Origin: Actinomycetota bacterium
GTDB taxonomy: Bacteria; Actinomycetota; Acidimicrobiia; IMCC26256; VFJJ01
Assembly (NCBI GenBank): GCA_009886115.1
Contig: VFJJ01000063.1
Coordinates: 1 to 56,042, forward strand
Direction: 5' to 3'
Length of the DNA: 56,042 nt
The notes under the pieces are model-generated. The model ran no database searches. It was not told where the DNA came from and was given only the letters and a program-made list of their open reading frames with translations. This document shows, piece by piece, positions 1-56,042 of the stretch (position 1 is the stretch's first letter; each line of letters starts with the position of its first letter). Position numbers and translations under genes: made by a program.

Positions 1-642
1 CCCCCTCCGCCGGGCCCTCCCCCTCCGCCGGGATCTCCGCCTCCGCCGGGATCTCCGCCTCCGCCGGGATCTCCGCCTCCGCCGGGCCCTCCGCCTCCGC
101 CCGGCTCGCAGAACGACGACCGAACCTCGACCACGAGCCGGGGAGCCGGGAGTGGGGTGACGCCGTCCACCGATCGCAGCACGGGTGCGGTGACTCCCGC
201 GTCCGGATCGAGCGGCGGCCCCCGATCGACGACGGTGAGCACTCGGGCGGGATCCCCGGGATCGTCCGGCGCCGGCTCCGGCAGCGGTGACGATGCCGTC
301 GCGGGTGACGTGAACCAGGGATCCGACGCCGCGCCCCTCGACGGTGGCGTCGTGGGGGGAAGTGGCGAGGATGTCTTCGGCAGCGGCAACGGGAGCGACG
401 TCTTCGGAGGCGGTGGGCTCGACGTGGGACAGCCACAGTCCGTCGGGGTTCGCTTCCTGTTCGACGCCGACGGGCGGCTCCGCCAGCTCGACCCCGGCGC
501 CGACAACCTCGACGGCGAGCCCGTGCTCTTCGCACGTGACCTGCCCTCGACCGTTCGGCTGTACGTGCTCGTGGGCGTCGCCGCGTTCGTGATCCTCGTT
601 CCCCCGTTCGTCGCGGCGCAACGCCGACGACGCCGATCGTGA
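1..642 (+). CDS. 5'-truncated Pro/Gly/Ser-rich surface protein with C-terminal membrane anchor
   Basis: Frame is open from base 1 (PPPPGS repeats) into the 157..642 ORF. It ends LPSTV + hydrophobic helix + RRRRRS, and the stop overlaps the next GTG (GTGA). Confidence 0.8.
   Translation, partial: PPPPGPPPPPGSPPPPGSPPPPGSPPPPGPPPPPGSQNDDRTSTTSRGAGSGVTPSTDRSTGAVTPASGSSGGPRSTTVSTRAGSPGSSGAGSGSGDDAVAGDVNQGSDAAPLDGGVVGGSGEDVFGSGNGSDVFGGGGLDVGQPQSVGVRFLFDADGRLRQLDPGADNLDGEPVLFARDLPSTVRLYVLVGVAAFVILVPPFVAAQRRRRRS
4..105 (+). repeat. 18-bp coding tandem repeat (CCGCCTCCGCCGGGATCT, PPPPGS/PPPPGP), about 5-6 copies
   Basis: Directly visible at the start of the window. Confidence 0.9.
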
Positions 643-2990
643 GGAGCACCGACATGACCGCTTCCCCCCATTCCCTTGCGAGCGGGACGCTCCTCGGGCG
701 CCGGCTGTTCCGGGTGGCCGGGCTGACGTGGCTCTTGGCATCGGTGTTGGCGACCTTGGTCGCGGTGGTCGTTCCGTCGGGTGGTGGTGTGGCGCATGCG
801 CAGGTGGGCCGGCAGGTGTCGTTGTCGCAGTCGACCTTGTTGGCTGATGATCAGGTGGTCACGGTGTCGTGGTCGGGGTTCACGCCGGGTGCGCCGGTGT
901 GGTTGCACGAGTGCGGGCCGGGGAGCCCGCCGGCGCCTCCGGCTGCGCTGGTTCCGCCGGCGTCGTGGACGAGTTGTGCGCCGCGGAGCCGGGTGTCGGG
1001 GGTGTCGGACGGCTCGGGTGCGGGAAGCGCGCAGTTCAAGGTCGATCGGAACGTCCCGGCGGTGTCGGGGAGCGCGACGACGGGGTTGACGTGCGGGCCG
1101 CTCGTGGCGGCGTCGAGTCCGTGTTGGTTGGCGGTGAGCGAGTGCGAGTTCGACGTGTTCGCGGGGCGGACGGTGGTGACCCGTCTGAACTTCGCTGCGG
1201 TGACGCCGTTGCCGAACACGACGACGACGACGACGGCGCCGCCGGCGACGACGACCACGACGCGTCCGTTGTTGGGGACGCCGAACCTGTCTGCGTCGGG
1301 TGGTGGTTCGGCGGGGCATGCGATCGGGGTGTGGGAGGTGGGTGCGGCGGGTCGTGGTGTGGTGCTCGATTACACGCGGTTGAACTCGCCGACGGGTCTG
1401 GACCGGTTCGTGTCGGGGAGCGTGAACGCGCAGATCGCGTTCAGCCGGATGGGGTTGTCGGGTCCGCAGTTGCAGGCGGTGCGTGACGCGGGTCGGGATG
1501 CGACGCATGTGCCGTTGGTGGCGGGGGCGACGGTGTTCGCGTTCTCTGGGAACTACTACGGGATCCCGATCACGAGGTTTCGTCTTTCGCCCGAGACGGT
1601 GTCGGGGATCTACCAGGGAGCTGTCCGTGACCTGAGCCACTCGTTGGTGACCGCCGATCACGGTGGCTGCCGTTTTCCCGCCGACCCGAAGACTGGTCGT
1701 GACTACCTGTTGTATCCGGGGGTGCGGACCGACTTGGCTGCGCAGTCGTTGCAGGTGAGCGAGTGGCTCGTTGCGACGGCGCCGAGTTGGACCGACGGGG
1801 CGTCGACGAACTTCCCGTTGGGGTCGAACGTGACGAACTTCTCGCGGAGTGCATCGGAGGAGCTGGCCAGGAAGATCGCCGATCCGTTGGCTGATGCGCT
1901 GGTCCCGTTCGACAGCTTGAAGGTGGCCTACGTCGATCTGTCGGATGCGCTCGAGTTCGGCTTGAACGTCGCCGAGATCGTCAATGCTGACGGTGACGTG
2001 GTGGGTCCGACACCGGCGGCGGTCGCGGCGTCGTTGGCGGCGTCGACGACGAACGCGGATGGTTCGATCGCGTTCGATCCGGCGGAGCCGGTCGACGGGG
2101 CGTATCCGTTGGTGAACTTCACGTATGCGGTGGTGCCGACGGTGGCGACGAGCGCGTTCACCGCAGCCCAGGGTGACCTGGCCCGGACCCTGCTCGACCA
2201 TGTGCTCGACCAGAACGGCGCCGACGTCGCCGATCTCGGGTTCTTCCCGTTGTCGGCCGCCCTCGCTGCCGGCGCGCGGACCCAGGCCAACCTGGTCCCC
2301 AGCGCCACCGGACCCACCACCACAACCACCACCACGACCACCACCACGACCACCACGACCAGCAGCTCGTCGACGTCGTCGACGTCGTCGACGACGAGCA
2401 CCACAAGAGCGTCGACGTCGTCATCGTCGAGCATCACGTCGACCACCAACGACCTCGGCGACAACGACCCCGACGGCGAGACCATCGTGGTCGACGACGA
2501 CGGGTTGGGAGATCCGCTCGGCGACGACGACCCGTTCGGCAGCTCCGGTGGCGGGAGCGGCGACTTCGACAGCGACTTCGGGAGCGGCTCCGGGAGCAGC
2601 TCCGGCAACGGATCGTTCGACACCGGAGAGCTCGGCGAGACGGGCGACACCAGCCTCGAAGGCTCCGGCGACGGTGGCGTGACCCCGGACGATCCTTCGG
2701 GCGATGCCGACGACGGCGGATCGGACGAGTCCGCAGGCGGTGTCGAGATCACCGATTCGGGTGACGAGGCCAACGACGTCCCCACGCTGCTCGCACCCAT
2801 CGCGTACGTCGCCGGGGGGAGCACCCCGGGGGTTCTGCTGCTCCTGCTGCTCGGTGCGGCGCTCCTGGCGGTCGGCGTGGTCACCCGGTTCGATGCCACG
2901 CGGTGGCGAGCGCTCCTCAGCGATGTCGGGCGGTTCGCGGGTGACATCAAGCGCAGCGCCCGGTCGAGCTTCCGACGGCCGGGGAGCTGA
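639..2990 (+). CDS. Membrane-anchored neocarzinostatin-like domain + PstS-like (PBP) domain protein
   Basis: Signal peptide ending VAHA-Q. NCS-like domain (LADDQVVTVSWSGF..ECG..SC..DGSGAGSAQFKV..TCG..PCWL). PstS-like fold (HVPLVAGATVFAF, LSPETVSGIYQG, IVNADGDVVGPT, GAYPLVNFTYAVVPT). Thr/Ser and Asp/Gly linkers, then a C-terminal TM and basic tail. Confidence 0.75.
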   Translation: MRSTDMTASPHSLASGTLLGRRLFRVAGLTWLLASVLATLVAVVVPSGGGVAHAQVGRQVSLSQSTLLADDQVVTVSWSGFTPGAPVWLHECGPGSPPAPPAALVPPASWTSCAPRSRVSGVSDGSGAGSAQFKVDRNVPAVSGSATTGLTCGPLVAASSPCWLAVSECEFDVFAGRTVVTRLNFAAVTPLPNTTTTTTAPPATTTTTRPLLGTPNLSASGGGSAGHAIGVWEVGAAGRGVVLDYTRLNSPTGLDRFVSGSVNAQIAFSRMGLSGPQLQAVRDAGRDATHVPLVAGATVFAFSGNYYGIPITRFRLSPETVSGIYQGAVRDLSHSLVTADHGGCRFPADPKTGRDYLLYPGVRTDLAAQSLQVSEWLVATAPSWTDGASTNFPLGSNVTNFSRSASEELARKIADPLADALVPFDSLKVAYVDLSDALEFGLNVAEIVNADGDVVGPTPAAVAASLAASTTNADGSIAFDPAEPVDGAYPLVNFTYAVVPTVATSAFTAAQGDLARTLLDHVLDQNGADVADLGFFPLSAALAAGARTQANLVPSATGPTTTTTTTTTTTTTTTSSSSTSSTSSTTSTTRASTSSSSSITSTTNDLGDNDPDGETIVVDDDGLGDPLGDDDPFGSSGGGSGDFDSDFGSGSGSSSGNGSFDTGELGETGDTSLEGSGDGGVTPDDPSGDADDGGSDESAGGVEITDSGDEANDVPTLLAPIAYVAGGSTPGVLLLLLLGAALLAVGVVTRFDATRWRALLSDVGRFAGDIKRSARSSFRRPGS

Positions 2991-2995
2991 CGCCG

Positions 2996-4663
2996 ATGTC
3001 GACCGCGCGTCCTTCCGCTCTCGGGCCGACCCACCAGCGCGACGTGGTCACCACGACCACCGACCTGGTCCAGGTCGTCCGCGACGGTGTCGCCTCACTC
3101 GAAACCGAGGCTCGACGGGTCGGACCCGTGACCGAGGGCGAATCGTCGGACGAACCGGAGTTCATGCTCTTGCTGAAGGGTGTCAGCACGCTCCTCGAAC
3201 GGGTCCCGGCGTTCGCGCTCGACGAGCGCGAACGAGCGCTGATCGGAGCCCGGATCGACGATCTGGCGCGCTGGCATGCCGGTCGGGGTCGGTCGCGCAC
3301 CCCGGACAGCTCGATCGCCGCTGCCGGGCTCGAGCCCGTCACACCCGCCGCTCCTGCGCCACCCTCGCCGAGCACTCCGGTGCTGGAACTACCCGAGGCA
3401 GGTCCGGTGCTGGAACAGCAGCCGGCAGATCCGGTGTCGGAGGAGCAGCCGGCAGGTCGGGTGCTGGCGCAGCCCGCGCCAGGTCCGGTGCTGGAGGAGC
3501 AGCCGGCACAGGCACTGCCGCAGCTGCCTGCCCCGGTCGTTCCCGAGGATCCGGTCCTCGAGCACGGGGCGGGCGAACCCCGTGCGGTCTCCGATCCTCG
3601 GGGGCCTTCGCCGCTGCGGCGCCGGATCAGCCAGTTGATGACCGTCACCGGCGTGGTGATCGTGCTGTTCGTCGGCTACCTGCTTGTCGGCAGCGACGTC
3701 AGCCATCAGCGCGACCAGCGCGTCCTCGAGGACCGTCTCCAGCACCATCTCGTGCGGGCCAGCCAACTCGCGGCGCCCGTCGAGATCTTCTTCGAGACCG
3801 ATCCGGCCACGGGCGATCCTCAGATGCCCGAGCTGATCGGCCAACCCCTCGATGTCGCCGTTGCGGCACTCGAAGGACTCGAGTTGACCGTCCAGGTCCG
3901 GGCCACCAAGGACCCCGACGTTCCCGCGGGACGGGTCGTGGGGACCGACATCGAGACCGGCGCAGCGGTGCGCTCGGGAGCCGATGTCGTCGTCGAGGTG
4001 TCGAGTGGTCCGCCGGTCGGCTCGCCGATCGCCATGCTCGAGATCGACGCGGTCGGGGTGGAGGAGGTCGTCGTCGAGGCCACCGGCGCCAGTGAGCTCA
4101 AGGATGGGCCGGGCCACTACCGCGCCAGCTCGATGCCGGGCCACGTCGGCAACGTCGTGATCGCCGGTCGCCGGAGCACCTACGGTGGCCCGTTCTCGCG
4201 AATCGGTGAGCTCGATGCGGGTGACGAGATTCGTGTGACCACGGTGGACGGGGCGTTCACGTACGTCGTCGAGGCGACGGAGGTCGTCGAACGGGGCGAT
4301 CCCGACGTGATCGGCCCGACCGATGACGATCGCCTCACGCTCGTGACCGGCCACCCCCGGTTGCGAGCGGCCGAGCGTCTCGTCGTGACCGCGATCCTCG
4401 ACGGCGAGGCCCTGCCCGAGCCGTTGGGGATCGACCCGCCGACCGACGTCGAGCAGACCGAGACCGGGCTCTTCAGCGACGTCAGGGCGTGGGGCCCGAC
4501 GCTGTTCTGGGGGCAGCTCGTCCTCGGGGCCTACCTGGGGTTGCGGCTCATGGCACGACGGTGGCGTCGGTGGTCGACCTGGTTGGTGAGCACCCCGGTG
4601 CTGCTCGTCCTGGTGCTCGTCTGGTTCGAGAGCATCCACCGCCTGTTCCCGTCGACCCTGTGA
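2996..4663 (+). CDS. Sortase-fold protein (class E-like) with inserted PASTA domain; catalytic His and Cys substituted
   Basis: PIAMLEID..VEEVVVE..LKDGPGHY..MPG.VGNVVIAGRRSTYGGPF..L.AGDEIRVTT..FTYVV..RLTLVTGHP..ERLVVTA. PASTA motif MPELIGQPLDVAVAALEGLEL..VVVEVSSGP. One TM before and two TMs after the domain. Confidence 0.85.
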   Translation: MSTARPSALGPTHQRDVVTTTTDLVQVVRDGVASLETEARRVGPVTEGESSDEPEFMLLLKGVSTLLERVPAFALDERERALIGARIDDLARWHAGRGRSRTPDSSIAAAGLEPVTPAAPAPPSPSTPVLELPEAGPVLEQQPADPVSEEQPAGRVLAQPAPGPVLEEQPAQALPQLPAPVVPEDPVLEHGAGEPRAVSDPRGPSPLRRRISQLMTVTGVVIVLFVGYLLVGSDVSHQRDQRVLEDRLQHHLVRASQLAAPVEIFFETDPATGDPQMPELIGQPLDVAVAALEGLELTVQVRATKDPDVPAGRVVGTDIETGAAVRSGADVVVEVSSGPPVGSPIAMLEIDAVGVEEVVVEATGASELKDGPGHYRASSMPGHVGNVVIAGRRSTYGGPFSRIGELDAGDEIRVTTVDGAFTYVVEATEVVERGDPDVIGPTDDDRLTLVTGHPRLRAAERLVVTAILDGEALPEPLGIDPPTDVEQTETGLFSDVRAWGPTLFWGQLVLGAYLGLRLMARRWRRWSTWLVSTPVLLVLVLVWFESIHRLFPSTL

Positions 4664-4724
4664 GAGACACCGCTGTGCCGCCCATCAGCCCGGTCGCCAC
4701 GGACGGCGAAGCCCAGCCACGAGA

Positions 4725-5693
4725 GTGCCGATGCCCTCGAATCGACTGACGCCGTTCATCGCAGCAGCTGTGCTCGTTGCCATCGTGATGGTGTCACCAG
4801 GAGCCGACGCGTCCGACGCATCCGATACCGCCGGCCCAGCGGGAGGGTCATCGACCGTCGAGTTGCCAGTGGACCTCTCGCCGGAGGTCGGCGCCGCGGC
4901 GATCGGCGCCATGAGCGTTGGCGCGGCCGCGGTCGTTCCCCAATCGCCGGTGGTGGGGATTGCGGCGACGCCGTCGGGCCTGGGGTATTGGTTGGTGGGG
5001 GCTGATGGTGGGATCTTCGCGTTCGGCGACGCCGCGTTCCTCGGTTCGATGGGCGGAGCCGCACTCCAGCGCGAGATCGTGGGGGTGGCTGCGACGCCTT
5101 CGGGTCGGGGGTATTGGTTGGTGGGGGCTGATGGTGGGATCTTCGCCTTCGGCGACGCCCACTTCGCCGGATCGACGGGGAGCTTCCGGCTCAACCGTCG
5201 GATCGTGGCGATTGCTGCGACGCCTTCGGGTCGGGGGTATTGGTTGGTGGCGGCTGATGGTGGGATCTTCGCGTTCGGTGACGCCCACTTCGCCGGATCG
5301 ACCGGAGGCATCGCCCTGAACCGGGCGATCGTGGGGATGGCTGCGACGCCTTCGGGTCGGGGGTATTGGTTGGTGGCGGCTGATGGTGGGATCTTCGCGT
5401 TCGGTGACGCGACGTTCCACGGATCGCCGGCCACCACCCCGGCCAGCCAGAACATCGTTGCGATGATCGCCGATCTCGACGGGGCCGGGTATCTCCTCGT
5501 CGGGGGAGCCGGAGCCATCTTCCCGTTCGGAGCGGCCCGGGCCCGAGGCGGTGCGGTGACGCTCGACCTCGTCGGGGCGGTGGTCGGGATCGTCCGCTCG
5601 GGGTCGGGCAGCGCCTATTGGCTCGGTGCGGCTGACGGTGGCGTCTTCTCGTACGGAAGTGCTCCCTTTCTGGGCTCGCTCTACACCAAGTGA
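4725..5693 (+). CDS. Secreted GYWLVAADGGIFAFGDA-repeat (beta-propeller-like) protein
   Basis: Signal peptide, then four near-identical and two degenerate repeats of about 40 aa. Confidence 0.85.
   Translation: MPMPSNRLTPFIAAAVLVAIVMVSPGADASDASDTAGPAGGSSTVELPVDLSPEVGAAAIGAMSVGAAAVVPQSPVVGIAATPSGLGYWLVGADGGIFAFGDAAFLGSMGGAALQREIVGVAATPSGRGYWLVGADGGIFAFGDAHFAGSTGSFRLNRRIVAIAATPSGRGYWLVAADGGIFAFGDAHFAGSTGGIALNRAIVGMAATPSGRGYWLVAADGGIFAFGDATFHGSPATTPASQNIVAMIADLDGAGYLLVGGAGAIFPFGAARARGGAVTLDLVGAVVGIVRSGSGSAYWLGAADGGVFSYGSAPFLGSLYTK
4950..5425 (+). repeat. 120-bp coding tandem repeat x4 (GCGACGCC..GGGTATTGGTTGGTG..GATGGTGGGATCTTCGC)
   Basis: Near-identical units visible at about 120-bp spacing. 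Confidence 0.9.
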
Positions 5694-5781
5694 CCCTCAG
5701 ACACGCGCGTCCGAAGGTAGTCACTGTACGTCGTAACGTCGCCACAGAACAATAGAAATATCAGCCGCAACGTATGGCGAA

Positions 5782-5814
5782 GTTCACCCCAAGTTGTCGT
5801 AGGTGTCATGGCCG
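5782..5814 (+). promoter_or_regulatory. Putative PHO-box-like 11-bp direct repeats upstream of the pstS-like gene
   Basis: GTTCACCCCAA / GTTGTCGTAGG / TGTCATGGCCG in 11-bp register; resembles the Streptomyces PhoP repeat unit G(G/T)TCAYYY. Confidence 0.4.
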
Positions 5815-5872
5815 TCCCTTAGAACTGGTGGTGCGGAGATTCCGCAACATCCACCGATTTGGGGAGGGTACT

Positions 5873-7153
5873 TTGAAGCGAAGCAGGAAAGTCCTGATGC
5901 TCATGAGCCTGGGAGCGATTGCAGCTACTGCGATCATTCCCAGTGCTGGGGCGCTCCCGCCGCCCGGCAGTCCCGGATTGAACCCCGGCCTGAACGACGT
6001 CGTCGACAAGATCCAGGGTTACGGCTCCGACACCACCTACCCGCTGATGCAGCAGCTCGACGCGGCGTTCAACGGATCGCTGGGCTGCAACCAGGCTGCT
6101 CCGACGTCACCGTACGCCGGCGAGATCCAGAACACCTGTCTCCCGTTCGCGGCGCAGCCCCCGGGCGTGGTCCTGAACGAGAACTGGGACCACGACGCGG
6201 CGATCAGCTACTTCCCGCAAGGCTCGTCGGCTGGTCGCCGTCAGCTCTGCGAGCAGGACGTACCTCGGCCCGGCGGCATCGCGATCACCGACTACGCCCG
6301 TTCGTCGAGCGCCCCGAGCACGACGCCGACGTGTGGCGGCGCAGCCGGCCCGCACACGTTCCGCTTCGTGGCCTTCGCCCGTGACGCTCTCACCTGGGTG
6401 AAGTTCAACACGGTGGGTGGCGGCAGCACCCCTGTGACCAACCTCACGACGGTGCAGCTCAACGAGATCTTCGTGAACTGCGACCTCGAGGTCGGCGATG
6501 CCTTCCCCACGACATACTGGGACGAGGGAACCATCGGCGGCGCGAACCACAACCCGATCCGGGTGTGGAGCGTCCAGAGCGCCTCAGGCACCAGGGCCAC
6601 CTGGGACGGGTTCGTCGGCGGCAACAGCACGCTGTGCATCCCGGCCATCTACAAGGACGGGCTCCCGGCCAACGGCGAGCGCGTGATCCAGGAGCACAAC
6701 GCGGCACCGGTCGTCAGTGCCGTCAACGACGCTGACGCAGCCGACGAGGGCAACTCGATCTTCTACTACGGGTTCGGTCGCTACCAGGTGACCGGTGGAG
6801 AAGGCTCGATCCTCGGAAGCGTCAACGGCATCGCCCCGACCGAAGCCACCATCCAGAACGCGACCTTCCCCTTCGGTCGCTTCGTCTACAACGTGTACCG
6901 CCAGGCCGGCACCGGTCCGACGCTCGCTCCGTACGCGAACGGCTACATCGGATCGTCGGGTTGGATCTGCAAGCCTCCGGGCCAGCACGCCGAGCCCCCG
7001 GGCACGCCCGGCGTCGGCATCGAGGTCGGTGCTGCGCCGGTCGACTACGGCCAGCTGGTCCACGATGTCATCCGCTCGCAGGGCTTCATCCCCCTGCGGA
7101 CCGACATCCAGAACGTGAACCGTTGCGACTTCACCGACGTCGTGTACCCCTGA
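5873..7153 (+). CDS. Secreted PstS-like phosphate-binding (PBP) protein
   Basis: GGGGAGG RBS before TTG 5873; signal peptide; GSDTT, GSSAGR, ARSSS, FARDAL, SGTRATW and FPFGRFVYNV motifs; several Cys. Confidence 0.8.
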   Translation: MKRSRKVLMLMSLGAIAATAIIPSAGALPPPGSPGLNPGLNDVVDKIQGYGSDTTYPLMQQLDAAFNGSLGCNQAAPTSPYAGEIQNTCLPFAAQPPGVVLNENWDHDAAISYFPQGSSAGRRQLCEQDVPRPGGIAITDYARSSSAPSTTPTCGGAAGPHTFRFVAFARDALTWVKFNTVGGGSTPVTNLTTVQLNEIFVNCDLEVGDAFPTTYWDEGTIGGANHNPIRVWSVQSASGTRATWDGFVGGNSTLCIPAIYKDGLPANGERVIQEHNAAPVVSAVNDADAADEGNSIFYYGFGRYQVTGGEGSILGSVNGIAPTEATIQNATFPFGRFVYNVYRQAGTGPTLAPYANGYIGSSGWICKPPGQHAEPPGTPGVGIEVGAAPVDYGQLVHDVIRSQGFIPLRTDIQNVNRCDFTDVVYP

Positions 7154-7226
7154 TCTGAGCTCGCCCACAGTCAGATCAAGCACCGGTCCGCACCGGTGAC
7201 AAGTATTGCGTAACTCATCGATTGCA

Positions 7227-7262
7227 GCAGCCGGGGTTCGGCACATGCCGAGCCCCGGTTGC
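7227..7262 (+). terminator. Strong stem-loop after the pstS-like gene
   Basis: GCAGCCGGGGTTCGGC-ACAT-GCCGAGCCCCGGTTGC. Confidence 0.65.
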
Positions 7263-7339
7263 CGCGCGTTGACACCAAAGACTGTTCACGTAGATCGCCA
7301 GTCAGCGGGTAGAGGAGGTGAGCAAGCGAGCTCCGACTG

Positions 7340-9055
7340 ATGTATACCGAGAGTTCGCATCAACGTCGTCTTCTGGCAAATCTCTCATTCCTTCGAGCGG
7401 TCAAACTCAACTCCGTGGACGCCACGGCACAGCACCCTCGTTCGTTTCCCGTATCCGAGCGTCATCTGGATGATGCTCCTTCGAGCGGCTCGGGCGGTCA
7501 CCGGCGCAGAACGCTGGACGCTCGGCTCGTCGGTCGGAACCTGACCCGGCTCGCGCTCGACATCGTCGGCGCCTCCGTCGGCGCTCTCGTCGCACGTGAT
7601 GCGGTGGGATCGGCGGTGTCGGTGGCCGAGCCCGAGCCGTGGTGGATCGCCGCCGCCGTGGTCCTGTTCGTCGGCGCCCGGTTCGCGACCGGCGCGTATC
7701 ACCGGGTGTGGACCGAGTCGCCGGGCGAGCTGATCGCCGTCTGGAAGGCCTGCGCCGCCGGGCTGGCCGCGGCCCTCGCCCTCGCCTTCGTCGCCGACTC
7801 CGACATGCCCGATCGCTGGGCGAGTGCGGCCGCCTTCACGACGGGCACCTTTGTGATGGCCCTGACGCTCCTCGAGCGCCGGACGGTGCGGTGGTTGCGC
7901 CTCCGGGGACGGATGCGCTGCCGGCTCCTGCTCGTCGGGGCGGGTGGCGACGTCGAACCGATGATCGAGATGCTGGCCGAGCATCCGGAGTGCGGCATCG
8001 ACGTCGTCGGCATCGCCGGACCCGGTGTGTCCGACCGGGCCGATCTGCTGGTGCCCTGGTTCTCGCCCCGAGCCGGTGCCGGAACCCGCCCGACGAACAG
8101 CGGGGCCGCCGACGCGCTCTCGGATGTGCCGGAGCTCGATGTCGACGGCATCTTGCTGCTGCCGGCGTCGGTGGGTGCCCCGACGGCGAACGCCTGTGCT
8201 CGAGCGGTGCGCCGCGTCGGCGGGGCGGTGCTCGTGGCCGGCCCGGTTCGGGGCGCGACCGCTTCATGCCTGCGACCGTCGACCGTGGCCCGCGAGCCGC
8301 TGTGGGACTATCGCGACGCCAGGCTCGGACCGGCGCAGCGCTTCGTCAAGCGCACCCTCGACCTGGGTCTGGGTCTCGTGCTCAGCCTCGTCGCCCTTCC
8401 CGTCATGGGGATCGTCTCGGTGGCGATCATGGTACGAGACGGTCGCCCGATCTTCTTCCGCCAGGTGAGGGTCGGGCGCGACGGCGAGCCGTTCACCATG
8501 TTCAAGTTCCGCACGATGGTGCCCGACGCCGAGCACCGGGTCATCGACCTCCGCTGCGCCAACGAGCGCACCGGACCCCTGTTCAAGCTCACCGACGACC
8601 CCCGGGTCACGCGTGTCGGGCGCTTTCTTCGGACCACCAGCCTCGATGAGCTCCCGCAGCTCATCAACGTGCTGGGCGGCGCGATGAGCCTGGTCGGGCC
8701 CCGTCCCGCCCTCCCGGCCGAGGTCGCCACCTTCGACGAGGCGCTGCTCGATCGGCACCGTGTGAAGCCCGGCATCACCGGGTTGTGGCAGGTCGAGTCA
8801 CGCGACTCCCCGTCGTTCGCCGCCTATCGCCGCCTCGACCTGCACTACGTCGAGAACTGGTCGGTGGGTCTCGACCTGGAGCTGATCGCTCGGACCATCG
8901 GGTCCGTGGCGACGCGAGGGCTCACGCTCGGGCGCGGGTCGAAGGTCGCTGAAGCGCCGCCGCCGTTCAGGGTCCTCGCTGAGGCTCCGGTACAGGTCAA
9001 CGACGGGTTCGTCGGGTTCACAACAGAGCGAGAGGAGCGCCCGTGCGCATCGTGA
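7340..9055 (+). CDS. Polyprenyl-phosphate sugar phosphotransferase (WcaJ/WbaP-like priming transferase); start uncertain
   Basis: Four N-terminal TMs; VKRTLDL, FFRQVRVGRDG.PFTMFKFRTM, DPRVTRVGRFLR.TSLDELPQLINVL.G.MSLVGPRP, VKPGITGLWQV, LDLHYVENWS. Confidence 0.92.
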   Translation: MYTESSHQRRLLANLSFLRAVKLNSVDATAQHPRSFPVSERHLDDAPSSGSGGHRRRTLDARLVGRNLTRLALDIVGASVGALVARDAVGSAVSVAEPEPWWIAAAVVLFVGARFATGAYHRVWTESPGELIAVWKACAAGLAAALALAFVADSDMPDRWASAAAFTTGTFVMALTLLERRTVRWLRLRGRMRCRLLLVGAGGDVEPMIEMLAEHPECGIDVVGIAGPGVSDRADLLVPWFSPRAGAGTRPTNSGAADALSDVPELDVDGILLLPASVGAPTANACARAVRRVGGAVLVAGPVRGATASCLRPSTVAREPLWDYRDARLGPAQRFVKRTLDLGLGLVLSLVALPVMGIVSVAIMVRDGRPIFFRQVRVGRDGEPFTMFKFRTMVPDAEHRVIDLRCANERTGPLFKLTDDPRVTRVGRFLRTTSLDELPQLINVLGGAMSLVGPRPALPAEVATFDEALLDRHRVKPGITGLWQVESRDSPSFAAYRRLDLHYVENWSVGLDLELIARTIGSVATRGLTLGRGSKVAEAPPPFRVLAEAPVQVNDGFVGFTTEREERPCAS

Positions 9056-10329
9056 TGATCGGCCAGCGGGGCGTGCCGGCCACCCATGGCGGCGTCGAGC
9101 ACCACGTGGAGGAGATCGGCAGCCGCCTCGCCGACCGCGGCCACGACGTGACGGTGTTCTGCCGGACGAACTACGTCGAAGAGGGCCGCCGGCGGCATCG
9201 CGGGATGCGCATCGTGCGGGTACCCACGATCGGTACCAAGCACCTCGACGCCATCGTGCACAGCGGTCTCTCGACCGTCGCCGGTGCGCTCGCCCGGGCC
9301 GACATCTACCACTTCCACGCGCTCGGCCCCGGCCTGTTCACCCCGGTCCCCCGGCTGCTCGGGCGGGCCAAGGTGATCCAGACGATCCACGGCCTCGACC
9401 ACGAGCGCTCGAAATGGGGTGGCCTGGCTCAGCAGGTGCTCAAGACCGGCGCCGAGTTCTCGTATCGCGTGCCCCATGCCGTGGTTGCGGTCTCGCGAGC
9501 CCTCGCCGCGCACTACCGGGCGAACTCGTCGGTGCCGATCGCCTACGTGCCCAACGGCGCTCCGAGCCCGCGGCACCGGCCGCCGGGACCGGTGCTGGCC
9601 GAGCTGGGTCTCGAAGCGGGACGGTACGCGCTCTTCGTCGGGCGGCTGGTGCCCGAGAAGGCCCCCGATGCGCTGGTGCAGGCCTTCGCCCGACTCGAGA
9701 CCGACCAGAAGCTCGTGATCGTCGGGGGGAGCTCCTTCACCGACGGGTACGTGGAGTCGCTCGAACGGATGGCCGCGGCCGACCCCCGTTGCGTGATGGC
9801 CGGATGGCGTTTCGGTGAGGACCTCGACGAGCTGTACTCCAACGCCGGGCTGTTCGTGCTGCCCTCGCTGCTCGAAGGTCTGCCGCTCACGTTGCTCGAG
9901 GCCGCGTCGTTCGGGCTGCCGATCATCGCCAGCTCGATCCCCCCGCACGTCGAGGTCCTCAGGCATGCCGGCCCCGGGCGTCGTCTGGTCGAGCCCGGCG
10001 ACGTCGACGCGCTCGCGGCCGAGATCACCCAGGCGATGGCCGACCCCCGGGCCGAACGACTCGGCGCGACGGAGCTCCGGGCCGAGGTGTGCGAGCACTA
10101 CGACTGGGACCTCGTCACCGACGCCACCGAGGATCTCTACCAGCGGGTGATCGAGGGGCGGCCGCTGGGTCGGCCGGGCACGCTCTACGACAACGTGGTG
10201 CTGCGCCGACGACCCGAGACCATCGAGCTCGTCCAGCGGATCGGCGTGCCTGTCGGTGCGACGCCGATCCGGTGGTCACCCGCGTCGCCGGATCGCGATC
10301 ATCCCGCCGCGGCGAGCGCAGTGGCGTAG
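9043..10329 (+). CDS. GT4 glycosyltransferase
   Basis: MRIVMIGQRGVPA.HGGVE, FVGRLVPEK, LPSLLEGLPLTLLEAAS; GAGGAG RBS. Confidence 0.92.
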   Translation: MRIVMIGQRGVPATHGGVEHHVEEIGSRLADRGHDVTVFCRTNYVEEGRRRHRGMRIVRVPTIGTKHLDAIVHSGLSTVAGALARADIYHFHALGPGLFTPVPRLLGRAKVIQTIHGLDHERSKWGGLAQQVLKTGAEFSYRVPHAVVAVSRALAAHYRANSSVPIAYVPNGAPSPRHRPPGPVLAELGLEAGRYALFVGRLVPEKAPDALVQAFARLETDQKLVIVGGSSFTDGYVESLERMAAADPRCVMAGWRFGEDLDELYSNAGLFVLPSLLEGLPLTLLEAASFGLPIIASSIPPHVEVLRHAGPGRRLVEPGDVDALAAEITQAMADPRAERLGATELRAEVCEHYDWDLVTDATEDLYQRVIEGRPLGRPGTLYDNVVLRRRPETIELVQRIGVPVGATPIRWSPASPDRDHPAAASAVA

Positions 10330-11567
10330 ATGCCGTCGAGCTCGTCGAGGTGGCGGTCACGGGCGAAGCGTCCGACCGCCACCGCTCGGGCTCGCGCACC
10401 CATGCCTCGGGCGCGCTCGGGATCCTCGAGCAGCATCGTGATGGCTCGGGCCAGTTCCTCGGGGTCGTTCGGCGGAACGAGCAGCCCGGTCGAGCCGTCC
10501 TCGACGAGGTCGGGAAGCCCTCCCAGCGTCGTGGCGATCACGGGTACGCCACAGGCGAACGCCTCGAGGACGATGATCGGCTGGTTCTCGTGCCACACGG
10601 ACGGGACCGCCACGGCCCTCGCCGATCGGATGAGGGCGTGGACCGCTGCTCGATCGAGTCGACCACGCCAGCTCACCCGTCCCGGCGCGATCCGCGCGGC
10701 CCGTTCCTCGAGCTCGGCCCGCAACGGCCCGTCACCGGCGATCACGAGACGCGCTTCGGGTCCAGCCTGGGCGATGGCGTCGATGAGGACGCCGACCCCC
10801 TTCTCGCTGGCGATCCGCCCGGCGAAGACGATCGGGCCATCGTCGGGTGTGCTCGGTCGGATGATCCCGGCCCGGAGGCCGATGTCGGTGTCGGTGTCGA
10901 TGTCGATGTCGACGAAGTGGTCGAGCACCTTGATCCGCTCGGCGGCGAAGCCGGCCGCCAGCATCCGCTCGGCCAGGAAACGACTCGGACAGATGAGGGT
11001 CGAGGCGTGACCGTACGCGCCGAGCGCCCGGTGCACCGTCGACTCAACCGCCAGCGTGAGGCTCGCGCCAAGCGATCCGTCCTTGCAGCGCATGGTGATC
11101 GCGTGGCGGAACGAGCTGCCGACGCAGCGCTCACAGATCGATCCGCCCGCGAGCAGCTGGTACGAGGGGCAGATCAGCTTGTAGTCGTGGAGGGTCATCA
11201 CGGTGGGGACTCCCGCTCGCCGGAGCGCCCACAGCACCGACGGTGAGAGCTGGTGGTACACGTTGTGGAGATGGGCGACGTCAGGTCGGAAGCGATCGAC
11301 GACAGCCCCGATGCCGTCGCTCGACGACTTCGACCACAGCATCCGTCCCGTCGCCCGGGCCTTGCCGATCGCCGAGCGCGGCGCCGGTTCGAGCTCGATG
11401 TGATCGGGGAACCAGGAGTCGTACTCGAACGGCGGGTTTTCGGGATGGTCCATCCCGAAGAACGCGATGTCATGGCCCCGGCTCGCCTGAGCATGGGCGA
11501 CGTCGAGCATGTACGCCTCGGCGCCGCCTTTTCGGTAGAGGAACTTGTTGACGTGGAGGATCCTCAT
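10299..11567 (-). CDS. GT4 glycosyltransferase (true start inside the long 10299..15275 ORF)
   Basis: MRILHVNKFLYRKGGAE, HLHNVYHQLSPS, TLHDYKLICP, GRIASEKG, PSVWHENQPIIVLEA. Its 3' end overlaps the convergent GT4 by 31 bp. Confidence 0.92.
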   Translation of the reverse strand: MRILHVNKFLYRKGGAEAYMLDVAHAQASRGHDIAFFGMDHPENPPFEYDSWFPDHIELEPAPRSAIGKARATGRMLWSKSSSDGIGAVVDRFRPDVAHLHNVYHQLSPSVLWALRRAGVPTVMTLHDYKLICPSYQLLAGGSICERCVGSSFRHAITMRCKDGSLGASLTLAVESTVHRALGAYGHASTLICPSRFLAERMLAAGFAAERIKVLDHFVDIDIDTDTDIGLRAGIIRPSTPDDGPIVFAGRIASEKGVGVLIDAIAQAGPEARLVIAGDGPLRAELEERAARIAPGRVSWRGRLDRAAVHALIRSARAVAVPSVWHENQPIIVLEAFACGVPVIATTLGGLPDLVEDGSTGLLVPPNDPEELARAITMLLEDPERARGMGARARAVAVGRFARDRHLDELDGIYATALAAAG

Positions 11568-11602
11568 GGCGCGGCGGCTCCGCTGGGCTGGGAAGGACGG
11601 GC

Positions 11603-14389
11603 TCACGACGCGACGGCCTCGAGGTCGATGGTTCGCCCGTGCGCGTCGCCTTCGAGGTCTTGGAGGTCGATGACCCCGGGGCCGGCGACGGGGGCTCGGG
11701 TGGCCTCGTCGGGCGGCGGCGTCAGAGCTGATCGTGGGACGAGCGCGTTGGCACAACAGGCGAACGCGGCGAGATACCAGACCACCGCAACCTGCGACAC
11801 CACGTTGGCCGCGATCGACAGCGTCACGAACGCCGTGATGCAGCCGGCGAACGCGACGACCACGGCCCGGTCGAACGCTCGCGCCGTTCGTGTGGCCCGC
11901 AGGGCCTCGCGAGCGCCGCGAACCAGGCTGTTCATGAACCACAGGTAGCCGAACAGCCCCACGACGCCGGTCTCGACGAAGATCCGGAGGAAGTCGTTGT
12001 GCGGTGCCTTGCCGGTCACGAGCTCCTCGGCCGTGGTGTCGAGGCCGATCCCCGTCACCGGGTTGGCGTCGGCGAGCTCGAGGACGTCGCCCCAGTACTC
12101 GAAGCGCCAGACCAAAGAGTTCCCTGCGGTGCCCGAGAGGTTGCGGGTGTCCTCGAGCTCGGTGAAGCGCGCCACCGTCGACGGCACCAGCAGCGCGATG
12201 GCGATGACGCTTCCGACCAGCACCACGAGCAGACCCCGAGAACGCCGCAGGACGGCCACCACCACGATCCCGAGGAACGTGGCGATCCAAGCGCCGCGGG
12301 CATAGGAGCTCACCAGCCCCACGGCACAGGCCGCGGTGGCCGCCACCAACGCAACACGGGCGACACCCCGCACCACCGGGGCCAGCGCGATCCCGGCGAT
12401 GACGAGAAACGCGAGATACATGGCGTACGGGTTGGGGTGCAAGAAGGTGCCCCGGACCCGGTCGATCGTGTCGATCTCGACCCGGCCCCGCCTTGTCACC
12501 TGCTGATGGATGCCGACGAGGACGGGGATGAAGGCAGAGACGTAGACGGCGACCAGGACCCGTGAGACACGCCGTCGATCGGCGAGGAGACGGTCGCAGG
12601 CCGCGAACATCATGACGATGGTGAGGATGCGCAGCGCTTCGACGGCGCTCGTCGACGGGTTCACCGAGCCGAGCACGCTCACCGACGATGCGGCCACGAA
12701 CGCCACCGCCCCCTTGGTCACCGGCCCGTACCGGTGTGGGTGGCCCATGGTCTGCACGGTGAGCCAGAGCAGGGTCGCGAGGATGAGCGCGAAGCCCGTC
12801 ACCGAGGCCGGGTCGAGCTGGCCGCTGCGCTGCGAGCCGATGATGTCGAGGCTGGCCCGGACCGCGAGCGCCCCGAGCACCACCACCTCGAAGCGCACGA
12901 GGGTCACCGCCACGGCCGCCGCGGCGAGGGCGCCGAGCGCCACGCCGAGCACCACGGTCGATGACGCCCGTCCGAGCCCGTAGCCGGCCCCGGCGGTGAC
13001 GAGCGCGGCGATCACGAGCGCGCCGGTGAGCATCCCCGAGCCCGCCACCGGTGGCCTCGGAGAGGGAGCGAACGTCGGACCGCCATCCACGCCCGGATCG
13101 ACTGCGGCTCCAGCGGGCACCCGTCCGCGCGTCGCCGTCGCTGTCGCTGGCGCGGTCGCCGGATGCTCCGCCAGGGCCCGGTCGAGCTGGCGCCAGAACA
13201 GCCCGGCGCCGATGGCGTTGGCCAAGGCCAGCCCCGTGAGGGCGCCCGTCGAGCCGGCGACGGCGGCTCCGACCACCCCGCCGACCACGGTGAGGGGCAC
13301 GATCGAGATGCGGGCCCGGAACGATCGTTGCGACTCGGCGGTGGCCCGCAAGCCCACCAGGGCCCCCGATGTGGCGCCGATGCCGGCCATGAGCGCGGCC
13401 TGCGGCACCAGGACGGGCTGGGCTTCGCGCCAGCTCGCACCGAGCAGCTCGACGCCGATCGAGTCGGGGATGACCATGGCCCCGAGCCCGCACGCGAAGG
13501 CCACCAGGGCCAACGATGCCGAGAGCCGGACGGCGTAGGGACGGAGCGCGTCGGGGTCGCGGTGCCAGATCCGGACCGCCTCGGGCGTGGCCACGAGGTT
13601 GGCCCCCAGCAACAGCACCTGGAGCGGGCCGAACAGCACCTGCGCGGCGCGGATCGCTCCCAGGGCCGAGAGCCCTCCCGTGATGCCGACCGCGGTGATC
13701 GCCAGCTGGCGAGCCCCGGCCCGGGCCACGAACTCCCCGCTGTAGTGCCGTCCCAGGTCCCACGTCGAGCGCAACCACGTCGCCGCCCTGGCGGGAGCGG
13801 GCCTGATGCCCGACTGGACGATTCCGGCCACCGCCGCGACCGATGCCGCTGCACCCCAGGCGGCCGTGAACCAGAACACCGTCCGGTGCCCCGATGCGAT
13901 CACGAGCGCTACGGAGCCGCCCTGGGCCGCGGCCCAGATGGCGTCGTTGGCCACGGCCCGAGCGGGACGGCCCTGGGCGAGGAACACTTCGCGCCAGGTG
14001 TCTTGGACCAGGAGGCCCGGGAGGCTCAGCCCGAGAGCGAGCAGGGCCGCGCCGGCGTTGCCGGCGACAATCCCGCCGACGACCGCGAACGGGCCGCCCA
14101 CGACGATGCCCAGCACGAGTGCGTACCCCGTCGCCTCGGCGATGGGCCGGTCGGCGCTGCCACCCCAGCCCAGGGTGGCGCTGAAGCGGACGATCAGGGG
14201 CTCGCCCGAGGTGGCCCGGGCCAGTCCCAGCACGAGCGTGTAGGCGAGAAACGCCAGTCCGAAGGCCCCGAAGCCGTCGGCGTCGAGCTGGCGGGCCACC
14301 AGCACGGCCAGCGCGAAGTTCGTGAGGCTCGAGAGGCACTGGTCGAGGATCGTCCATGCGCCCCGCCGCGTCGCCGGGGCCGGGCTCAC
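11603..14389 (-). CDS. Fused Wzx-like flippase + Wzy/WaaL-like (Wzy_C) polymerase/ligase, 928 aa
   Basis: GTGA-coupled start. N-half: LDQCLSSLTNFALAVLVARQL...FGAF plus many TMs. C-half: RVRGTFLHPN, SYARGAWI, SLVWRFEYW, PVTGIG, APHNDFLRIFVETGVVG. Confidence 0.8.
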   Translation of the reverse strand: MSPAPATRRGAWTILDQCLSSLTNFALAVLVARQLDADGFGAFGLAFLAYTLVLGLARATSGEPLIVRFSATLGWGGSADRPIAEATGYALVLGIVVGGPFAVVGGIVAGNAGAALLALGLSLPGLLVQDTWREVFLAQGRPARAVANDAIWAAAQGGSVALVIASGHRTVFWFTAAWGAAASVAAVAGIVQSGIRPAPARAATWLRSTWDLGRHYSGEFVARAGARQLAITAVGITGGLSALGAIRAAQVLFGPLQVLLLGANLVATPEAVRIWHRDPDALRPYAVRLSASLALVAFACGLGAMVIPDSIGVELLGASWREAQPVLVPQAALMAGIGATSGALVGLRATAESQRSFRARISIVPLTVVGGVVGAAVAGSTGALTGLALANAIGAGLFWRQLDRALAEHPATAPATATATRGRVPAGAAVDPGVDGGPTFAPSPRPPVAGSGMLTGALVIAALVTAGAGYGLGRASSTVVLGVALGALAAAAVAVTLVRFEVVVLGALAVRASLDIIGSQRSGQLDPASVTGFALILATLLWLTVQTMGHPHRYGPVTKGAVAFVAASSVSVLGSVNPSTSAVEALRILTIVMMFAACDRLLADRRRVSRVLVAVYVSAFIPVLVGIHQQVTRRGRVEIDTIDRVRGTFLHPNPYAMYLAFLVIAGIALAPVVRGVARVALVAATAACAVGLVSSYARGAWIATFLGIVVVAVLRRSRGLLVVLVGSVIAIALLVPSTVARFTELEDTRNLSGTAGNSLVWRFEYWGDVLELADANPVTGIGLDTTAEELVTGKAPHNDFLRIFVETGVVGLFGYLWFMNSLVRGAREALRATRTARAFDRAVVVAFAGCITAFVTLSIAANVVSQVAVVWYLAAFACCANALVPRSALTPPPDEATRAPVAGPGVIDLQDLEGDAHGRTIDLEAVAS

Positions 14390-15426
14390 GGCGTGCTCGC
14401 CCGGCCGACGACGCGGTTGGGGAGAGGGCCCGTGCCCGTTCGGTGGTCGATGGGTCGGGCGACGGTGCCCGCATCGATGGGTGCTTCGACGTCGCGGGTG
14501 GTGAGCGCCGGATCGTCGACCTCGTAACCGAGTCGGCGCAGGTGGACACGGAGCGACTCGTCGAGCAGCGCGCTCGCAGCGGGACCGAGGTCGCCGCGGA
14601 ACGCCGCGGTCCGGTCCGACGAGAAGCTGTGCCGGCCGAGCGCTCGCTCGAAGCCGACCGTCCAGGGTAGGCCGAGGAACTCCAGCATCCGGGCGAACGA
14701 CTCCCGCGGGGAATCGACGATGTCCTCGTAGCGCACCTCGAGCCAGCGGGCCTCGGGGATCTCGTCGCGAGCCGCGACGAAGGCGTCGAGCAGGAGCTTC
14801 CAGGCCAGGCCGGCGAGCAGCGTGTACGACCGTCCGCTCGACTCCCACTCGGCGGCCAGCGCCGGCGGGAGCGGCCCGAAGTGCCAACCCTCGGGGCCGT
14901 GATGCCCTCGCCACCAGGGCATCTGTACCCAGGAGTTGGCGACCGCCCGCCCGTCGCGCACCACATGGATGAAGCGCGCGCCCTCGAAGACCTCGTCGAG
15001 CAGGCCCACCCTGGGCCATCCCGTGAACTTGTGCAGGAGGAGATCACAGCCCTCGCGCTCGGCCACCGCTGCGAAGGAGCGGCGAAGGCGGTGGGCGATC
15101 CAGGGGGTCGCATCGCCGCGGCCGAGATCGCGTGACGGGTCGGACAGCATCGGCGAGATCTCGCGCTCGAGCAGCCGGTACCCCTCCGACGGGGCCAGGC
15201 GCACCCTGCCCTTGGTGGTCGCGCTCGGTGGCAAGCGCCGATAGAGGTCCGCCGCCAGGCGCTCGGCCCGACCACCGAGGCGGTACCGGTCCGACACGTT
15301 CGTGATGAAGGCCACGTCGCGGTGCCGGCTCAGCACCTCGTGCACCAGGGTCGAGCCGCACCGTCCGGTTCCGAGGACGAACGCCGTGCGCTGCCCGTCT
15401 TCGGGACGAGGTGAACGCCCGGTCAT
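14386..15426 (-). CDS. PAPS-dependent sulfotransferase
   Basis: GTGRCGST (5'-PSB), HVVRDGRAVANS (3'-PB), VRYEDIV; ATGA-coupled start. Confidence 0.9.
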   Translation of the reverse strand: MTGRSPRPEDGQRTAFVLGTGRCGSTLVHEVLSRHRDVAFITNVSDRYRLGGRAERLAADLYRRLPPSATTKGRVRLAPSEGYRLLEREISPMLSDPSRDLGRGDATPWIAHRLRRSFAAVAEREGCDLLLHKFTGWPRVGLLDEVFEGARFIHVVRDGRAVANSWVQMPWWRGHHGPEGWHFGPLPPALAAEWESSGRSYTLLAGLAWKLLLDAFVAARDEIPEARWLEVRYEDIVDSPRESFARMLEFLGLPWTVGFERALGRHSFSSDRTAAFRGDLGPAASALLDESLRVHLRRLGYEVDDPALTTRDVEAPIDAGTVARPIDHRTGTGPLPNRVVGRASTP

Positions 15427-16319
15427 GGATAGCCGTAGGTCGCCAGCTGCCCTGCCTGGTAGCTGTCGATGCGCTCGATCGTGTCGGGGTCGAGGCGCCG
15501 CTGCCAGTCCTCGTTGCGGTCGGGGTACGAGAGGCGGCTGAGCCGGTCTCGCCACGAGGGCATGGGGTCGAGACCACCCCAGGTCGCCACCTGTTCGAAC
15601 ACCCCGAGGGGATCCCGGGTGATCTCCTCGTAACGGACGCGCAGGACCTGCTGCGGCGGAACCCCGGCCAGGCCCTGCTCCATCGCCTGGCACTCCTCGA
15701 CCCAGTGGCGAGCCCGGAGCTCCCAGGGGTCACGTCCGAGACGGTCCCACGCCTGGGGCGTTCCGTCGTGCCACCACCACACCGGGAACGTCGGCCACCA
15801 GTCGACCTGGGCCAGCGACGCAGCGACGGCCCGGCCATCGCGGACGAGGGCCACGAAGCGGGCATCCGGGAACTCGTCGAGGAGACGGTCGACCCGGCGA
15901 TTGTGGTCGATGCGCTTGCTGATGACGACCCGGCCCCCGCTCCAGCGCTGGAGCTCGCGAAAGGTGCGCCGGACCGTGACCGCTGGCCGCCGGTCACCTG
16001 AGTCGGTCTCGTCGAGACCGAGGCCGCACCGGCGAAAGATCGGCTCGCCCTCGACCGGGGACGGAAACGCCCGTTCGAGCAGCCCTCGGCTGCGACCGTA
16101 GGAGTAGGCGTTGGAGTCGGGACCGAACCAGGCTGCGAGTTGCCGGTCAGGGGCAAATCGGATACCGCGATGGATGATCGCAACCGGTGCAAGCCCGGGA
16201 AAGCGACGAACCCAATTCGAGATGTATGCGGCACCCGGGTGCAGGCAGAGAACCTTGTAGAGCAGGCTCGTGCCCGAACGCGGCGCACCCAGGACGAACA
16301 GCGGTGTCTGCCGGCTCAT
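15423..16319 (-). CDS. PAPS-dependent sulfotransferase
   Basis: PLFVLGAPRSGTSLL, FPDARFVALVRDGRAVAAS, VRYEEITRDP. Confidence 0.9.
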   Translation of the reverse strand: MSRQTPLFVLGAPRSGTSLLYKVLCLHPGAAYISNWVRRFPGLAPVAIIHRGIRFAPDRQLAAWFGPDSNAYSYGRSRGLLERAFPSPVEGEPIFRRCGLGLDETDSGDRRPAVTVRRTFRELQRWSGGRVVISKRIDHNRRVDRLLDEFPDARFVALVRDGRAVAASLAQVDWWPTFPVWWWHDGTPQAWDRLGRDPWELRARHWVEECQAMEQGLAGVPPQQVLRVRYEEITRDPLGVFEQVATWGGLDPMPSWRDRLSRLSYPDRNEDWQRRLDPDTIERIDSYQAGQLATYGYP

Positions 16320-16458
16320 GACACCGCTCGCACGTCGCTCAACCTGGTCAACGTGGTCTTTCTTACGTTGGTCATGGCCCCCTGCGCTGGCCTCAGGCGC
16401 CGCTGCACGGCACGAACGTAGCCACAGACGCCGGGCCGGAGGCACTCGGTGCTCAGAC

Positions 16459-16524
16459 GTTCATGGAGCATCCAGCTGGTGTTCGGGCGTTGTTCATGCA
16501 ACGGTTCAGCGCCCTTCCTATCGT
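16459..16524 (+). promoter_or_regulatory. PHO-box-like 11-bp repeat array in the divergent promoter of the polysaccharide cluster
   Basis: GTTCAT at 16459, GTTCGG at 16481 and GTTCAT at 16492 are in 11-bp register; GTTCAG at 16504 is one base off. Confidence 0.4.
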
Positions 16525-16550
16525 CGAATGGTCCCGCATCAGGAGGTGTC

Positions 16551-18104
16551 GTGGAGATCTGGAGCCTGGTGCGCCGCAGACCGATGGTGGTCGCGCTGGC
16601 CCTCGTGCTCGCCCTGGTCGGGGGAGCAGCGGCATACCTGAGCGCCTCGTCGCGCCCGGAGTCGGTGCGCATCAGCGTCACCGTCCCCGTCCCCGGCGCC
16701 GAGGCCCAGACCTTGGGCAGCGTGGCCCAGGCCGTGGCCAGCTTCCAAGCCACCGTCACCTCCCCGCTGGTGATCCCCGGCGTCGTGACCGACACCGGCG
16801 TGCCGCAGGAGCGGTTGCAACGGGGCCTCTCCACCCGTCAGATCGGCGGGGCCGCGATCGTGCAGATCTCGTGGACGTCGCTGTCGGACGAGTCCGATCC
16901 GGCGATTCTCGAGTCGGTGAGTCGTCGGGCGCTCGAGTCGGCCTTCGCTCCGCAGCTGCGCATCGCGCGCAACGAGCTCGAGATGGCCGCCACCCGGGCG
17001 TTGGCGGCCACGGACGCGTTGAACGAGTTGTTCGACGAGACGGCCGTCGACCTGCCTCGGCAGGAGTACGAGGCCGCGGTGGCAGACGCAGCAGCACTGC
17101 GGGCGCTCATCGAGCGGACCGAGGTGAGCGGCGAGGGCGCGGTCATCGGTCTCGACGGCTCGACCGTCGACTACCTCGAGCCCATGCGGAACCGCTTGAT
17201 CGAGGCCCAGGCGCGAGTCGACGAGCTGGCTCCGATCCTGGCCCGCCATGAGGAGCTGTTCGACGATCGTGACTCGGCTGCTGCGGTGGCCGACGAGCGC
17301 CAGGCGGTCGTCGACGACCTCGAGGCGCGGCTCGATGCCGCGCAGGCTCAGGTCACCTCGGTCACCGCGCCGGTCGCGGTCTCGAACCGGGGCTTCCTCG
17401 TGATGCGCAGCGTCGGTGGCGCGCTCATCGGTCTGGCGTTCGGGGCCGTGGTGTTCGTGTCGTCAGGTCGGCGCCGTCGCCCGACGCCGGTGCTCATGAC
17501 CGATTCGACGGGTGTGGTCGACGACGCGGCGGCGGAGGAAGGACCTGCCGGGCTCGAACCGGCCAACGAGTCCGCTCCCGCTGGTCGGGATCTCAGGACG
17601 GTCGTGTTCCTGCCGACGCCGCCCCTGCCCGAGCTGGTGCCCGTGGTCGCCCTCGACGAAGACGACCGTCCGCTCCCCATGGTCATCGACCTCACGACCC
17701 ATCGCGTGTCGGCGACCGCGCAATGGGCCACCGACGGGGCCAACGGCACTGCTCGGAGGACCACGAACGGCACGAACGGCACCAACGGCACGAACGGCAC
17801 GAACGGCACCTACGGCACGAACGGTGCGGCTCACCGGGCCACGAACGGCACGAACGGTGCGGCTCACCGGGCCACCAACGGCACGAACGGTGCGGCTCAC
17901 CGGGCCACCAACGGCTCCCAGGGGTTCACAGCTGCTGACGGACCGCGTCCTGGTGACGCCGTGCCGGCGGCCGGTTCCGCATCCCGCCCCGCCGCCGAGC
18001 GGCCCGGCGACGTCGCCGATCTCGACGACGAGACGCAGGCGCTGGCCAACCTGGTCGCCTCCCTGGTGCGCCGCAGCGGAGGACCCCCCGATGGGCGCGA
18101 CTGA
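16551..18104 (+). CDS. Wzz/polysaccharide co-polymerase-like protein with low-complexity C-tail
   Basis: AGGAGG RBS before GTG 16551; WSLVRRR + TM1, coiled-coil region, TM2, then a disordered tail; lies within the cluster. Confidence 0.65.
   Translation: MEIWSLVRRRPMVVALALVLALVGGAAAYLSASSRPESVRISVTVPVPGAEAQTLGSVAQAVASFQATVTSPLVIPGVVTDTGVPQERLQRGLSTRQIGGAAIVQISWTSLSDESDPAILESVSRRALESAFAPQLRIARNELEMAATRALAATDALNELFDETAVDLPRQEYEAAVADAAALRALIERTEVSGEGAVIGLDGSTVDYLEPMRNRLIEAQARVDELAPILARHEELFDDRDSAAAVADERQAVVDDLEARLDAAQAQVTSVTAPVAVSNRGFLVMRSVGGALIGLAFGAVVFVSSGRRRRPTPVLMTDSTGVVDDAAAEEGPAGLEPANESAPAGRDLRTVVFLPTPPLPELVPVVALDEDDRPLPMVIDLTTHRVSATAQWATDGANGTARRTTNGTNGTNGTNGTNGTYGTNGAAHRATNGTNGAAHRATNGTNGAAHRATNGSQGFTAADGPRPGDAVPAAGSASRPAAERPGDVADLDDETQALANLVASLVRRSGGPPDGRD
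17740..17915 (+). repeat. Coding repeats: (ACGAACGGC)n encoding TNG, and a 36-bp unit encoding NGTNGAAHRAT x3
   Basis: Directly visible. Confidence 0.9.
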
Positions 18105-20037
18105 CGTCGAGTCCAACCAGGGGCGCGATCTCGCTCACGGATCGTCGCCCAGCGCGATGGTTCGACCCTCGGTGGCATCGGCGAAGCCGGCTCCGGGCCC
18201 CCTGCAGGGCAACACCACCGTGGTGGCGATCGTCGGTGCCGGCCGCAGCGGCAGCACGCTGCTCGGTGCCCTGCTGGGTCAGAGCCCCGGCGTGTTCAAC
18301 GCCGGCGAGGTTCGCTACCTCTGGGACCGGGGCTTCGTCGAGCGGCGCCTGTGCGGCTGCGGCGAACCCGTTCCCCGATGTCCCGTCTGGTCGAGCGTGG
18401 CTGAGCAGGTCGGGACGCCCGTGCTGGAACGGATGCGCGATCTCCAGCGTCGGTACGGCCGGATCCGGCACGTTCCGATCGCGCTGGCTGGGCAGATGCT
18501 GCCGTCGATCATCGAACGGCGTGTCGGACAGGATCTCGAAGCTCTCGGTGCCCTGTACACGAGCATCGCCGCCGCCTCGGGCGCTCGGGTCATCGTCGAC
18601 TCCTCCAAGCTCCCGCTGTACACGCAGAGCCTCCGGCATGCTCCCGGCATCGACGTCAAGGTCCTCCATCTGGTCCGAGACTCACGAGCGACGGCGTTCT
18701 CGTGGCAACGCAAGAAGGCACTGACCGACGGCGCCCCCCGGGAGTTCAAGGAGACGATGTCGCCGGTGCGCAGTGCTGCGTTGTGGACGATCTGGAATTC
18801 GTTGTGCGACGGATTGTTCGCTACGGGGCCCGACTTCCGGCGCGTGCGCTACGAAGACCTCGTCGAGCATCCGTGGGCGACCCTGGCAGCGCTGCACCGC
18901 TGGATCGGGGTCCCGATGGATGACAGGATCTTCGTGGGCCAGCACCGGGTCGTACTCGGGGCAACGCACACCGTCGCCGGCAACGCCGACAGGATGCGGA
19001 CGGGCACCGTGGCGATACGCCCCGACGACGAATGGCGTCACGCCCAGACCGACGAGGTTCGCCGCACGGTCACCGCCATCAGCTGGCCGATGCTGGTTCG
19101 TCACGGCTATCCGATCCTCGACCCGATCGGGCGGACCTCGCTACACCTGCGCTTCCTGCGGATGCGCGGGCTCCCGGCGTTTCTCGAGGAGAAGCGCTTG
19201 AGTCCGCGTGCGTTGGCGTCGGGAACGGTCGTGGGTCTGCGCCGACGCGCCGAGCGCGGCGAGCCGGGGTCGACCGTTCCGCTGTGGCTCGTCGGTGCGC
19301 AACGCTCGGGCACGAACATGCTCGTCAACGCGTTCCGCTGCGCGCCCGAGGTCGAGGTGCGCAACGAGACCGACCGGGCCCTGTTCCGAGACTACGAGCT
19401 GCGAACGGACCGGGTGGCTGCCGCGGTGTCGGCATGTCGCAGCCCGGTGATGCTGGTCAAGGCGCTGTGCGACTCGCATCGCGCCCGATGGATGCTCGAT
19501 CTGCCCGGCACGACCCGGGTGCCCCGCATGATGTGGATGTTCCGCGGTGTCGATGCCCGAGCCCAATCGGCCGTCACCCGCTTCGGCCACGCCAACCAGT
19601 ACGCGCTCCGAGCGATCGTGTCCGGGAACGGCGATCATCTCTGGCAGGCCGGTGGCTTGTCGAGTGCCAATCGGCTGCTGCTCGAGCAGGTCGATGCCGA
19701 GCACCTCGACCCGCTCTCGGCGTCGGCGTTGTTCTGGTACCTGCGCAACAGCTTGTACTTCGAGCTCGGGATCGATCAGCGTACCGACGTCGTGGTCGTG
19801 TCGTACCAGCGCCTCGTCGAAGACCCGATCGGTGAGTTGGCATGGATCACCCGATTCGCCGGCATTCCCCTCCGGCCTTCGATGGCTCGCCATGTCGAGC
19901 GAGGTCGGGGCGGCGACACCGGCCCGGCAGTGATCGCGCCTCGTATCCGCGAGCTCTGCGAAGCGATGGATGCCCGGTTGACGGCGGTCTCCGCCCACCA
20001 TCGACGTCTGCACCTGCAGCCAACCATCGTGGCCTGA
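18091..20037 (+). CDS. Two-domain sulfotransferase
   Basis: GGAGG RBS. Domain 1: GAGRSGST, CGCG..CPVW, IVDSSK, HLVRDSRATAFS, VRYEDLV. Domain 2: LVGAQRSGTNML, FRGVDARAQS, VSYQRLVEDP. Confidence 0.85.
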   Translation: MGATDVESNQGRDLAHGSSPSAMVRPSVASAKPAPGPLQGNTTVVAIVGAGRSGSTLLGALLGQSPGVFNAGEVRYLWDRGFVERRLCGCGEPVPRCPVWSSVAEQVGTPVLERMRDLQRRYGRIRHVPIALAGQMLPSIIERRVGQDLEALGALYTSIAAASGARVIVDSSKLPLYTQSLRHAPGIDVKVLHLVRDSRATAFSWQRKKALTDGAPREFKETMSPVRSAALWTIWNSLCDGLFATGPDFRRVRYEDLVEHPWATLAALHRWIGVPMDDRIFVGQHRVVLGATHTVAGNADRMRTGTVAIRPDDEWRHAQTDEVRRTVTAISWPMLVRHGYPILDPIGRTSLHLRFLRMRGLPAFLEEKRLSPRALASGTVVGLRRRAERGEPGSTVPLWLVGAQRSGTNMLVNAFRCAPEVEVRNETDRALFRDYELRTDRVAAAVSACRSPVMLVKALCDSHRARWMLDLPGTTRVPRMMWMFRGVDARAQSAVTRFGHANQYALRAIVSGNGDHLWQAGGLSSANRLLLEQVDAEHLDPLSASALFWYLRNSLYFELGIDQRTDVVVVSYQRLVEDPIGELAWITRFAGIPLRPSMARHVERGRGGDTGPAVIAPRIRELCEAMDARLTAVSAHHRRLHLQPTIVA

Positions 20038-20066
20038 CCCCTGACCCCTGACCCCTGACCCCTGAC
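20033..20066 (+). repeat. 7-bp tandem repeat (CCTGACC) about 5 copies between convergent genes
   Basis: Directly visible, starting at the stop codon of the sulfotransferase. Confidence 0.9.
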
Positions 20067-20120
20067 GCGGCGGCGCTGGCGACCCAACAGGCACCCGCGC
20101 CCCTACCGGGTTCGCGGCGG

Positions 20121-21839
20121 TCAGGCCGAGCTGGTCCCGTCGAGGTCGACCGGACCGACGGGAGACGTGACTCGACGAGCCGGTTGGAGCTGCCAGGTCG
20201 ACGCGTCCACCAGCTCGGTGCCGAGAGCGCCGATCGCTCGGCCCGTCCCGGCCGAATCGAGCAGCCACACCGCCGTGGTGTTGGCGGCCACCTGGACCGA
20301 GACCGTCGTCCGCAGCGCCCGGCACCACAGCGCCGTCCGATCGGGATCGGCGAGTTGCGTCGACCGGGCGGCCAGTCGGGCATCGCCGAAGGGGATCCAC
20401 CGACCCCGATCGGTGAGGACCGAGTAGCCCCGACCCGAAAGGGTCGAGCTGATCCCCACCGGCCGCTCGGTGGTCACGACACCGAACGGGCTCACCTCGG
20501 CGTTCAGCGGGACGTCGCCCAGATGCGGGGCCGCCCCGACCGCCTCGACCCGCCCGTCGGAACGGAGCAGCCAATACCCCGGCCCATCGGCCATGGACGC
20601 GATGTCGAGGTAGCTCGCCGCCTCCGGCTGACCGGCCGCGACACCGACGAGCAAGGCGCTCGCTCGCCACACGCCTTCCGTGACAGCGCTGCCGCGGGCC
20701 ACGACGGAGCCGTCGGCGAGCAGGACCCACAGGCCCAGGCCGTCCGACGTCGACGCGGCGCCCACGATGGGGTCCGAGAGCTCCCGGATCGACAGGCGGT
20801 TCAGGCTGGGCGCGTCGCCGTGCGCGACGATCACACCGAGATCGTCGATCTCCCACGAGCCGGCCCGGCGCCGGGCGGGGGCAAAGGCTGCCAACGTCGT
20901 CGCCCGTTGCCAGGGCCTGACCGTCCAGGCGCCGTCGATCGAGTCGACCGGGGCGTCCTCGACCGGGCACAGGACCTGCTCGGGCGCGGAACGGTCGGCG
21001 GCGACGAGGCTGGGGTGGGGGTCGACGGCGATCCCGTCGGGGTCGCGGATCTCGAAGTGCAGGTGGGGTACGGCCATCTCGGCGTTCCCGCTGTCGCCGA
21101 GGAACCCGATGGGCTCCCCGGCCTCGACGGCGACCCCGGCCTCGATACCCGGCCGGATCTGCAGGTCGGCCGGTCCGTCGTCGTCGTCGGTTCCGGGATG
21201 ATCGTTGTTGAGGTGGAGGTAGACGTACCGGTAGCCGTCGGCGTCCTCGATGACGATCCCGCCACCGGCCGTCTCGGTCGGGCGCGACTGCGCCGTGATC
21301 GCAGACACGATGGTCCCGTCCACGGCGGCGACGACCGTCTGGAGCTTGGAGCCCACGATGTCGTTTCCAGCGTGGGTGTGCCCGTCACGGGGGTCACCGA
21401 AGTCGGGCTGGAACGAGGTCGCTCCGGCCACCGGGAACTGGATTCTCCTGAGCACCGGCGGAGGTACGGGTACCTCCGGAGGCACGGGTACCTCCGGAGG
21501 CGCGATCTCCTCGGACGGCTCGGCCGCGAGCACCTCGGCCGCGGGCGGCTGCGGCTCGGACGCCGGGCCAGGGTCGCCGGGATTCGTGGAGGGCAGCGGG
21601 CCGGTGCCAACGCTGGCGATGCTGGAAACGGTGGTGACCACGGTGGCGACCGGTGCCGAGTGATCCGTCGGCTGGTCGGTGCCCCCCACATCGGCCTGGG
21701 CTGCTGACGCGAACGCGACGGCGACGATCGAGGAGATTGCTGCCCATCGGACCCGGGGAGACAGACGCACGCAGGGAACCGTAGGGGCCAACATGCGGTG
21801 GAACTCGTCACCGGGCGTGAGTGTTCGGCCAGTGCTCAC
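20121..21839 (-). CDS. Secreted M23 metallopeptidase with degenerate C-terminal YWL repeats (start may be 21794)
   Basis: HAGNDI (HxxxD), VVAAVDG, YVYLHLN, IGFLGDSGNA, PHLHFEIR; GYWLLRSDGRV..VGAAPHLG repeats. Confidence 0.85.
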   Translation of the reverse strand: MSTGRTLTPGDEFHRMLAPTVPCVRLSPRVRWAAISSIVAVAFASAAQADVGGTDQPTDHSAPVATVVTTVSSIASVGTGPLPSTNPGDPGPASEPQPPAAEVLAAEPSEEIAPPEVPVPPEVPVPPPVLRRIQFPVAGATSFQPDFGDPRDGHTHAGNDIVGSKLQTVVAAVDGTIVSAITAQSRPTETAGGGIVIEDADGYRYVYLHLNNDHPGTDDDDGPADLQIRPGIEAGVAVEAGEPIGFLGDSGNAEMAVPHLHFEIRDPDGIAVDPHPSLVAADRSAPEQVLCPVEDAPVDSIDGAWTVRPWQRATTLAAFAPARRRAGSWEIDDLGVIVAHGDAPSLNRLSIRELSDPIVGAASTSDGLGLWVLLADGSVVARGSAVTEGVWRASALLVGVAAGQPEAASYLDIASMADGPGYWLLRSDGRVEAVGAAPHLGDVPLNAEVSPFGVVTTERPVGISSTLSGRGYSVLTDRGRWIPFGDARLAARSTQLADPDRTALWCRALRTTVSVQVAANTTAVWLLDSAGTGRAIGALGTELVDASTWQLQPARRVTSPVGPVDLDGTSSA

Positions 21840-21919
21840 GCCGAGTTTCCCGTCCCGCTACCCAGCGGTCGGTGACGCTGAAACGGGAGCCCGCTGGTGG
21901 GGACGAGGCGGAACGTACC

Positions 21920-21952
21920 CTTCGCGCACACTTCACGCGTTGGCCAGCTTGG
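21920..21952 (+). promoter_or_regulatory. Possible PHO-box-like repeats upstream of phoX
   Basis: CTTCGCGCACA / CTTCACGCGTT / GGCCAGCTTGG in 11-bp register. Confidence 0.35.
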
Positions 21953-22044
21953 CGCCGCCGTGTCGTTCCTGACGCTTCGTAGGTTCGGGGTTGCGGTGCG
22001 GTGTGCGCCGCTTCTCGCAGAGCTCGTTGCCAGGAGGCATACCC

Positions 22045-23613
22045 ATGAAGCACCCCAAGTTCAGCCGACGCTGGCTGGCGGTGACCGTCGCAGCCGCCGC
22101 AGCCACCGGCATGATCGCCAGCCCGGCGATCGCTGCTCCGCCGAACACCGGACCCACGACCAACGTCGATCCGTACATCCTGGGGGTCGGGCCCGGCGTG
22201 GCGACCACGTCGCTGCTCACCGTCAACGATCTGCCCGCGGGCAACGGCTACAGGATGGTCGGCATCCCCGATGGGCTCGGCGCCTTCCTCAACAGCAACG
22301 GGCGCGTCGTCGTCCAGATGAACCACGAGCTCCAAGCGACAGCGGGCATCGCTCGCCGCCACGGCAAGATCGGCTCGTTCGTCTCCCGCGTGGTGCTCAA
22401 CCCGGCCAACCTGGCGATCACGAGCGGCAAGGACCTCATCTCGCCCGACATCAAGTACTGGGACTACGCGGCCGGGGCCTACACCTCGACCGTCCCCGCT
22501 GGTCAGATCGCCGAGTTCGGCCGCTTCTGCTCGTCGTCGCTGACCGACCCCGGCCAGCTCTTCAACGCTGCCACGGGCAACGGCACCCGGACACAGATCT
22601 ACTTCGCCAACGAGGAGACCGGGAACGAAGGACGGGTCTTCGGCGTGCTCCCCAACGGCGTGACCCGGGCCTTGCCCCGCCTCGGCCTGTTCTCGTGGGA
22701 GAACACCATCGCAGCTCCCAACCAGTCCGACACCACGTTGGTGATGGGACAAGAAGACGGCGGCGTCGCCGAGCTGTGGGCCTACGTCGGCCGCAAGAAG
22801 GGCACCGGCAGCGAGTTCTTCAAGGCCGGTCTCACCAACGGCGTCAACTACACCGTCAAGCTCCCGAGTGGCCAGGTGACCGACGCCGCGTTCCGCGCCG
22901 CGTACAACGCCGGCGACGCCGTTCCGTTCGTGCTGACCCACAACGAATGGAACCAGACCGGAGCGGCGCAGAACGCCGAAGCCGTCGCCGACGGCGCGCT
23001 CGCCCTCAACCGCATCGAAGACGGCGCGTTCGATCCCAACAACAAGAACGACTTCTACTTCGTCACCACCTCAGGTGGCGAAGGCACCGGCACCGGTGGC
23101 GGTGGCGGTCTGTGGAAGCTGAGCTGGACCAACATCGAGCAGCCGCTGCTCGGCGGCACGCTCACGCTGATCCTCGACGGCACCCAGACCTTCACGACGG
23201 CGACCGGCACCACCACCATCGACTCGCCCGACAACCTGGAGATCGACTCCTCCGGCAACATCCTCATCCAGGAGGACCCGGGCAACAACGTCACCCTGGC
23301 CGAGATCCTCGCCTACCGGATCTCCGACGGGGCTCGCGCTGCACTCGCCCGCTTCGACGCCAACCGCTTCCTCATCGGTGGCTCGTCGTACATGGGGACC
23401 CAGGACGAGGAGTCGAGCGGGATCATCGACGTCGAGGACATCATGCCGCGGGCCGGCAAGGACGGCGTGTTCCTCTTCGATGCCCAGATCCACACGTCGA
23501 CCGGCCTCCCGGCCGGCACCGGTCCGGGCACCGTCCAGGAGCTCGTCGAGAACGGCCAGCTGCTCCTGCTCGAGGTCGACGACTGGGCCGCGGTGTACGC
23601 CGCCGGCGTGTGA
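22045..23613 (+). CDS. phoX: PhoX/DUF839-family secreted alkaline phosphatase
   Basis: AGGAGG RBS; SRR twin-arginine-like signal; metal-ligand motifs NHE, RFCS, NEE, WEN, GQED, RIEDG, PDNL, IQED and ESSG in PhoX order. Confidence 0.75.
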   Translation: MKHPKFSRRWLAVTVAAAAATGMIASPAIAAPPNTGPTTNVDPYILGVGPGVATTSLLTVNDLPAGNGYRMVGIPDGLGAFLNSNGRVVVQMNHELQATAGIARRHGKIGSFVSRVVLNPANLAITSGKDLISPDIKYWDYAAGAYTSTVPAGQIAEFGRFCSSSLTDPGQLFNAATGNGTRTQIYFANEETGNEGRVFGVLPNGVTRALPRLGLFSWENTIAAPNQSDTTLVMGQEDGGVAELWAYVGRKKGTGSEFFKAGLTNGVNYTVKLPSGQVTDAAFRAAYNAGDAVPFVLTHNEWNQTGAAQNAEAVADGALALNRIEDGAFDPNNKNDFYFVTTSGGEGTGTGGGGGLWKLSWTNIEQPLLGGTLTLILDGTQTFTTATGTTTIDSPDNLEIDSSGNILIQEDPGNNVTLAEILAYRISDGARAALARFDANRFLIGGSSYMGTQDEESSGIIDVEDIMPRAGKDGVFLFDAQIHTSTGLPAGTGPGTVQELVENGQLLLLEVDDWAAVYAAGV

Positions 23614-23852
23614 CAGTCCGGCTCCCGATCGACCGGCTGCTCCGTTGAACCACCAGCGTCACCGGTGTCACCGGTGTCAAGGGCTTCACCAGGCAGGACC
23701 GGCTCAGGGTGAGCGATACGCCGCCAGGAGCTGAGAGCAGTTCCCCCCACCGGCAACGTGGTGCCCGCCCTCTCCCGCCCCCCGGGGCGGGCACCACAGC
23801 CCGGACCGCCGCAGCACACCGTTTGCGGCTCGCGCCCCCCAGGAGCACACCA

Positions 23853-26800
23853 ATGCCGCTGTCGAGACTCCGCCGCTTCGTCGCTCGCCGGAGCTGGCGC
23901 GATTGGGCACTCGTCGTCGCCCCGTTCCTCGTGGGCTCGATGCTGATCGCCTCGACGGGCGGATCGCGCGCCACGGCCGCTCCGGTGTTCGACCCCCACC
24001 CGGTCCGCGTGCTCGGCGGGCCCGGTCACGCCGGTCTCTACGGCTGGGGTGTGGCCCGGATGCTCGACGGCACGATGCTCGTGGGCGACTACCTGAACAA
24101 GCGGGTCGTCCGCTACGACAGCGACGGCACACCGTTGGGAACCTTCATCAACAACGTCGGCTACGCCGACAGCCAGCACCAGTCGCCGTACGGGATGGGC
24201 GTCGACCCGGTGACCGGCGACATCTACCTCGCCGACACCGACAACCGCCAGGTCGACAAGTACTCGGCCGACGGCACCTATCTCCTGTCGATCGGCACGG
24301 TCGGCACCGGGCCGGGGAAGTTCCAGTACCCGTCGCGTGTGGCGGTGAGCCCCGACCGGCGGGTGTACATCGTCGACAGCTGGGACCACCTGGTCTCGGT
24401 CCACCAGCCCGACGGCACCGAGCTCTTCGCGTTCGGAGGCCTGGGCTCGGGCAACGGCAAGTTCCGGCAGATCCACGGTGCCGCGTTCGACGCCGCCGGT
24501 CGGATCTTCGTGGCCGACGAGGGAAACAGGCGGATCCAGGTCTTCGACGGCTCCGGCGTGTTCCTCTTCAAATTCGGCTCGGAGGGCTCGGGTCCGGGCC
24601 AGTTCCTCTTCGACCTGCGCGGCGTGGCCATCGACCAGGCTCAGGGCTGGGTCTACGTGGTCGACGCCGGTGGGAACCAGGTCGAGAAGTTCGACACGTC
24701 GGGCAACTTCATCGAGAGCATCGGCTCCGAGGGCATCGGTGACGGCCAGTTCACCGACGGCGGGCGCGAGATCGCTGTCGGGCCCGACGGCCGGATCTGG
24801 GTGGGCGACATGCCCAACTTCCGCGTCCAGGTCTTCGAGCCCGACGGCACGTTCGCGTTCCTCCGGCCCGATCCCCCGGCGCCGCCGCCCCTCGGCCGCT
24901 TCAATGCGCCGCGAGGCGTCGCTGTCGACTCCAACGGCGCGATCTTCGTCACCGACACCGCGAACCAGCGCATCCAGAAACTCGATGCCAACGGTGAGTA
25001 CCTGGCCGGCTGGGGCTCACGCGGCCGTGGCAACGACCGGTTCAACTACGCCAGGTTGATCGCCACCGACCCCGTCTCGGGCGATGTCGTGGTTGTCGAC
25101 ACCGACAACCACGTGATCAAGAAGTTCACCGGTGATGGCACGTTCGTCTGGGCTGCCGCAGGAGTTCGGGGCTCGGGCGTCAACCAGATGAGGAACCCCC
25201 ACGGCGTCGACATCGCGCCGAACGGGACGATCTACGTGACCGACGCCAACAACGATCGCATCGTCGTGCTCGGCTCGGACGGATCCTGGATCGGGAGCTT
25301 CGGCACCAGCGGAACGGGAGACGGGCAGTTCCTGTTCCCCCGTGGCGTCGCCGTCGACCCGCTCGACGGGACCCTCTGGGTCTCCGACTCCAACCGCAAC
25401 GACGTTCAGCACCTCACCGCCAACGGCGTGTTCATCAGCCGTTTCGGCTCCGCCGCGCTCGGGCCCAACCGGCTCCTGCGCCCGTTCGACGTCGAGGTCG
25501 GTCCCGAGTGGATCTTCGTGGCCAGCTCAGGTACCCATGAGGTCAAGGCCTTCGACCGGACAGGCACCTATGTCGGCACGATCGGAGGGTTCGGCACGGG
25601 TCTGGGCCGCCTGAGCATCCCCCAGGGCATGGAGCTCACACCCGACGGGCATCTCTACGTGGCCGAGCAGGGCAACGACCGGGTGACGGAGTTCGCCTTC
25701 CAGGCCCTCGGAACCAGCGGGACGGTGCCCAGCGAGGTGGCCTCCTTCGGCGGTCCTGGTCACGCGGCCATGTATCCCTCGGGCCTCGAGACCACTCCCG
25801 GCGGGGGGATCGTCGTCGCCGACACCGGCAACAGCCGGCTCCGCCGCTACGACGCCAGCGGAGCGCTCCTGTGGAGCGTCGGGGGCCAGGACGACGGGCC
25901 GGGCGAGCTCGACAACCCCCGCGACGCGGGCGTCGACCCCGTCTCGGGCCAGATCTACGTCGCCGACACCGGGAACAACCGCGTCGCGGTGTTCTCGGCG
26001 GCTGGCGCATACCTGTTCAGCCTGTCGCCCCCCGACGGGGCCGCGTTCAGCTCGGTGATCGGTGTCACCGTGCGCAACAACCGGGTGCTGGTCGCCGACG
26101 CGGGTCGCCAACAGGTCAGGATCTTCAACCTCGCAGGCAACCACATCCGCTCGTTCGGCAGCAGCGGCGCCTGCGTCGTCGGACAGCTCCGCGACATCGA
26201 CGCCGACGCCTCCAACAACGTCTACATCGCGAACTACACGCTCAACACGATCGTCAAGATGTCGGGTACGGGGACCTGCCTGCTCTCCTGGGGCACCAAG
26301 GGCACGGGGCCGGGCCAGTTCGCCAACCCCTACGGTGTCGCCGTCGAGACTCCCCCGGGCGGTGCCGCGCGGGTGCACGTGGCCGATTCGAACAACAACC
26401 GGGTGCAGGTGTTCACCACGGCCGGGGTCTTCGTCGAGGAGATCCCGATGTCGCTCGCCGGGGCGCCGGCCAGCGCGTCGCCGGCTCTGCGACGAGTTGC
26501 CGTCGACAGCGCAGGGGCCGTGTGGATGGCCGACCTGTGGGGGAATCGGGCGATCAGGTTCACCGGCGGCGCCGGGGCCTGGACCGCCGCGCAGACCATC
26601 GGCGGGACCGCAGCCCCGCTGGCTCCGACCCAGGTGTTCAACGAGGTGCGCAGCCCCACCTTCACCGCCGCCGGCGATCTCGTCGCCGTCGACACCGTGA
26701 ACCACCGCATCGTGACGTTCGCGCCCGACGGCTCGATCGCCTCGACCTGCGGGAACCGCGGCTTCGAGGAGATCGGTGGGTTCAACTGGCCGCGTGGTGT

Positions 26801-29800
26801 CGCTGCCGACCCGGTGTCGGGATACCTGTGGGTGGCCGACACCAAGCAGAACCGGCTCCAGGTGCTCCGGCCCGATTGCACCGCGGTCACCCGCATCGGC
26901 GCCTCGGGATCGGGCGCCACCCAGTTCAACTGGCCGCACGCCATCGCCTACCGGGCATCCGACCAGACCATGTGGGTGGCCGACACCCGCAACAACCGCA
27001 TCAAGGTCTACAGCGCGACGACCCAGGCCCTGCTGGCCACGTTCGGCACCCGGGGTGCTGGAGTGGGCCAGTTCGACCAGCCCCGCGGGATCTCGGTCGA
27101 CCCCAACGGCCAGATCTGGGTGGCCGACACCCGCAATGACCGGGTCGTGGCGCTCGATGTCTCAGCCGGGGCCACGACGTTCGCCACCGCGAGGGTGATC
27201 AGCGGTTTGTTCAACGGCCCGGAAGGAGTGGCGGCCGACGACGAGGGCCGCATCTACGTGGCCGACACGCAGAACGACCAGGTCACGATCCTCGATTCCT
27301 CGGGAACCCCGCGTGGTGTGTTGCGAGGCTTCCTCGAACCGGCGTCGGTGACCGTGGGGCCCGACGGTCATCTCTACGTCGCCGACACCTACCAGGACCG
27401 TGTCGTCGAGTACGCCTGGCCGACGCTCCCGCCGCCGCCGCCCGCCTTGGGCTATGAGGCGACGTTGCTCGACGGGGCCGTCCCCGACATGTACCCCGTC
27501 GACATCGCGGCCTCCGCCAGCCGGTACTACGTGCTCGACCCCGGGCGCTACCGAATCGTCGGCATCAACCGCGCGACCGGGGCCATCGACGTGACGACGG
27601 GCGACCCTACCGGTCTACCGACGCTGGGCGCTGCGCGCGCACTCGATCGCGACTCGACGGGCAAGGTGTACGTGGCCGACACCGGCGACAACCAGATCGT
27701 GGTCTACGGCGCCAACCTCAACTTCCTCAGGGAGTGGGGCGCCACGGGCACCGGGCCGGGCGAGTTCCAGCGGGTGTACGGCGTGGCCGTCGGCCCGGGG
27801 AACACCGCTCTCGGGGAGCCCGCCGAGGTCGTCTACGCCGTCGACGACCCGGGCCGGATCCAGGTGTTCACCCTCACCGGCGACTATCTCCGAGAGTTCG
27901 GGGGCGCGCCGGCGCTCGACAGCCCCCGCCAGATGTCGGTGAACCCGGTGACGGGCAACCTCTACGTGATCAGCGCCCGTGACCGCGAGGTCGTTGTCTT
28001 CGATCCCCTGACCGGCGTCGAGCAGTTCCGCTTCGGTGGTGCTGGCAGCGGGCCCGGGCAGTTCAACGACGACCCGCGCGGCATCACGATCTCGGCCGAC
28101 CAGCGGGTGTTCGTGACCGACGCCGGGAACCACCGGGTCCAGGAGTTCACCGCCACCGGGACCTTCGTCGCCGTCATCGGCAGCCAGGGGGCCGGTGCCG
28201 GACAGTTCACCGGCCCCCGCGGCCTGGCCGTGACCGCTGACGGCCTGCTGGCCGTGGCCGACGAGTGGGATTTCGCCGTCGAGGAGTTCACGATCGACGG
28301 GACACACGTCCGGCGGCTCTTCGGGACGCCGCCACCGGTTGACGGGGTGCACATCCCCCGGGGCGTCGCCGTCGACGGCTCCGGACGGGTTCTCAGCGTC
28401 GACTGGTGGAACCAGCGGGTCGTCGAGATCGATCCCGACGGCACCGACGTGTCGGCCTACGGATACCGGGGTGATCGCAGCGACCCCGGGTCGTTGAACT
28501 TCGCCTACGACGTGGCCGTGCAGCCCTCGACCCAGCGACGCTTCGTGGCCAACCGCGAAGGCCACGAGATCGTGGTCTTCGCGCCCGACGGATCGTTCGT
28601 GACCCGCTTCGGCGTGCGGGGAGCAGCCGACGGGCAGTTCACCTTCCCGACCGGCGTCGCCTTCGATCCTGACGGCACCCTGCTGGTCGCCGACTCGACC
28701 AACGACCGCATCCAACGCTTCTCGATCGCTCCCGGTGGGGTCGGGACGTGGATCCAGAACATCGGACAGTCGGGCAACCGGGCTGCCGGAGCAGGATTCC
28801 TGAACAATCCGACCGACGTCGCCGTTGCCGCCGACGGGACCCTGTGGGTGACCGACACGTTCAACAACAGCATCCAGCGGCGCCTCCCCGACGGCACGTG
28901 GACCCGCTACATCACGTACGGGGGCACCGAGTTGTTCGACCCCCGGGGCATCGATGTCGCCGACGACGGCTCGGTGTGGATCGCCGACGCCGGCAACAAC
29001 CGGATCGTGGCCATCGAGGCCGACGGGGTCGAGCGCCTGGTGCGCTCGGGAACCGACCTCGGTATCGGGGCGTTCGCCTACCCGTTCGGGATCGCCGCCG
29101 GCCCGGCCGGCGCGGTGTATGTGTCCGACATGTGGCACGACCGCGTGGTGGCGCTGCGTCACTTCCACGATGCGGTCGCCCCCGAGACGACCCTGGGTTT
29201 CCCGGCGCAGGCGAGCCTCGTGGTGGCCAGCGACGTCGACGTTCGTGGATCGGCATCGGATGACGGTCGGGTCGACGAGGTGCGGCTCACCGTTCGCGAC
29301 CTCGCCACAGGCGATTTCTGGCAGGGCGGCGTCGCGTGGGGTGAGACGGTCGAGCACTTCGCCGAGCTGAGCGCTCCCGGAGCGGTCCAGACCCCGTGGA
29401 CGTTCCGATGGCTCCCGTCCTTCGGTGGCAACTTCGAGATCGTCGCCACGGCCTACGACGCCTACGGCCGACCCGACCCGACGCCGGTGGTGAGGCAGTT
29501 CAGCTACGAGCTGCCGGCTCCGGGCCAGGCATACCTGACGCTGATGTTCGGGCGCACCCAGTGGCAGCAGCTCGAGCAGTGCAACCCGATCCCCGGGACC
29601 GTGCCCCTCGACCGTGTCGCCGACGATCTCACCGCCCGGGGGTTGACCGCCGTCGGACCCGTGGTGATCGACCGGACGAACGAGACGACCCGGGTGTGCG
29701 ACAACCAGATCTTCGAGCACGCGTCGTGGGCCGATCTCGCGATGTTGCGTGACGTGCACGGCTGGAGCTTCATCAGCAACGGCACGACCCACGACGACAT

Positions 29801-30377
29801 CACGCTGATGACCCCGGCACAGCAGCTCCAGGAGAGCTGCGGATCGTTGCCGCCCCTCGAGGCGCACGGTCACGACCGGGCCTGGGGGCTGTTCGCGTAC
29901 GGCAACAACCGCTACACCCAGGCGCTGCAGACGAACCTGGTGTCGACGTGCTTCTCGTACGGACGGCGCTACTTCAACACGATCAACGATCGCTCGACGA
30001 TGTCAGCACCCTGGTTCACCAACACCCGCTCGTACAACGGTGGCAAGTGCAACAACGCGGCACTGGCCTGTTTCACGATGACCGTGCCCACGAACCGGTT
30101 CTACGAGAGCCCGACGGTGTTGGCGTCGCTGATGGCTCCCGGACCCGAGCAGTGGAGCATCGTCCAGCTCTACCGCTTCGTCGAGGGTTCGAAGCTGACC
30201 GGCGTCGACCGGTGGGACTGCACCAGCTCCGACTGGCGCAACCACTACACCTCACGGCCCGAGCTCTACTGCTACAACGACTATCTCTCGGCGATCGACA
30301 CGATCCCGACGAACGTCTCGGTCACCGATCCGGCGACCGTCGCCGAGAACTGGGGCCGGGGCAACCCCAATCAATGA
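23853..30377 (+). CDS. Giant secreted NHL-repeat protein (about six propellers) + Ig-like + CE4-like C-terminal domain, 2174 aa
   Basis: AGGAG RBS; signal peptide; about 36 F..PxGVAVD...IYVADT.N.RIQVF repeats; C-terminal SWADL..L....GWSFISNG.TH..FAYG. Confidence 0.9.
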   Translation: MPLSRLRRFVARRSWRDWALVVAPFLVGSMLIASTGGSRATAAPVFDPHPVRVLGGPGHAGLYGWGVARMLDGTMLVGDYLNKRVVRYDSDGTPLGTFINNVGYADSQHQSPYGMGVDPVTGDIYLADTDNRQVDKYSADGTYLLSIGTVGTGPGKFQYPSRVAVSPDRRVYIVDSWDHLVSVHQPDGTELFAFGGLGSGNGKFRQIHGAAFDAAGRIFVADEGNRRIQVFDGSGVFLFKFGSEGSGPGQFLFDLRGVAIDQAQGWVYVVDAGGNQVEKFDTSGNFIESIGSEGIGDGQFTDGGREIAVGPDGRIWVGDMPNFRVQVFEPDGTFAFLRPDPPAPPPLGRFNAPRGVAVDSNGAIFVTDTANQRIQKLDANGEYLAGWGSRGRGNDRFNYARLIATDPVSGDVVVVDTDNHVIKKFTGDGTFVWAAAGVRGSGVNQMRNPHGVDIAPNGTIYVTDANNDRIVVLGSDGSWIGSFGTSGTGDGQFLFPRGVAVDPLDGTLWVSDSNRNDVQHLTANGVFISRFGSAALGPNRLLRPFDVEVGPEWIFVASSGTHEVKAFDRTGTYVGTIGGFGTGLGRLSIPQGMELTPDGHLYVAEQGNDRVTEFAFQALGTSGTVPSEVASFGGPGHAAMYPSGLETTPGGGIVVADTGNSRLRRYDASGALLWSVGGQDDGPGELDNPRDAGVDPVSGQIYVADTGNNRVAVFSAAGAYLFSLSPPDGAAFSSVIGVTVRNNRVLVADAGRQQVRIFNLAGNHIRSFGSSGACVVGQLRDIDADASNNVYIANYTLNTIVKMSGTGTCLLSWGTKGTGPGQFANPYGVAVETPPGGAARVHVADSNNNRVQVFTTAGVFVEEIPMSLAGAPASASPALRRVAVDSAGAVWMADLWGNRAIRFTGGAGAWTAAQTIGGTAAPLAPTQVFNEVRSPTFTAAGDLVAVDTVNHRIVTFAPDGSIASTCGNRGFEEIGGFNWPRGVAADPVSGYLWVADTKQNRLQVLRPDCTAVTRIGASGSGATQFNWPHAIAYRASDQTMWVADTRNNRIKVYSATTQALLATFGTRGAGVGQFDQPRGISVDPNGQIWVADTRNDRVVALDVSAGATTFATARVISGLFNGPEGVAADDEGRIYVADTQNDQVTILDSSGTPRGVLRGFLEPASVTVGPDGHLYVADTYQDRVVEYAWPTLPPPPPALGYEATLLDGAVPDMYPVDIAASASRYYVLDPGRYRIVGINRATGAIDVTTGDPTGLPTLGAARALDRDSTGKVYVADTGDNQIVVYGANLNFLREWGATGTGPGEFQRVYGVAVGPGNTALGEPAEVVYAVDDPGRIQVFTLTGDYLREFGGAPALDSPRQMSVNPVTGNLYVISARDREVVVFDPLTGVEQFRFGGAGSGPGQFNDDPRGITISADQRVFVTDAGNHRVQEFTATGTFVAVIGSQGAGAGQFTGPRGLAVTADGLLAVADEWDFAVEEFTIDGTHVRRLFGTPPPVDGVHIPRGVAVDGSGRVLSVDWWNQRVVEIDPDGTDVSAYGYRGDRSDPGSLNFAYDVAVQPSTQRRFVANREGHEIVVFAPDGSFVTRFGVRGAADGQFTFPTGVAFDPDGTLLVADSTNDRIQRFSIAPGGVGTWIQNIGQSGNRAAGAGFLNNPTDVAVAADGTLWVTDTFNNSIQRRLPDGTWTRYITYGGTELFDPRGIDVADDGSVWIADAGNNRIVAIEADGVERLVRSGTDLGIGAFAYPFGIAAGPAGAVYVSDMWHDRVVALRHFHDAVAPETTLGFPAQASLVVASDVDVRGSASDDGRVDEVRLTVRDLATGDFWQGGVAWGETVEHFAELSAPGAVQTPWTFRWLPSFGGNFEIVATAYDAYGRPDPTPVVRQFSYELPAPGQAYLTLMFGRTQWQQLEQCNPIPGTVPLDRVADDLTARGLTAVGPVVIDRTNETTRVCDNQIFEHASWADLAMLRDVHGWSFISNGTTHDDITLMTPAQQLQESCGSLPPLEAHGHDRAWGLFAYGNNRYTQALQTNLVSTCFSYGRRYFNTINDRSTMSAPWFTNTRSYNGGKCNNAALACFTMTVPTNRFYESPTVLASLMAPGPEQWSIVQLYRFVEGSKLTGVDRWDCTSSDWRNHYTSRPELYCYNDYLSAIDTIPTNVSVTDPATVAENWGRGNPNQ

Positions 30378-31990
30378 GCCTTCGTCCGACGACGGCCGTC
30401 CGTTCGTGCGTGGTGACACTGGCGGCCTGTGTCGGGCTGGGCTCGGCCGCGTGCACATCGGGCTCGGAAGGCAGGTCCGGGGCGGATGTGACGTCGGCAT
30501 CGGACGTGCCATCCGATGCACCGGCGACGTCCGGGGCTGGGGCCCCCACCGGGCCGATCCAACCTGGAGCAGCCGCGCCTTCGGCTGCTCCAGGGACCGG
30601 CGCAGAGACCTCGGGAGCGGGCATCGACGGGGTGCTGGCCCCGGTGGGGACCCCGAACCCCTTGGGTGCGCGATGGAACTGGTTCCGCTACGAGACCGAC
30701 GGGTTCGGGCAGGCGGTTCGGGACCTCGCCGGTGGCAGCACCTGGATCGAGCTCGTCTGGTGTGACGTCGCCGGGCAGCCCGCTGCGTTGAACTGGACCA
30801 TCCCCGACCGGGCGTTCAGCGAGGCGATCGAGCTGGGTTACACGCTGGCATTCAAGCTGCGCACCGGTTCGTGCGCGCTCACCGTCGACCCTGCCTCCGA
30901 CGTCGATCCGCGGCGGGCTTCGTCGTCGCCGCCGGTCGATACGGACAGCTACCTCGCCTTCGTGCGCGAGGCAGTGACGCGATATTCCAGCCAGCGTGTG
31001 CACCTGTGGGCGATCGAGAACGAGATCGACGCCGCGAACGCCTGGATGGGAACGGATGGCGAGTACGCGGCCCTGGCCCGGGCCGTCGTACCGGTGGTTC
31101 GCGAGGCGGATCCGCAGGCCGTCGTCGCCGATGCAGGAGTGTCGAGTGTCGTGTACGGGATCGCTGTCGCCGCCTCCCGTATCGACGACGGAGACCCCGC
31201 CGGAGCGCTGGGGTGGTTCCAGGAGTTCAGCAGGAGACGGGCCGAGGGCGGCGGGTACCGCTTCGGGGTGGCGTCGACCTCCGACGAGCTGAGCGCGCTG
31301 TTGGCCGCGCCCGATGCCGTCCGGGCGCTCGACGCGCTCGACGCAATCCTCGCCCTGCACGCCGAGAACCTGTTCGACGTCTACCAACTCCACTGGTACG
31401 ACCCCTGGACCCTGTTGGCCGACGCGCTCGGCTTCGTGCGAGAGCAGTTGCCGACGGGCCGGCCGGTCGAGGCCTGGGAGGTCGGTGTGGCCTGGCCGGG
31501 CCCTGGTTACGACCCCGACGAGCATGCGCTCGACACGGTGCGGCTGGTGGCCGTGCTCCTGGCGAACGGCGTTCAGCGGGTCATCTATCTGCCCGTTTTT
31601 CAGACGGAGGGCAGCCGCCTCCAGCCCGTCGAGATCTGGCGGGGCCTCTACGAGCCCGACGCCCGTCCCCGGCCTGCGGCGGCGGTCTACGAGACCCTCA
31701 CGCGACTGAGCGCAGGAGACGACGTGTCGTTCGAGCCCATCGCAGCCGACCCGGACCCCGACGCCGCTCGGGAGGACGGGCTGTCGGGCCTGGTGATCGG
31801 CCGCCCCGACACCACGGCGTTCGTGGTGTGGAGTGACACCGACCTCGACCTCGATCTCCCTGAGGGTTGGCTGCACGCCGACCCGAGCGGCGGGCCCGCA
31901 CCGTCGACGATCACGAGCACACCGTCGATCATCTGGGCCGACCAGCCGGCACCGCCCGCCATCGTGGCCTTGCACGAGAGCGTCCGATGA
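30374..31990 (+). CDS. Lipoprotein with clan GH-A-like glycoside hydrolase domain
   Basis: ATGA-coupled start; lipobox-like LGSAAC; WAIENE (acid/base), QLHWY, EAWEVG (nucleophile). Confidence 0.65.
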   Translation: MSLRPTTAVRSCVVTLAACVGLGSAACTSGSEGRSGADVTSASDVPSDAPATSGAGAPTGPIQPGAAAPSAAPGTGAETSGAGIDGVLAPVGTPNPLGARWNWFRYETDGFGQAVRDLAGGSTWIELVWCDVAGQPAALNWTIPDRAFSEAIELGYTLAFKLRTGSCALTVDPASDVDPRRASSSPPVDTDSYLAFVREAVTRYSSQRVHLWAIENEIDAANAWMGTDGEYAALARAVVPVVREADPQAVVADAGVSSVVYGIAVAASRIDDGDPAGALGWFQEFSRRRAEGGGYRFGVASTSDELSALLAAPDAVRALDALDAILALHAENLFDVYQLHWYDPWTLLADALGFVREQLPTGRPVEAWEVGVAWPGPGYDPDEHALDTVRLVAVLLANGVQRVIYLPVFQTEGSRLQPVEIWRGLYEPDARPRPAAAVYETLTRLSAGDDVSFEPIAADPDPDAAREDGLSGLVIGRPDTTAFVVWSDTDLDLDLPEGWLHADPSGGPAPSTITSTPSIIWADQPAPPAIVALHESVR

Positions 31991-34900
31991 ACCGGCTGGG
32001 CCGGGCCGGGGCGGCCACGATCGTGCTGGTGTGCTGCTCGCTGGTCGCGGCCGTGCTCGGGGTTGCGCCCCGGTTGCGTGGTGGCGCCGGGGTCGGAGTC
32101 ACGCCAGCCCAGGCCGCGCCCGCGCTGGCGGCGGGGAACCGCCTCTCGCCGTGGGCGCCGGGCTGGCAGGACAGCGGAGCCGTGACCTACACCCGAGCCG
32201 AAGCCGTCGAGATCGCCACCCGATACGACTTCATCGTGACGCTGGCGACGTCACTGCGCCTGCACGTCGCGGCCATGAAGGCCGCCAACCCGGACGTGCA
32301 GATCCACGTCTACCTCCAGGGCACGTTCGCCGGCACCCAGTGGCCCGAGGACTGGTATCTCCACGATGCCACCGGAGCCCGGATCAAGGAGTCCAGCGGC
32401 TCGAGCTGGCTGATGGACCCGAGGAGCGCCGGCTGGCGCGACGAGGTTGCGACCCGATGCCGGGACCGACTGGTCACGACCGGCTACGAAGGGTGCTTCC
32501 TCGATTCGCTGGGCGCCGCGCCACTCGTCGGCAACTTCGTCACCGCTGCACCGATCGATCCGCTGACCGGTGCCGTGTGGACCTTTCCCGACTGGCTCAC
32601 CGCCACCTCGAGCCTGGCCCGGCACGTCACCCAGCAGAACGTGCCCGCGCCGATCAGCGGCAATGGCCTCGGGCGGGGAGACATCTGGTTCGACGCCGAG
32701 CGCCGGACCGACGGCCTGGCCCGCGAGCTCACCGGCGGGGCGATGGCCGAGCTGTTCCTGCGCACACCGAGCGACCCGGTCGACGCCTGGCCCGACGAAT
32801 CGACGTGGCGCAACGACGTCGACATGCTGGCCGCAGCCGCAGCCATGGGGATCCCGGTCATGACCACCACCAAGGTGTGGTCCACCCCGGCGCCCACTGC
32901 GGCCGAGGCGACGGCGTGGTATCGACTCGCCGCGGCGACGTTCCTCCTGGGTTCCGACGGCACCGCCCGGTTCGCGTTCTCGACCGAACGCGCCGACGGC
33001 GCCTACGGGACCGACTACTCCCAGCCGTTCCTCGACCTGGGCGTTCCGGTCGGCTCCTACCGGCACTCGGATGGCGCCTACCAGCGCGACTTCGCCGGGG
33101 GGCGGGTCGTGGTCAACCCGTCGACGGCTCCGGCGACCGTGCCGTTGCACACCGCACTGCGCGACGAGGCCGGCGCCCTCGTGACGACCGTCGTCGTCGC
33201 TCCGCGCGGCGCGGCCTTCCTCAGATCCGATCCGAGCGCGCCACCGGTGGTGTCGGTCCGTGACGTCGGCGTGAACGAGGCGGGGGTCGCGCTGGTCGTC
33301 GTGACATCGTCGAAACCGTCGGGGTCGGTCCTCGGCATCGATTGGACGCTGGCATCGGGGACGGCCCGGATGGGGACGGACTTCGTCGCTCCGGGCGCGG
33401 GGAACGGTACCGGGACGCTGGTGATCCCCGCCGGGGCGACCCAGGCCTCGTTGGCGGTGGGGATCGTCGCCGACGCGCTCGACGAGCACTCGCCCGAGAC
33501 CTTCTCGCTCACCATCTCGCCACCGGCAGGCGTGCTGGCCGGCCAGACCGTCGCCGATGTCGCGATCGTCGACGACGACTCGCCACCGGCGCTCTCGGTG
33601 GCCGACCGCAAGCACATCGAGGGCAGCGGCGCCACCGGGCTCGTCGTGTCGCTCGACCGACCCAGCGGACGGACCGTGACCGCGTCGTGGCGCCTCGTCG
33701 CCGGCTCGGCCGCCGCCGGTGTCGACTACCAGGACGCGTCGGGGACGTTGACGATCCCCGAGGCGGCCACGTCGGTCCTCGTTCCGATCGTCGTCGTCGA
33801 CGACGACGATGACGAGCTCGCCGAGACCGTCAGCGTGGTGCTCTCGAGCCCCGACGGGGCGACGGTCGCCGACGGCACCGGTCGATTGACGATCGTCGAC
33901 GCCGACCCGACGCCGACGGTCACGATCGGTGACGGCGAGGTGTTGGAAGGAACCTCGGGCGCTGCGATGGGCTTCACCGTCCGCATCAACGCCGTCCAGG
34001 CCGCACCGGTCACCGTCGGTTGGACGACCGAGCCCCAGAGCGCTTCGCCCGGGACCGACTACCTGCCCTCCCAGGCCACCGTGACGATCCCGGCGGGCAG
34101 CCTGTCGGCCCAGGTCTCGGTCGGGCTGGTCGACGACTCCGCTGACGAAGGCGACGAGACCTTCACCGTCCGGCTCACGACCGTCCCGGCCGGTGTCGCC
34201 ATCGGAGACGCGACGGCCCGTGGTCGCATCGTCGACAACGACAACACCCCCAAGCTCAGGGTCATGGACGCCGAGATCGGCGAGAACGGCGCTTCGATCG
34301 CCTTCCCGGTGCTCGTGAGCCCGGTCGCCTCCCAGCCGATCGGGTTCTCGTTCGAGACCCGGGGCGCCTCGGCCGCGGCCGGGGTCGACTTCGTCACGAG
34401 CACGGGGAACGTGACGATCCCCGCCGGTGTCGAACGGTACGTGGTGAGCGTGCCGATGCTCGACGACGCCCTCGACGAGGCGAACGAACGCCTGTCGCTC
34501 GTCGTCTCCGCGGTGACCGGCGGCGTCCTCGTGACCGACGCCGCGGCCGCCGGTCGGATCGTCGACGACGAGAACGTCGTGGTGTCCGCTCCAGCGTCGT
34601 TGGCGATCGCCGATGCCGAGCGGTTCGAGGGGAACTCGACGGGCACCATGCCGATGTCCGTCTCGATCTCGAAGCGGCTCACCAACGACGTGATGGTCGA
34701 CTGGGTGGCCACTGCGGAGTCCGCCACGGCCGGCGTCGACTACACGGCCACCACGGGCACGATCACCATCCCGGCCGGCACGAGCACCGTGGGCTTCGCC
34801 GTCCCGATCGTCGACGACGGCCTGGACGAGCCGACCGAGACGTTCAGCGTCAGCATCGCCACCACATCGCAGAACGTCGTCGTGGGTGACGCCGTGGCCG

Positions 34901-35259
34901 CGGGTCGTATCGTCGACGACGACCGCACCCCCACGCTCGCCGTGACCGGCGCCGAGGCTGCGGAAGCGTCGGGCAGGGTGGCCGTCAGGGTCCGGCTCGA
35001 TCGGGTCTCGGTGGCCGATGTGTCGTTCGACGTGTCGACCACCTCGGGCTCCGCGGTCGCCGGAGGCGACTTCGTGGGGTCGGTGCGCCGGGTCACCATC
35101 CCGGCCGGATCGACGATCGCGACGGTGAACATCACGCTCGTCGACGACGGGCTCGACGAGCCGACCGAGACGTTCACGGTGGTCATCAGTGTCCCGTCGG
35201 GCGCCGTGATCGCCGACAGCTCCGCCTTCGCCGTGGTCCTCGACGACGACCCGGGTTGA
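31987..35259 (+). CDS. Secreted putative glycoside hydrolase (GHL15/PelA-like barrel) + six Calx-beta domains
   Basis: ATGA-coupled start; MKAANPDV..YL, PEDWYLHD..GARI, WLMDP....WR, GYEGCFLD, YQRDF.GG.VVVNP; six SA.AG.DF....GT.TIPAG...DD..DE..ETF repeats. Confidence 0.75.
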   Translation: MNRLGRAGAATIVLVCCSLVAAVLGVAPRLRGGAGVGVTPAQAAPALAAGNRLSPWAPGWQDSGAVTYTRAEAVEIATRYDFIVTLATSLRLHVAAMKAANPDVQIHVYLQGTFAGTQWPEDWYLHDATGARIKESSGSSWLMDPRSAGWRDEVATRCRDRLVTTGYEGCFLDSLGAAPLVGNFVTAAPIDPLTGAVWTFPDWLTATSSLARHVTQQNVPAPISGNGLGRGDIWFDAERRTDGLARELTGGAMAELFLRTPSDPVDAWPDESTWRNDVDMLAAAAAMGIPVMTTTKVWSTPAPTAAEATAWYRLAAATFLLGSDGTARFAFSTERADGAYGTDYSQPFLDLGVPVGSYRHSDGAYQRDFAGGRVVVNPSTAPATVPLHTALRDEAGALVTTVVVAPRGAAFLRSDPSAPPVVSVRDVGVNEAGVALVVVTSSKPSGSVLGIDWTLASGTARMGTDFVAPGAGNGTGTLVIPAGATQASLAVGIVADALDEHSPETFSLTISPPAGVLAGQTVADVAIVDDDSPPALSVADRKHIEGSGATGLVVSLDRPSGRTVTASWRLVAGSAAAGVDYQDASGTLTIPEAATSVLVPIVVVDDDDDELAETVSVVLSSPDGATVADGTGRLTIVDADPTPTVTIGDGEVLEGTSGAAMGFTVRINAVQAAPVTVGWTTEPQSASPGTDYLPSQATVTIPAGSLSAQVSVGLVDDSADEGDETFTVRLTTVPAGVAIGDATARGRIVDNDNTPKLRVMDAEIGENGASIAFPVLVSPVASQPIGFSFETRGASAAAGVDFVTSTGNVTIPAGVERYVVSVPMLDDALDEANERLSLVVSAVTGGVLVTDAAAAGRIVDDENVVVSAPASLAIADAERFEGNSTGTMPMSVSISKRLTNDVMVDWVATAESATAGVDYTATTGTITIPAGTSTVGFAVPIVDDGLDEPTETFSVSIATTSQNVVVGDAVAAGRIVDDDRTPTLAVTGAEAAEASGRVAVRVRLDRVSVADVSFDVSTTSGSAVAGGDFVGSVRRVTIPAGSTIATVNITLVDDGLDEPTETFTVVISVPSGAVIADSSAFAVVLDDDPG

Positions 35260-35281
35260 GCCGGGGCCCGGCAACCCCATT

Positions 35282-35314
35282 GTTCACCCGGATATCGATC
35301 GTGTTGGGGTGAAC
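35282..35314. promoter_or_regulatory. Inverted GTTCACCC pair upstream of the PQQ dehydrogenase gene
   Basis: GTTCACCC-N17-GGGTGAAC. Confidence 0.35.
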
Positions 35315-35352
35315 GCAACCTTTTCGGCATGTCGGGCCGTCAGGATGGTCCG

Positions 35353-38082
35353 ATGCGCGCGAACGTGGCGTTTCGAGTGCTCGATCGCCAGCGTCGGACG
35401 ACGAGCAGGTCGACGAAGCGGCGGGGGCTCGCCTGCCTGGTCGTGATCGCGGCGGTGGTGGCGGCGGCGTTGCCGTCAACGCCGGCCGGATCGGCCGAAG
35501 TGCTCGACGGCTTCGTCGACGAGGTCGTGCAAGCGAACCTGCCCCAGCCCATGGGCATGGAGTTCGCTCCTGACGGGCGGCTGTTCGTGTACGGCAAGCA
35601 GTCGGGCGTGGGTCACGTCATCTCGATCGTGAAGAACGGCGTGTTCCTGGCCCCGCCGGCGCTGGCCGTTCCCGGGCCGCTCGAAGGCTCAGCCGGCATC
35701 CTCGGCCTGGCCTTCCACCCCAACTTCGCCACCAACGGTTGGATGTACATGAACCGCACCGTCACCGTCGGGGGCGTCAAGCTCAACCGGGTCAGCCGAC
35801 TCAGCGTCGTCGGCGACAGCATCAACGCGGCGAGCGAGGTGGTGCTCGTCGATCTGGAGCCCGTCCCGGCCGGCGAGATCCTGCACTACGGCGGCGACAT
35901 CGAGATCGGGAACGACGGGCGCCTGTACGTGTCGACGGGCGAGTTCACGATCGGGCCCGATGCCCGCCGCCTCACGAGCCGCAACGGCAAGATCCTCCGC
36001 TACGAGCTCGACGGCACCATCCCCGCCGACAACCCCTTCGTCGATCGCACCACCGGCAAGGAACGGGCCATCTACGCCATCGGTCTGCGCAACCCCTGGA
36101 AGATGGACCGCCACCCGGTGACCGGTGCGATCTACATCTCCGACGTCGGCTACGACACCTGGGAGGAGCTGAACCGCCTCGCCTACGGTGCCGACTACGG
36201 CTGGAACATCACCGAGGGCCCGACCACCGTGGCCGGGGTCACCAATCCCGACCTCGCCTACCCGCACGACGGGCCCGACCCCGAGACCTCGGGGTGCGCG
36301 ATCGTAGGAGGCGACTTCTACGCGGCGACAACGCCGAGCTTCCCGCCCGAGTACGTCGGCGACTACCTGTTCGCCGACTACTGCAACGGCTGGATCCGGG
36401 CTTGGGATCCGGCGACGGGCACCGTCACGACGCTGTCGCGGGGCCTGACCTTCGCCGTCGACGTCAAGGTCGACCCGGCGACGGGCGACGTGTACTACCT
36501 CGACCGCGAGCTCAACGGTGATTCGAGCTCGCCGAGTGGGGGCCTCGGGCGCATCCGTCACGTCGGCGGCACGCTCGGTCTGCGCGTCACCGTCCCGCCG
36601 ATACCCCTGACCGTGGCCATCGGTGAAGCGGCCACGTTCTCGGTGACGGCCAGTGCGCCTCCGCCGCTCAGCTACCAGTGGGAGCGCAACGGGACGCCCG
36701 TCCCCGGAGCGACGCTGCGTGAGCTGACCATCCCCGATCCGCAACCGGCAGATTCCGCAGCCACGTTCACCGTCGTCATCCGCGACGGCACCAGCGCGCA
36801 GCTCGAGACGACGCCCGTGGCGCTCACCGTGACGGCCAACCACGCGCCCACGCCCCAGATCTTCCGGCCCGTTGTGGGGCGGCAGTTCGTCGCCGGGCGG
36901 ACGATCCAGTTCCAGGGAGCCGCGTCCGACGCCGAGGACGGCGTGCTCCCCGATGCCCAGCTGACCTGGGAGGTCGAGCTGCGCCACGGGATCCACACCC
37001 ATGGCCTCGTCCCCGAGACGTCGGGTATCTCCAGCGGGTCGTTCGTGATACCGACCGGCGGCGAGACCGACCCCGACGTGTCGTATCTCGTTCGCCTCAC
37101 CGCGGTCGATGGCGACGGGGCCGTGCGCAGCGTCGTGCGCGAGGTGCTGCCGACCCACGTGGTCATGACGTTGCGGACCGAGCCCCCGGGGCTGCCCGTC
37201 CGGCTCGACGGGCTGCTGCAGGGCACCCCGTCCGACGTCACCGGTGTGGCCGGCGTGTTGCGCTCGCTCGAGGCGCCGGCGCAGGCGATCGTGGGCTCGC
37301 AGGTGTACGTGTTCAGCCATTGGTCCGACGGGGGAGCGCGGGTCCACACGATCTCGACGCCGGGCTCGTCGAAGGCCTACACCGCCCACTACATCCCCGC
37401 CCCGCTCGACACCACCATCACCAAACCCGCAGCCAACTCGACCGTCGCCGCACCGATGGTGATCGCCGGGTCGGCCACCGCCCCCTCCGGCGTCGCCGGC
37501 GTCGAGGTCGCGGTGCGTGATCTCGACTCGGGCCTGTGGTGGACGGGCTCGGGCTGGCGGACCACGCACGCGAAGTTCGCGGCCACCGTCGCCTCGCCGG
37601 GCAGCGCCCAGTCGAGCTGGACCGCATCGTTCGATCCGCCGGCCGTGAGTGGCCGCTACTACCTGGGAGCCGTGGCGCGGGGAGCCGACAACGTGCGAGA
37701 CGCGACGCCGGCGCAGGTGACCCCGGTGCGTATCGCTCCGCCGCTCGACACCACGATCACCAACCCCGTCAAGGGTCAGGTCGGTCCGTCTCCCATGATC
37801 CTGAGGGGCGCCGCGACGGCACCGGGCGGCGTGCGATCCGTCACCCTCGCTGTGCGCGAGCTCCCCAACGGGCGTTGGTGGAACGGATCGGCCTGGCAGT
37901 CGGCGTTCGTGCGCTTCCCGGCGACACTGGCGGTCGCCGGTGCCGTCGAGACCACGTGGAGCTCCTCCTTCGCCCCGCTCCCGTCGACAGGACGGTTCTT
38001 CATGTCGGCCCGCACGACCGACATGTACGGCGCCTACGACACGTCGGTGCCGATCGTCGACCCGTTCGACGTCACCGGCTGA
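35353..38082 (+). CDS. PQQ-dependent glucose/sorbosone-type dehydrogenase with Ig/PKD-like domains (start may be 35329)
   Basis: Signal peptide; HYGGDIEIG.DGRLYVSTGE, GKILR, PADNPF, IYAIGLRNPW, WEELN, DYGW, YLFADYC.GWIR; several C-terminal Ig-like modules. Confidence 0.88.
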   Translation: MRANVAFRVLDRQRRTTSRSTKRRGLACLVVIAAVVAAALPSTPAGSAEVLDGFVDEVVQANLPQPMGMEFAPDGRLFVYGKQSGVGHVISIVKNGVFLAPPALAVPGPLEGSAGILGLAFHPNFATNGWMYMNRTVTVGGVKLNRVSRLSVVGDSINAASEVVLVDLEPVPAGEILHYGGDIEIGNDGRLYVSTGEFTIGPDARRLTSRNGKILRYELDGTIPADNPFVDRTTGKERAIYAIGLRNPWKMDRHPVTGAIYISDVGYDTWEELNRLAYGADYGWNITEGPTTVAGVTNPDLAYPHDGPDPETSGCAIVGGDFYAATTPSFPPEYVGDYLFADYCNGWIRAWDPATGTVTTLSRGLTFAVDVKVDPATGDVYYLDRELNGDSSSPSGGLGRIRHVGGTLGLRVTVPPIPLTVAIGEAATFSVTASAPPPLSYQWERNGTPVPGATLRELTIPDPQPADSAATFTVVIRDGTSAQLETTPVALTVTANHAPTPQIFRPVVGRQFVAGRTIQFQGAASDAEDGVLPDAQLTWEVELRHGIHTHGLVPETSGISSGSFVIPTGGETDPDVSYLVRLTAVDGDGAVRSVVREVLPTHVVMTLRTEPPGLPVRLDGLLQGTPSDVTGVAGVLRSLEAPAQAIVGSQVYVFSHWSDGGARVHTISTPGSSKAYTAHYIPAPLDTTITKPAANSTVAAPMVIAGSATAPSGVAGVEVAVRDLDSGLWWTGSGWRTTHAKFAATVASPGSAQSSWTASFDPPAVSGRYYLGAVARGADNVRDATPAQVTPVRIAPPLDTTITNPVKGQVGPSPMILRGAATAPGGVRSVTLAVRELPNGRWWNGSAWQSAFVRFPATLAVAGAVETTWSSSFAPLPSTGRFFMSARTTDMYGAYDTSVPIVDPFDVTG

Positions 38083-38335
38083 GCAGACCTCGCACGGCCG
38101 GTACGTTCGCAAGCGGCCGTCGGCACAACGGCGACCTTCGGCGAGCCCGACGACCGCTTCGTGAGCGACGACGCACTCGAACGCGATGGTTGGCGTTTCA
38201 CGGCCCGGCACCGACACGTGACCAAGGCGCTCGCCGACCCCCTCGACCCTGAGCAGGGTTACCGGATCGTCAATCGGGAGAACCACTTCGTGTTCCGCGC
38301 CGCACCACGCCTACCTCGCCTTCCAGCAGAGTCCT

Positions 38336-39385
38336 TCACGCGCCGACTCTGTGCCAGCTCGCGCTGCGGCCGGTCCCGTCGTTGGCGATCAGGCCTTCGT
38401 TCCGCAGCTCGCTGAGAACGAGCCGGATGGTGTTGTCGCTGATGCCGGGCACGGTTCTCCGGATGTCGGCGATGGTGAACGGGGTCGGTGCGTGGAGCAG
38501 AACGAAGTCGCGTACCCGATCCTGCTTGGTACCGCCACCCGTGCCCGCAGCGACGCGGGTTCCGAAACGCGTGTAGGCGGCGTCGAGTCTCCCCAGCAGA
38601 TAGCTGGCCCACGGCCACGCGGCGTGTTGTCCGTCGTCGAACCAGCCCTTCGTCGATGCTTCGAGCGACCGGTAGTACTCGTCCTTGGTTTCGTAGATGA
38701 GTTGTTCCACACTCACGTACCTGCCGACCCCGTAGCCGGCCCGCTGGAGCAGGTGTGTGGTCACAAGCCGTGCGACGCGGCCGTTGCCATCGGCGAAGGG
38801 GTGGATGCACAGCAGGTCGAGCACGAACACGGCGATCACCAGGAGGGGATGGGTCTCGTTGTCGCGGAGCGCAGTGTTGGTGCGGGCGACGAGCTCGTCC
38901 ACGTAGAACGGTGTCTCCTGCCAACCGACCGGGGCAAAACGGGTGCTGGTGCTGCCGTCAGGGTGGCGATCGATGACCAAGTTGTCGTCGACCTTGAACT
39001 GGCCGCCGCGTCCGTCGGTGAAGGCGAACAGCAGTCGATGGAGGTGCAACACCAATCCGACGGCGAGGTCACCTGGGCCCTGTTGGTTGAGGTAGTCGAG
39101 CGCGGCGCTGTAGCCGGCGAACTCGGCTTCGCTGCGGTCGCGAATGCGCTGCGGATTCCCCGACACGAGGTTGGGCACCCGCACCTTGGCGACGTGTACA
39201 CCCTCGATCGCGCTCGAGGCGGTCACCGACTCGATGCGGGCCTGTTCCTGCAGGGCACCGAGCAGCTGCGGAAGCTGGTCGAGGTAACGGGCTTCGGCAC
39301 CGGCCGCCATGTCGATCCGGCGCAGCAGGGCGACGATGTCGCCTGGGACGGGATCGAGGGTGCTGGCTCGGGTAAAGCTCCTCAT
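38336..39385 (-). CDS. Fic-domain protein (class II) with C-terminal wHTH
   Basis: HPFADGNGRVAR signature; N-terminal SSAIEG inhibitory motif. Confidence 0.92.
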   Translation of the reverse strand: MRSFTRASTLDPVPGDIVALLRRIDMAAGAEARYLDQLPQLLGALQEQARIESVTASSAIEGVHVAKVRVPNLVSGNPQRIRDRSEAEFAGYSAALDYLNQQGPGDLAVGLVLHLHRLLFAFTDGRGGQFKVDDNLVIDRHPDGSTSTRFAPVGWQETPFYVDELVARTNTALRDNETHPLLVIAVFVLDLLCIHPFADGNGRVARLVTTHLLQRAGYGVGRYVSVEQLIYETKDEYYRSLEASTKGWFDDGQHAAWPWASYLLGRLDAAYTRFGTRVAAGTGGGTKQDRVRDFVLLHAPTPFTIADIRRTVPGISDNTIRLVLSELRNEGLIANDGTGRSASWHRVGA

Positions 39386-39573
39386 AGAACGTCACAAACC
39401 TATCAACATCGAGGACCTTTGGGTAGTTTGTTGGGTTCGTTGGGTAGTTCGGCGCGCAGGCTCGCGTCGGCCTCGGTCCCGTACGCAGACCATGCGGCCG
39501 GGTCGGCCGGTACGTGAGGGTGAGGGTGGGGGCGACGGTCGTCAGATGGTGCGCCGGTGCCTCGGGCCGTGCT

Positions 39574-39972
39574 TCAGGGTGTCACCTCACGGCGTTCGAT
39601 CATGCCGGCGAAGTGCTTGGGGGCATCGGGGTTGAGGCCCCAGCTCCAGATGACCTCGGGCGTGATCCTGATGAACTTCCTGCCGTGTTCGTCGGTCTCG
39701 GCCGAGGCTGCGCCGCGGACCTTGACGCCCCGTGGCGACCAGGGCTCGACGCTGGCGAGGTCGTCGATCACGAACGCAGCTCGTCCGGTCGCGGCGACGT
39801 TGCGCCACTTGATCGTCTTGGGGTTGTCGAGACCGTCGATCTCGATCCGACCGGTGGCGGTGATCGTGAAGGTGACCGGGGAGACGTCGGGCTCGCCGGA
39901 GGCCGACGCGGTCGCGATGCGCCCGAGCCGTTGCGTGGCAAGGTAGGCCTGCTCGTGGTCGGTGAAGGTCAT
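39574..39972 (-). CDS. PPOX-class F420-dependent oxidoreductase
   Basis: FT..EQAYLATQRLGRIAT...GEPDVSPV, KWRNV, AFVIDDLASVEPWSPRGVKVRG.A, IWSWG; GAGGAG RBS. Confidence 0.88.
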   Translation of the reverse strand: MTFTDHEQAYLATQRLGRIATASASGEPDVSPVTFTITATGRIEIDGLDNPKTIKWRNVAATGRAAFVIDDLASVEPWSPRGVKVRGAASAETDEHGRKFIRITPEVIWSWGLNPDAPKHFAGMIERREVTP

Positions 39973-40058
39973 CGTGCGCTCCTCGGATCGTTGCGATGTT
40001 GGTGTGTCGCCGGGTCGGCGTCGTCGTGGTGTCGTCGGCCGAGTGGCCACCCGACGGC

Positions 40059-40748
40059 TCAGTCGTCGATGAACCCGACCGCCTTGTGGCTCCCGTCGCA
40101 CAGCGGCTTGTTGGCCGATGCGCCGCAGCGACAGAGCGTGACCCGGTTGCGGGTCTCGATCGATCGTCCGTCGGTGTCGGCGATCGGGATGCTGCCGGTC
40201 ACCCACAGGGGTCCGTCGTCGGTGACCGCAATCGCTTGGGGCAACAGGGCTTCGATGTCGTCACCGTCGAAGCGGTAGGTGAGCGCACCCGACGGGCACC
40301 GTTCGATCATGGCGATCACCTGGGCCCTGACCGTCGAATCGGCCGTCTCGGGTACCTGCTTCCAGACGTTGGTCACGCGGGAGCCGCAAAAGCCTGCGTG
40401 CACGCAGATGGTGCGGTCGTCGCGAACGGTGATGCCCGTGCCGCCCAGCTCGTTCGAGCGCTCGTCGTAGGTACCCGTCGCGGTGTCGTCGGTGGTGAAG
40501 CCGGCCTTGGCGTGGGAGCGGTCGCAGAAGGGTTTGCGTTCGGACTGGCCGCAGCGGCACAGGACGTACCGGCCGCGGGTCTCGATCCGTTCGGTCGTCT
40601 CCCACGTCAGTGGCTCGCCGTGCTCGCTCGTGACTGCTCGGCGCCGGTACAGAGCAACGTCGCCGTTGACGGCCAGCGGACCGTTCGGCACCGTGGTGAT
40701 GGACGGGGAGGGGGTCTCGGTCGCAGGCGCGGTGTCGGCTTCGCTCAT
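40059..40748 (-). CDS. CDGSH [2Fe-2S] x2 + central divergent 4Fe-4S domain protein
   Basis: LCRCGQS..KPFCDRSH; CVHAGFC..CPSGAL; LCRCGAS.NKPLCDGSH. Confidence 0.92.
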   Translation of the reverse strand: MSEADTAPATETPSPSITTVPNGPLAVNGDVALYRRRAVTSEHGEPLTWETTERIETRGRYVLCRCGQSERKPFCDRSHAKAGFTTDDTATGTYDERSNELGGTGITVRDDRTICVHAGFCGSRVTNVWKQVPETADSTVRAQVIAMIERCPSGALTYRFDGDDIEALLPQAIAVTDDGPLWVTGSIPIADTDGRSIETRNRVTLCRCGASANKPLCDGSHKAVGFIDD

Positions 40749-40754
40749 GGTGAC

Positions 40755-40784
40755 CACTATACCTGAACAATCAGGTATAGTGAA
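40755..40784 (-). promoter_or_regulatory. Leaderless promoter (TTCACT-N17-TATAGT) overlapped by a perfect 12-bp inverted repeat
   Basis: CACTATACCTGA-ACAA-TCAGGTATAGTG; the -10 box lies 7 nt before the ATG. Confidence 0.7.
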
Positions 40785-40995
40785 GGGAGTGTTCGGCTCG
40801 ATGCACCGAGTCCGCCGGAGCGCCGAGACGATGCCCTCCGCCGCCCGTCCCCGCCAACTGTTGGGTGTACGCATGACCCGCACCGGCACCGCGGTGGCAT
40901 GAAGCTCAACCGTCTTGACCGTCTCAGCCGTCTCAGCCGTCTCGGCCGTGTCACGGTCGTCGGCGACACCATCAACCCGGCGACCGAGGCCGGGA

Positions 40996-41131
40996 TCAGC
41001 GTTCGAGGATTCGCAGGACGTCGTCGGCTGCGTAGACCCGCCCGTAGGTGCCACCCGTGGTCTCCCGCAGGAGGCCGAGCCGTTCGAGGCGGGCGACGGG
41101 CGCTGTTGGCTGTGGGGTAGCTCACGGCGTG
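40996..41131 (-). pseudogene. Remnant of a Fic-family C-terminal HTH
   Basis: HAVSYPTANSA, a +1 frameshift, then VARLERLGLLRETTGGTYGRVYAADDVLRILER*; an in-frame TAG lies immediately upstream. Confidence 0.6.
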
Positions 41132-41173
41132 CTAGGTGAAGCCGACGGTTGCGTCGAGGTTCGTTGATCTGGT

Positions 41174-41770
41174 TCACCGCGCCGGGTCGCTCGGGTCGGC
41201 CCCGCCGAGGGCCCGCCACACCAGCGTCGCGGTTCGGGCTGCCCAGCGCGAGGGGGCGGGCCCGCCGGCGAGAGCACGGGCGTACCAGTTCCCCGTCAAC
41301 ATCGCGACCGCCACCTCGAGATCGGCGTCGTGGTCGAGCAGGTCCGCGGAGCGAGCCCGCTCGAGGATCTCGCGCAGGCGGGTTCGGCGGGGAGCCACGA
41401 TCCGCTTGCGGTACAAGGCGACGAGGTCGGCGTCGGTACCGGCGTTCAGCATGGTGCCGACCATCGAGAGGCCGTCGGGACGGCTGATACCCTGCCGGAA
41501 CGCGTCGAGCTCGCGGACGAGATCGGCGTACGGGTCGTCGGTGTGCGGGCGCTCCTCGGCCCGGCTGAGCGCGGCGATGGCCGCCGTGGCCAGATCGGCC
41601 TTGGTCGGCCACCGGCGGTAGACGGCCTGGCGTGTCGTCCCGGCCTCCTGGGCGATGGCCACGACCGACATGGCCTCGTACCCGTGCTGGGCCAGATGCC
41701 GACGAGTGACCTCGAGCACCCGCTGATCGATCTCGGGATCCCTCGGCCGGCCCCGGCCCGCTTCGATCAT
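41174..41770 (-). CDS. TetR/AcrR family regulator
   Basis: GRGRPRDP, GYEAMSV.AIA.EAGTTRQAVYRRWPTKADL. Confidence 0.92.
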   Translation of the reverse strand: MIEAGRGRPRDPEIDQRVLEVTRRHLAQHGYEAMSVVAIAQEAGTTRQAVYRRWPTKADLATAAIAALSRAEERPHTDDPYADLVRELDAFRQGISRPDGLSMVGTMLNAGTDADLVALYRKRIVAPRRTRLREILERARSADLLDHDADLEVAVAMLTGNWYARALAGGPAPSRWAARTATLVWRALGGADPSDPAR

Positions 41771-41804
41771 CGGCTCATGCGTTCGTCCGCGCCATCGCAA
41801 TACG

Positions 41805-41818
41805 TTACTGGTCTGTAA
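41805..41818. promoter_or_regulatory. Possible TetR autoregulatory operator
   Basis: TTAC-TGGTCT-GTAA palindrome overlapping a TAACGT -10-like box on the minus strand. Confidence 0.35.
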
Positions 41819-41878
41819 TGGAGATGACCGGGGAGCGGTTGCAGCGGTGCGCCGCGCTCCCAGGTCTCGATGCAGCCT

Positions 41879-42331
41879 TCAGCCCGTCGCCGCGGCTTCG
41901 GCCGCAGCCGCGGCTTCGGCGACCCAGGGCCCGCTGCCGCCGATGCGTTCCGGGGTGATCCGCAGCACCCAGCCGGCGGGGGCCCCGGGAGGCGGGAACG
42001 CCGCGTCGGGTCCGAGGAAGCGCGGGGCGAGCAGCGTCAACAACTCCGGGGCCCCTCCCGCGGCGACGCGTGCGCGCCCGTGGATCACGAGATACTCACG
42101 CAGCCCGGCCGCGTCCCTGGATTCACCCTCCACCGACACGACCACCCGTGGATCGCGTTCGACGTTGCGCAGCTTCTGGTGCAAGCGCAGGTGGCCAGCG
42201 ACGATCTCGCCGCCCTCGACACCAGGCCATATCAGCGAGAGCTGCGGGCTGCCGTCGAGGTTGAGCGTGACCAGATGGGCGTTCGCACCGGATTCGAGGA
42301 GCGCGACGGCAGAAGCGGGGAGGATCACCAT
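41879..42331 (-). CDS. PPOX-class F420-dependent oxidoreductase, probably leaderless
   Basis: AHLVTLN.DGSPQLS.IW, QKLRNVERDPRVVVS, YLVI.GRARV, RITPERIGG.GPW; TAACTT lies 6 nt before the ATG. Confidence 0.9.
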   Translation of the reverse strand: MVILPASAVALLESGANAHLVTLNLDGSPQLSLIWPGVEGGEIVAGHLRLHQKLRNVERDPRVVVSVEGESRDAAGLREYLVIHGRARVAAGGAPELLTLLAPRFLGPDAAFPPPGAPAGWVLRITPERIGGSGPWVAEAAAAAEAAATG

Positions 42332-42522
42332 GGCCCGAAGTTACCCGTCAACCGACGGTGGCTGGCCCGAGCGCCGACACCCGGCTGTCGAGAGGTCCCG
42401 GCGCCGGCTCAGGCCCCACTGCCCTCGCAGCGTGGTCGACCTCGATGATTGAGAAATACAATGCAGGACTGTATTGTTACGAACTCCAGATCATCGCACG
42501 TCTCGCATCAGAAGGAGCGCAC

Positions 42523-42669
42523 ATGGCCGCGTCGATCGACATCCTCCATCCGACCCGTCCGAAGATGTTCAAGCCCTTCGCGCTGCGTGATGGCAACCTG
42601 ATCACCGGGCAACAGCAGTACTCGGGAGCCGCCGCAGCTCGGCTCGTCATCGAAGCGTTGGGCGTCTGA
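42523..42669 (+). pseudogene. DJ-1/PfpI (type 1 GATase-like) gene with large in-frame internal deletion
   Basis: AAGGAG RBS; MAASIDILHPTRPK is joined directly to the C-terminal FALRDGNLITGQQQYSGAAAARLVIEALGV. Confidence 0.7.
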
Positions 42670-42681
42670 GAGGAGCTGGTC

Positions 42682-43290
42682 ATGAAGCTCGCGATCATCG
42701 GAGCGGGGCGGGTCGGCACGACGCTGGGCGGGCGCTGGTCGGGGCTCGGCCACGAGGTCGTGTACGGCGTGCGCGACCCCGACGACGCCCGCCATGCGGC
42801 TCTGGGCACGCGCGCCCTCCCGGCCGACGCCGTTCGTGGTGTCGACGTCGTGCTGGTCGCCCTGCCGTGGGAGAGCGCCGAGACGGTGCTGCGTTCGATC
42901 GACGTCGGTGGAGCCGTCGTGATCGACGCGACCAACCCCCTCGCTGCGAACGCCCGGGAGCTCACCGGCCACCCTGAGCTGTCGGGTGCCGAGCTCGTCG
43001 CCCGGTGGACGGGCAGCGCCCGGGTCGTGAAGGCCTTCAACACCACGGGATCAGCGAACATGGCCGACCCCGGCTATCCGGGTGGTGCGCCCGTCATGCC
43101 CGTCGCCGGCGACGATCCCGATGCCAAGGCGACGGTGATGGCGCTCGCGCTCGAGATCGGCTTCGACGCCATCGACGCCGGCGGGCTGAGCGCGGCATCC
43201 GATCTCGAGCATCTCGCCATGATCTGGATCCGCCTCGCCTACTCGCTCGGCCACGGCCCCGGCATCGCGCTCGCGCTGCTCCGCCGATGA
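42682..43290 (+). CDS. NADP oxidoreductase, F420-dependent family (dinucleotide-binding)
   Basis: IIGAGRVG, VIDATNP, SGAE, VVKAFNT, AGDD..AK, DAG.L. Confidence 0.9.
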   Translation: MKLAIIGAGRVGTTLGGRWSGLGHEVVYGVRDPDDARHAALGTRALPADAVRGVDVVLVALPWESAETVLRSIDVGGAVVIDATNPLAANARELTGHPELSGAELVARWTGSARVVKAFNTTGSANMADPGYPGGAPVMPVAGDDPDAKATVMALALEIGFDAIDAGGLSAASDLEHLAMIWIRLAYSLGHGPGIALALLRR

Positions 43291-43348
43291 CCGCATCGAA
43301 CGCGCCTGTCGACGACCCGGGCGCCGGGGTTGAAGGGCTGATGGGCCG

Positions 43349-44470
43349 ATGACGCCCGACGCTGCCGTGGAGATGACCAAGCGGACGTCGTACCTCGAGC
43401 TGTTCTTTGATCTGGTGTTCGTGTTCGCCATCACCCAGGTGGCCAACGCCCTGCAAGCGAACCATTCGGGCGCGGGGTGGGCTCATGCCGGTCTCGGGCT
43501 GTGGCTCGTCTGGTGGGCGTGGTCGCAGTTCACCTGGGCCGGCAACGCCATCGACCTCCAGCGCACCCCGGTCCGTCTCGCGATGCTGGCCGTGACCGGG
43601 TTGACCCTCGTCGCCGCACTGGCGATCCCCCATGCGTTCGACGATCGCGGTGCCTGGTTCGCCCTTCCGTACGCAGCCGTGCGGCTCGGCGGACTCGCCC
43701 TCTACTGGGCCGGTCTCCGCCACGACCCCGACTACCTCGCGGCGCTGCGCACGTACGTCCCCTTGGCGTCGATCAGCCCGCTCGTGGTCGTGGTCGGCGG
43801 GTTCACGTCCGACGGGGTGCGTCCGTGGGTCTGGACGCTCGCGGTGGTGGTCGATCTCGCCAGCGCGCTCGCAGCCGGGCGCGGGGAGTTCCGGATCGCG
43901 CCCGCGCACTTCGCAGAGCGTCACGCGCTCTTCGTGATCATCGCGATCGGCGAGTCGGTCGTCGCCGTCGGGGCGACGACGGCTGAGCTCGAACCGACGG
44001 CCCGGGTCGTGACCACTGCGGTGATCGCCTTCTCCATCGTCGCCACGCTGTGGTGGACCTACTTCGACTGGGTCCAAGCGGCGGCCGAGGCCCGTCTCGC
44101 GTCCGAGCCCGACCATGGGATCCGGTCGAGCCTGGCGCGCGACCTGTTCTCGTTCGCCCACCTGCCGATCGTTACGGGGGTGGTGGTGTTCTCGGTCGGT
44201 GCCGAGGAGGCGATCCTGCACCCCGATCAGCCCCTCGCGTCGTTCGGGCGCCTGGCCATGGTCGTCGGGCTCGTCGTGTTCCTCGTGGGATTCGTGGCCG
44301 GCAACGCCCGGGCGACCCACACGCTCCTCGTCGAGCGATCGGTCGCTGCGGGCGCCGTCATCGCGATCGGCGGCCTCCTCGCCCCGAACGTGAGTGCGCT
44401 GTCGGTGGTGGCGACAATCGCCGCGGTGATGATCGCCACGACGGTCATCGAGACGGTCCGCCGACGCTGA
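43349..44470 (+). CDS. ltrA: Low temperature requirement protein A family membrane protein
   Basis: SYLELFFDLVFVFAITQ, VWWAW, HFAERH.LFVIIAIGES, LWWTYFD, HLPIV.G. Confidence 0.9.
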   Translation: MTPDAAVEMTKRTSYLELFFDLVFVFAITQVANALQANHSGAGWAHAGLGLWLVWWAWSQFTWAGNAIDLQRTPVRLAMLAVTGLTLVAALAIPHAFDDRGAWFALPYAAVRLGGLALYWAGLRHDPDYLAALRTYVPLASISPLVVVVGGFTSDGVRPWVWTLAVVVDLASALAAGRGEFRIAPAHFAERHALFVIIAIGESVVAVGATTAELEPTARVVTTAVIAFSIVATLWWTYFDWVQAAAEARLASEPDHGIRSSLARDLFSFAHLPIVTGVVVFSVGAEEAILHPDQPLASFGRLAMVVGLVVFLVGFVAGNARATHTLLVERSVAAGAVIAIGGLLAPNVSALSVVATIAAVMIATTVIETVRRR

Positions 44471-44680
44471 TCGAGACGGCGGCCTGCGACCCGGAGCCGC
44501 CCGTCGTCCGGGTCGACGACGCCGGCCACGTCGTGCTCCCGTTCAGCGATGCGCCCGACCGGCCCTGATCCCGAAGCCGATGAGCGCCGACCCTCCGACC
44601 GCCGAATACCTCAACCGCCCGGCGCACGTTCGGTATTCTCGACGTCGGGCGCCGATCGCAGCCCCGTCAGGAGAGTGTGC

Positions 44681-45445
44681 GTGGGCACCAGGAAGCACGA
44701 CGGGGCGCAGTTGCGCGAGAAGCCGCAGCTGATCGCCGACGAGTTGCGGGCCTCGATCGTCAGCGGTGAGCTCTCCGAGGGCGACTGGCTGGGTCACGAG
44801 CCCGATCTCGTCGAGCGATTCGGCGTGTCCCGCCCGTCGTTGCGGGAGGCGCTGCGGATCCTCGAAGCCGAAGGCTTCATCACCGTCATGCGGGGAGTGC
44901 ACGGTGGGGTCATCGTCCACGAGCCCGACGAGCGGATGACCGCGCGCACGGCGGCGATGGTGCTCCAGGCCCGCAACGTGGCGCTGTCTGACGTGTTCGA
45001 GGCCCGGGCCCAGATCGAGCCGCTGGCCGCTCGGGCGATCGCGGGCTCGCGTCGGCGGAAGTCGGCGGTGGCCGAGCTGCGGATGCTGGTGGCCGAGGAA
45101 GAGGCCGCGTTGGGAGACCCGGTGGCGTTCGGGGTGGCGAATGCCGCGTTCCACGAGCGGCTGGTTGCGCTCGGAGAGAACCAGACGTTGGCCATCGTCG
45201 CCGAGATGCTCAACGAGATCGTCGTGCGGGCGGTCACCGCGGTGAGCTGCTCGGCCGACGTCGTCGGGTCGCTCCGGACCCGACGACGGGGGATCGCCTC
45301 CCAGCATCATCTGCTGAACCTGCTCGAAGCGGGCGACGCCACGGCGGCCGAGGAGCACTGGCGCGAGCACATGGCCATCGTCGGCAAGGTGATGCTCGGC
45401 CAGGACGCGGCGACCGTGGTGGCCCTCCTCGATCACCACCGCTGA
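44681..45445 (+). CDS. GntR/FadR family regulator (FCD domain)
   Basis: AGGAGA RBS before GTG; LVERFGVSRPSLREALRILEAEG, EARAQIEP, NAAFH. Confidence 0.92.
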   Translation: MGTRKHDGAQLREKPQLIADELRASIVSGELSEGDWLGHEPDLVERFGVSRPSLREALRILEAEGFITVMRGVHGGVIVHEPDERMTARTAAMVLQARNVALSDVFEARAQIEPLAARAIAGSRRRKSAVAELRMLVAEEEAALGDPVAFGVANAAFHERLVALGENQTLAIVAEMLNEIVVRAVTAVSCSADVVGSLRTRRRGIASQHHLLNLLEAGDATAAEEHWREHMAIVGKVMLGQDAATVVALLDHHR

Positions 45446-45461
45446 TCGCCTGCTCCGGGCC

Positions 45462-46331
45462 TCAGGGTGTCGAGGGTGTCGAGCCCGCCGACGACGGAGG
45501 GGCGAGCCGGTCGAAGAAGAGGCTCTGCGCGTTGGCGTAGAGGTAGTTGTCGCGGATGTCGTCGGGAAGATCGAGCTGCATGGCCTCGCCGATCGTCCGG
45601 GTGATCGACAACACCGGAGCGTCGGAGGCGAAGATGATCTTGGTCTTGCCTCGGCTGCGCATGTAGTGCAGCAGGGCCTCGGGGAGGTACTTGGGCGCCC
45701 ACGCCGAGGTCATCAGGTGCAGGTTCTTGTACTTGATCATCAACCGGATGGCGGTGTCCCACCACGGATCGGCACCGTGCATCATGCACAGCTTCAACTC
45801 GGGGAACCGGACGCACACCCGGTCGAGGTGGATCGGGTTCTGCGCCTCACCGGGGATGGGCGGCCCGGGCAGCCCGGTGTTCAACGCGAGCGGGAGGTCG
45901 AGCTCACAACACTTCACGTACAGCGGGTAGTACACGGCGTCGCTCGGCGGGTACATCCCGTCACCCCAGAACGACGGACCCACCGACGCGAACGCCACCG
46001 GGTGGTCCTTCACGAACGACTCCAGCTTTCGCAGTGTCGGCATCGGCCGGAGCAGATCGAGCCCGCCCGCGGTGAGAGCGAACCGGTCGGGCCGAGCCTC
46101 CACGAAGTCGTACGGCGAACCCTTGGGATTGTTGATGTTCGCCGTGATGATCGCCCGCTCGACACCGTTGGCGTCCATCTCGTCGATGACCTTCGACAGC
46201 TCCCACTTCCCGAAGATCGAGTCGTCCTTCTTGAAGTAGTCGTCCTTCACCCGGAACATCCACTCCGGTTGTGCGGTGTCGCCGAAGTGGACGTTGATCA
46301 GGCAGTCGTGGGCGCGGCGTGCGGTGGGCAT
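45462..46331 (-). CDS. Amidohydrolase family 2 protein
   Basis: YYPLYVKCCELDLP..NTG.PGP, LDRVC..FPELKL.MMHG.DPW, TSAWAPKY.P, KIIFASD.P. Confidence 0.88.
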   Translation of the reverse strand: MPTARRAHDCLINVHFGDTAQPEWMFRVKDDYFKKDDSIFGKWELSKVIDEMDANGVERAIITANINNPKGSPYDFVEARPDRFALTAGGLDLLRPMPTLRKLESFVKDHPVAFASVGPSFWGDGMYPPSDAVYYPLYVKCCELDLPLALNTGLPGPPIPGEAQNPIHLDRVCVRFPELKLCMMHGADPWWDTAIRLMIKYKNLHLMTSAWAPKYLPEALLHYMRSRGKTKIIFASDAPVLSITRTIGEAMQLDLPDDIRDNYLYANAQSLFFDRLAPPSSAGSTPSTP

Positions 46332-46442
46332 GGCTGGCGATCCCTTCGAGCAGAACGTGGCTCAGTTGGCGGCGGTCGTTGCATACAGCGGCGTTGGGGT
46401 ACGGCTCACCGGGAAGGACCGGCGACCCGTGCCGATCGGGAA

Positions 46443-48203
46443 TCATCTGAATCGTTCGACGTTGGTGCCGCCGGCCCGGACGAGGGCGCGCAGCTCGTTC
46501 TTGGCGACCTTCGAGGTGGCCGTCTTGGGCAGCTCGCGGGCCACGAGCACCAGCGCCTCGGGACACTTGAACCCGGCGAGACGGGCCGAGGCGAACGATC
46601 GGAGGCTGGCCAGGTCGACCTCGTGGCCGGTTCGGACCACGACGACGGCGCACACCAGCTCGCCGAGGCTTCGGTCGTCGATGCCGACGATGGCCACCTC
46701 GGTCACCGCTGGATGCTCCTGCAGTACCGCCTCGACCTCGGCGCAGTACACGTTCTCGCCGCCCCTGATGACGACGTCCTTCAGCCGGTCGACCACGAAG
46801 AGGTAGCCCTCGTCGTCGAAGCGTCCGAGGTCGCCGGAGTGGAACCAGCCGTCGACGAACGACGCCTTCGTCGCGGTCTCGTCGTTCCAGTAGCCCTTGA
46901 CGACCTGGGGGGACCGCATGCAGATCTCCCCCACCTCGCCGGGTGCGAGCTCCCGCCCGTCGGGGTCGACCACCTTCACGTCGGCGGTGAGGTTGGGCCG
47001 GCCGACGCTGTCGGGCCGGGCCGCGAACTCCGCGCCCACGTTCGTCACCACCGCCGAGGTCGTCTCGGTCAACCCGTAGCCGTTGAGGATCTGCACCGAC
47101 TCGCCGAACACAGCCAGCGCCCGCAACGGGAGGTCGGGCGCCACCGCGGCGCCGCCGAGGGGAACGCCCCGTACGTCGAGGCCGAGCTCGCCGATGCGCG
47201 GGTGCTCGAGGAGGTCTCGGGCCATGGCCGGTACGCCCCCGAGGGTGGTCACCTCCTCCGCCTTGGCGAGTCGCAGCGCTTCTTCGACGTCCCACTTGCG
47301 CATGAGGACCAGCTTCGAGCCGCCCATCTGACCGCCGATGATCGCCGCGACCCCACCGATGTGGAACAGCGGCCCGGCCGACAGCGTGGCGGTCTGGCGC
47401 GCCGGCGGGGGTGCTGACGCCCGTCCGCTGATGATCGCCGCCCGGGCACTCACGAACGCCATGTTCCACAGGTTCGCAATCGCCCCCCGGTTGGTCCCGA
47501 GCGCACCCTTGGGGCGACCGGTGGTCCCCGACGTGTAGAGGATCGTCACCGGGTCGTCCGGGCCGAGCCGAACGATCTCGTCGGGGGCCAGGGGTGCTCC
47601 GTGCACCAGATCGTCGAACTCGTCGTCGCCGCGGTCGTCGCCGCCGTCGCCGCGAACGCTCACGACCCTGACGCCTTTCGGGTGACCGCCGTCGAGGACC
47701 CGCTCGAGCCGCTCCCGGTCGGCGAACACGACCTTCGCTCCGGCGTTCTCGAGCGCGTAACGCAGCTCCGGTCCCGTCCACCACGAGTTCAGCGGTACGA
47801 CGATGGCGCCGTTGAGCGCCGCGCCCCAGAACGAGACGATGAACTCAGGCAGGTTCCGCATGGCGATCGCCACCCGGTCGCCCGGGCCCACACCGAACTC
47901 GTCGCGTAGCGCCCGAGCCAGCCGAAGCGATCGGTCGTGCACCTGCGCGAACGTCCAGCGCTCGCTGTCGTGCACGAGATGGACGAGCTGCGCGTGCGCT
48001 CGGCCCATCTCGAAGCAGTCGAGGATCGTGCGGGGCGCCCGCACGAACGAGCGCATGGGGATCCCGTCGAGGGTCACCTCCTCGACCTCGAACTGCCCAC
48101 CCGGACCGATGAGGGGCACCAGCCGGGGATCGTCCCGGTACACCGCTGCCAGTGACCGGCACAGCACCGGCCCGTCCTCGACCGCTCGACCTTCATCAGA
48201 CAC
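46443..48203 (-). CDS. Long-chain acyl-CoA synthetase
   Basis: YTSGTTGRPKG, GYGLTET, WFHSGDLG, DRLKDVVIRGGENVY, LPKTATSKV. Confidence 0.92.
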   Translation of the reverse strand: MSDEGRAVEDGPVLCRSLAAVYRDDPRLVPLIGPGGQFEVEEVTLDGIPMRSFVRAPRTILDCFEMGRAHAQLVHLVHDSERWTFAQVHDRSLRLARALRDEFGVGPGDRVAIAMRNLPEFIVSFWGAALNGAIVVPLNSWWTGPELRYALENAGAKVVFADRERLERVLDGGHPKGVRVVSVRGDGGDDRGDDEFDDLVHGAPLAPDEIVRLGPDDPVTILYTSGTTGRPKGALGTNRGAIANLWNMAFVSARAAIISGRASAPPPARQTATLSAGPLFHIGGVAAIIGGQMGGSKLVLMRKWDVEEALRLAKAEEVTTLGGVPAMARDLLEHPRIGELGLDVRGVPLGGAAVAPDLPLRALAVFGESVQILNGYGLTETTSAVVTNVGAEFAARPDSVGRPNLTADVKVVDPDGRELAPGEVGEICMRSPQVVKGYWNDETATKASFVDGWFHSGDLGRFDDEGYLFVVDRLKDVVIRGGENVYCAEVEAVLQEHPAVTEVAIVGIDDRSLGELVCAVVVVRTGHEVDLASLRSFASARLAGFKCPEALVLVARELPKTATSKVAKNELRALVRAGGTNVERFR

Positions 48204-48274
48204 CGTGACCTCCGACCACGCTCATGTGCTCGACGGGCTCGGCGCCCGCGTGTCTCGACTCGGTCATGGCGGCA

Positions 48275-49969
48275 TCACCCTCGCCCGCCGAACCCGCCGA
48301 GACCGCCGGGCGCGCCGAGCCGCAGGCCCGACTGGGCCAGGATCTCCTGGAGCTTGGCCTTGTCGACCTTGGCGGTGGCGGTCATGGGGACGAGATCGGC
48401 GCTGGGAGTGGCGATCCAGACCGTCGGGACCTTGAACGGGCTGAGCCGGGAACGGGCGCCCTCGACGAGCTCGGCGAACCCGTCGAGCTCCCGTAGGGTG
48501 ACGACGAGCGCGCCGACGGCTTCGGCGCCGTCGGGGCCGATCACGTTGGTGACGTGCGCCTGGGTCACGCCGCCGATGGTCCGCAGCGCGGCCTCCACCT
48601 CCGAGGGGTACACGGTGGCGCCGCTCACCTTGAACATGTCGTCGCGGCGGCCGTGGTACCACACGTAGCCGGCGGCATCGCGCGATCCGAGGTCGCCCGT
48701 CGGGTAGAAGCCGTCGGTGTCGAAGACCTGGTCTCGGGTCAGCCCGCAGATGCCGCGCATCACGGTGAGGCCGCGCAGGCGGAGCTCGCCGGTGGTCCCG
48801 GGCGGGGAGGCGGCCCCGGTGTCGGGGTCGACGATGCGGAGCTCGATCCCCGGGAACGGCCGTCCACAACTCCCCCGGGCGTCGGCCGGCAGGTCGGTGT
48901 CGAGGCGGTCGCCGCTCCAGGGCCCGTTCGTCTCGGTCATCCCGAACAGCACGGCCCGGGCACCGGGGGACGGACGCTGCTCGGGCGGGAGGACGGCGGG
49001 CAGGCTGGCCGGGCGGAGGCTCGACAGGTCGGTCGAGGCGAAGCTCGGGTGCGCGGCGAGCCGGGCGGCCTGGTCGGGCCAGCCGCGAAACAGCGTGACC
49101 CGCTCCCGCTCGAGCAGTCGCAGGGTGCGCTCGGGCTCGGCGACGGCCTCGGTGATGAGCGTGGCGCAGGCGACCAGCACCGCGAGCAGGCCCTGTGAGA
49201 AGCCGCCCGTCCAGAAGAACGGCATCGGGATGTACAGCCGCTCACCGGGGCTGATGCGCCGAGCCGTCAGGCTCGCCGCCGGTGCCCGCAGACCGTTGCC
49301 GTGGGTGTGGATCGTGCCCTTCGGCGCGCCCCGGCTGCCCGAGGTGAACAGGATCGCGAAGTCGTCGGCGGGCCGGACGGCCGCTTCGAGCGCGTCGACG
49401 AGCGCCGTGCTCACCTCGGCCTCGGGCTGCCCGCCGCCGGCCTCGGACCCGCCGCCGGCCTCGGACCGTCCGCCACCGGTCGGGGAGACCACGCGGACGT
49501 GGCGCAAGAACGGCAGGCGGCGATGGCGTCGGCCGGCCGCGACCTCGGCCAGCACTCCCGGGGCGATCGCCTCGAGATCGGCCAGGCACGACCGGCCCCG
49601 AAACTCGTCGGCCACGACCAGGTGGGTCACGCACGCCACGTTGAGCTGGGCCTCCAGCTCCGGCGGTCGCAGCAGCGTGCTCAGCGGCACCAGCACGCCG
49701 CCGACGCGCGCCACCGCCATCGCGGTCACCGCCCACTCGATCCCGTTCGGGAGCGCGATCCCCACCCGGGCGCCCTTGCCGACCCCGACCGCCACCAGCC
49801 GGCAGGCCCGAGCCCGGCTCTGGTCGTCGAGCTCGGCGTGGGTGATCGATCGGTCCTCGGTGACGAGCACCGGCTCGTCGGCGGCCTCGGCCCGGTTGCG
49901 CGCGAGGAGCGCGGGCATGGTCAGCGGGTCTGGCAACGCCAGCGGTTCGGAGCATCGATCACGAGGCAC
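48275..49969 (-). CDS. Acyl-CoA synthetase (AMP-forming)
   Basis: FTSGSRGAPKG, FGMTET, YPTGDLG, GRRDDMFKVSGA.V.P.EVE. Confidence 0.9.
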   Translation of the reverse strand: MPRDRCSEPLALPDPLTMPALLARNRAEAADEPVLVTEDRSITHAELDDQSRARACRLVAVGVGKGARVGIALPNGIEWAVTAMAVARVGGVLVPLSTLLRPPELEAQLNVACVTHLVVADEFRGRSCLADLEAIAPGVLAEVAAGRRHRRLPFLRHVRVVSPTGGGRSEAGGGSEAGGGQPEAEVSTALVDALEAAVRPADDFAILFTSGSRGAPKGTIHTHGNGLRAPAASLTARRISPGERLYIPMPFFWTGGFSQGLLAVLVACATLITEAVAEPERTLRLLERERVTLFRGWPDQAARLAAHPSFASTDLSSLRPASLPAVLPPEQRPSPGARAVLFGMTETNGPWSGDRLDTDLPADARGSCGRPFPGIELRIVDPDTGAASPPGTTGELRLRGLTVMRGICGLTRDQVFDTDGFYPTGDLGSRDAAGYVWYHGRRDDMFKVSGATVYPSEVEAALRTIGGVTQAHVTNVIGPDGAEAVGALVVTLRELDGFAELVEGARSRLSPFKVPTVWIATPSADLVPMTATAKVDKAKLQEILAQSGLRLGAPGGLGGFGGRG

Positions 49970-51617
49970 CGAAGCGCTCCTTCAACGCGCGGGCGTCGAG
50001 CTTGCCGCTCGAGAGCATCGGCACGTCGGCGTCGGCCATCACCAGGATCCGCTGCGGCACCTTGTATGCCGAGAGCCGGGCCCGCAGCATCGTGCGAAGC
50101 TCGTCGGGGTCGGGTCGAACCTGGCCCTCGGGGACCCGAACGGCGGCCGCCACGATCTGGCCCCGAGCGGCGTCGTCGATCCCCACGACATGGGCGACGA
50201 ACCCGGTCAGCTCCGCGATGGCAGCCTCCACCTCGCGGGGCGAAACGTTCGCCCCGGCGGTCTTGATCATGTCGCCCAGTCGGCCCGTGAAGTAGTACCA
50301 GCCTTCGGCGTCGATGTGGAACTGGTCGCCGGTGCGGAGCCATCCGTCGGGCTCGAACGTCTCGTGCCGCTCGCGCCCGTAGTAGCCCTCCATGAGGAAC
50401 GGGCCGCGCAGCCACAGCTCGCCCACCACGCCGGCTGCGCAGTTGGCCCCCGTCTCGGGATCGACGACGCGGGCCTCGAATCCCGGCACGGGGCGGCCGA
50501 AGGAGCCCCGCCGGTGCTCGGGTTGATCGGACTCGTCCTCGCTGGCCAGGCACACGCTGCCCGTCTCGGTCATCCCCAGCATGTTGTGGCGCAGCTCGGG
50601 ATCGGCGGCCCGCAGCTCGGCCGGCATGATCGGCCACAGGTTCCCCCGCCGGATCGAGGACAGGTCACGGTCGGCGAACGTCTGGTGGGCACCGAGGTGG
50701 GCGACGGTCTGGGCGAACCCGTTCACCATGGTGGGCCTGACCCGTTCGAGGAGATCGAGGGTACGGGCCGGGTCGGTGGCGTTCGAGCACACGAGCGTGC
50801 CTCCGGCCACCAACGTGGCGAGCAGGCTGTAGCCGAACCCGCCGATCCAGAAGAACGGCGAGTTCGAGAACAGGACCTCGTGCTCGTCGTAGCGGCGCAG
50901 GACGTTGAGGTTGTGCTGGTGGCGGATCAGCGGGCCGTGCTGGTGGATCACCCCCTTGGGGTCGCTCGTCGAGCCCGACGTGTGCACGATCACCAGCCGG
51001 TCACCGGGACGCACGAGCGCCTCGGCCGCTTCGAGCACGCCAGGGTGGAGGCCCTCGCCCTCGGCGATCAGCGCGTCGAGGCCTGACGGGCCGGCGTGGT
51101 CGACGACCAACCGCCGCAACGCCGGCACCGCCGGGAACTGCAACGGGGGCGGCGTCGTGAGGTCGAGGCCCGGCACTGCGTCGCCGAGCAGAGCCACGTG
51201 GTCTCGTCCCCGGTACGACGCCGAGGCGATGATCAGCTCGATGTCGGCGTTGCGCATCAGGGTCCGCAGCTCACCGGCGGTCGAGAACGTGGACAGCGGC
51301 AGGACGACAGCGCCGATGCGAGCGGCACCGAGCGTTGCGACCACGAACTCGGGGCCGTTCGGCACGAGCAGGCCGACGTGGGTGCCCTTCCCGGCACCGG
51401 CGCCGGCGGCGAGCAACCCGCGAGCCAGCGCTGCCGAACGACGCTCGGCCTCGGCGTAGGTGAGGACGTCGTCGTCGCAGACGAGCAACGGGTGCTCGCC
51501 CCGCTCCGCCGCCCGGGCCCGCAGGAGCGCGGGCACGGTGAGCGCCAGCCCGTCGCCGGCGTCGACCACGGCGGCCGTCGACCGTCCCGAGAACGCGGCG
51601 ACGGTCAGGGCGGTCAT
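49959..51617 (-). CDS. Acyl-CoA synthetase (AMP-forming)
   Basis: ATGA-coupled start; HTSGSTSDPKG, LGMTET, WLRTGD, GRLGDMIKTAGANVSP.EVE. Confidence 0.9.
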   Translation of the reverse strand: MTALTVAAFSGRSTAAVVDAGDGLALTVPALLRARAAERGEHPLLVCDDDVLTYAEAERRSAALARGLLAAGAGAGKGTHVGLLVPNGPEFVVATLGAARIGAVVLPLSTFSTAGELRTLMRNADIELIIASASYRGRDHVALLGDAVPGLDLTTPPPLQFPAVPALRRLVVDHAGPSGLDALIAEGEGLHPGVLEAAEALVRPGDRLVIVHTSGSTSDPKGVIHQHGPLIRHQHNLNVLRRYDEHEVLFSNSPFFWIGGFGYSLLATLVAGGTLVCSNATDPARTLDLLERVRPTMVNGFAQTVAHLGAHQTFADRDLSSIRRGNLWPIMPAELRAADPELRHNMLGMTETGSVCLASEDESDQPEHRRGSFGRPVPGFEARVVDPETGANCAAGVVGELWLRGPFLMEGYYGRERHETFEPDGWLRTGDQFHIDAEGWYYFTGRLGDMIKTAGANVSPREVEAAIAELTGFVAHVVGIDDAARGQIVAAAVRVPEGQVRPDPDELRTMLRARLSAYKVPQRILVMADADVPMLSSGKLDARALKERFGAS

Positions 51618-52288
51618 GGCGTGCCCCGGCGCGGCGACACGTGCGGCAGGTTGCGGCGATCGCCGGCCACGGCCTCCATGGTGGCCACGCTCAGGAGCTC
51701 CTCGTCGTGCAGCAGGCGAACGGTGGACGTGATCCGGCGCTCGTCGACCTCGCGGTCGAGCTCGAACCGCAGGGCGACGCCCACCGGCGTCGGTCGGCGG
51801 TAGCGGATCTGCAACGTGGCCGTCCTGCCCGCCTGGCCGATCTCGCAGTTGTGGTGCTGGATCACGCAGTCGAAGAACGTGGCGATCACCCCGCCGTGCA
51901 CGATGCCCGGGGGCCCCTCGAACGCCAGAGGGAACGTCACCGTGCCGATCGCCCGCGAGCCGTCGACCGCGATCTCGTACTCGGGAAAGCCCGGGTTGTA
52001 CGCGCCGATGTCGCGCCCGTGGTCGAGGTACACCCGCTGCTCCGGCCGAGCGCTCTCGCCGAGCCGGGGCGCCGGATCCGACGGCGCCCGGACGAGCAGA
52101 TCGCGCTCGGCGCGCCGCAGATCGTCGATCAGCCGGGCCACCACCGGCTCGGACTCCTCCATCGACACCGCGAGCCCCGCCACTCGCCGCAACAGCGGGG
52201 CCAGCTCGCAGGTCTGGGGCAACGGCGCCTCGCCGAAGATCCACGGGCCCGGGTCGGGAGGCGTTGGCTCGGTGCTCTCACGGCCCAT
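51614..52288 (-). CDS. PaaI-like hotdog thioesterase (start uncertain)
   Basis: GTVTFPLAFEGPPGIVHGGVIATFFD, TATLQIRYRRPTP. Confidence 0.85.
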   Translation of the reverse strand: MGRESTEPTPPDPGPWIFGEAPLPQTCELAPLLRRVAGLAVSMEESEPVVARLIDDLRRAERDLLVRAPSDPAPRLGESARPEQRVYLDHGRDIGAYNPGFPEYEIAVDGSRAIGTVTFPLAFEGPPGIVHGGVIATFFDCVIQHHNCEIGQAGRTATLQIRYRRPTPVGVALRFELDREVDERRITSTVRLLHDEELLSVATMEAVAGDRRNLPHVSPRRGTP

Positions 52289-52317
52289 GCACCACACCCC
52301 CACGGTCGGCAAAAGAT

Positions 52318-52333
52318 CTAGAGGTAATTCTAG
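52318..52333 (-). promoter_or_regulatory. Internal promoter/operator upstream of the thioesterase
   Basis: AT-rich CTAGA-GGTAAT-TCTAG palindrome containing a minus-strand TAGAAT -10 box. Confidence 0.4.
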
Positions 52334-52413
52334 CCGTTGCCGCCTGGGCGGGTCATTGAGCATCGCTGACGAGCCGGCCGTGGTTGGAAGGCCGTTGGAA
52401 GGCCGGCGACCGG

Positions 52414-53273
52414 TCAGCGGGGCATGCCGAGGATGCGCTCGGCGATCAGGTTCCGTTGGATCTGGGAGGTGCCGGCGGCGATGGTGCACTGCAACGACCA
52501 CAGGTGGTTGCGTACCGCTTCGACGCTGTCGATGTCGCCGAGGTGGACGCCGCCGAGGGCGAGCCGTCCGAGGGTCTTCACCATGAGCTCGGTGATCTCC
52601 TGGCTACCCGGGCGTCGGTGAGGAACACGTCGCAGAAGTGGCTCTCGCCGTCGATCGTGCGCATCGGCCGCACCTCGACGCCGGGCTGGTGCATGTCGAG
52701 GATCAGCCAGGTGATGCCCCGATGCTTGGAGGCGTCGGGGTCGGTGCGCACCAGGAGCTCGCAGTGGTCGGCGACGTGTGCCCGGGTGCTCCAGATCTTC
52801 TGGCCGTTCACGATGTATTCGTCGCCGTGGCGAACGGCGCGGGTGCACAGCGACGCCAGGTCGGACCCCGCTTCCGGCTCGGAGAAACCCTGACACCACA
52901 CGGCTTCCCCCCGCAAGATCCGCGGCAGGTGGAACGCTCGTTGCTCGTCGGTGCCCTCGGCGATGAGTGTGGGTCCGGCGTGCATCATCCCCACGAAGTT
53001 CACGCTGATGTACGGGGCGTTGGCGCGGGCGTACTCCTCGAGGTACACGAGTTGTCGGGTGACCGGCAGGCCCCGGCCGCCGAACTCCCTGGGCCAGTGC
53101 ACTCCGGCGTAGCCGCCCTGGTGGAGCGTGCGCTGCCACGCGGTGTCGTAGGCGCGCCGGGCCGGCCAGTCGCCCGTGGGAGGCGGCTGACCGTGGGCCG
53201 GCACCTCCCGTTCCAACCAGGCGCGGAGCTCGTGACGGAAGCGCTCGTCCTCGGCGCTGTAGGTGAGGTCCAT
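52414..53273 (-). pseudogene. Acyl-CoA dehydrogenase with internal deletion and frameshift near 52605
   Basis: The N-part (WCQGFSEPEAGSDLA, NGQKIWST, HFCDVFLTDARV) jumps to the C-part in another frame (TIAAGTSQIQRNLIAERILGMPR). The usual VG..N.GW/ER segment is missing. Confidence 0.8.
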
Positions 53274-54772
53274 CAGGTCGGATCCGCGAACAGCTCGCGC
53301 ACTGCGGTGAGGTCGACCTTGCCCGAGGGGGTTCGGGGCAGCGTCTCGATCACCATGAGCTCGACGGGGATCTCGTACGGGGCGAGCACAGCGGCCACCG
53401 TCGCCAGGAGCTCCCCTGGCGTCGCCGCCGCGTGCTCGTCTCGCAACTCGACAGCGGCGACGGGAACGGCGCCGAGCCGGGCGTCGGGGCGGCCGATCAC
53501 CGCGGCTCCCCGCACCCGGGGATCACGCTCGAGCGCAGCGCGGACGTCGTCGGGCAGAACCTTGAACCCGCCGCGAATGATCGCCTGGTCGGCCCGACCG
53601 AGGATCCACAAGAACCCGTCGGCGTCGAGGCGGGCCAGATCGGTCGTGCGGGACCAACCGGCATCGTCACCGAGCTGGCGGGCCTTGACCTCCAGCAGCC
53701 CCTCCGAGCCCGTCGCGAGCGGCGCACCGGTCGCGGGATCGACGACGCGCAGCTCGCAGCCTGCGTGGGCCCGTCCGACGCTTCCCCGCTTGCGCGACCA
53801 GAACTGCTCGTGATCGGCCAGGTTCCAGCCTGCGACGCCACCACCGAACTCGGTCGCCGCGTACGACGCCAGCACCGGAACCCCGTACTTCGCCCGGAAC
53901 GCGTCGGCGTCGTCGGGCGACAGCGGCGCCGTCCCTGACACCACCGATCGGACGCTGGCCAGATCGGCCGGGTCGAGATCGGCGTCCAGGACCGTGCGCA
54001 GCGCCGCGGGGACGAGGCTGACCGTGCTCGGTCGGTGGCGGCGCACGGCGTCGACCCACTGTTCGAGGCCGAAGCGCTCGAGCAGGCAGAAGGAGCGGCC
54101 GTCGTTGACGCATTGCAGTACCCGGAACAGGCCGCCCAGGTGCACCAGTGGCGAGTTGACGACCACCACCCCCGACCGCAGCCGGAGGTCGGTCTGCTGG
54201 TTGCGCTCGTAGTGCTTGGCCCCGACGAGCACCCGGAACAACGTCTCGTGGGTCAACGGGACGCGTTTGGGCGGCCCGGTGGTGCCGCTGGTGAGCATCT
54301 CGACTGCCACCCCCGGCCGGCGTCCGGCCGGGTCGGCAACGGCCTCGCCGACGATCGTGACGGCCGCCGGATGCTCGCTCACAAGGCGGAGCGCCGCCGC
54401 GCTGGCGTCGCCGAAGGCCGCGAGGTCACGGGGCTCGCCGGCCAGTGCTGCGAGATCGAGCCCGGCCAGGTCGGAGCGCACCCGTTCGTCGCCCCGGTCG
54501 GGGTTGATGGTCACGACGCACGCGCCGGCCCGCAACAGCCCCACCAGCAAGCCGATCTGGGGCGGCCGGTTCCGCAACAGGACCCCGATCCGGGTTCCGG
54601 GCTCGACTGCCGCGGCGATCGTCCCGGCCGAGGCACGGAGATCGCCCCACGAGTACCAGTGCTGCTCGAACTCGAACGCCGGCGCCGCAGGGTCGATGGC
54701 GAGGATGCCCGCGATCCGCTGACTCAGCTCGCTCAGCTCGGGCAGCGCGTGCATCGCGTGCGGGTCGCCCAT
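53273..54772 (-). CDS. Acyl-CoA synthetase (AMP-forming)
   Basis: LTSGTTGPPKR, SYAATEFGG, TTDLARLD.DGFL.I.GR.D..IIRGGFKV, LPRTPSGKV. Confidence 0.9.
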   Translation of the reverse strand: MGDPHAMHALPELSELSQRIAGILAIDPAAPAFEFEQHWYSWGDLRASAGTIAAAVEPGTRIGVLLRNRPPQIGLLVGLLRAGACVVTINPDRGDERVRSDLAGLDLAALAGEPRDLAAFGDASAAALRLVSEHPAAVTIVGEAVADPAGRRPGVAVEMLTSGTTGPPKRVPLTHETLFRVLVGAKHYERNQQTDLRLRSGVVVVNSPLVHLGGLFRVLQCVNDGRSFCLLERFGLEQWVDAVRRHRPSTVSLVPAALRTVLDADLDPADLASVRSVVSGTAPLSPDDADAFRAKYGVPVLASYAATEFGGGVAGWNLADHEQFWSRKRGSVGRAHAGCELRVVDPATGAPLATGSEGLLEVKARQLGDDAGWSRTTDLARLDADGFLWILGRADQAIIRGGFKVLPDDVRAALERDPRVRGAAVIGRPDARLGAVPVAAVELRDEHAAATPGELLATVAAVLAPYEIPVELMVIETLPRTPSGKVDLTAVRELFADPT

Positions 54773-55548
54773 CAGCGGAGCCTCGGATCGGTCCGGTCGA
54801 CTCCCCGTTCGGCCACCTCGGCCTGACCCAGCGGGTTGCCGAGCCGGGTGTAGATCAGGCCCTGTTCCATGGCGGCACGATACGGACGGTCGAGCGATTC
54901 CCAGATCGCCCGCACGGTCCCCTGCGTCGCCGACGTGGGCTTGCGGGCGATCGCCGCCGCGATCTCGTGTGCTCGGGTCCAGAGCTGATCGCGGGGCACG
55001 ACCTCGGTGACGAGGCTGATCCGCAAGGCCGTCTCGGCGCTGACCCGTTCGTCGTTGCCCGACAAGGCGATGCGCAGCGTCTCGGCCAGGCCGACCCTGC
55101 GCATCAACCCCACCGGTTCGAGCGCGCACACGAGCCCGTAGGTGACGTGCGAGTCGAAGAACGTGGCGTCCGGCGAGCAGATGACGATGTCGGCCTCGTT
55201 GAGGAAGTAGAACGCGCCGGCCGTGCACATGCCCTGCACCGCGCACACCACGGGCTTCCAACACTTCTGCCACTTGGGGCTCAGGTACTCGCCGGGGTCC
55301 TCGTGGTTCCAGATGTCGTCGGGCTGGCCGAAGGGCGTCTTGGTGTCGAGCCCGGCGCAGAACGCCCGGTCACCGGCCGCCCGGAGGACCACGGCGCTGA
55401 CCGCCGGGTCGCCCGTGACCCGGCTCCACGCGTGGCGCACCTCCTCGCACATTCGACGGTCGAAGGCGTTGAGCACCTCCGGCCGGTTGAGCGTGATGGT
55501 GGCGACCTTGTCGGCTGACACCTCGTAGAGGATCGTGGTGTATTCCAT
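54772..55548 (-). CDS. Enoyl-CoA hydratase/isomerase
   Basis: VATITLNRPEVLNAF, RAFCAGLD, KPVVCAVQG.C.AG, SAETALRISLV.EVVP. Confidence 0.92.
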   Translation of the reverse strand: MEYTTILYEVSADKVATITLNRPEVLNAFDRRMCEEVRHAWSRVTGDPAVSAVVLRAAGDRAFCAGLDTKTPFGQPDDIWNHEDPGEYLSPKWQKCWKPVVCAVQGMCTAGAFYFLNEADIVICSPDATFFDSHVTYGLVCALEPVGLMRRVGLAETLRIALSGNDERVSAETALRISLVTEVVPRDQLWTRAHEIAAAIARKPTSATQGTVRAIWESLDRPYRAAMEQGLIYTRLGNPLGQAEVAERGVDRTDPRLR

Positions 55549-55607
55549 CCGGTTCCTCTCGACCTACCGTCGTCCGCTCGGGCCTTGGCGATCGACCGCT
55601 TCGGCGC

Positions 55608-56042
55608 TCACCGGGCCACCTCGGCACCGACGGAAGCGCCCAGCATCGCGGCATGCGACGAGCCGGTGCCGAACCCGTGCTCGAGCACCCAGGCCCGCTT
55701 CAGGAAGTAGTGCGCAAGCATGTCCCAGGTGAACCCCATGCCGCCGTGGAGCTGGATCGCAGCTCGGGCGTTGCCCAAGCCGGCCTCGCCGGCGAGCAGC
55801 TTGGCCGCGCTGGCTGCACGCTCCTCGAAGGCGATGACCGCCTCGACCATGCCGACACCTCCGACGTCTCCCCTGTCGCTCCGTCCGGGTGTCGCGGGTG
55901 TCGCGGGTGTCTCGGGTACGAGCATGCCCAGCGCGCCGAGACCGGCGAGGCCGTGCCACACCGCAGCATCGGCGGGCCGACCCTCCCGCTCGGCGACACG
56001 GTCGAGGGCGAGCCGGTCCGCGCAGGACCCGTGTACGGCATC
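55608..56042 (-). pseudogene. Acyl-CoA dehydrogenase (5' end outside window) with large in-frame internal deletion
   Basis: Frame is open from 56042. The N-domain VWHGLAGLG..GMVEAVIAFEE is fused directly to the C-terminal RAASAAKL..AIQLHGGMGFTW..HYFLKRA. Confidence 0.75.

Follow-up and report, generated by a model that had tools for sequence, protein, structure and literature searches.

The window, a 56,042-nucleotide stretch of an Actinomycetota contig (VFJJ01000063.1), begins with five genes that all lie on the + strand, with gaps of −4, 5, 61 and 80 nt between them. The stop of the first gene overlaps the start of the second (positions 639–642), and no terminator-like site was seen on the + strand across the five genes. 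The first gene (1–642, +; 213 codons) is open at its 5′ end. Its product has a linker rich in Pro, Gly and Ser, then a ‘PV’ motif, a C-terminal transmembrane (TM) helix with ‘PPF’ and an RRRRRS tail. It could be aligned with 15 PstS proteins from related loci over their linker and C-terminal anchor; the N-terminal part of these proteins is a PBP_like_2 domain (84–141 bits). Judging by this alignment, gene 1–642 is the tail of the genuine PstS of the locus. The initial annotation had listed two membrane-anchored surface proteins here; both anchors are present, but the first of the two is the 3′ end of pstS and not a separate protein. As the contig starts inside pstS, the genes pstC, pstA and pstB are missing from the window.

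The second gene (639–2990, +) encodes a surface protein of 783 aa, delineated using Pfam, TIGR00975, AlphaFold2 (AF2) and Foldseek. The protein starts with a signal/anchor helix and a neocarzinostatin-like Ig domain (residues 60–167; Pfam Neocarzinostat, 32.1 bits against a cut-off of 25), followed by a degenerate PstS-fold domain (about 215–555), a disordered Thr/Ser/Asp/Gly-rich stalk (560–731) and a C-terminal TM helix (731–776). TIGR00975 (PstS) gives 61 bits, under its cut-off of 205, and a phmmer search of this gene and of gene 5774–7153 against PDB sequences returned no match; the PstS fold of 639–2990 was thus found by fold search, where the AF2 model (mean pLDDT 62, PstS-fold domain 70–92) matched PstS3 (4lvq) with E = 2.7e-18 and a TM-score of 0.85. 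The four phosphate-binding motifs are absent from this protein and from 16 homologues, and phosphate binding is therefore improbable for it; in contrast, the genuine PstS proteins of 13 related loci keep these motifs (all four in 12 of 13). The phosphate-binding residues of E. coli PstS are Thr10, Ser38, Asp56, Arg135 and Ser139–Thr141. A word-based search for homologues of 639–2990 yielded four matches, its relatives probably having been crowded out by low-complexity words, and a search for longer fused forms yielded two, which were uninformative.

The fourth gene (4725–5693, +) encodes a secreted repeat protein of 322 aa with 42-aa ‘GYWLVGADGGIFAFGDA’ repeats, corresponding to a 126-bp tandem repeat at 4953–5492. 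It has no Pfam or NCBIfam family, and just two of the 22 related loci contain a relative of it; it is an accessory gene and no conserved part of the locus. The fifth gene (5774–7153, +) encodes a binding protein of the PstS family (PBP_like_2; Pfam PF12849, 51.3 bits against a cut-off of 27) that carries a signal peptide. Its start codon is uncertain, a separate gene call beginning at 5978, and TIGR02136 scores 41 bits, below its cut-off of 206.6. The motifs GSDTT, GSxxG, D.ARSS and SGT of this family are kept in most of the 21 aligned members. Of the two PstS-like domains reported initially, that of 5774–7153 retains its motifs, whereas that of 639–2990 has kept the fold and lost the motifs for phosphate.

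The third gene (2996–4663, +; 555 aa) encodes the protein of main interest here, a sortase homologue with an unusual layout. A cytoplasmic N-terminal region of about 230 residues precedes TM helix 1 (residues 231–258; 3686–3769, +), which corresponds to helix 2–29 of an AF2 model starting at residue 230. A PASTA domain (residues 276–336; 3821–4003, +) matches Pfam PF03793 (3.2e-09, 37.1 bits against a cut-off of 23.2) and also aligns to the PknB PASTA structures 2kui and 2kud. The sortase β-barrel (residues 348–467; 4037–4396, +) matches PF04203 (6e-26, 91.1 bits against a cut-off of 26.6) and is followed by TM helices 2 and 3 (residues 496–522 and 525–548; 4481–4639, +), connected by a short basic loop. 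These two helices (267–293 and 296–319 in the model, pLDDT 92–97) were found in 26 of 27 homologues aligned with the protein. The chain ends outside the cell with the pentapeptide FPSTL (4646–4660, +), at the position of the family-wide ‘LP[ASGN][TL]L’ end.

The AF2 model of residues 230–555, built on an alignment of 150 sequences, has a mean pLDDT of 91.1 and a pTM of 0.87, and shows the N-terminal helix (231–258), the PASTA and sortase domains and the two C-terminal helices. According to this model, the protein would cross the membrane with three helices and expose both the PASTA domain and an intact sortase barrel on the outer side. A Foldseek comparison with class D and E sortases places the fold in the sortase superfamily, with TM-scores of 0.74–0.76 to 4d70, 5go5 and 5go6 (0.74 with E = 2e-14 for 4d70; 0.75 for 5go5). 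TIGR01076 scores 51.5 bits against a cut-off of 39.35. The best NCBIfam match is the class E sortase family NF033747, at 115.8 bits under its curated cut-off of 160; homologues from related loci score 75.7–88.6 bits with it. ESM Atlas returned only sortase clusters without names (scores 0.78–0.79). The intact fold, the PASTA domain, the long N-terminal extension and the two C-terminal TM helices, all described in the initial annotation, were reproduced with Pfam, AF2 and Foldseek. The C-terminal helices proved to be family-wide, whereas the PASTA insert marks only a subgroup.

The active-site columns were identified in residue-by-residue alignments to the solved sortases 4d70, 5go5, 5go6 and 5uus and read against the DNA. 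Arg392 (CGC, 4169–4171, +) occupies the catalytic His position, turning AGH into AGR (the motif reads AGHR in the alignments to 4d70, 5go5 and 5go6), and Gly452 (GGC, 4349–4351, +) occupies the catalytic Cys position, turning TLxTC into TLVTG; the aligned Cys motifs are TLTTCEP in 5go5, TLVTCEP in 5go6 and TTCHP in 5uus. The catalytic Arg is retained as Arg461 of ‘ERL’ (CGT, 4376–4378, +). All three readings agree with those made initially from the letters. By its sequence, the product of gene 2996–4663 is unable to form a thioester intermediate.

A family profile collected 2277 cluster representatives at E ≤ 1e-30. Residues were counted in the best 150 profile matches, the 150th of which still scores 288 bits over its full length. 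The Cys column contains Ser in 84 of these, Ala in 52, Thr in 6, Gly in 5 and Val, Leu and Glu in one each; Cys occurs in none of the 150. The His column contains Arg in 124, His in 19, Lys in 6 and Ser in 1, so that 131 of the 150 are without His. The catalytic Arg is retained in 85 of the best 150 matches; of the 19 loci scored, four have it. The whole triad is gone in 65 of the 150. Cys is also absent from all 19 scored loci and from all 22 Cys-less homologues aligned. Relatives containing Cys do exist (P0010, P0015, P0018 and P0019).

The substitutions might be ascribed to decay of a sortase in a single strain or to sequencing error, or the gene might be a chance neighbour of pst genes. 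Each substituted codon, CGC and GGC, is one base away from a His or Cys codon, and some related loci contain frameshifts. However, the open reading frame is intact, the model is confident, PstS-type genes stand beside the sortase gene in 21 of 22 loci from several actinobacterial orders, and the replacement of Cys is family-wide (0 of the best 150 profile matches have it), so the substitutions are not a matter of chance; this explanation can hardly be right. The conserved core motifs and the invariant architecture likewise point to function and not to decay. On these sequence comparisons, the protein is a genuine pseudo-enzyme, as the initial annotation had proposed, and not a decayed or mis-sequenced sortase. 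Retention of Cys in close orthologues would have spoken for decay, and even the nearest homologue (P0002, 55% identity), which keeps the His, has Ala at the Cys position. The pairwise dN/dS check suggested at the same time gave values of only 0.34–0.77 and carries no weight, with dS saturated at 0.5–1.1 and a strong GC3 bias.

Another explanation is that the family remains enzymatic, with Ser or Thr at the Cys position acting together with the His of the GPGH motif or a retained catalytic His to cleave or attach the anchored neighbours. In 90 of the best 150 profile matches the Cys column contains Ser or Thr, the catalytic His is retained in 19 and the GPGH His is present in 147 of them, and 12 of 174 aligned stretches combine His, Ser and Arg. 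Nevertheless, no alternative nucleophile is conserved across the family: 57 of the 150 have Ala or Gly in the Cys column, all three triad residues are lost in 65, and the window protein itself has Gly and Arg at the Cys and His columns. A residual enzymatic activity of this kind appears very unlikely. The homologues apparently constitute a large, undescribed family of actinobacterial pseudo-sortases; neither a Cys-less sortase nor a sortase in a pst operon turned up in the literature searches.

Related loci (n = 22) were retrieved from eight closer sequences with a pattern requiring the His-to-Arg/Lys form. At least one PstS-type gene is present in 21 of the 22, spread over several actinobacterial orders, a count that covers His-to-Arg/Lys loci alone and does not imply that the linkage is specific to dead forms. 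A full PBP_like_2 PstS (84–141 bits) occurs in 17 of the 22 loci, a PstS-domain match to 639–2990 in 18 and a match to 5774–7153 in 13; cluster C1, which includes 5774–7153, has a PstS-family gene in 19. Permease pairs of the PstC/PstA type were found in 14 loci and an ABC ATPase in 17 (an adjacent one of the PstB type in 16). In three loci examined with NCBIfam, PstC and PstA score above the curated cut-offs and PstB 3–15 bits below; with TIGR00975, two of the three PstS proteins pass and that of L012 falls below (188 against 205). In five loci (L015, L016, L017, L019 and L021), neither a permease of the PstC/PstA type nor an adjacent ATPase of the PstB type was seen within 10 kb; the one ABC ATPase of L021 is distal, 423 aa long and of a different architecture. 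A WxLIP-like gene is present in 9 of the 22 loci. The sortase gene shares a 4-nt start/stop overlap with the upstream surface-protein gene in L001, L013, L015, L021, L011 and L022. It appears frameshifted or truncated in about six of the 22 (L011, L016, L018, L020, L021 and L022), which could reflect decay or assembly error.

Related genomes thus conserve the association with PstS-like genes and with pstC, pstA and pstB that the initial annotation anticipated. The pseudo-sortase is a conserved part of an extended Pst locus of actinobacteria and, judging by the gene order, is transcribed together with its neighbours. This locus comprises PstC, PstA, PstB, a tail-anchored PstS, a stalked protein with a degenerate PstS fold and a second PstS-family protein.

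The C-terminal anchors of the PstS-type proteins are candidate ligands of this component. In the 16 PstS tails aligned, ‘PP[LFG]’ occurs within the TM helix in 11 and the upstream ‘PV’ motif in 10, and most have a basic tail; in the large surface proteins, too, a TM helix and a basic tail form the C-terminus. The anchor motifs of the PstS-type proteins are conserved only in part. No LPxTG or LAxTG was seen in the C-termini of the neighbours. The product of gene 1–642 ends with ‘LPSTV’, the TM helix and RRRRRS, and LPxT is absent at the ‘LPSTV’ site in the other 15 aligned tails.

Our main reading, about as likely as not, is that the protein is a non-catalytic sortase-fold subunit of the extended Pst locus that holds the PstS-type proteins anchored at their C-termini. 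Its sortase groove and its bundle of three helices would be reused as a module binding peptides and helices, which would recognise the sorting-signal-like anchors of the PstS-type proteins (Pro-containing motif, TM helix and basic tail) without cleaving them. The PstS-type proteins might thereby be kept assembled and positioned at the transporter, with the pseudo-sortase serving as their scaffold or helping in their assembly; a contact with the cell wall may come from the PASTA domain. P0037, a homologue of 980 aa, joins a PstS-like part to a Cys-less sortase and might have served as Rosetta-stone evidence; as no TM helix separates its two halves, it may be a read-through artefact and was not relied on.

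Alternatively, the pseudo-sortase may mainly bind the cell wall or lipid II, the second substrate bound by sortases, tying the Pst proteins to wall synthesis or reporting the state of the wall, and the anchors of the neighbours would then not be bound by it. The PASTA domain, situated between TM1 and the sortase domain, is also present in P0083, P0085 and P0102, and family-2 glycosyltransferase fusions are found in L004 and P0096. Besides the window protein, however, PASTA was detected in only 3 of 38 longer homologues scanned and in none of 21 locus proteins scanned, and a domain so rare cannot explain the family-wide linkage to pst genes. We consider this alternative unlikely, though with some real chance of being correct.

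A more specific form of anchor holding concerns the protein’s own C-terminus, where xPxxx was found in 167 of 171 family members and where the tail is modelled with a pLDDT of about 94. It is rather doubtful, but conceivable, that the near-invariant extracellular ‘LPxTL’ serves as a built-in pseudo-substrate, lying in the dead site of its own or a neighbouring protomer, and that the anchors of PstS-type proteins compete with it for the groove. The LPxTL stands directly after TM3 and looks like the LPxT part of a sorting signal, and the arrangement could represent a frozen sortase–substrate complex. In 9 of the 22 related loci, the anchors of WxL/DUF916-like fibre subunits would be the competitors for the groove. 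If this were true, the pseudo-sortase would be a non-covalent replacement for the sortase anchoring step, and a stalk or fibre with phosphate-binding modules would be assembled through the actinobacterial wall. Retention of the active-site Arg tracks Thr in the tail (80/13 against 14/60, Fisher p = 6e-19). This covariation was set aside as evidence: on the tree it comes down to only six independent pairs, and a sign test is not significant (median p 0.375).

Sortases of classes E and D, represented by Streptomyces SrtE (5go5, 5cuw) and Clostridium perfringens SrtD (4d70), share the β-barrel with the pseudo-sortase (TM-score 0.70–0.76, RMSD about 2–3 Å), as well as GPGH, PGxxGN, the TL.T strand and an N-terminal membrane anchor. 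Unlike them, the pseudo-sortase lacks the catalytic Cys and His and possesses two extra C-terminal TM helices, the LPxTL end and, in the window protein, PASTA; its gene lies inside a pst locus and not beside LAxTG/LPxTG substrates. As in PstSCAB systems, the related loci encode PstC, PstA, PstB and a PstS with four phosphate-binding motifs, the window keeping the 3′ end of pstS. However, PstS is no lipoprotein here but is fixed in the membrane through a long linker and a C-terminal TM helix, and the locus adds the stalked degenerate-PstS-fold protein, the second PstS-family protein and the pseudo-sortase.

Catalytically dead LytM-domain factors are envelope pseudo-enzymes reused as binding or regulatory modules. 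In them, as in the pseudo-sortase, the catalytic residues are gone from an enzyme fold that is otherwise intact and that selection maintains within an envelope complex, but the fold and the partners of the pseudo-sortase differ. Multi-gene surface loci of the WxL/DUF916 type (Elr, Csc) are described for Bacillota (bioRxiv 10.64898/2026.10.17.759780; see also PMC1534035 and PMC10599100). The Elr system has an active SrtA and an LPxTG base subunit. The resemblance lies in multi-gene surface loci with C-terminally anchored DUF916-like and WxL-like proteins, genes for which stand next to the pseudo-sortase in 9 of the 22 related loci; the Pfam WxL/DUF916 scores of the actinobacterial genes are weak (23.6–38.3 bits). 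In contrast to Elr, the loci described here have a dead sortase homologue and a tie to Pst; Pfam detected no DUF916 or WxL domain in the five window genes. The available part of a paper on tail-anchored Tat substrates (PMC10924467) makes no mention of PstS.

By definition, and in the work done on them, sortases are cysteine transpeptidases. A large and conserved clade retaining the fold without Cys, usually without His and often without Arg would be the first pseudo-enzyme branch of sortases of which our searches found any sign, and its constant company of Pst genes points to a further, so far undescribed layer of accessory proteins for high-affinity phosphate uptake in Actinomycetota. Among the carriers are the culturable genera Kribbella, Jiangella, Actinoplanes and Peterkaempfera, which would allow a test by ordinary genetics. 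Three names seen in databases for Cys-less homologues are ‘sortase A’, ‘class D sortase’ and ‘sortase’, and such names lead to an overstatement of the sortase-dependent surface proteome of those genomes.

The pseudo-sortase gene occupies positions 2996–4663 on the forward strand and encodes a protein of 555 aa. Fold and HMM place the protein in the sortase superfamily: Pfam Sortase matches residues 348–467 (91.1 bits) and PASTA residues 276–336 (37.1 bits), and the top NCBIfam match is class E sortase, yet under the cut-off (115.8 vs 160). An AlphaFold2 model of residues 230–555, based on a 150-sequence alignment (pLDDT 91.1, pTM 0.87), places the PASTA domain and the sortase barrel between a single N-terminal TM helix and two TM helices at the C-terminus; its Foldseek matches are class D and E sortases (TM 0.74–0.76). 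The initial annotation, which had described an intact sortase fold with a PASTA domain and two C-terminal TM helices, agrees with this model. Its reading of the catalytic triad was also confirmed, the active-site columns having been set by residue-by-residue comparison with the solved sortases 4d70, 5go5, 5go6 and 5uus and then checked on the DNA. AGH is replaced by AGR (Arg392, CGC at 4169) and TLxTC by TLVTG (Gly452, GGC at 4349); the catalytic arginine is retained (Arg461, CGT at 4376). Judging by sequence and model, the protein keeps the sortase fold and appears to have lost the catalytic chemistry; by the defining catalytic residues it is not a sortase enzyme, and it does not reach the class E cut-off. 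Its cytoplasmic N-terminal extension contains Pro/Glu/Gln-rich 'PVLEEQPA'-like units, encoded by a 27/54-bp tandem repeat (about 4.9 and 2.1 copies) at 3376–3508.

A word-based search found 28 proteins, 27 of which were aligned; P0028, a PASTA-only match, was left out. Five are canonical sortases and 22 lack the cysteine; in the latter the histidine column holds Arg (18), Lys (2) or a retained His (P0002 and P0008). Two C-terminal helices and an LP[ASGN][TL]L end are common to all aligned homologues except P0027. Three names given to Cys-less homologues in databases are 'sortase A', 'class D sortase' and simply 'sortase'. A profile made from the 22 Cys-less proteins gave 24,639 matches at E ≤ 1e-3 and 2277 at E ≤ 1e-30 among 1.84 billion representatives, the 150th best being a full-length match of 288 bits. 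In the best 150, a list biased to Cys-less members because of the profile's origin, the Cys column contains S84, A52, T6, G5, V1, L1 and E1, with no Cys, and the His column R124, H19, K6 and S1; the catalytic Arg is retained in 85, all three triad residues are gone in 65, and the GPGH histidine is present in 147. Despite this bias, the list shows that the clade is large and coherent. General Ser-for-Cys replacement chemistry was ruled out, since the small residues Ala or Gly occupy the nucleophile position in 57/150. Close orthologues that keep Cys, which the initial annotation had linked to strain-specific decay, were not found, Cys being absent from 22/27 aligned homologues and 150/150 best profile matches; the loss in the window protein is not strain decay. 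Pairwise dN/dS, also proposed there, is 0.34–0.77 and uninformative at such divergence.

Some Cys-less sortases are fused to other domains. P0096 (838 aa) and L004:8192–10639 carry a family-2 glycosyltransferase N-terminal to the sortase; P0037 (980 aa), where a neocarzinostatin-like domain and PBP_like_2 stand in this position, may be a read-through artefact, because no TM helix separates the halves.

Related loci (L001–L022) were collected by scanning one genome per species with the pattern G[RK]R[TSV][TA]YGGPF. They originate from Acidimicrobiia, Gaiellales, Mycobacteriales, Frankiales, Pseudonocardiaceae, Microthrixaceae, Iamiaceae, Actinoplanes, Jiangella, Kribbella and Peterkaempfera. 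L004 and L018 belong to bins labelled Candidatus Dormiibacterota and Solibacteraceae, outside Actinomycetota, which could reflect gene transfer or mis-binning. By its design this pattern picks out the His-less form and leaves the Cys column unconstrained; Cys is found in 0/19 loci whose gene call spans its column (S9, A8, T1, G1), and the catalytic Arg is retained in only four of these 19. The gene is apparently frameshifted or truncated in about six of the 22 loci (L011, L016, L018, L020, L021 and L022, around 10000–10700), as indicated by tblastn pieces in different frames or a deviant C-terminus; this may be decay or assembly error, and L022 comes from a complete Kribbella chromosome.

Neighbouring genes were called and clustered into families, with domains assigned by Pfam. 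The expected linkage to PstS-like genes was recovered in this His-less sample: a PstS-type gene was seen in all 22 loci except L007, where the upstream sequence is 3.9 kb and a PstB-type ATPase lies immediately 3′ of the sortase gene. tblastn matches to the PstS-like domain of gene 639–2990 and to gene 5774–7153 occur in 18/22 and 13/22 loci, respectively; the family of the latter (C1) is present in 19/22 and a PBP_like_2 protein (84–141 bits, about 450–690 aa) in 17/22. Co-occurrence with pstCAB was borne out in part: a BPD_transp_1 permease pair is found in 14/22 loci and an ABC ATPase in 17/22 (one, in L021, distal, 423 aa long and of different architecture), but no pstCAB genes are present in the window. 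Within 10 kb, five loci show neither a PstC/PstA-type permease nor an adjacent PstB-type ATPase. For L002, L009 and L012, the loci compared with NCBIfam, scores are 241–261 vs a cut-off of 196 for PstC, 202–258 vs 193 for PstA, 188–208 vs 205 for PstS and 328–340 vs 343 for PstB. Among the window's nearest relatives (L002, L004 and L006), the commonest order is pstC-pstA-pstB-pstS-large protein-pseudo-sortase-(small lipoprotein)-C1; in a second group the pseudo-sortase gene immediately precedes pstB. Pseudo-sortase genes frequently have 4-nt start/stop overlaps with the upstream surface-protein gene.

Nine loci (L007, L009, L011, L015, L017, L018, L020, L021 and L022) encode a DUF916/WxLIP_PGBD-like protein that has a TM helix at its C-terminus; eight were scanned, with five Pfam matches (24.7–38.3 bits). 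WxL-like, Big_3_5 or fn3 proteins adjoin the pseudo-sortase there; example genes are L009:13684–14718, L022:8646–9794 and L009:12458–13369. According to the available part of a 2026 preprint (10.64898/2026.10.17.759780), WxL chaperone-pilin operons are reported from Bacillota alone; a small Actinomycetota satellite of chaperone sequences is also noted there.

In the window, gene 1–642, initially annotated as a separate surface protein, aligns instead to the linker and C-terminal anchor of related-locus PstS proteins, sharing the 'PV' motif, a TM helix with PP[LF] and an Arg-rich tail, and is therefore, on this alignment, assigned as the 3′ end of the genuine PstS gene. By analogy with the related loci, pstCAB would lie beyond base 1. 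Besides a neocarzinostatin-like domain, the product of gene 639–2990 contains a central domain whose model resembles PstS structures (4lvq, E = 2.7e-18, TM 0.85). The motifs GAGSTW, GxGS, DF and RSDGSGTS, corresponding to the residues that bind phosphate in E. coli PstS, are all kept in 12/13 genuine PstS and lost in this product and 16 homologues; it is probably a stalked, tail-anchored pseudo-PstS. Gene 5774–7153 and most of 21 relatives keep PstS family 2 type motifs, and its product may bind an oxyanion. Of the two PstS-like domains previously proposed, one thus keeps the fold without the four motifs and the other keeps its motifs. Gene 4725–5693 encodes a secreted 322-aa protein of 42-aa 'GYWLVGADGGIFAFGDAxFxGS' units with no Pfam or NCBIfam family; the underlying 126-bp tandem repeat (4953–5492) has 3.8–4.3 copies with 80–85% nucleotide identity. 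The gene is accessory, with relatives in only 2/22 loci; this repeat closes a 1484-aa fn3 protein at L019:7991–12445 and is present too in L005:1284–2381.

A very large clade thus maintains a sortase fold devoid of its catalytic residues, and the gene is embedded in pst loci. The pseudo-enzyme interpretation of the initial annotation is partly supported. The pseudo-sortase may be a non-covalent adaptor. Its putative partners all have sorting-signal-like ends that lack LPxTG and consist of a juxtamembrane motif with Pro, followed by a TM helix and a basic tail. Such ends would be recognised, and left uncut, by the sortase groove or by the three-helix bundle, and this would hold PstS-type proteins at the transporter. 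The family's own C-terminal LPxTL, which is extracellular and modelled with a pLDDT of about 94, is similar to the LPxT part of sorting signals. In this tail, Thr is associated with retention of the active-site Arg (80/13 vs 14/60, Fisher p = 6e-19). Mapped on a tree, the Arg state shows at least 10 changes but yields only six independent pairs; the accompanying tail change is in the same direction in 2.8 of these, in the opposite direction in 0.3 and absent in 2.8. A sign test on the six pairs is not significant (median p 0.375), so that a self-docked pseudo-substrate is no more than a possibility. Full-text searches turned up no account of a Cys-less sortase clade or of sortase homologues encoded in pst operons, and 'sortase' was not found in the available part of a review of actinobacterial phosphate transport (PMC7866108). 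The locus is relevant to work on sortases, actinobacterial envelopes and phosphate uptake.

The first 7.2 kb of the window form a compact array of five forward-strand genes (GC about 70%) with intergenic gaps of −4, 5, 61 and 80 nt and no terminator-like site found on that strand. Directly 3′ is a polysaccharide cluster (7604–20037) with a Bac_transf initiating transferase, two GT4 glycosyltransferases, a 928-aa Wzy_C/O-antigen-ligase-like protein and three sulfotransferase-family genes. Farther on, 15–17 kb downstream of the five-gene locus, lie a weak match to a PhoX-like alkaline phosphatase (22045–23613, 45.8 bits) and the gene for an NHL-repeat beta-propeller protein of 2174 aa (23853–30377); this region is possibly a phosphorus-scavenging neighbourhood.

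Follow-up and report, generated by a model that had tools for sequence, protein, structure and literature searches.

In phosphate-limited Bacillus subtilis, the tua operon, controlled by PhoP-PhoR, swaps teichoic acid, a phosphate-rich anionic wall polymer, for phosphate-free teichuronic acid, a uronic acid polymer that is not sulfated, and the regulator involved reads a repeat of a different kind. In Streptomyces coelicolor, PHO boxes are described as 11-nt direct repeats with GTTCAY cores, and two or more such units in a row are required (Sola-Landa et al. 2008, PMC2275107). Under the rules set out there, conserved core units must be consecutive and coreless sequences are not bound; complex operators extend into further units that are poorly conserved, with occasional gaps of 1 to 2 nt, and consensus swaps in different promoters (A to T at position 2, CC to GT at positions 1 and 2) restored binding. 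Two S. coelicolor clusters for cell wall or extracellular polymers, SCO4873-SCO4881 and SCO6021-SCO6025, are reported as PhoP activated and bound by PhoP in ChIP-chip, with phosphate-free polymers proposed to be made at low phosphate (Allenby et al. 2012, PMC3479208). Sulfotransferases are described inside the Wzx/Wzy-type exopolysaccharide cluster for synechan (xss) of Synechocystis PCC 6803 (PMC8205485), and an actinomycete precedent, wps-1 of Actinoplanes missouriensis, is presented as having two sulfotransferases and unproven sulfation (PMC13390465).

We analyzed a stretch of 56,042 nucleotides from an uncultured actinobacterium (GCA_009886115.1, VFJJ01000063.1:1-56042; here called the window), in which a sequence-only reading had proposed a single Pho-regulated island joining a pstS-like gene, a sulfated-polysaccharide cluster, and phoX. 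In our analysis only the PhoX-like gene and possibly one polymer operon bear a Pho signature, and the region (Table 1) is better read as three separate things, namely, a polysaccharide cluster, a PhoX-like gene, and an orphan PBP-fold gene, a reading to which we give a probability of about 0.55. Like the two S. coelicolor clusters, the window has polysaccharide genes with a divergent promoter, and the logic proposed for those clusters is that of the sequence-only reading; unlike the window, they include no sulfotransferases in the description given in PMC3479208, and what the window shares with them in sequence is a weak resemblance at one cluster promoter only. The likeness to xss and wps-1, as those sources present them, lies in cluster gene content; the window differs in having four sulfotransferase domains, a Wzy domain within a large membrane protein, and no recognizable Wzx, and sulfation of its polymer is predicted from the genes. 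A switch from phosphate to sulfate in the surface polymer is speculation that we regard as unlikely.

Table 1. Features of the region from 5782 to 23613 (window coordinates)
Feature	Position	Strand	Basis
One consensus unit, GTTCACC, plus two degenerate phased units, upstream of PBP-like gene	5782..5814	+	Two-unit matrix 6.0
Secreted PBP-fold protein, orphan	5873..7153	+	Pfam PBP_like_2, 51.7 bits
16-bp hairpin after PBP-like gene	7227..7262	+	Fold of 7154-7290, z-score -5.01, 0/200 shuffles as stable
Priming polyprenyl glycosylphosphotransferase	7340..9055	+	Bac_transf, 212 bits; TIGR03025, 332.5 bits (cut-off 295.55)
GT4-family glycosyltransferase	9043..10329	+	Glycos_transf_1, Glyco_trans_4
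GT4-family glycosyltransferase, final gene of minus-strand operon	10299..11606	-	Glycos_transf_1, 125.7 bits
928-aa polytopic membrane protein with Wzy_C (O-antigen polymerase/ligase) domain	11603..14389	-	Wzy_C, 73.4 bits
Sulfotransferase 2	14386..15426	-	Sulfotransfer_3, 83.4 bits; GTGRCGST loop
Sulfotransferase 1, opening gene of minus-strand operon	15423..16319	-	Sulfotransfer_3, 85.2 bits; GAPRSGTS loop
GTTCA-type unit array with -10-like hexamer TATCGT (16519-16524)	16459..16525	+	Architecture score 16.9
517-aa protein, two membrane segments around helical region, disordered tail	16551..18104	+	Topology
Double sulfotransferase, two domains	18091..20037	+	Sulfotransfer_3, 79.2 bits; Sulfotransfer_1, 33.9 bits; GAGRSGST and GAQRSGTN loops
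Peptidase M23 protein, divergent from PhoX-like gene	20121..21794	-	Peptidase_M23, 52.9 bits
Degenerate PHO box: CTTCGC 21920, CTTCAC 21931, GGCCAG 21942, TAGGTT 21980-21985	21920..21985	+	Architecture score 11.3
PhoX-family (DUF839) secreted beta-propeller, SRRWL twin-arginine-like signal	22045..23613	+	Pfam PhoX (PF05787)

The Pho operator of the lineage

The idea that an 11-nt direct GTTCAC repeat is a Pho operator holds for this lineage. In the pstS promoters of relatives the operator is GTTCAC-N5-GTTCAC, whose proximal unit precedes a CCnTAnnnT -10 element by 38 nt, and GTTCAC-type units with the proximal one at exactly that distance are common to 12 of the 14 promoters aligned. The repeat, found here in Acidimicrobiia-type pstS promoters, is the same as that described for S. 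coelicolor; the fixed distance to the -10 element, seen by sequence comparison, sets the operator apart from the PHO boxes of that account. The training promoters were picked by eye (14 of the 18 examined), and a two-unit matrix was trained on the pstS promoters of 11 relatives, with the window's own genome (G000) outside the training set. An architecture model, in which the units are combined with a -10 element 38 nt downstream and whose form was fixed after the window's sites had been seen, was scanned over 10,863,266 positions.

Scanned against G000, the operator picks out the pstS, pstC, and phoU promoters of that genome, together with the gene for a RegX3-like regulator. The top architecture matches include pstC (29.2), pstS (25.9), a Calx-beta/GHL15 gene beside a second pst system (22.1), and C44:38739 (21.8), which lies upstream of the RegX3-like regulator gene; lower-scoring matches include genes for a type I phosphodiesterase, GlpD, and TatA, and a coding-region position on contig C108 (22.1, ranked third) is a false positive. 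The genuine pstSC(AB) locus is on C144 and the second pst system on C173/C195. The regulator itself (C44:38778-39497) has as its best PDB relative RegX3 of the Mycobacterium tuberculosis SenX3-RegX3 system (PDB 2OQR; E 9.3e-77, 260.8 bits, against 194.3 for MtrA) and the promoter of its own gene holds this strong PHO-type site. It differs from the M. tuberculosis system in having no histidine kinase gene beside it; a PhoR-like kinase is paired with a different regulator on C92.

Motif words and the chance background

The GTTCA and CTTCA words that prompted the island proposal are all present in the window. GTTCACC at 5782 is followed by GTTGTCG (5793) and TGTCATG (5804), and a lone GTTCAC stands at 7284; the divergent promoter holds GTTCAT (16459), ATCCAG (16470), GTTCGG (16481), and GTTCAT (16492), then, after a 12-nt step, GTTCAG (16504) and CTTCCT (16515); CTTCGC and CTTCAC precede the PhoX-like gene. 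Whether such words exceed chance depends on the site. Across the genome, the 11-nt spacing shows no enrichment of exact GTTCA-N6-GTTCA pairs (4 intergenic, against 0 to 7 at neighboring spacings), and same-strand clusters of at least three GTTCA within 60 nt number 30. The two-unit matrix gives 6.0 at 5782, 10.3 at 16459, 2.8 at 16481, and 4.1 at 21920, against 14.9 to 21.8, with both units at least 7.5, at bona fide sites of the same genome; 482 positions genome-wide exceed 10. At none of the four window sites are there two or more consecutive well-conserved 11-nt units with a GTTCAY core, which distinguishes them from the PHO boxes described for S. coelicolor.

A comparison of matrix scores with background had been suggested as a check, and for this we used dinucleotide shuffles of each intergenic region (3000 each). 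The observed two-unit score was matched in 642 shuffles upstream of the PBP-like gene, 1677 upstream of the priming transferase, 93 in the divergent promoter, and 704 upstream of the PhoX-like gene. The sites at 5782 and 7284 are therefore at chance level, including the single GTTCAC that had been put forward for the priming transferase; the picture for the divergent and PhoX-like promoters changes once the spacing to the -10 element is modeled.

An orphan PBP-fold gene

The gene called pstS-like had been placed under a PHO site. It falls below the cut-off of the NCBIfam PstS family (TIGR02136, 42.1 bits against 206.6), and we rejected its assignment as PstS. Its product aligns with the genome's own PstS at a BLASTP E value of 0.003 over 46 aa, a PDB sequence search returned no match, and no permease or ATPase genes adjoin it in the window. 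The site at 5782 has one good unit (9.8) with neighbors at -20.9 and -1.5 and scores -12.3 in the architecture model. Homologues occur in 2 of 300 genomes of the class, and neither has a site of at least 8 just upstream. The hairpin that follows the gene is probably a terminator dividing it from the polysaccharide cluster, and the gene would then be an orphan that lacks an operator and ends at a terminator of its own. The gene could also start at 5897.

A cluster for a probably sulfated polysaccharide

The gene content behind the island proposal is borne out: the polysaccharide cluster is of the Wzy type, includes four sulfotransferase domains, and has PBP-fold and PhoX-family genes on its flanks. 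The cluster (7340-20037) comprises three operons, and its product is most likely a sulfated extracellular or wall polysaccharide, with PAPS as the predicted sulfate donor. It has the components of a Wzy-dependent cluster, namely, a priming transferase, three GT4-family glycosyltransferases, and a Wzy_C domain; no Polysacc_synt/Wzx family match to a Wzx flippase was found within it. All four sulfotransferase domains (cut-offs, 27 bits for Sulfotransfer_3 and 22 bits for Sulfotransfer_1) carry GxxR[SC]G[ST] 5'-phosphosulfate-binding loops and are members of the PAPS-dependent sulfotransferase family, with activity predicted from sequence, and the genome encodes an APS kinase domain (C169:71876-72328). 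The Wzy_C protein has about 17 hydrophobic segments, and its gene overlaps both neighbors by 4 nt; its N-terminal half is a polytopic stretch of 500 aa with no family assignment. The start of the minus-strand glycosyltransferase gene was set by frame analysis, and that of sulfotransferase 1 is backed by a drop in GC3 upstream (0.60 against 0.83). The 517-aa protein, with hydrophobic segments at residues 5 and 282, matches no Pfam or NCBIfam family and, judged by its topology, is co-polymerase (PCP/Wzz)-like. Searches of 40 related genomes, of GTDB species genomes, and of JGI metagenomes found neither relatives of this protein nor orthologues of the cluster.

The divergent promoter

It had been proposed that the divergent promoter of the cluster is Pho controlled. 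On the plus strand it is statistically like a pst promoter. The array is strictly phased at 11 nt from 16459 to 16492, and its -10 hexamer is identical to that of pstC and lies at the pst spacing, with units at -60/-49/-38. The architecture score at 16481 is equaled or exceeded at 6 positions among 10,863,266 (rank 6); over three model forms the rank is 2 to 77, the lowest standing coming from the form that leaves out the -60 unit. Shuffles reached the score in 0 of 3000 cases with model A and 11 of 3000 with model B and, given a good -10 element, units as good occur at 2 positions genome-wide (model A) or at 10, of which 3 are intergenic (model B). Because no two adjacent units are strong (scores 7.7, 0.2, 2.1, and 7.3), the array is without a core. 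The minus strand has no model match, its best score being -11.5, so the sulfotransferase/Wzy/glycosyltransferase operon has no site, and this part of the proposal is not supported. The plus-strand array is possibly a low-affinity, cooperative PhoP site, at odds we put well below even. Within the cluster, the sole pst-like promoter would then be that of the operon for the PCP-like protein and the double sulfotransferase, and low phosphate would be expected to alter chain length or sulfation rather than to turn on the whole pathway.

The strongest competing explanation, which falls only somewhat short of an even chance, is that the GTTCA words of the array came together by chance and regulate nothing. 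The 30 clusters of this kind in the genome, whose annotated members adjoin unrelated genes for toxin-antitoxin, short-chain dehydrogenase, and amidohydrolase proteins, make such an accident plausible, as do the single phase slip in the array, a best adjacent pair (10.3) in the range reached at 482 genome positions, and the 231 positions (48 intergenic) that match the array's score under strict phasing. The shuffle results, the ranks, and the phasing of the units with a pstC-identical -10 element argue against it.

It is improbable that a different OmpR-family regulator (GlnR type, MtrA type, or cluster specific), reading similar 11-nt repeats, uses the array as its operator. Eight strong matches to the OmpR family occur in the genome, and the pstS-trained matrix also gives 17.3 in the glnA/glnII spacer and 16.6 at the amtB promoter, next to a regulator whose N-terminal domain is of the GlnR type, so the earlier caveat that the sites might belong to such a regulator stands; the two-unit matrix cannot separate PhoP from GlnR-type sites. 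PhoP and GlnR are reported to have common targets in S. coelicolor (PMC3561978, PMC2691820), and a distinct four-unit 11-nt array (TTTGAG/GTTCAC/TTTCAG/TTTGAG) is conserved in the GT2/sulfotransferase divergent promoter at three Micromonosporaceae-type loci. Against this, no regulator gene lies in or beside the cluster, and the array copies the -10 spacing of the pst promoters, whereas the glnII site is off the pst layout (-10 term, -3.7).

Co-induction by PhoP of the PBP-like gene, the whole cluster, and PhoX, with a sulfated anionic polymer replacing phosphate-containing wall polymers at low phosphate, is likewise improbable. In its favor are the unusually high architecture scores at two of the four promoters, the PhoP-bound divergent promoters of S. 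coelicolor clusters for presumed phosphate-free wall polymers (PMC3479208), and, upstream of the PAPS-supply genes cysD-cysNC of G000, a two-unit match that scores 14.9. Against it stand two promoters at chance level, a minus-strand operon with no site, the hairpin that parts the PBP-like gene from the cluster, and the absence of the cysD match from relatives and of any excess at analogous loci. For cysD, a coding-strand match of at least 10 was present in 0 of 29 relatives, that of G000 being the sole one among 30 promoters. At 27 loci with related sulfotransferases (351 kb), there were 6 matrix matches of at least 13 and 4 architecture matches of at least 11, against about 8 and 3 expected from G000's own rates; PHO-type matches at such clusters elsewhere are thus at chance level only.

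The PhoX-like gene and its promoter

The remaining element of the three-part reading is the PhoX-like gene, whose product, judged by sequence and modeled structure, belongs to the PhoX family and is a probable phosphate-starvation phosphatase. The Pfam PhoX match scores 45.8 bits (cut-off 24) and covers profile positions 208-451 of 515. The predicted structure (pLDDT 87.6) has Pseudomonas fluorescens PhoX as its top fold matches (4A9V, E 4.8e-14, TM 0.61, and 3ZWU, likewise at E about 5e-14), with the next-best fold at E 7.7e-07. The P. fluorescens enzyme is thus the closest in fold, and the window protein has a twin-arginine-like signal, but identity is 13%, the window protein is about 60 residues shorter, and a sequence-level PDB search returned no match. 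There are more than 3254 homologues, and the family alignment has many invariant Asp, Glu, and Asn residues and one invariant Cys (C162).

The promoter of this gene has a candidate PHO box of two to three units at -60/-49/-38 from the -10 hexamer. Its architecture score, at 21942, is equaled or exceeded at 38 positions (rank 38 of 10.86 million) and was reached in 0 of 3000 shuffles; the -10 element contributes 9.3 of the 11.3. Unit scores are -1.2, 4.6, and -2.6, and the plain two-unit match is weak; upstream units as good accompany 4 of 1573 intergenic -10-like elements. The CTTCGC and CTTCAC units begin with C at position 1, which, in view of the consensus swaps described in PMC2275107, was counted against the site.

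Conservation among relatives had been named as a further check, and the two sites that it could address parted ways: the PBP-like site is lacking in both homologues, whereas the box before the PhoX-like gene, degenerate as it is, is kept in position. Among 66 metagenomic loci with at least 260 nt upstream, a two-unit match of at least 10 precedes the gene on the coding strand in 21, against 4 on the reverse strand and none in the 66 control windows taken inside genes; raising the threshold to 14 leaves 9, 0, and 0. Pho control of the PhoX-like gene is accordingly graded as probable from these sequence comparisons: at low phosphate, a PhoP/RegX3-type regulator would bind the 11-nt repeats head to tail and, in the manner of pstS, bring RNA polymerase to the -10 element that lies 38 nt further downstream, probably turning on the PhoX-like gene and possibly the genes for secreted proteins that follow it. 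In aligned promoters the layout of the box recurs in loci L115, L160, L150, L111, L162, and L120, the L115 promoter reading CTTCACGCGCC GGCCACATCCG ... TCCTAGCGT, and the promoter of the orthologue in genome G146 scores 15.7.

A Pho operator and promoter layout for the lineage

The phosphate locus of the source genome, on contig C144, carries phoU, ppk, CHAD, NUDIX, ppx, pstS, and pstC. Its PstS, used as the query against 40 related genomes, gave 22 matches in 18 of 41 genomes (the source genome counted). Eighteen pstS upstream regions were read, and the 14 from other genomes that had coding-strand pairs of GTTCA-type units were aligned; locus L016, with one unit, was excluded, as were L027 and L028, in which none was seen. 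A CCnTAnnnT -10-like element lies exactly 38 nt after the start of the promoter-proximal unit in 12 of the 14 promoters, and the pstS promoter of the source genome conforms (GTACACCAAAC GTTCAGGAACA, with TACGGT at +38). A two-unit matrix was trained on 11 sites, and an architecture model, scoring units at -60 (floored at zero), -49, and -38 together with the -10 element, on 12 promoters. The source genome is absent from both training sets; the sites were picked by eye and the form of the model was set after the window had been seen, so that a degree of bias in favor of the finding is possible. A by-product of this work is a usable Pho operator and promoter layout for a poorly studied order.

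Among the top intergenic two-unit matches in the source genome were the pstS-pstC spacer (21.8), the phoU promoter (20.4), and pstS (14.9), and the best match in the genome (24.7; C173:4843-4876, minus strand) precedes a gene for a 1500-aa Calx-beta/GHL15 protein beside a second pst system. This second system is divided between the end of contig C173 and the start of C195, and its PstS is fused to Calx-beta. The matrix also matches GTTCAC-type pairs in the glnA/glnII spacer (17.3; C73:28234-28255) and the amtB promoter (16.6; C134:12485-12506), with a regulator carrying a GlnR N-terminal domain adjoining. The matrix alone is thus unable to separate PhoP from GlnR-type sites, bearing out the caution in the sequence-only reading that other OmpR-family regulators bind similar repeats. 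Judged by these sites, nitrogen and phosphate regulators in this lineage appear to read near-identical repeats.

The top architecture scores were pstC (29.2), pstS (25.9), a coding-region position on C108 (22.1), C173 (22.1), and C44:38739 (21.8); matches between 10.9 and 14.3 include a type I phosphodiesterase, GlpD, TatA, and an iPGM-like enzyme, as well as an amine oxidase, a thiolase-like protein, a MarR regulator, and an amidohydrolase. The C44:38739 site immediately precedes the gene for a response regulator that, among solved structures, is closest to RegX3 (260.8 bits versus 194.3 for MtrA), making this a candidate autoregulated Pho regulator. The strong PHO-type site (38717-38785) is in the promoter of the RegX3-like gene itself (C44:38778-39497). 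This gene has no adjacent histidine kinase, and a PhoR-like kinase is paired with a different regulator on C92. None of the eight OmpR-family regulators of the source genome reached an equivalog cut-off in an NCBIfam scan.

The PhoX-like gene as a probable Pho regulon member

We judge it probable (roughly 0.65) that the PhoX-family gene of the window belongs to the Pho regulon. The encoded protein has more than 3254 homologues, a large family of ~520 aa that annotation pipelines label DUF839 or PhoX. Its predicted structure (pLDDT 87.6) matches Pseudomonas fluorescens PhoX (E = 4.8e-14) well ahead of all other propellers (next fold, 7.7e-07), and its N terminus bears a twin-arginine-like signal, SRRWL. 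A PDB sequence search with this protein and the PBP-like protein returned no relevant match.

The PHO site proposed before phoX is supported by a layout common to relatives but not by the plain matrix, which scored only 4.1 upstream of the gene, a value reached by 704 of 3000 shuffles. The window promoter, CTTCACGCGTT GGCCAGCTTGG ... TCGTAGGTT, has an architecture score of 11.3 at 21942 (units -1.2, 4.6, and -2.6; -10 element 9.3), which 38 genome positions equal or exceed and no shuffle of 3000 reached. In wider sampling, just 2 among 300 genomes of the class and 1 among 400 of the phylum had an orthologue. A metagenome scan gave 80 loci, of which 66 had 260 nt or more of upstream sequence and were used and 14 were dropped (L102, L104, L109, L135, L137, L141, L142, L148, L151, L153, L155, L159, L173, and L174). 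Two-unit matches of at least 10 occur in 21 of the 66 on the coding strand, 4 on the reverse strand, and 0 in the in-gene control; at a threshold of 14 the counts are 9, 0, and 0, and architecture scores of at least 11 occur in 12 on the coding strand and 0 in the control. With six identical-site pairs merged, 18 of 60 loci remain at threshold 10. Promoters L115 (CTTCACGCGCC GGCCACATCCG ... TCCTAGCGT) and L160 (GTTCACCGGCC GGCCACGTTCC) have the same layout as the window, CTTCAC recurs at the same promoter place among the relatives, and the orthologue in the related genome G146 has a site scoring 15.7.

The coding-strand excess in relatives and the common layout suggest that the PhoX-like family is commonly under the regulator of pstS. 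We conclude from these alignments that the site in the window is probably a degenerate member of the promoter type of the family, and the evidence points to the widespread 520-aa DUF839/PhoX subfamily as a regular Pho regulon member. The region after the PhoX-like gene has no stable hairpin (z = 0.93), so that co-transcription with the downstream genes for secreted proteins is possible. These proteins are very large and comprise an NHL-repeat, a Calx-beta/GHL15, and a GSDH/Ig protein.

A species-specific cluster for a probable sulfated polysaccharide

The assembly comprises 5.4 Mb in 224 contigs at ~70% G+C, and the window is contig C127. Genes were called by third-position G+C and then checked by family scans.

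Features of the window
Feature	Coordinates	Strand	Remarks
Sortase/PASTA protein	2996-4663	+	
322-aa repeat protein	4725-5693	+	Multi-copy family
Secreted PBP-fold (PBP-like) protein	5873-7153	+	
Perfect 16-bp hairpin	7227-7262	+	z = -5.0
Priming glycosylphosphotransferase	7340-9055	+	TIGR03025, 332.5 bits vs cut-off 295.55
GT4 glycosyltransferase	9043-10329	+	
Four-gene operon	16319 down to 10299	-	4-nt overlaps; sulfotransferase 1, sulfotransferase 2, 928-aa polytopic Wzy_C protein, GT4-family glycosyltransferase
Divergent promoter region	16320-16550		231 bp
517-aa protein	16551-18104	+	PCP-like (co-polymerase, Wzz-like) topology; no family
Double sulfotransferase	18091-20037	+	
Four tandem CCCCTGA	20037-20066		Immediately 3' of double sulfotransferase stop codon
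M23 peptidase	20121-21794	-	
PhoX-family protein	22045-23613	+	
2222-aa NHL-repeat protein	23709-30377	+	At least nine NHL repeats, several propellers; directly 3' of PhoX-like gene
Calx-beta/GHL15 protein	31867-35259		Paralogue of the C173 gene; downstream of PhoX-like gene

The cluster for a probable sulfated polysaccharide is real and specific to the species. The GxxR[SC]G[ST] loop is retained in each of the four sulfotransferase domains, and the source genome encodes an APS kinase domain and contains a total of 11 Sulfotransfer_3 matches, so that a sulfated, Wzy-dependent polysaccharide, a chemistry that we infer, is the likely product. Relatives of the 517-aa protein were found in none of 40 related genomes and in neither the GTDB species genomes nor the JGI metagenomes. 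A same-genus genome (G001) is without the cluster and shares with the window no more than the 322-aa gene family and a generic similarity among transferases. The 322-aa gene accounts for 39 of its 42 DNA matches, pointing to a large paralogous family in the genus. The 322-aa protein is secreted, has five or six GYWLVGADGGIFAFGDAxFxGS repeats, and is without a confident Pfam family.

The divergent promoter of the cluster

The motif words described in the sequence-only reading are all present, and those in the divergent promoter form an array of GTTCAT (16459), ATCCAG (16470), GTTCGG (16481), GTTCAT (16492), and, after a 12-nt step, GTTCAG (16504) and CTTCCT (16515). Word counting does not support the finding: each strand of the source genome carries roughly one GTTCA per kb, 30 same-strand clusters have three GTTCA within 60 nt, and exact GTTCA-N6-GTTCA pairs show no 11-nt preference genome-wide, which is why matrices were used instead. 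Summed-unit scoring of the array without the -10 term was rejected; its rank for the array ranged from ~16 to 104 intergenic positions as the number of units and the slack were varied, and the score was not relied on because it shows no preference for phosphate genes. A DNA search of the source genome with the 231-bp region found no repeat copies, and a scan for consensus sigma-70 promoters and T-tailed terminators was uninformative in this 70% G+C DNA, giving one promoter-like and three terminator-like sites, at or below shuffle level. Five units in strict 11-nt phase (GTTCAG, GATCGC, GTTCGC, GTTCGT, and GTTCGT) also lie at C134:5832-5886 on the minus strand, between genes for an ADP-forming acyl-CoA synthetase and a choice-of-anchor I secreted protein.

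The best two-unit score in the divergent promoter is 10.3 (equaled or exceeded in 93 of 3000 shuffles); matches above 10 number 482 genome-wide, and the window has 4, in line with the 5 expected. For the PHO site proposed here, the plus strand is unusual, with an architecture score of 16.9 at 16481 (units 7.7, 0.2, and 2.1) equaled or exceeded at only 6 of 10,863,266 positions, but the minus strand shows no fit (best, -11.5). The -10 element, TCCTATCGT, is near-identical to that of pstC, GCCTATCGT. Dropping the floor puts the array at rank 2, and leaving out the -60 unit puts it at rank 77. The -10 element is equally good at 8638 positions, of which 2 under model A, or 10 under model B (3 of them intergenic), have units as good. 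The further units at 16492 and 16504 would overlie the spacer between operator and -10 element.

In Streptomyces coelicolor (PMC2275107), PhoP binding to 11-nt repeats requires a consecutive pair of units with a conserved core, whereas extension units may be poor and gaps of 1 to 2 nt are allowed; several potential units without the core were unbound, and unit positions 1 and 2 matter. By these rules the window array lacks the core and its CTTC units are suspect. On its sequence, the plus-strand promoter before the PCP-like/double-sulfotransferase operon is a statistically unusual, biochemically weak candidate operator, and we regard its function as such as doubtful.

Such an operator could serve a sulfate-for-phosphate switch, in which RegX3/PhoP would bind the five-unit array at 16459-16515 cooperatively and, at low phosphate, induce both the co-polymerase-like protein and the double sulfotransferase along with the neighboring PhoX-family phosphatase. 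The cell coat would then become an anionic polymer that is free of phosphate and more heavily sulfated, alongside phosphate scavenging, in a sulfate-for-phosphate counterpart of the teichuronic acid switch of Bacillus. The logic has precedent, since S. coelicolor PhoP activates two presumed phosphate-free wall-polymer clusters via divergent promoters (PMC3479208). Were the Pho link true, that PhoP-driven switch would also take in sulfate chemistry, and the phosphorus and sulfur economies would be coupled at the cell surface. We think the switch unlikely.

The two remaining promoters show nothing beyond chance. Upstream of the PBP-like gene, where a PHO site had been proposed, the two-unit score is 6.0 (matched or exceeded in 642 of 3000 dinucleotide shuffles) and the architecture score -12.3; the single unit before the priming transferase, likewise proposed as a PHO site, is matched by 1677 of 3000 shuffles. 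The "pstS-like" identity of the former gene also fails, its product scoring 42 bits, far under the PstS family cut-off of 206.6, being barely similar to the PstS of the source genome, and having no pstCAB alongside. Homologues occur in 2 of 300 class genomes, where the gene follows one for a membrane-anchored protein and has no PHO box. A single Pho-regulated island is quite unlikely.

Multi-sulfotransferase clusters elsewhere

One source describes a characterized exopolysaccharide cluster bearing sulfotransferases in Synechocystis (PMC8205485). A 2026 paper proposes such a cluster in Actinoplanes; it states that, among bacteria, reports of sulfated polysaccharides are confined to cyanobacteria, and suggests actinomycetes as possible further producers (PMC13390465). 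The first sulfotransferase domain has relatives at 27 loci. One, in an Acidimicrobiales MAG, combines five sulfotransferases with a Wzx-type flippase and a GT4; another, in Nostocoides, combines three sulfotransferases with a priming transferase. Together with the window, these suggest that multi-sulfotransferase clusters are scattered through Actinomycetota. PHO-type matches in the 27 loci (351 kb) are at chance level.

A site scoring 14.9 before cysD-cysNC, within a short divergent region (C169:74731-74752, minus strand; GTTCACTCAAC GTCCACCGGGA), was rejected as support for a Pho link; among 30 cysD promoters, no relative (the same-genus genome and 28 others) reached 10 on the coding strand, and the match is confined to the source genome. 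A different, conserved four-unit TTTGAG/GTTCAC/TTTCAG/TTTGAG array in strict 11-nt phase sits in the GT2/sulfotransferase divergent promoter of Rugosimonospora and Micromonosporaceae records (L080:7750-7800, L088:7170-7220, and L093:400-450). Being common to three Micromonosporaceae-type loci, it raises the possibility that OmpR-type regulation of such clusters recurs.
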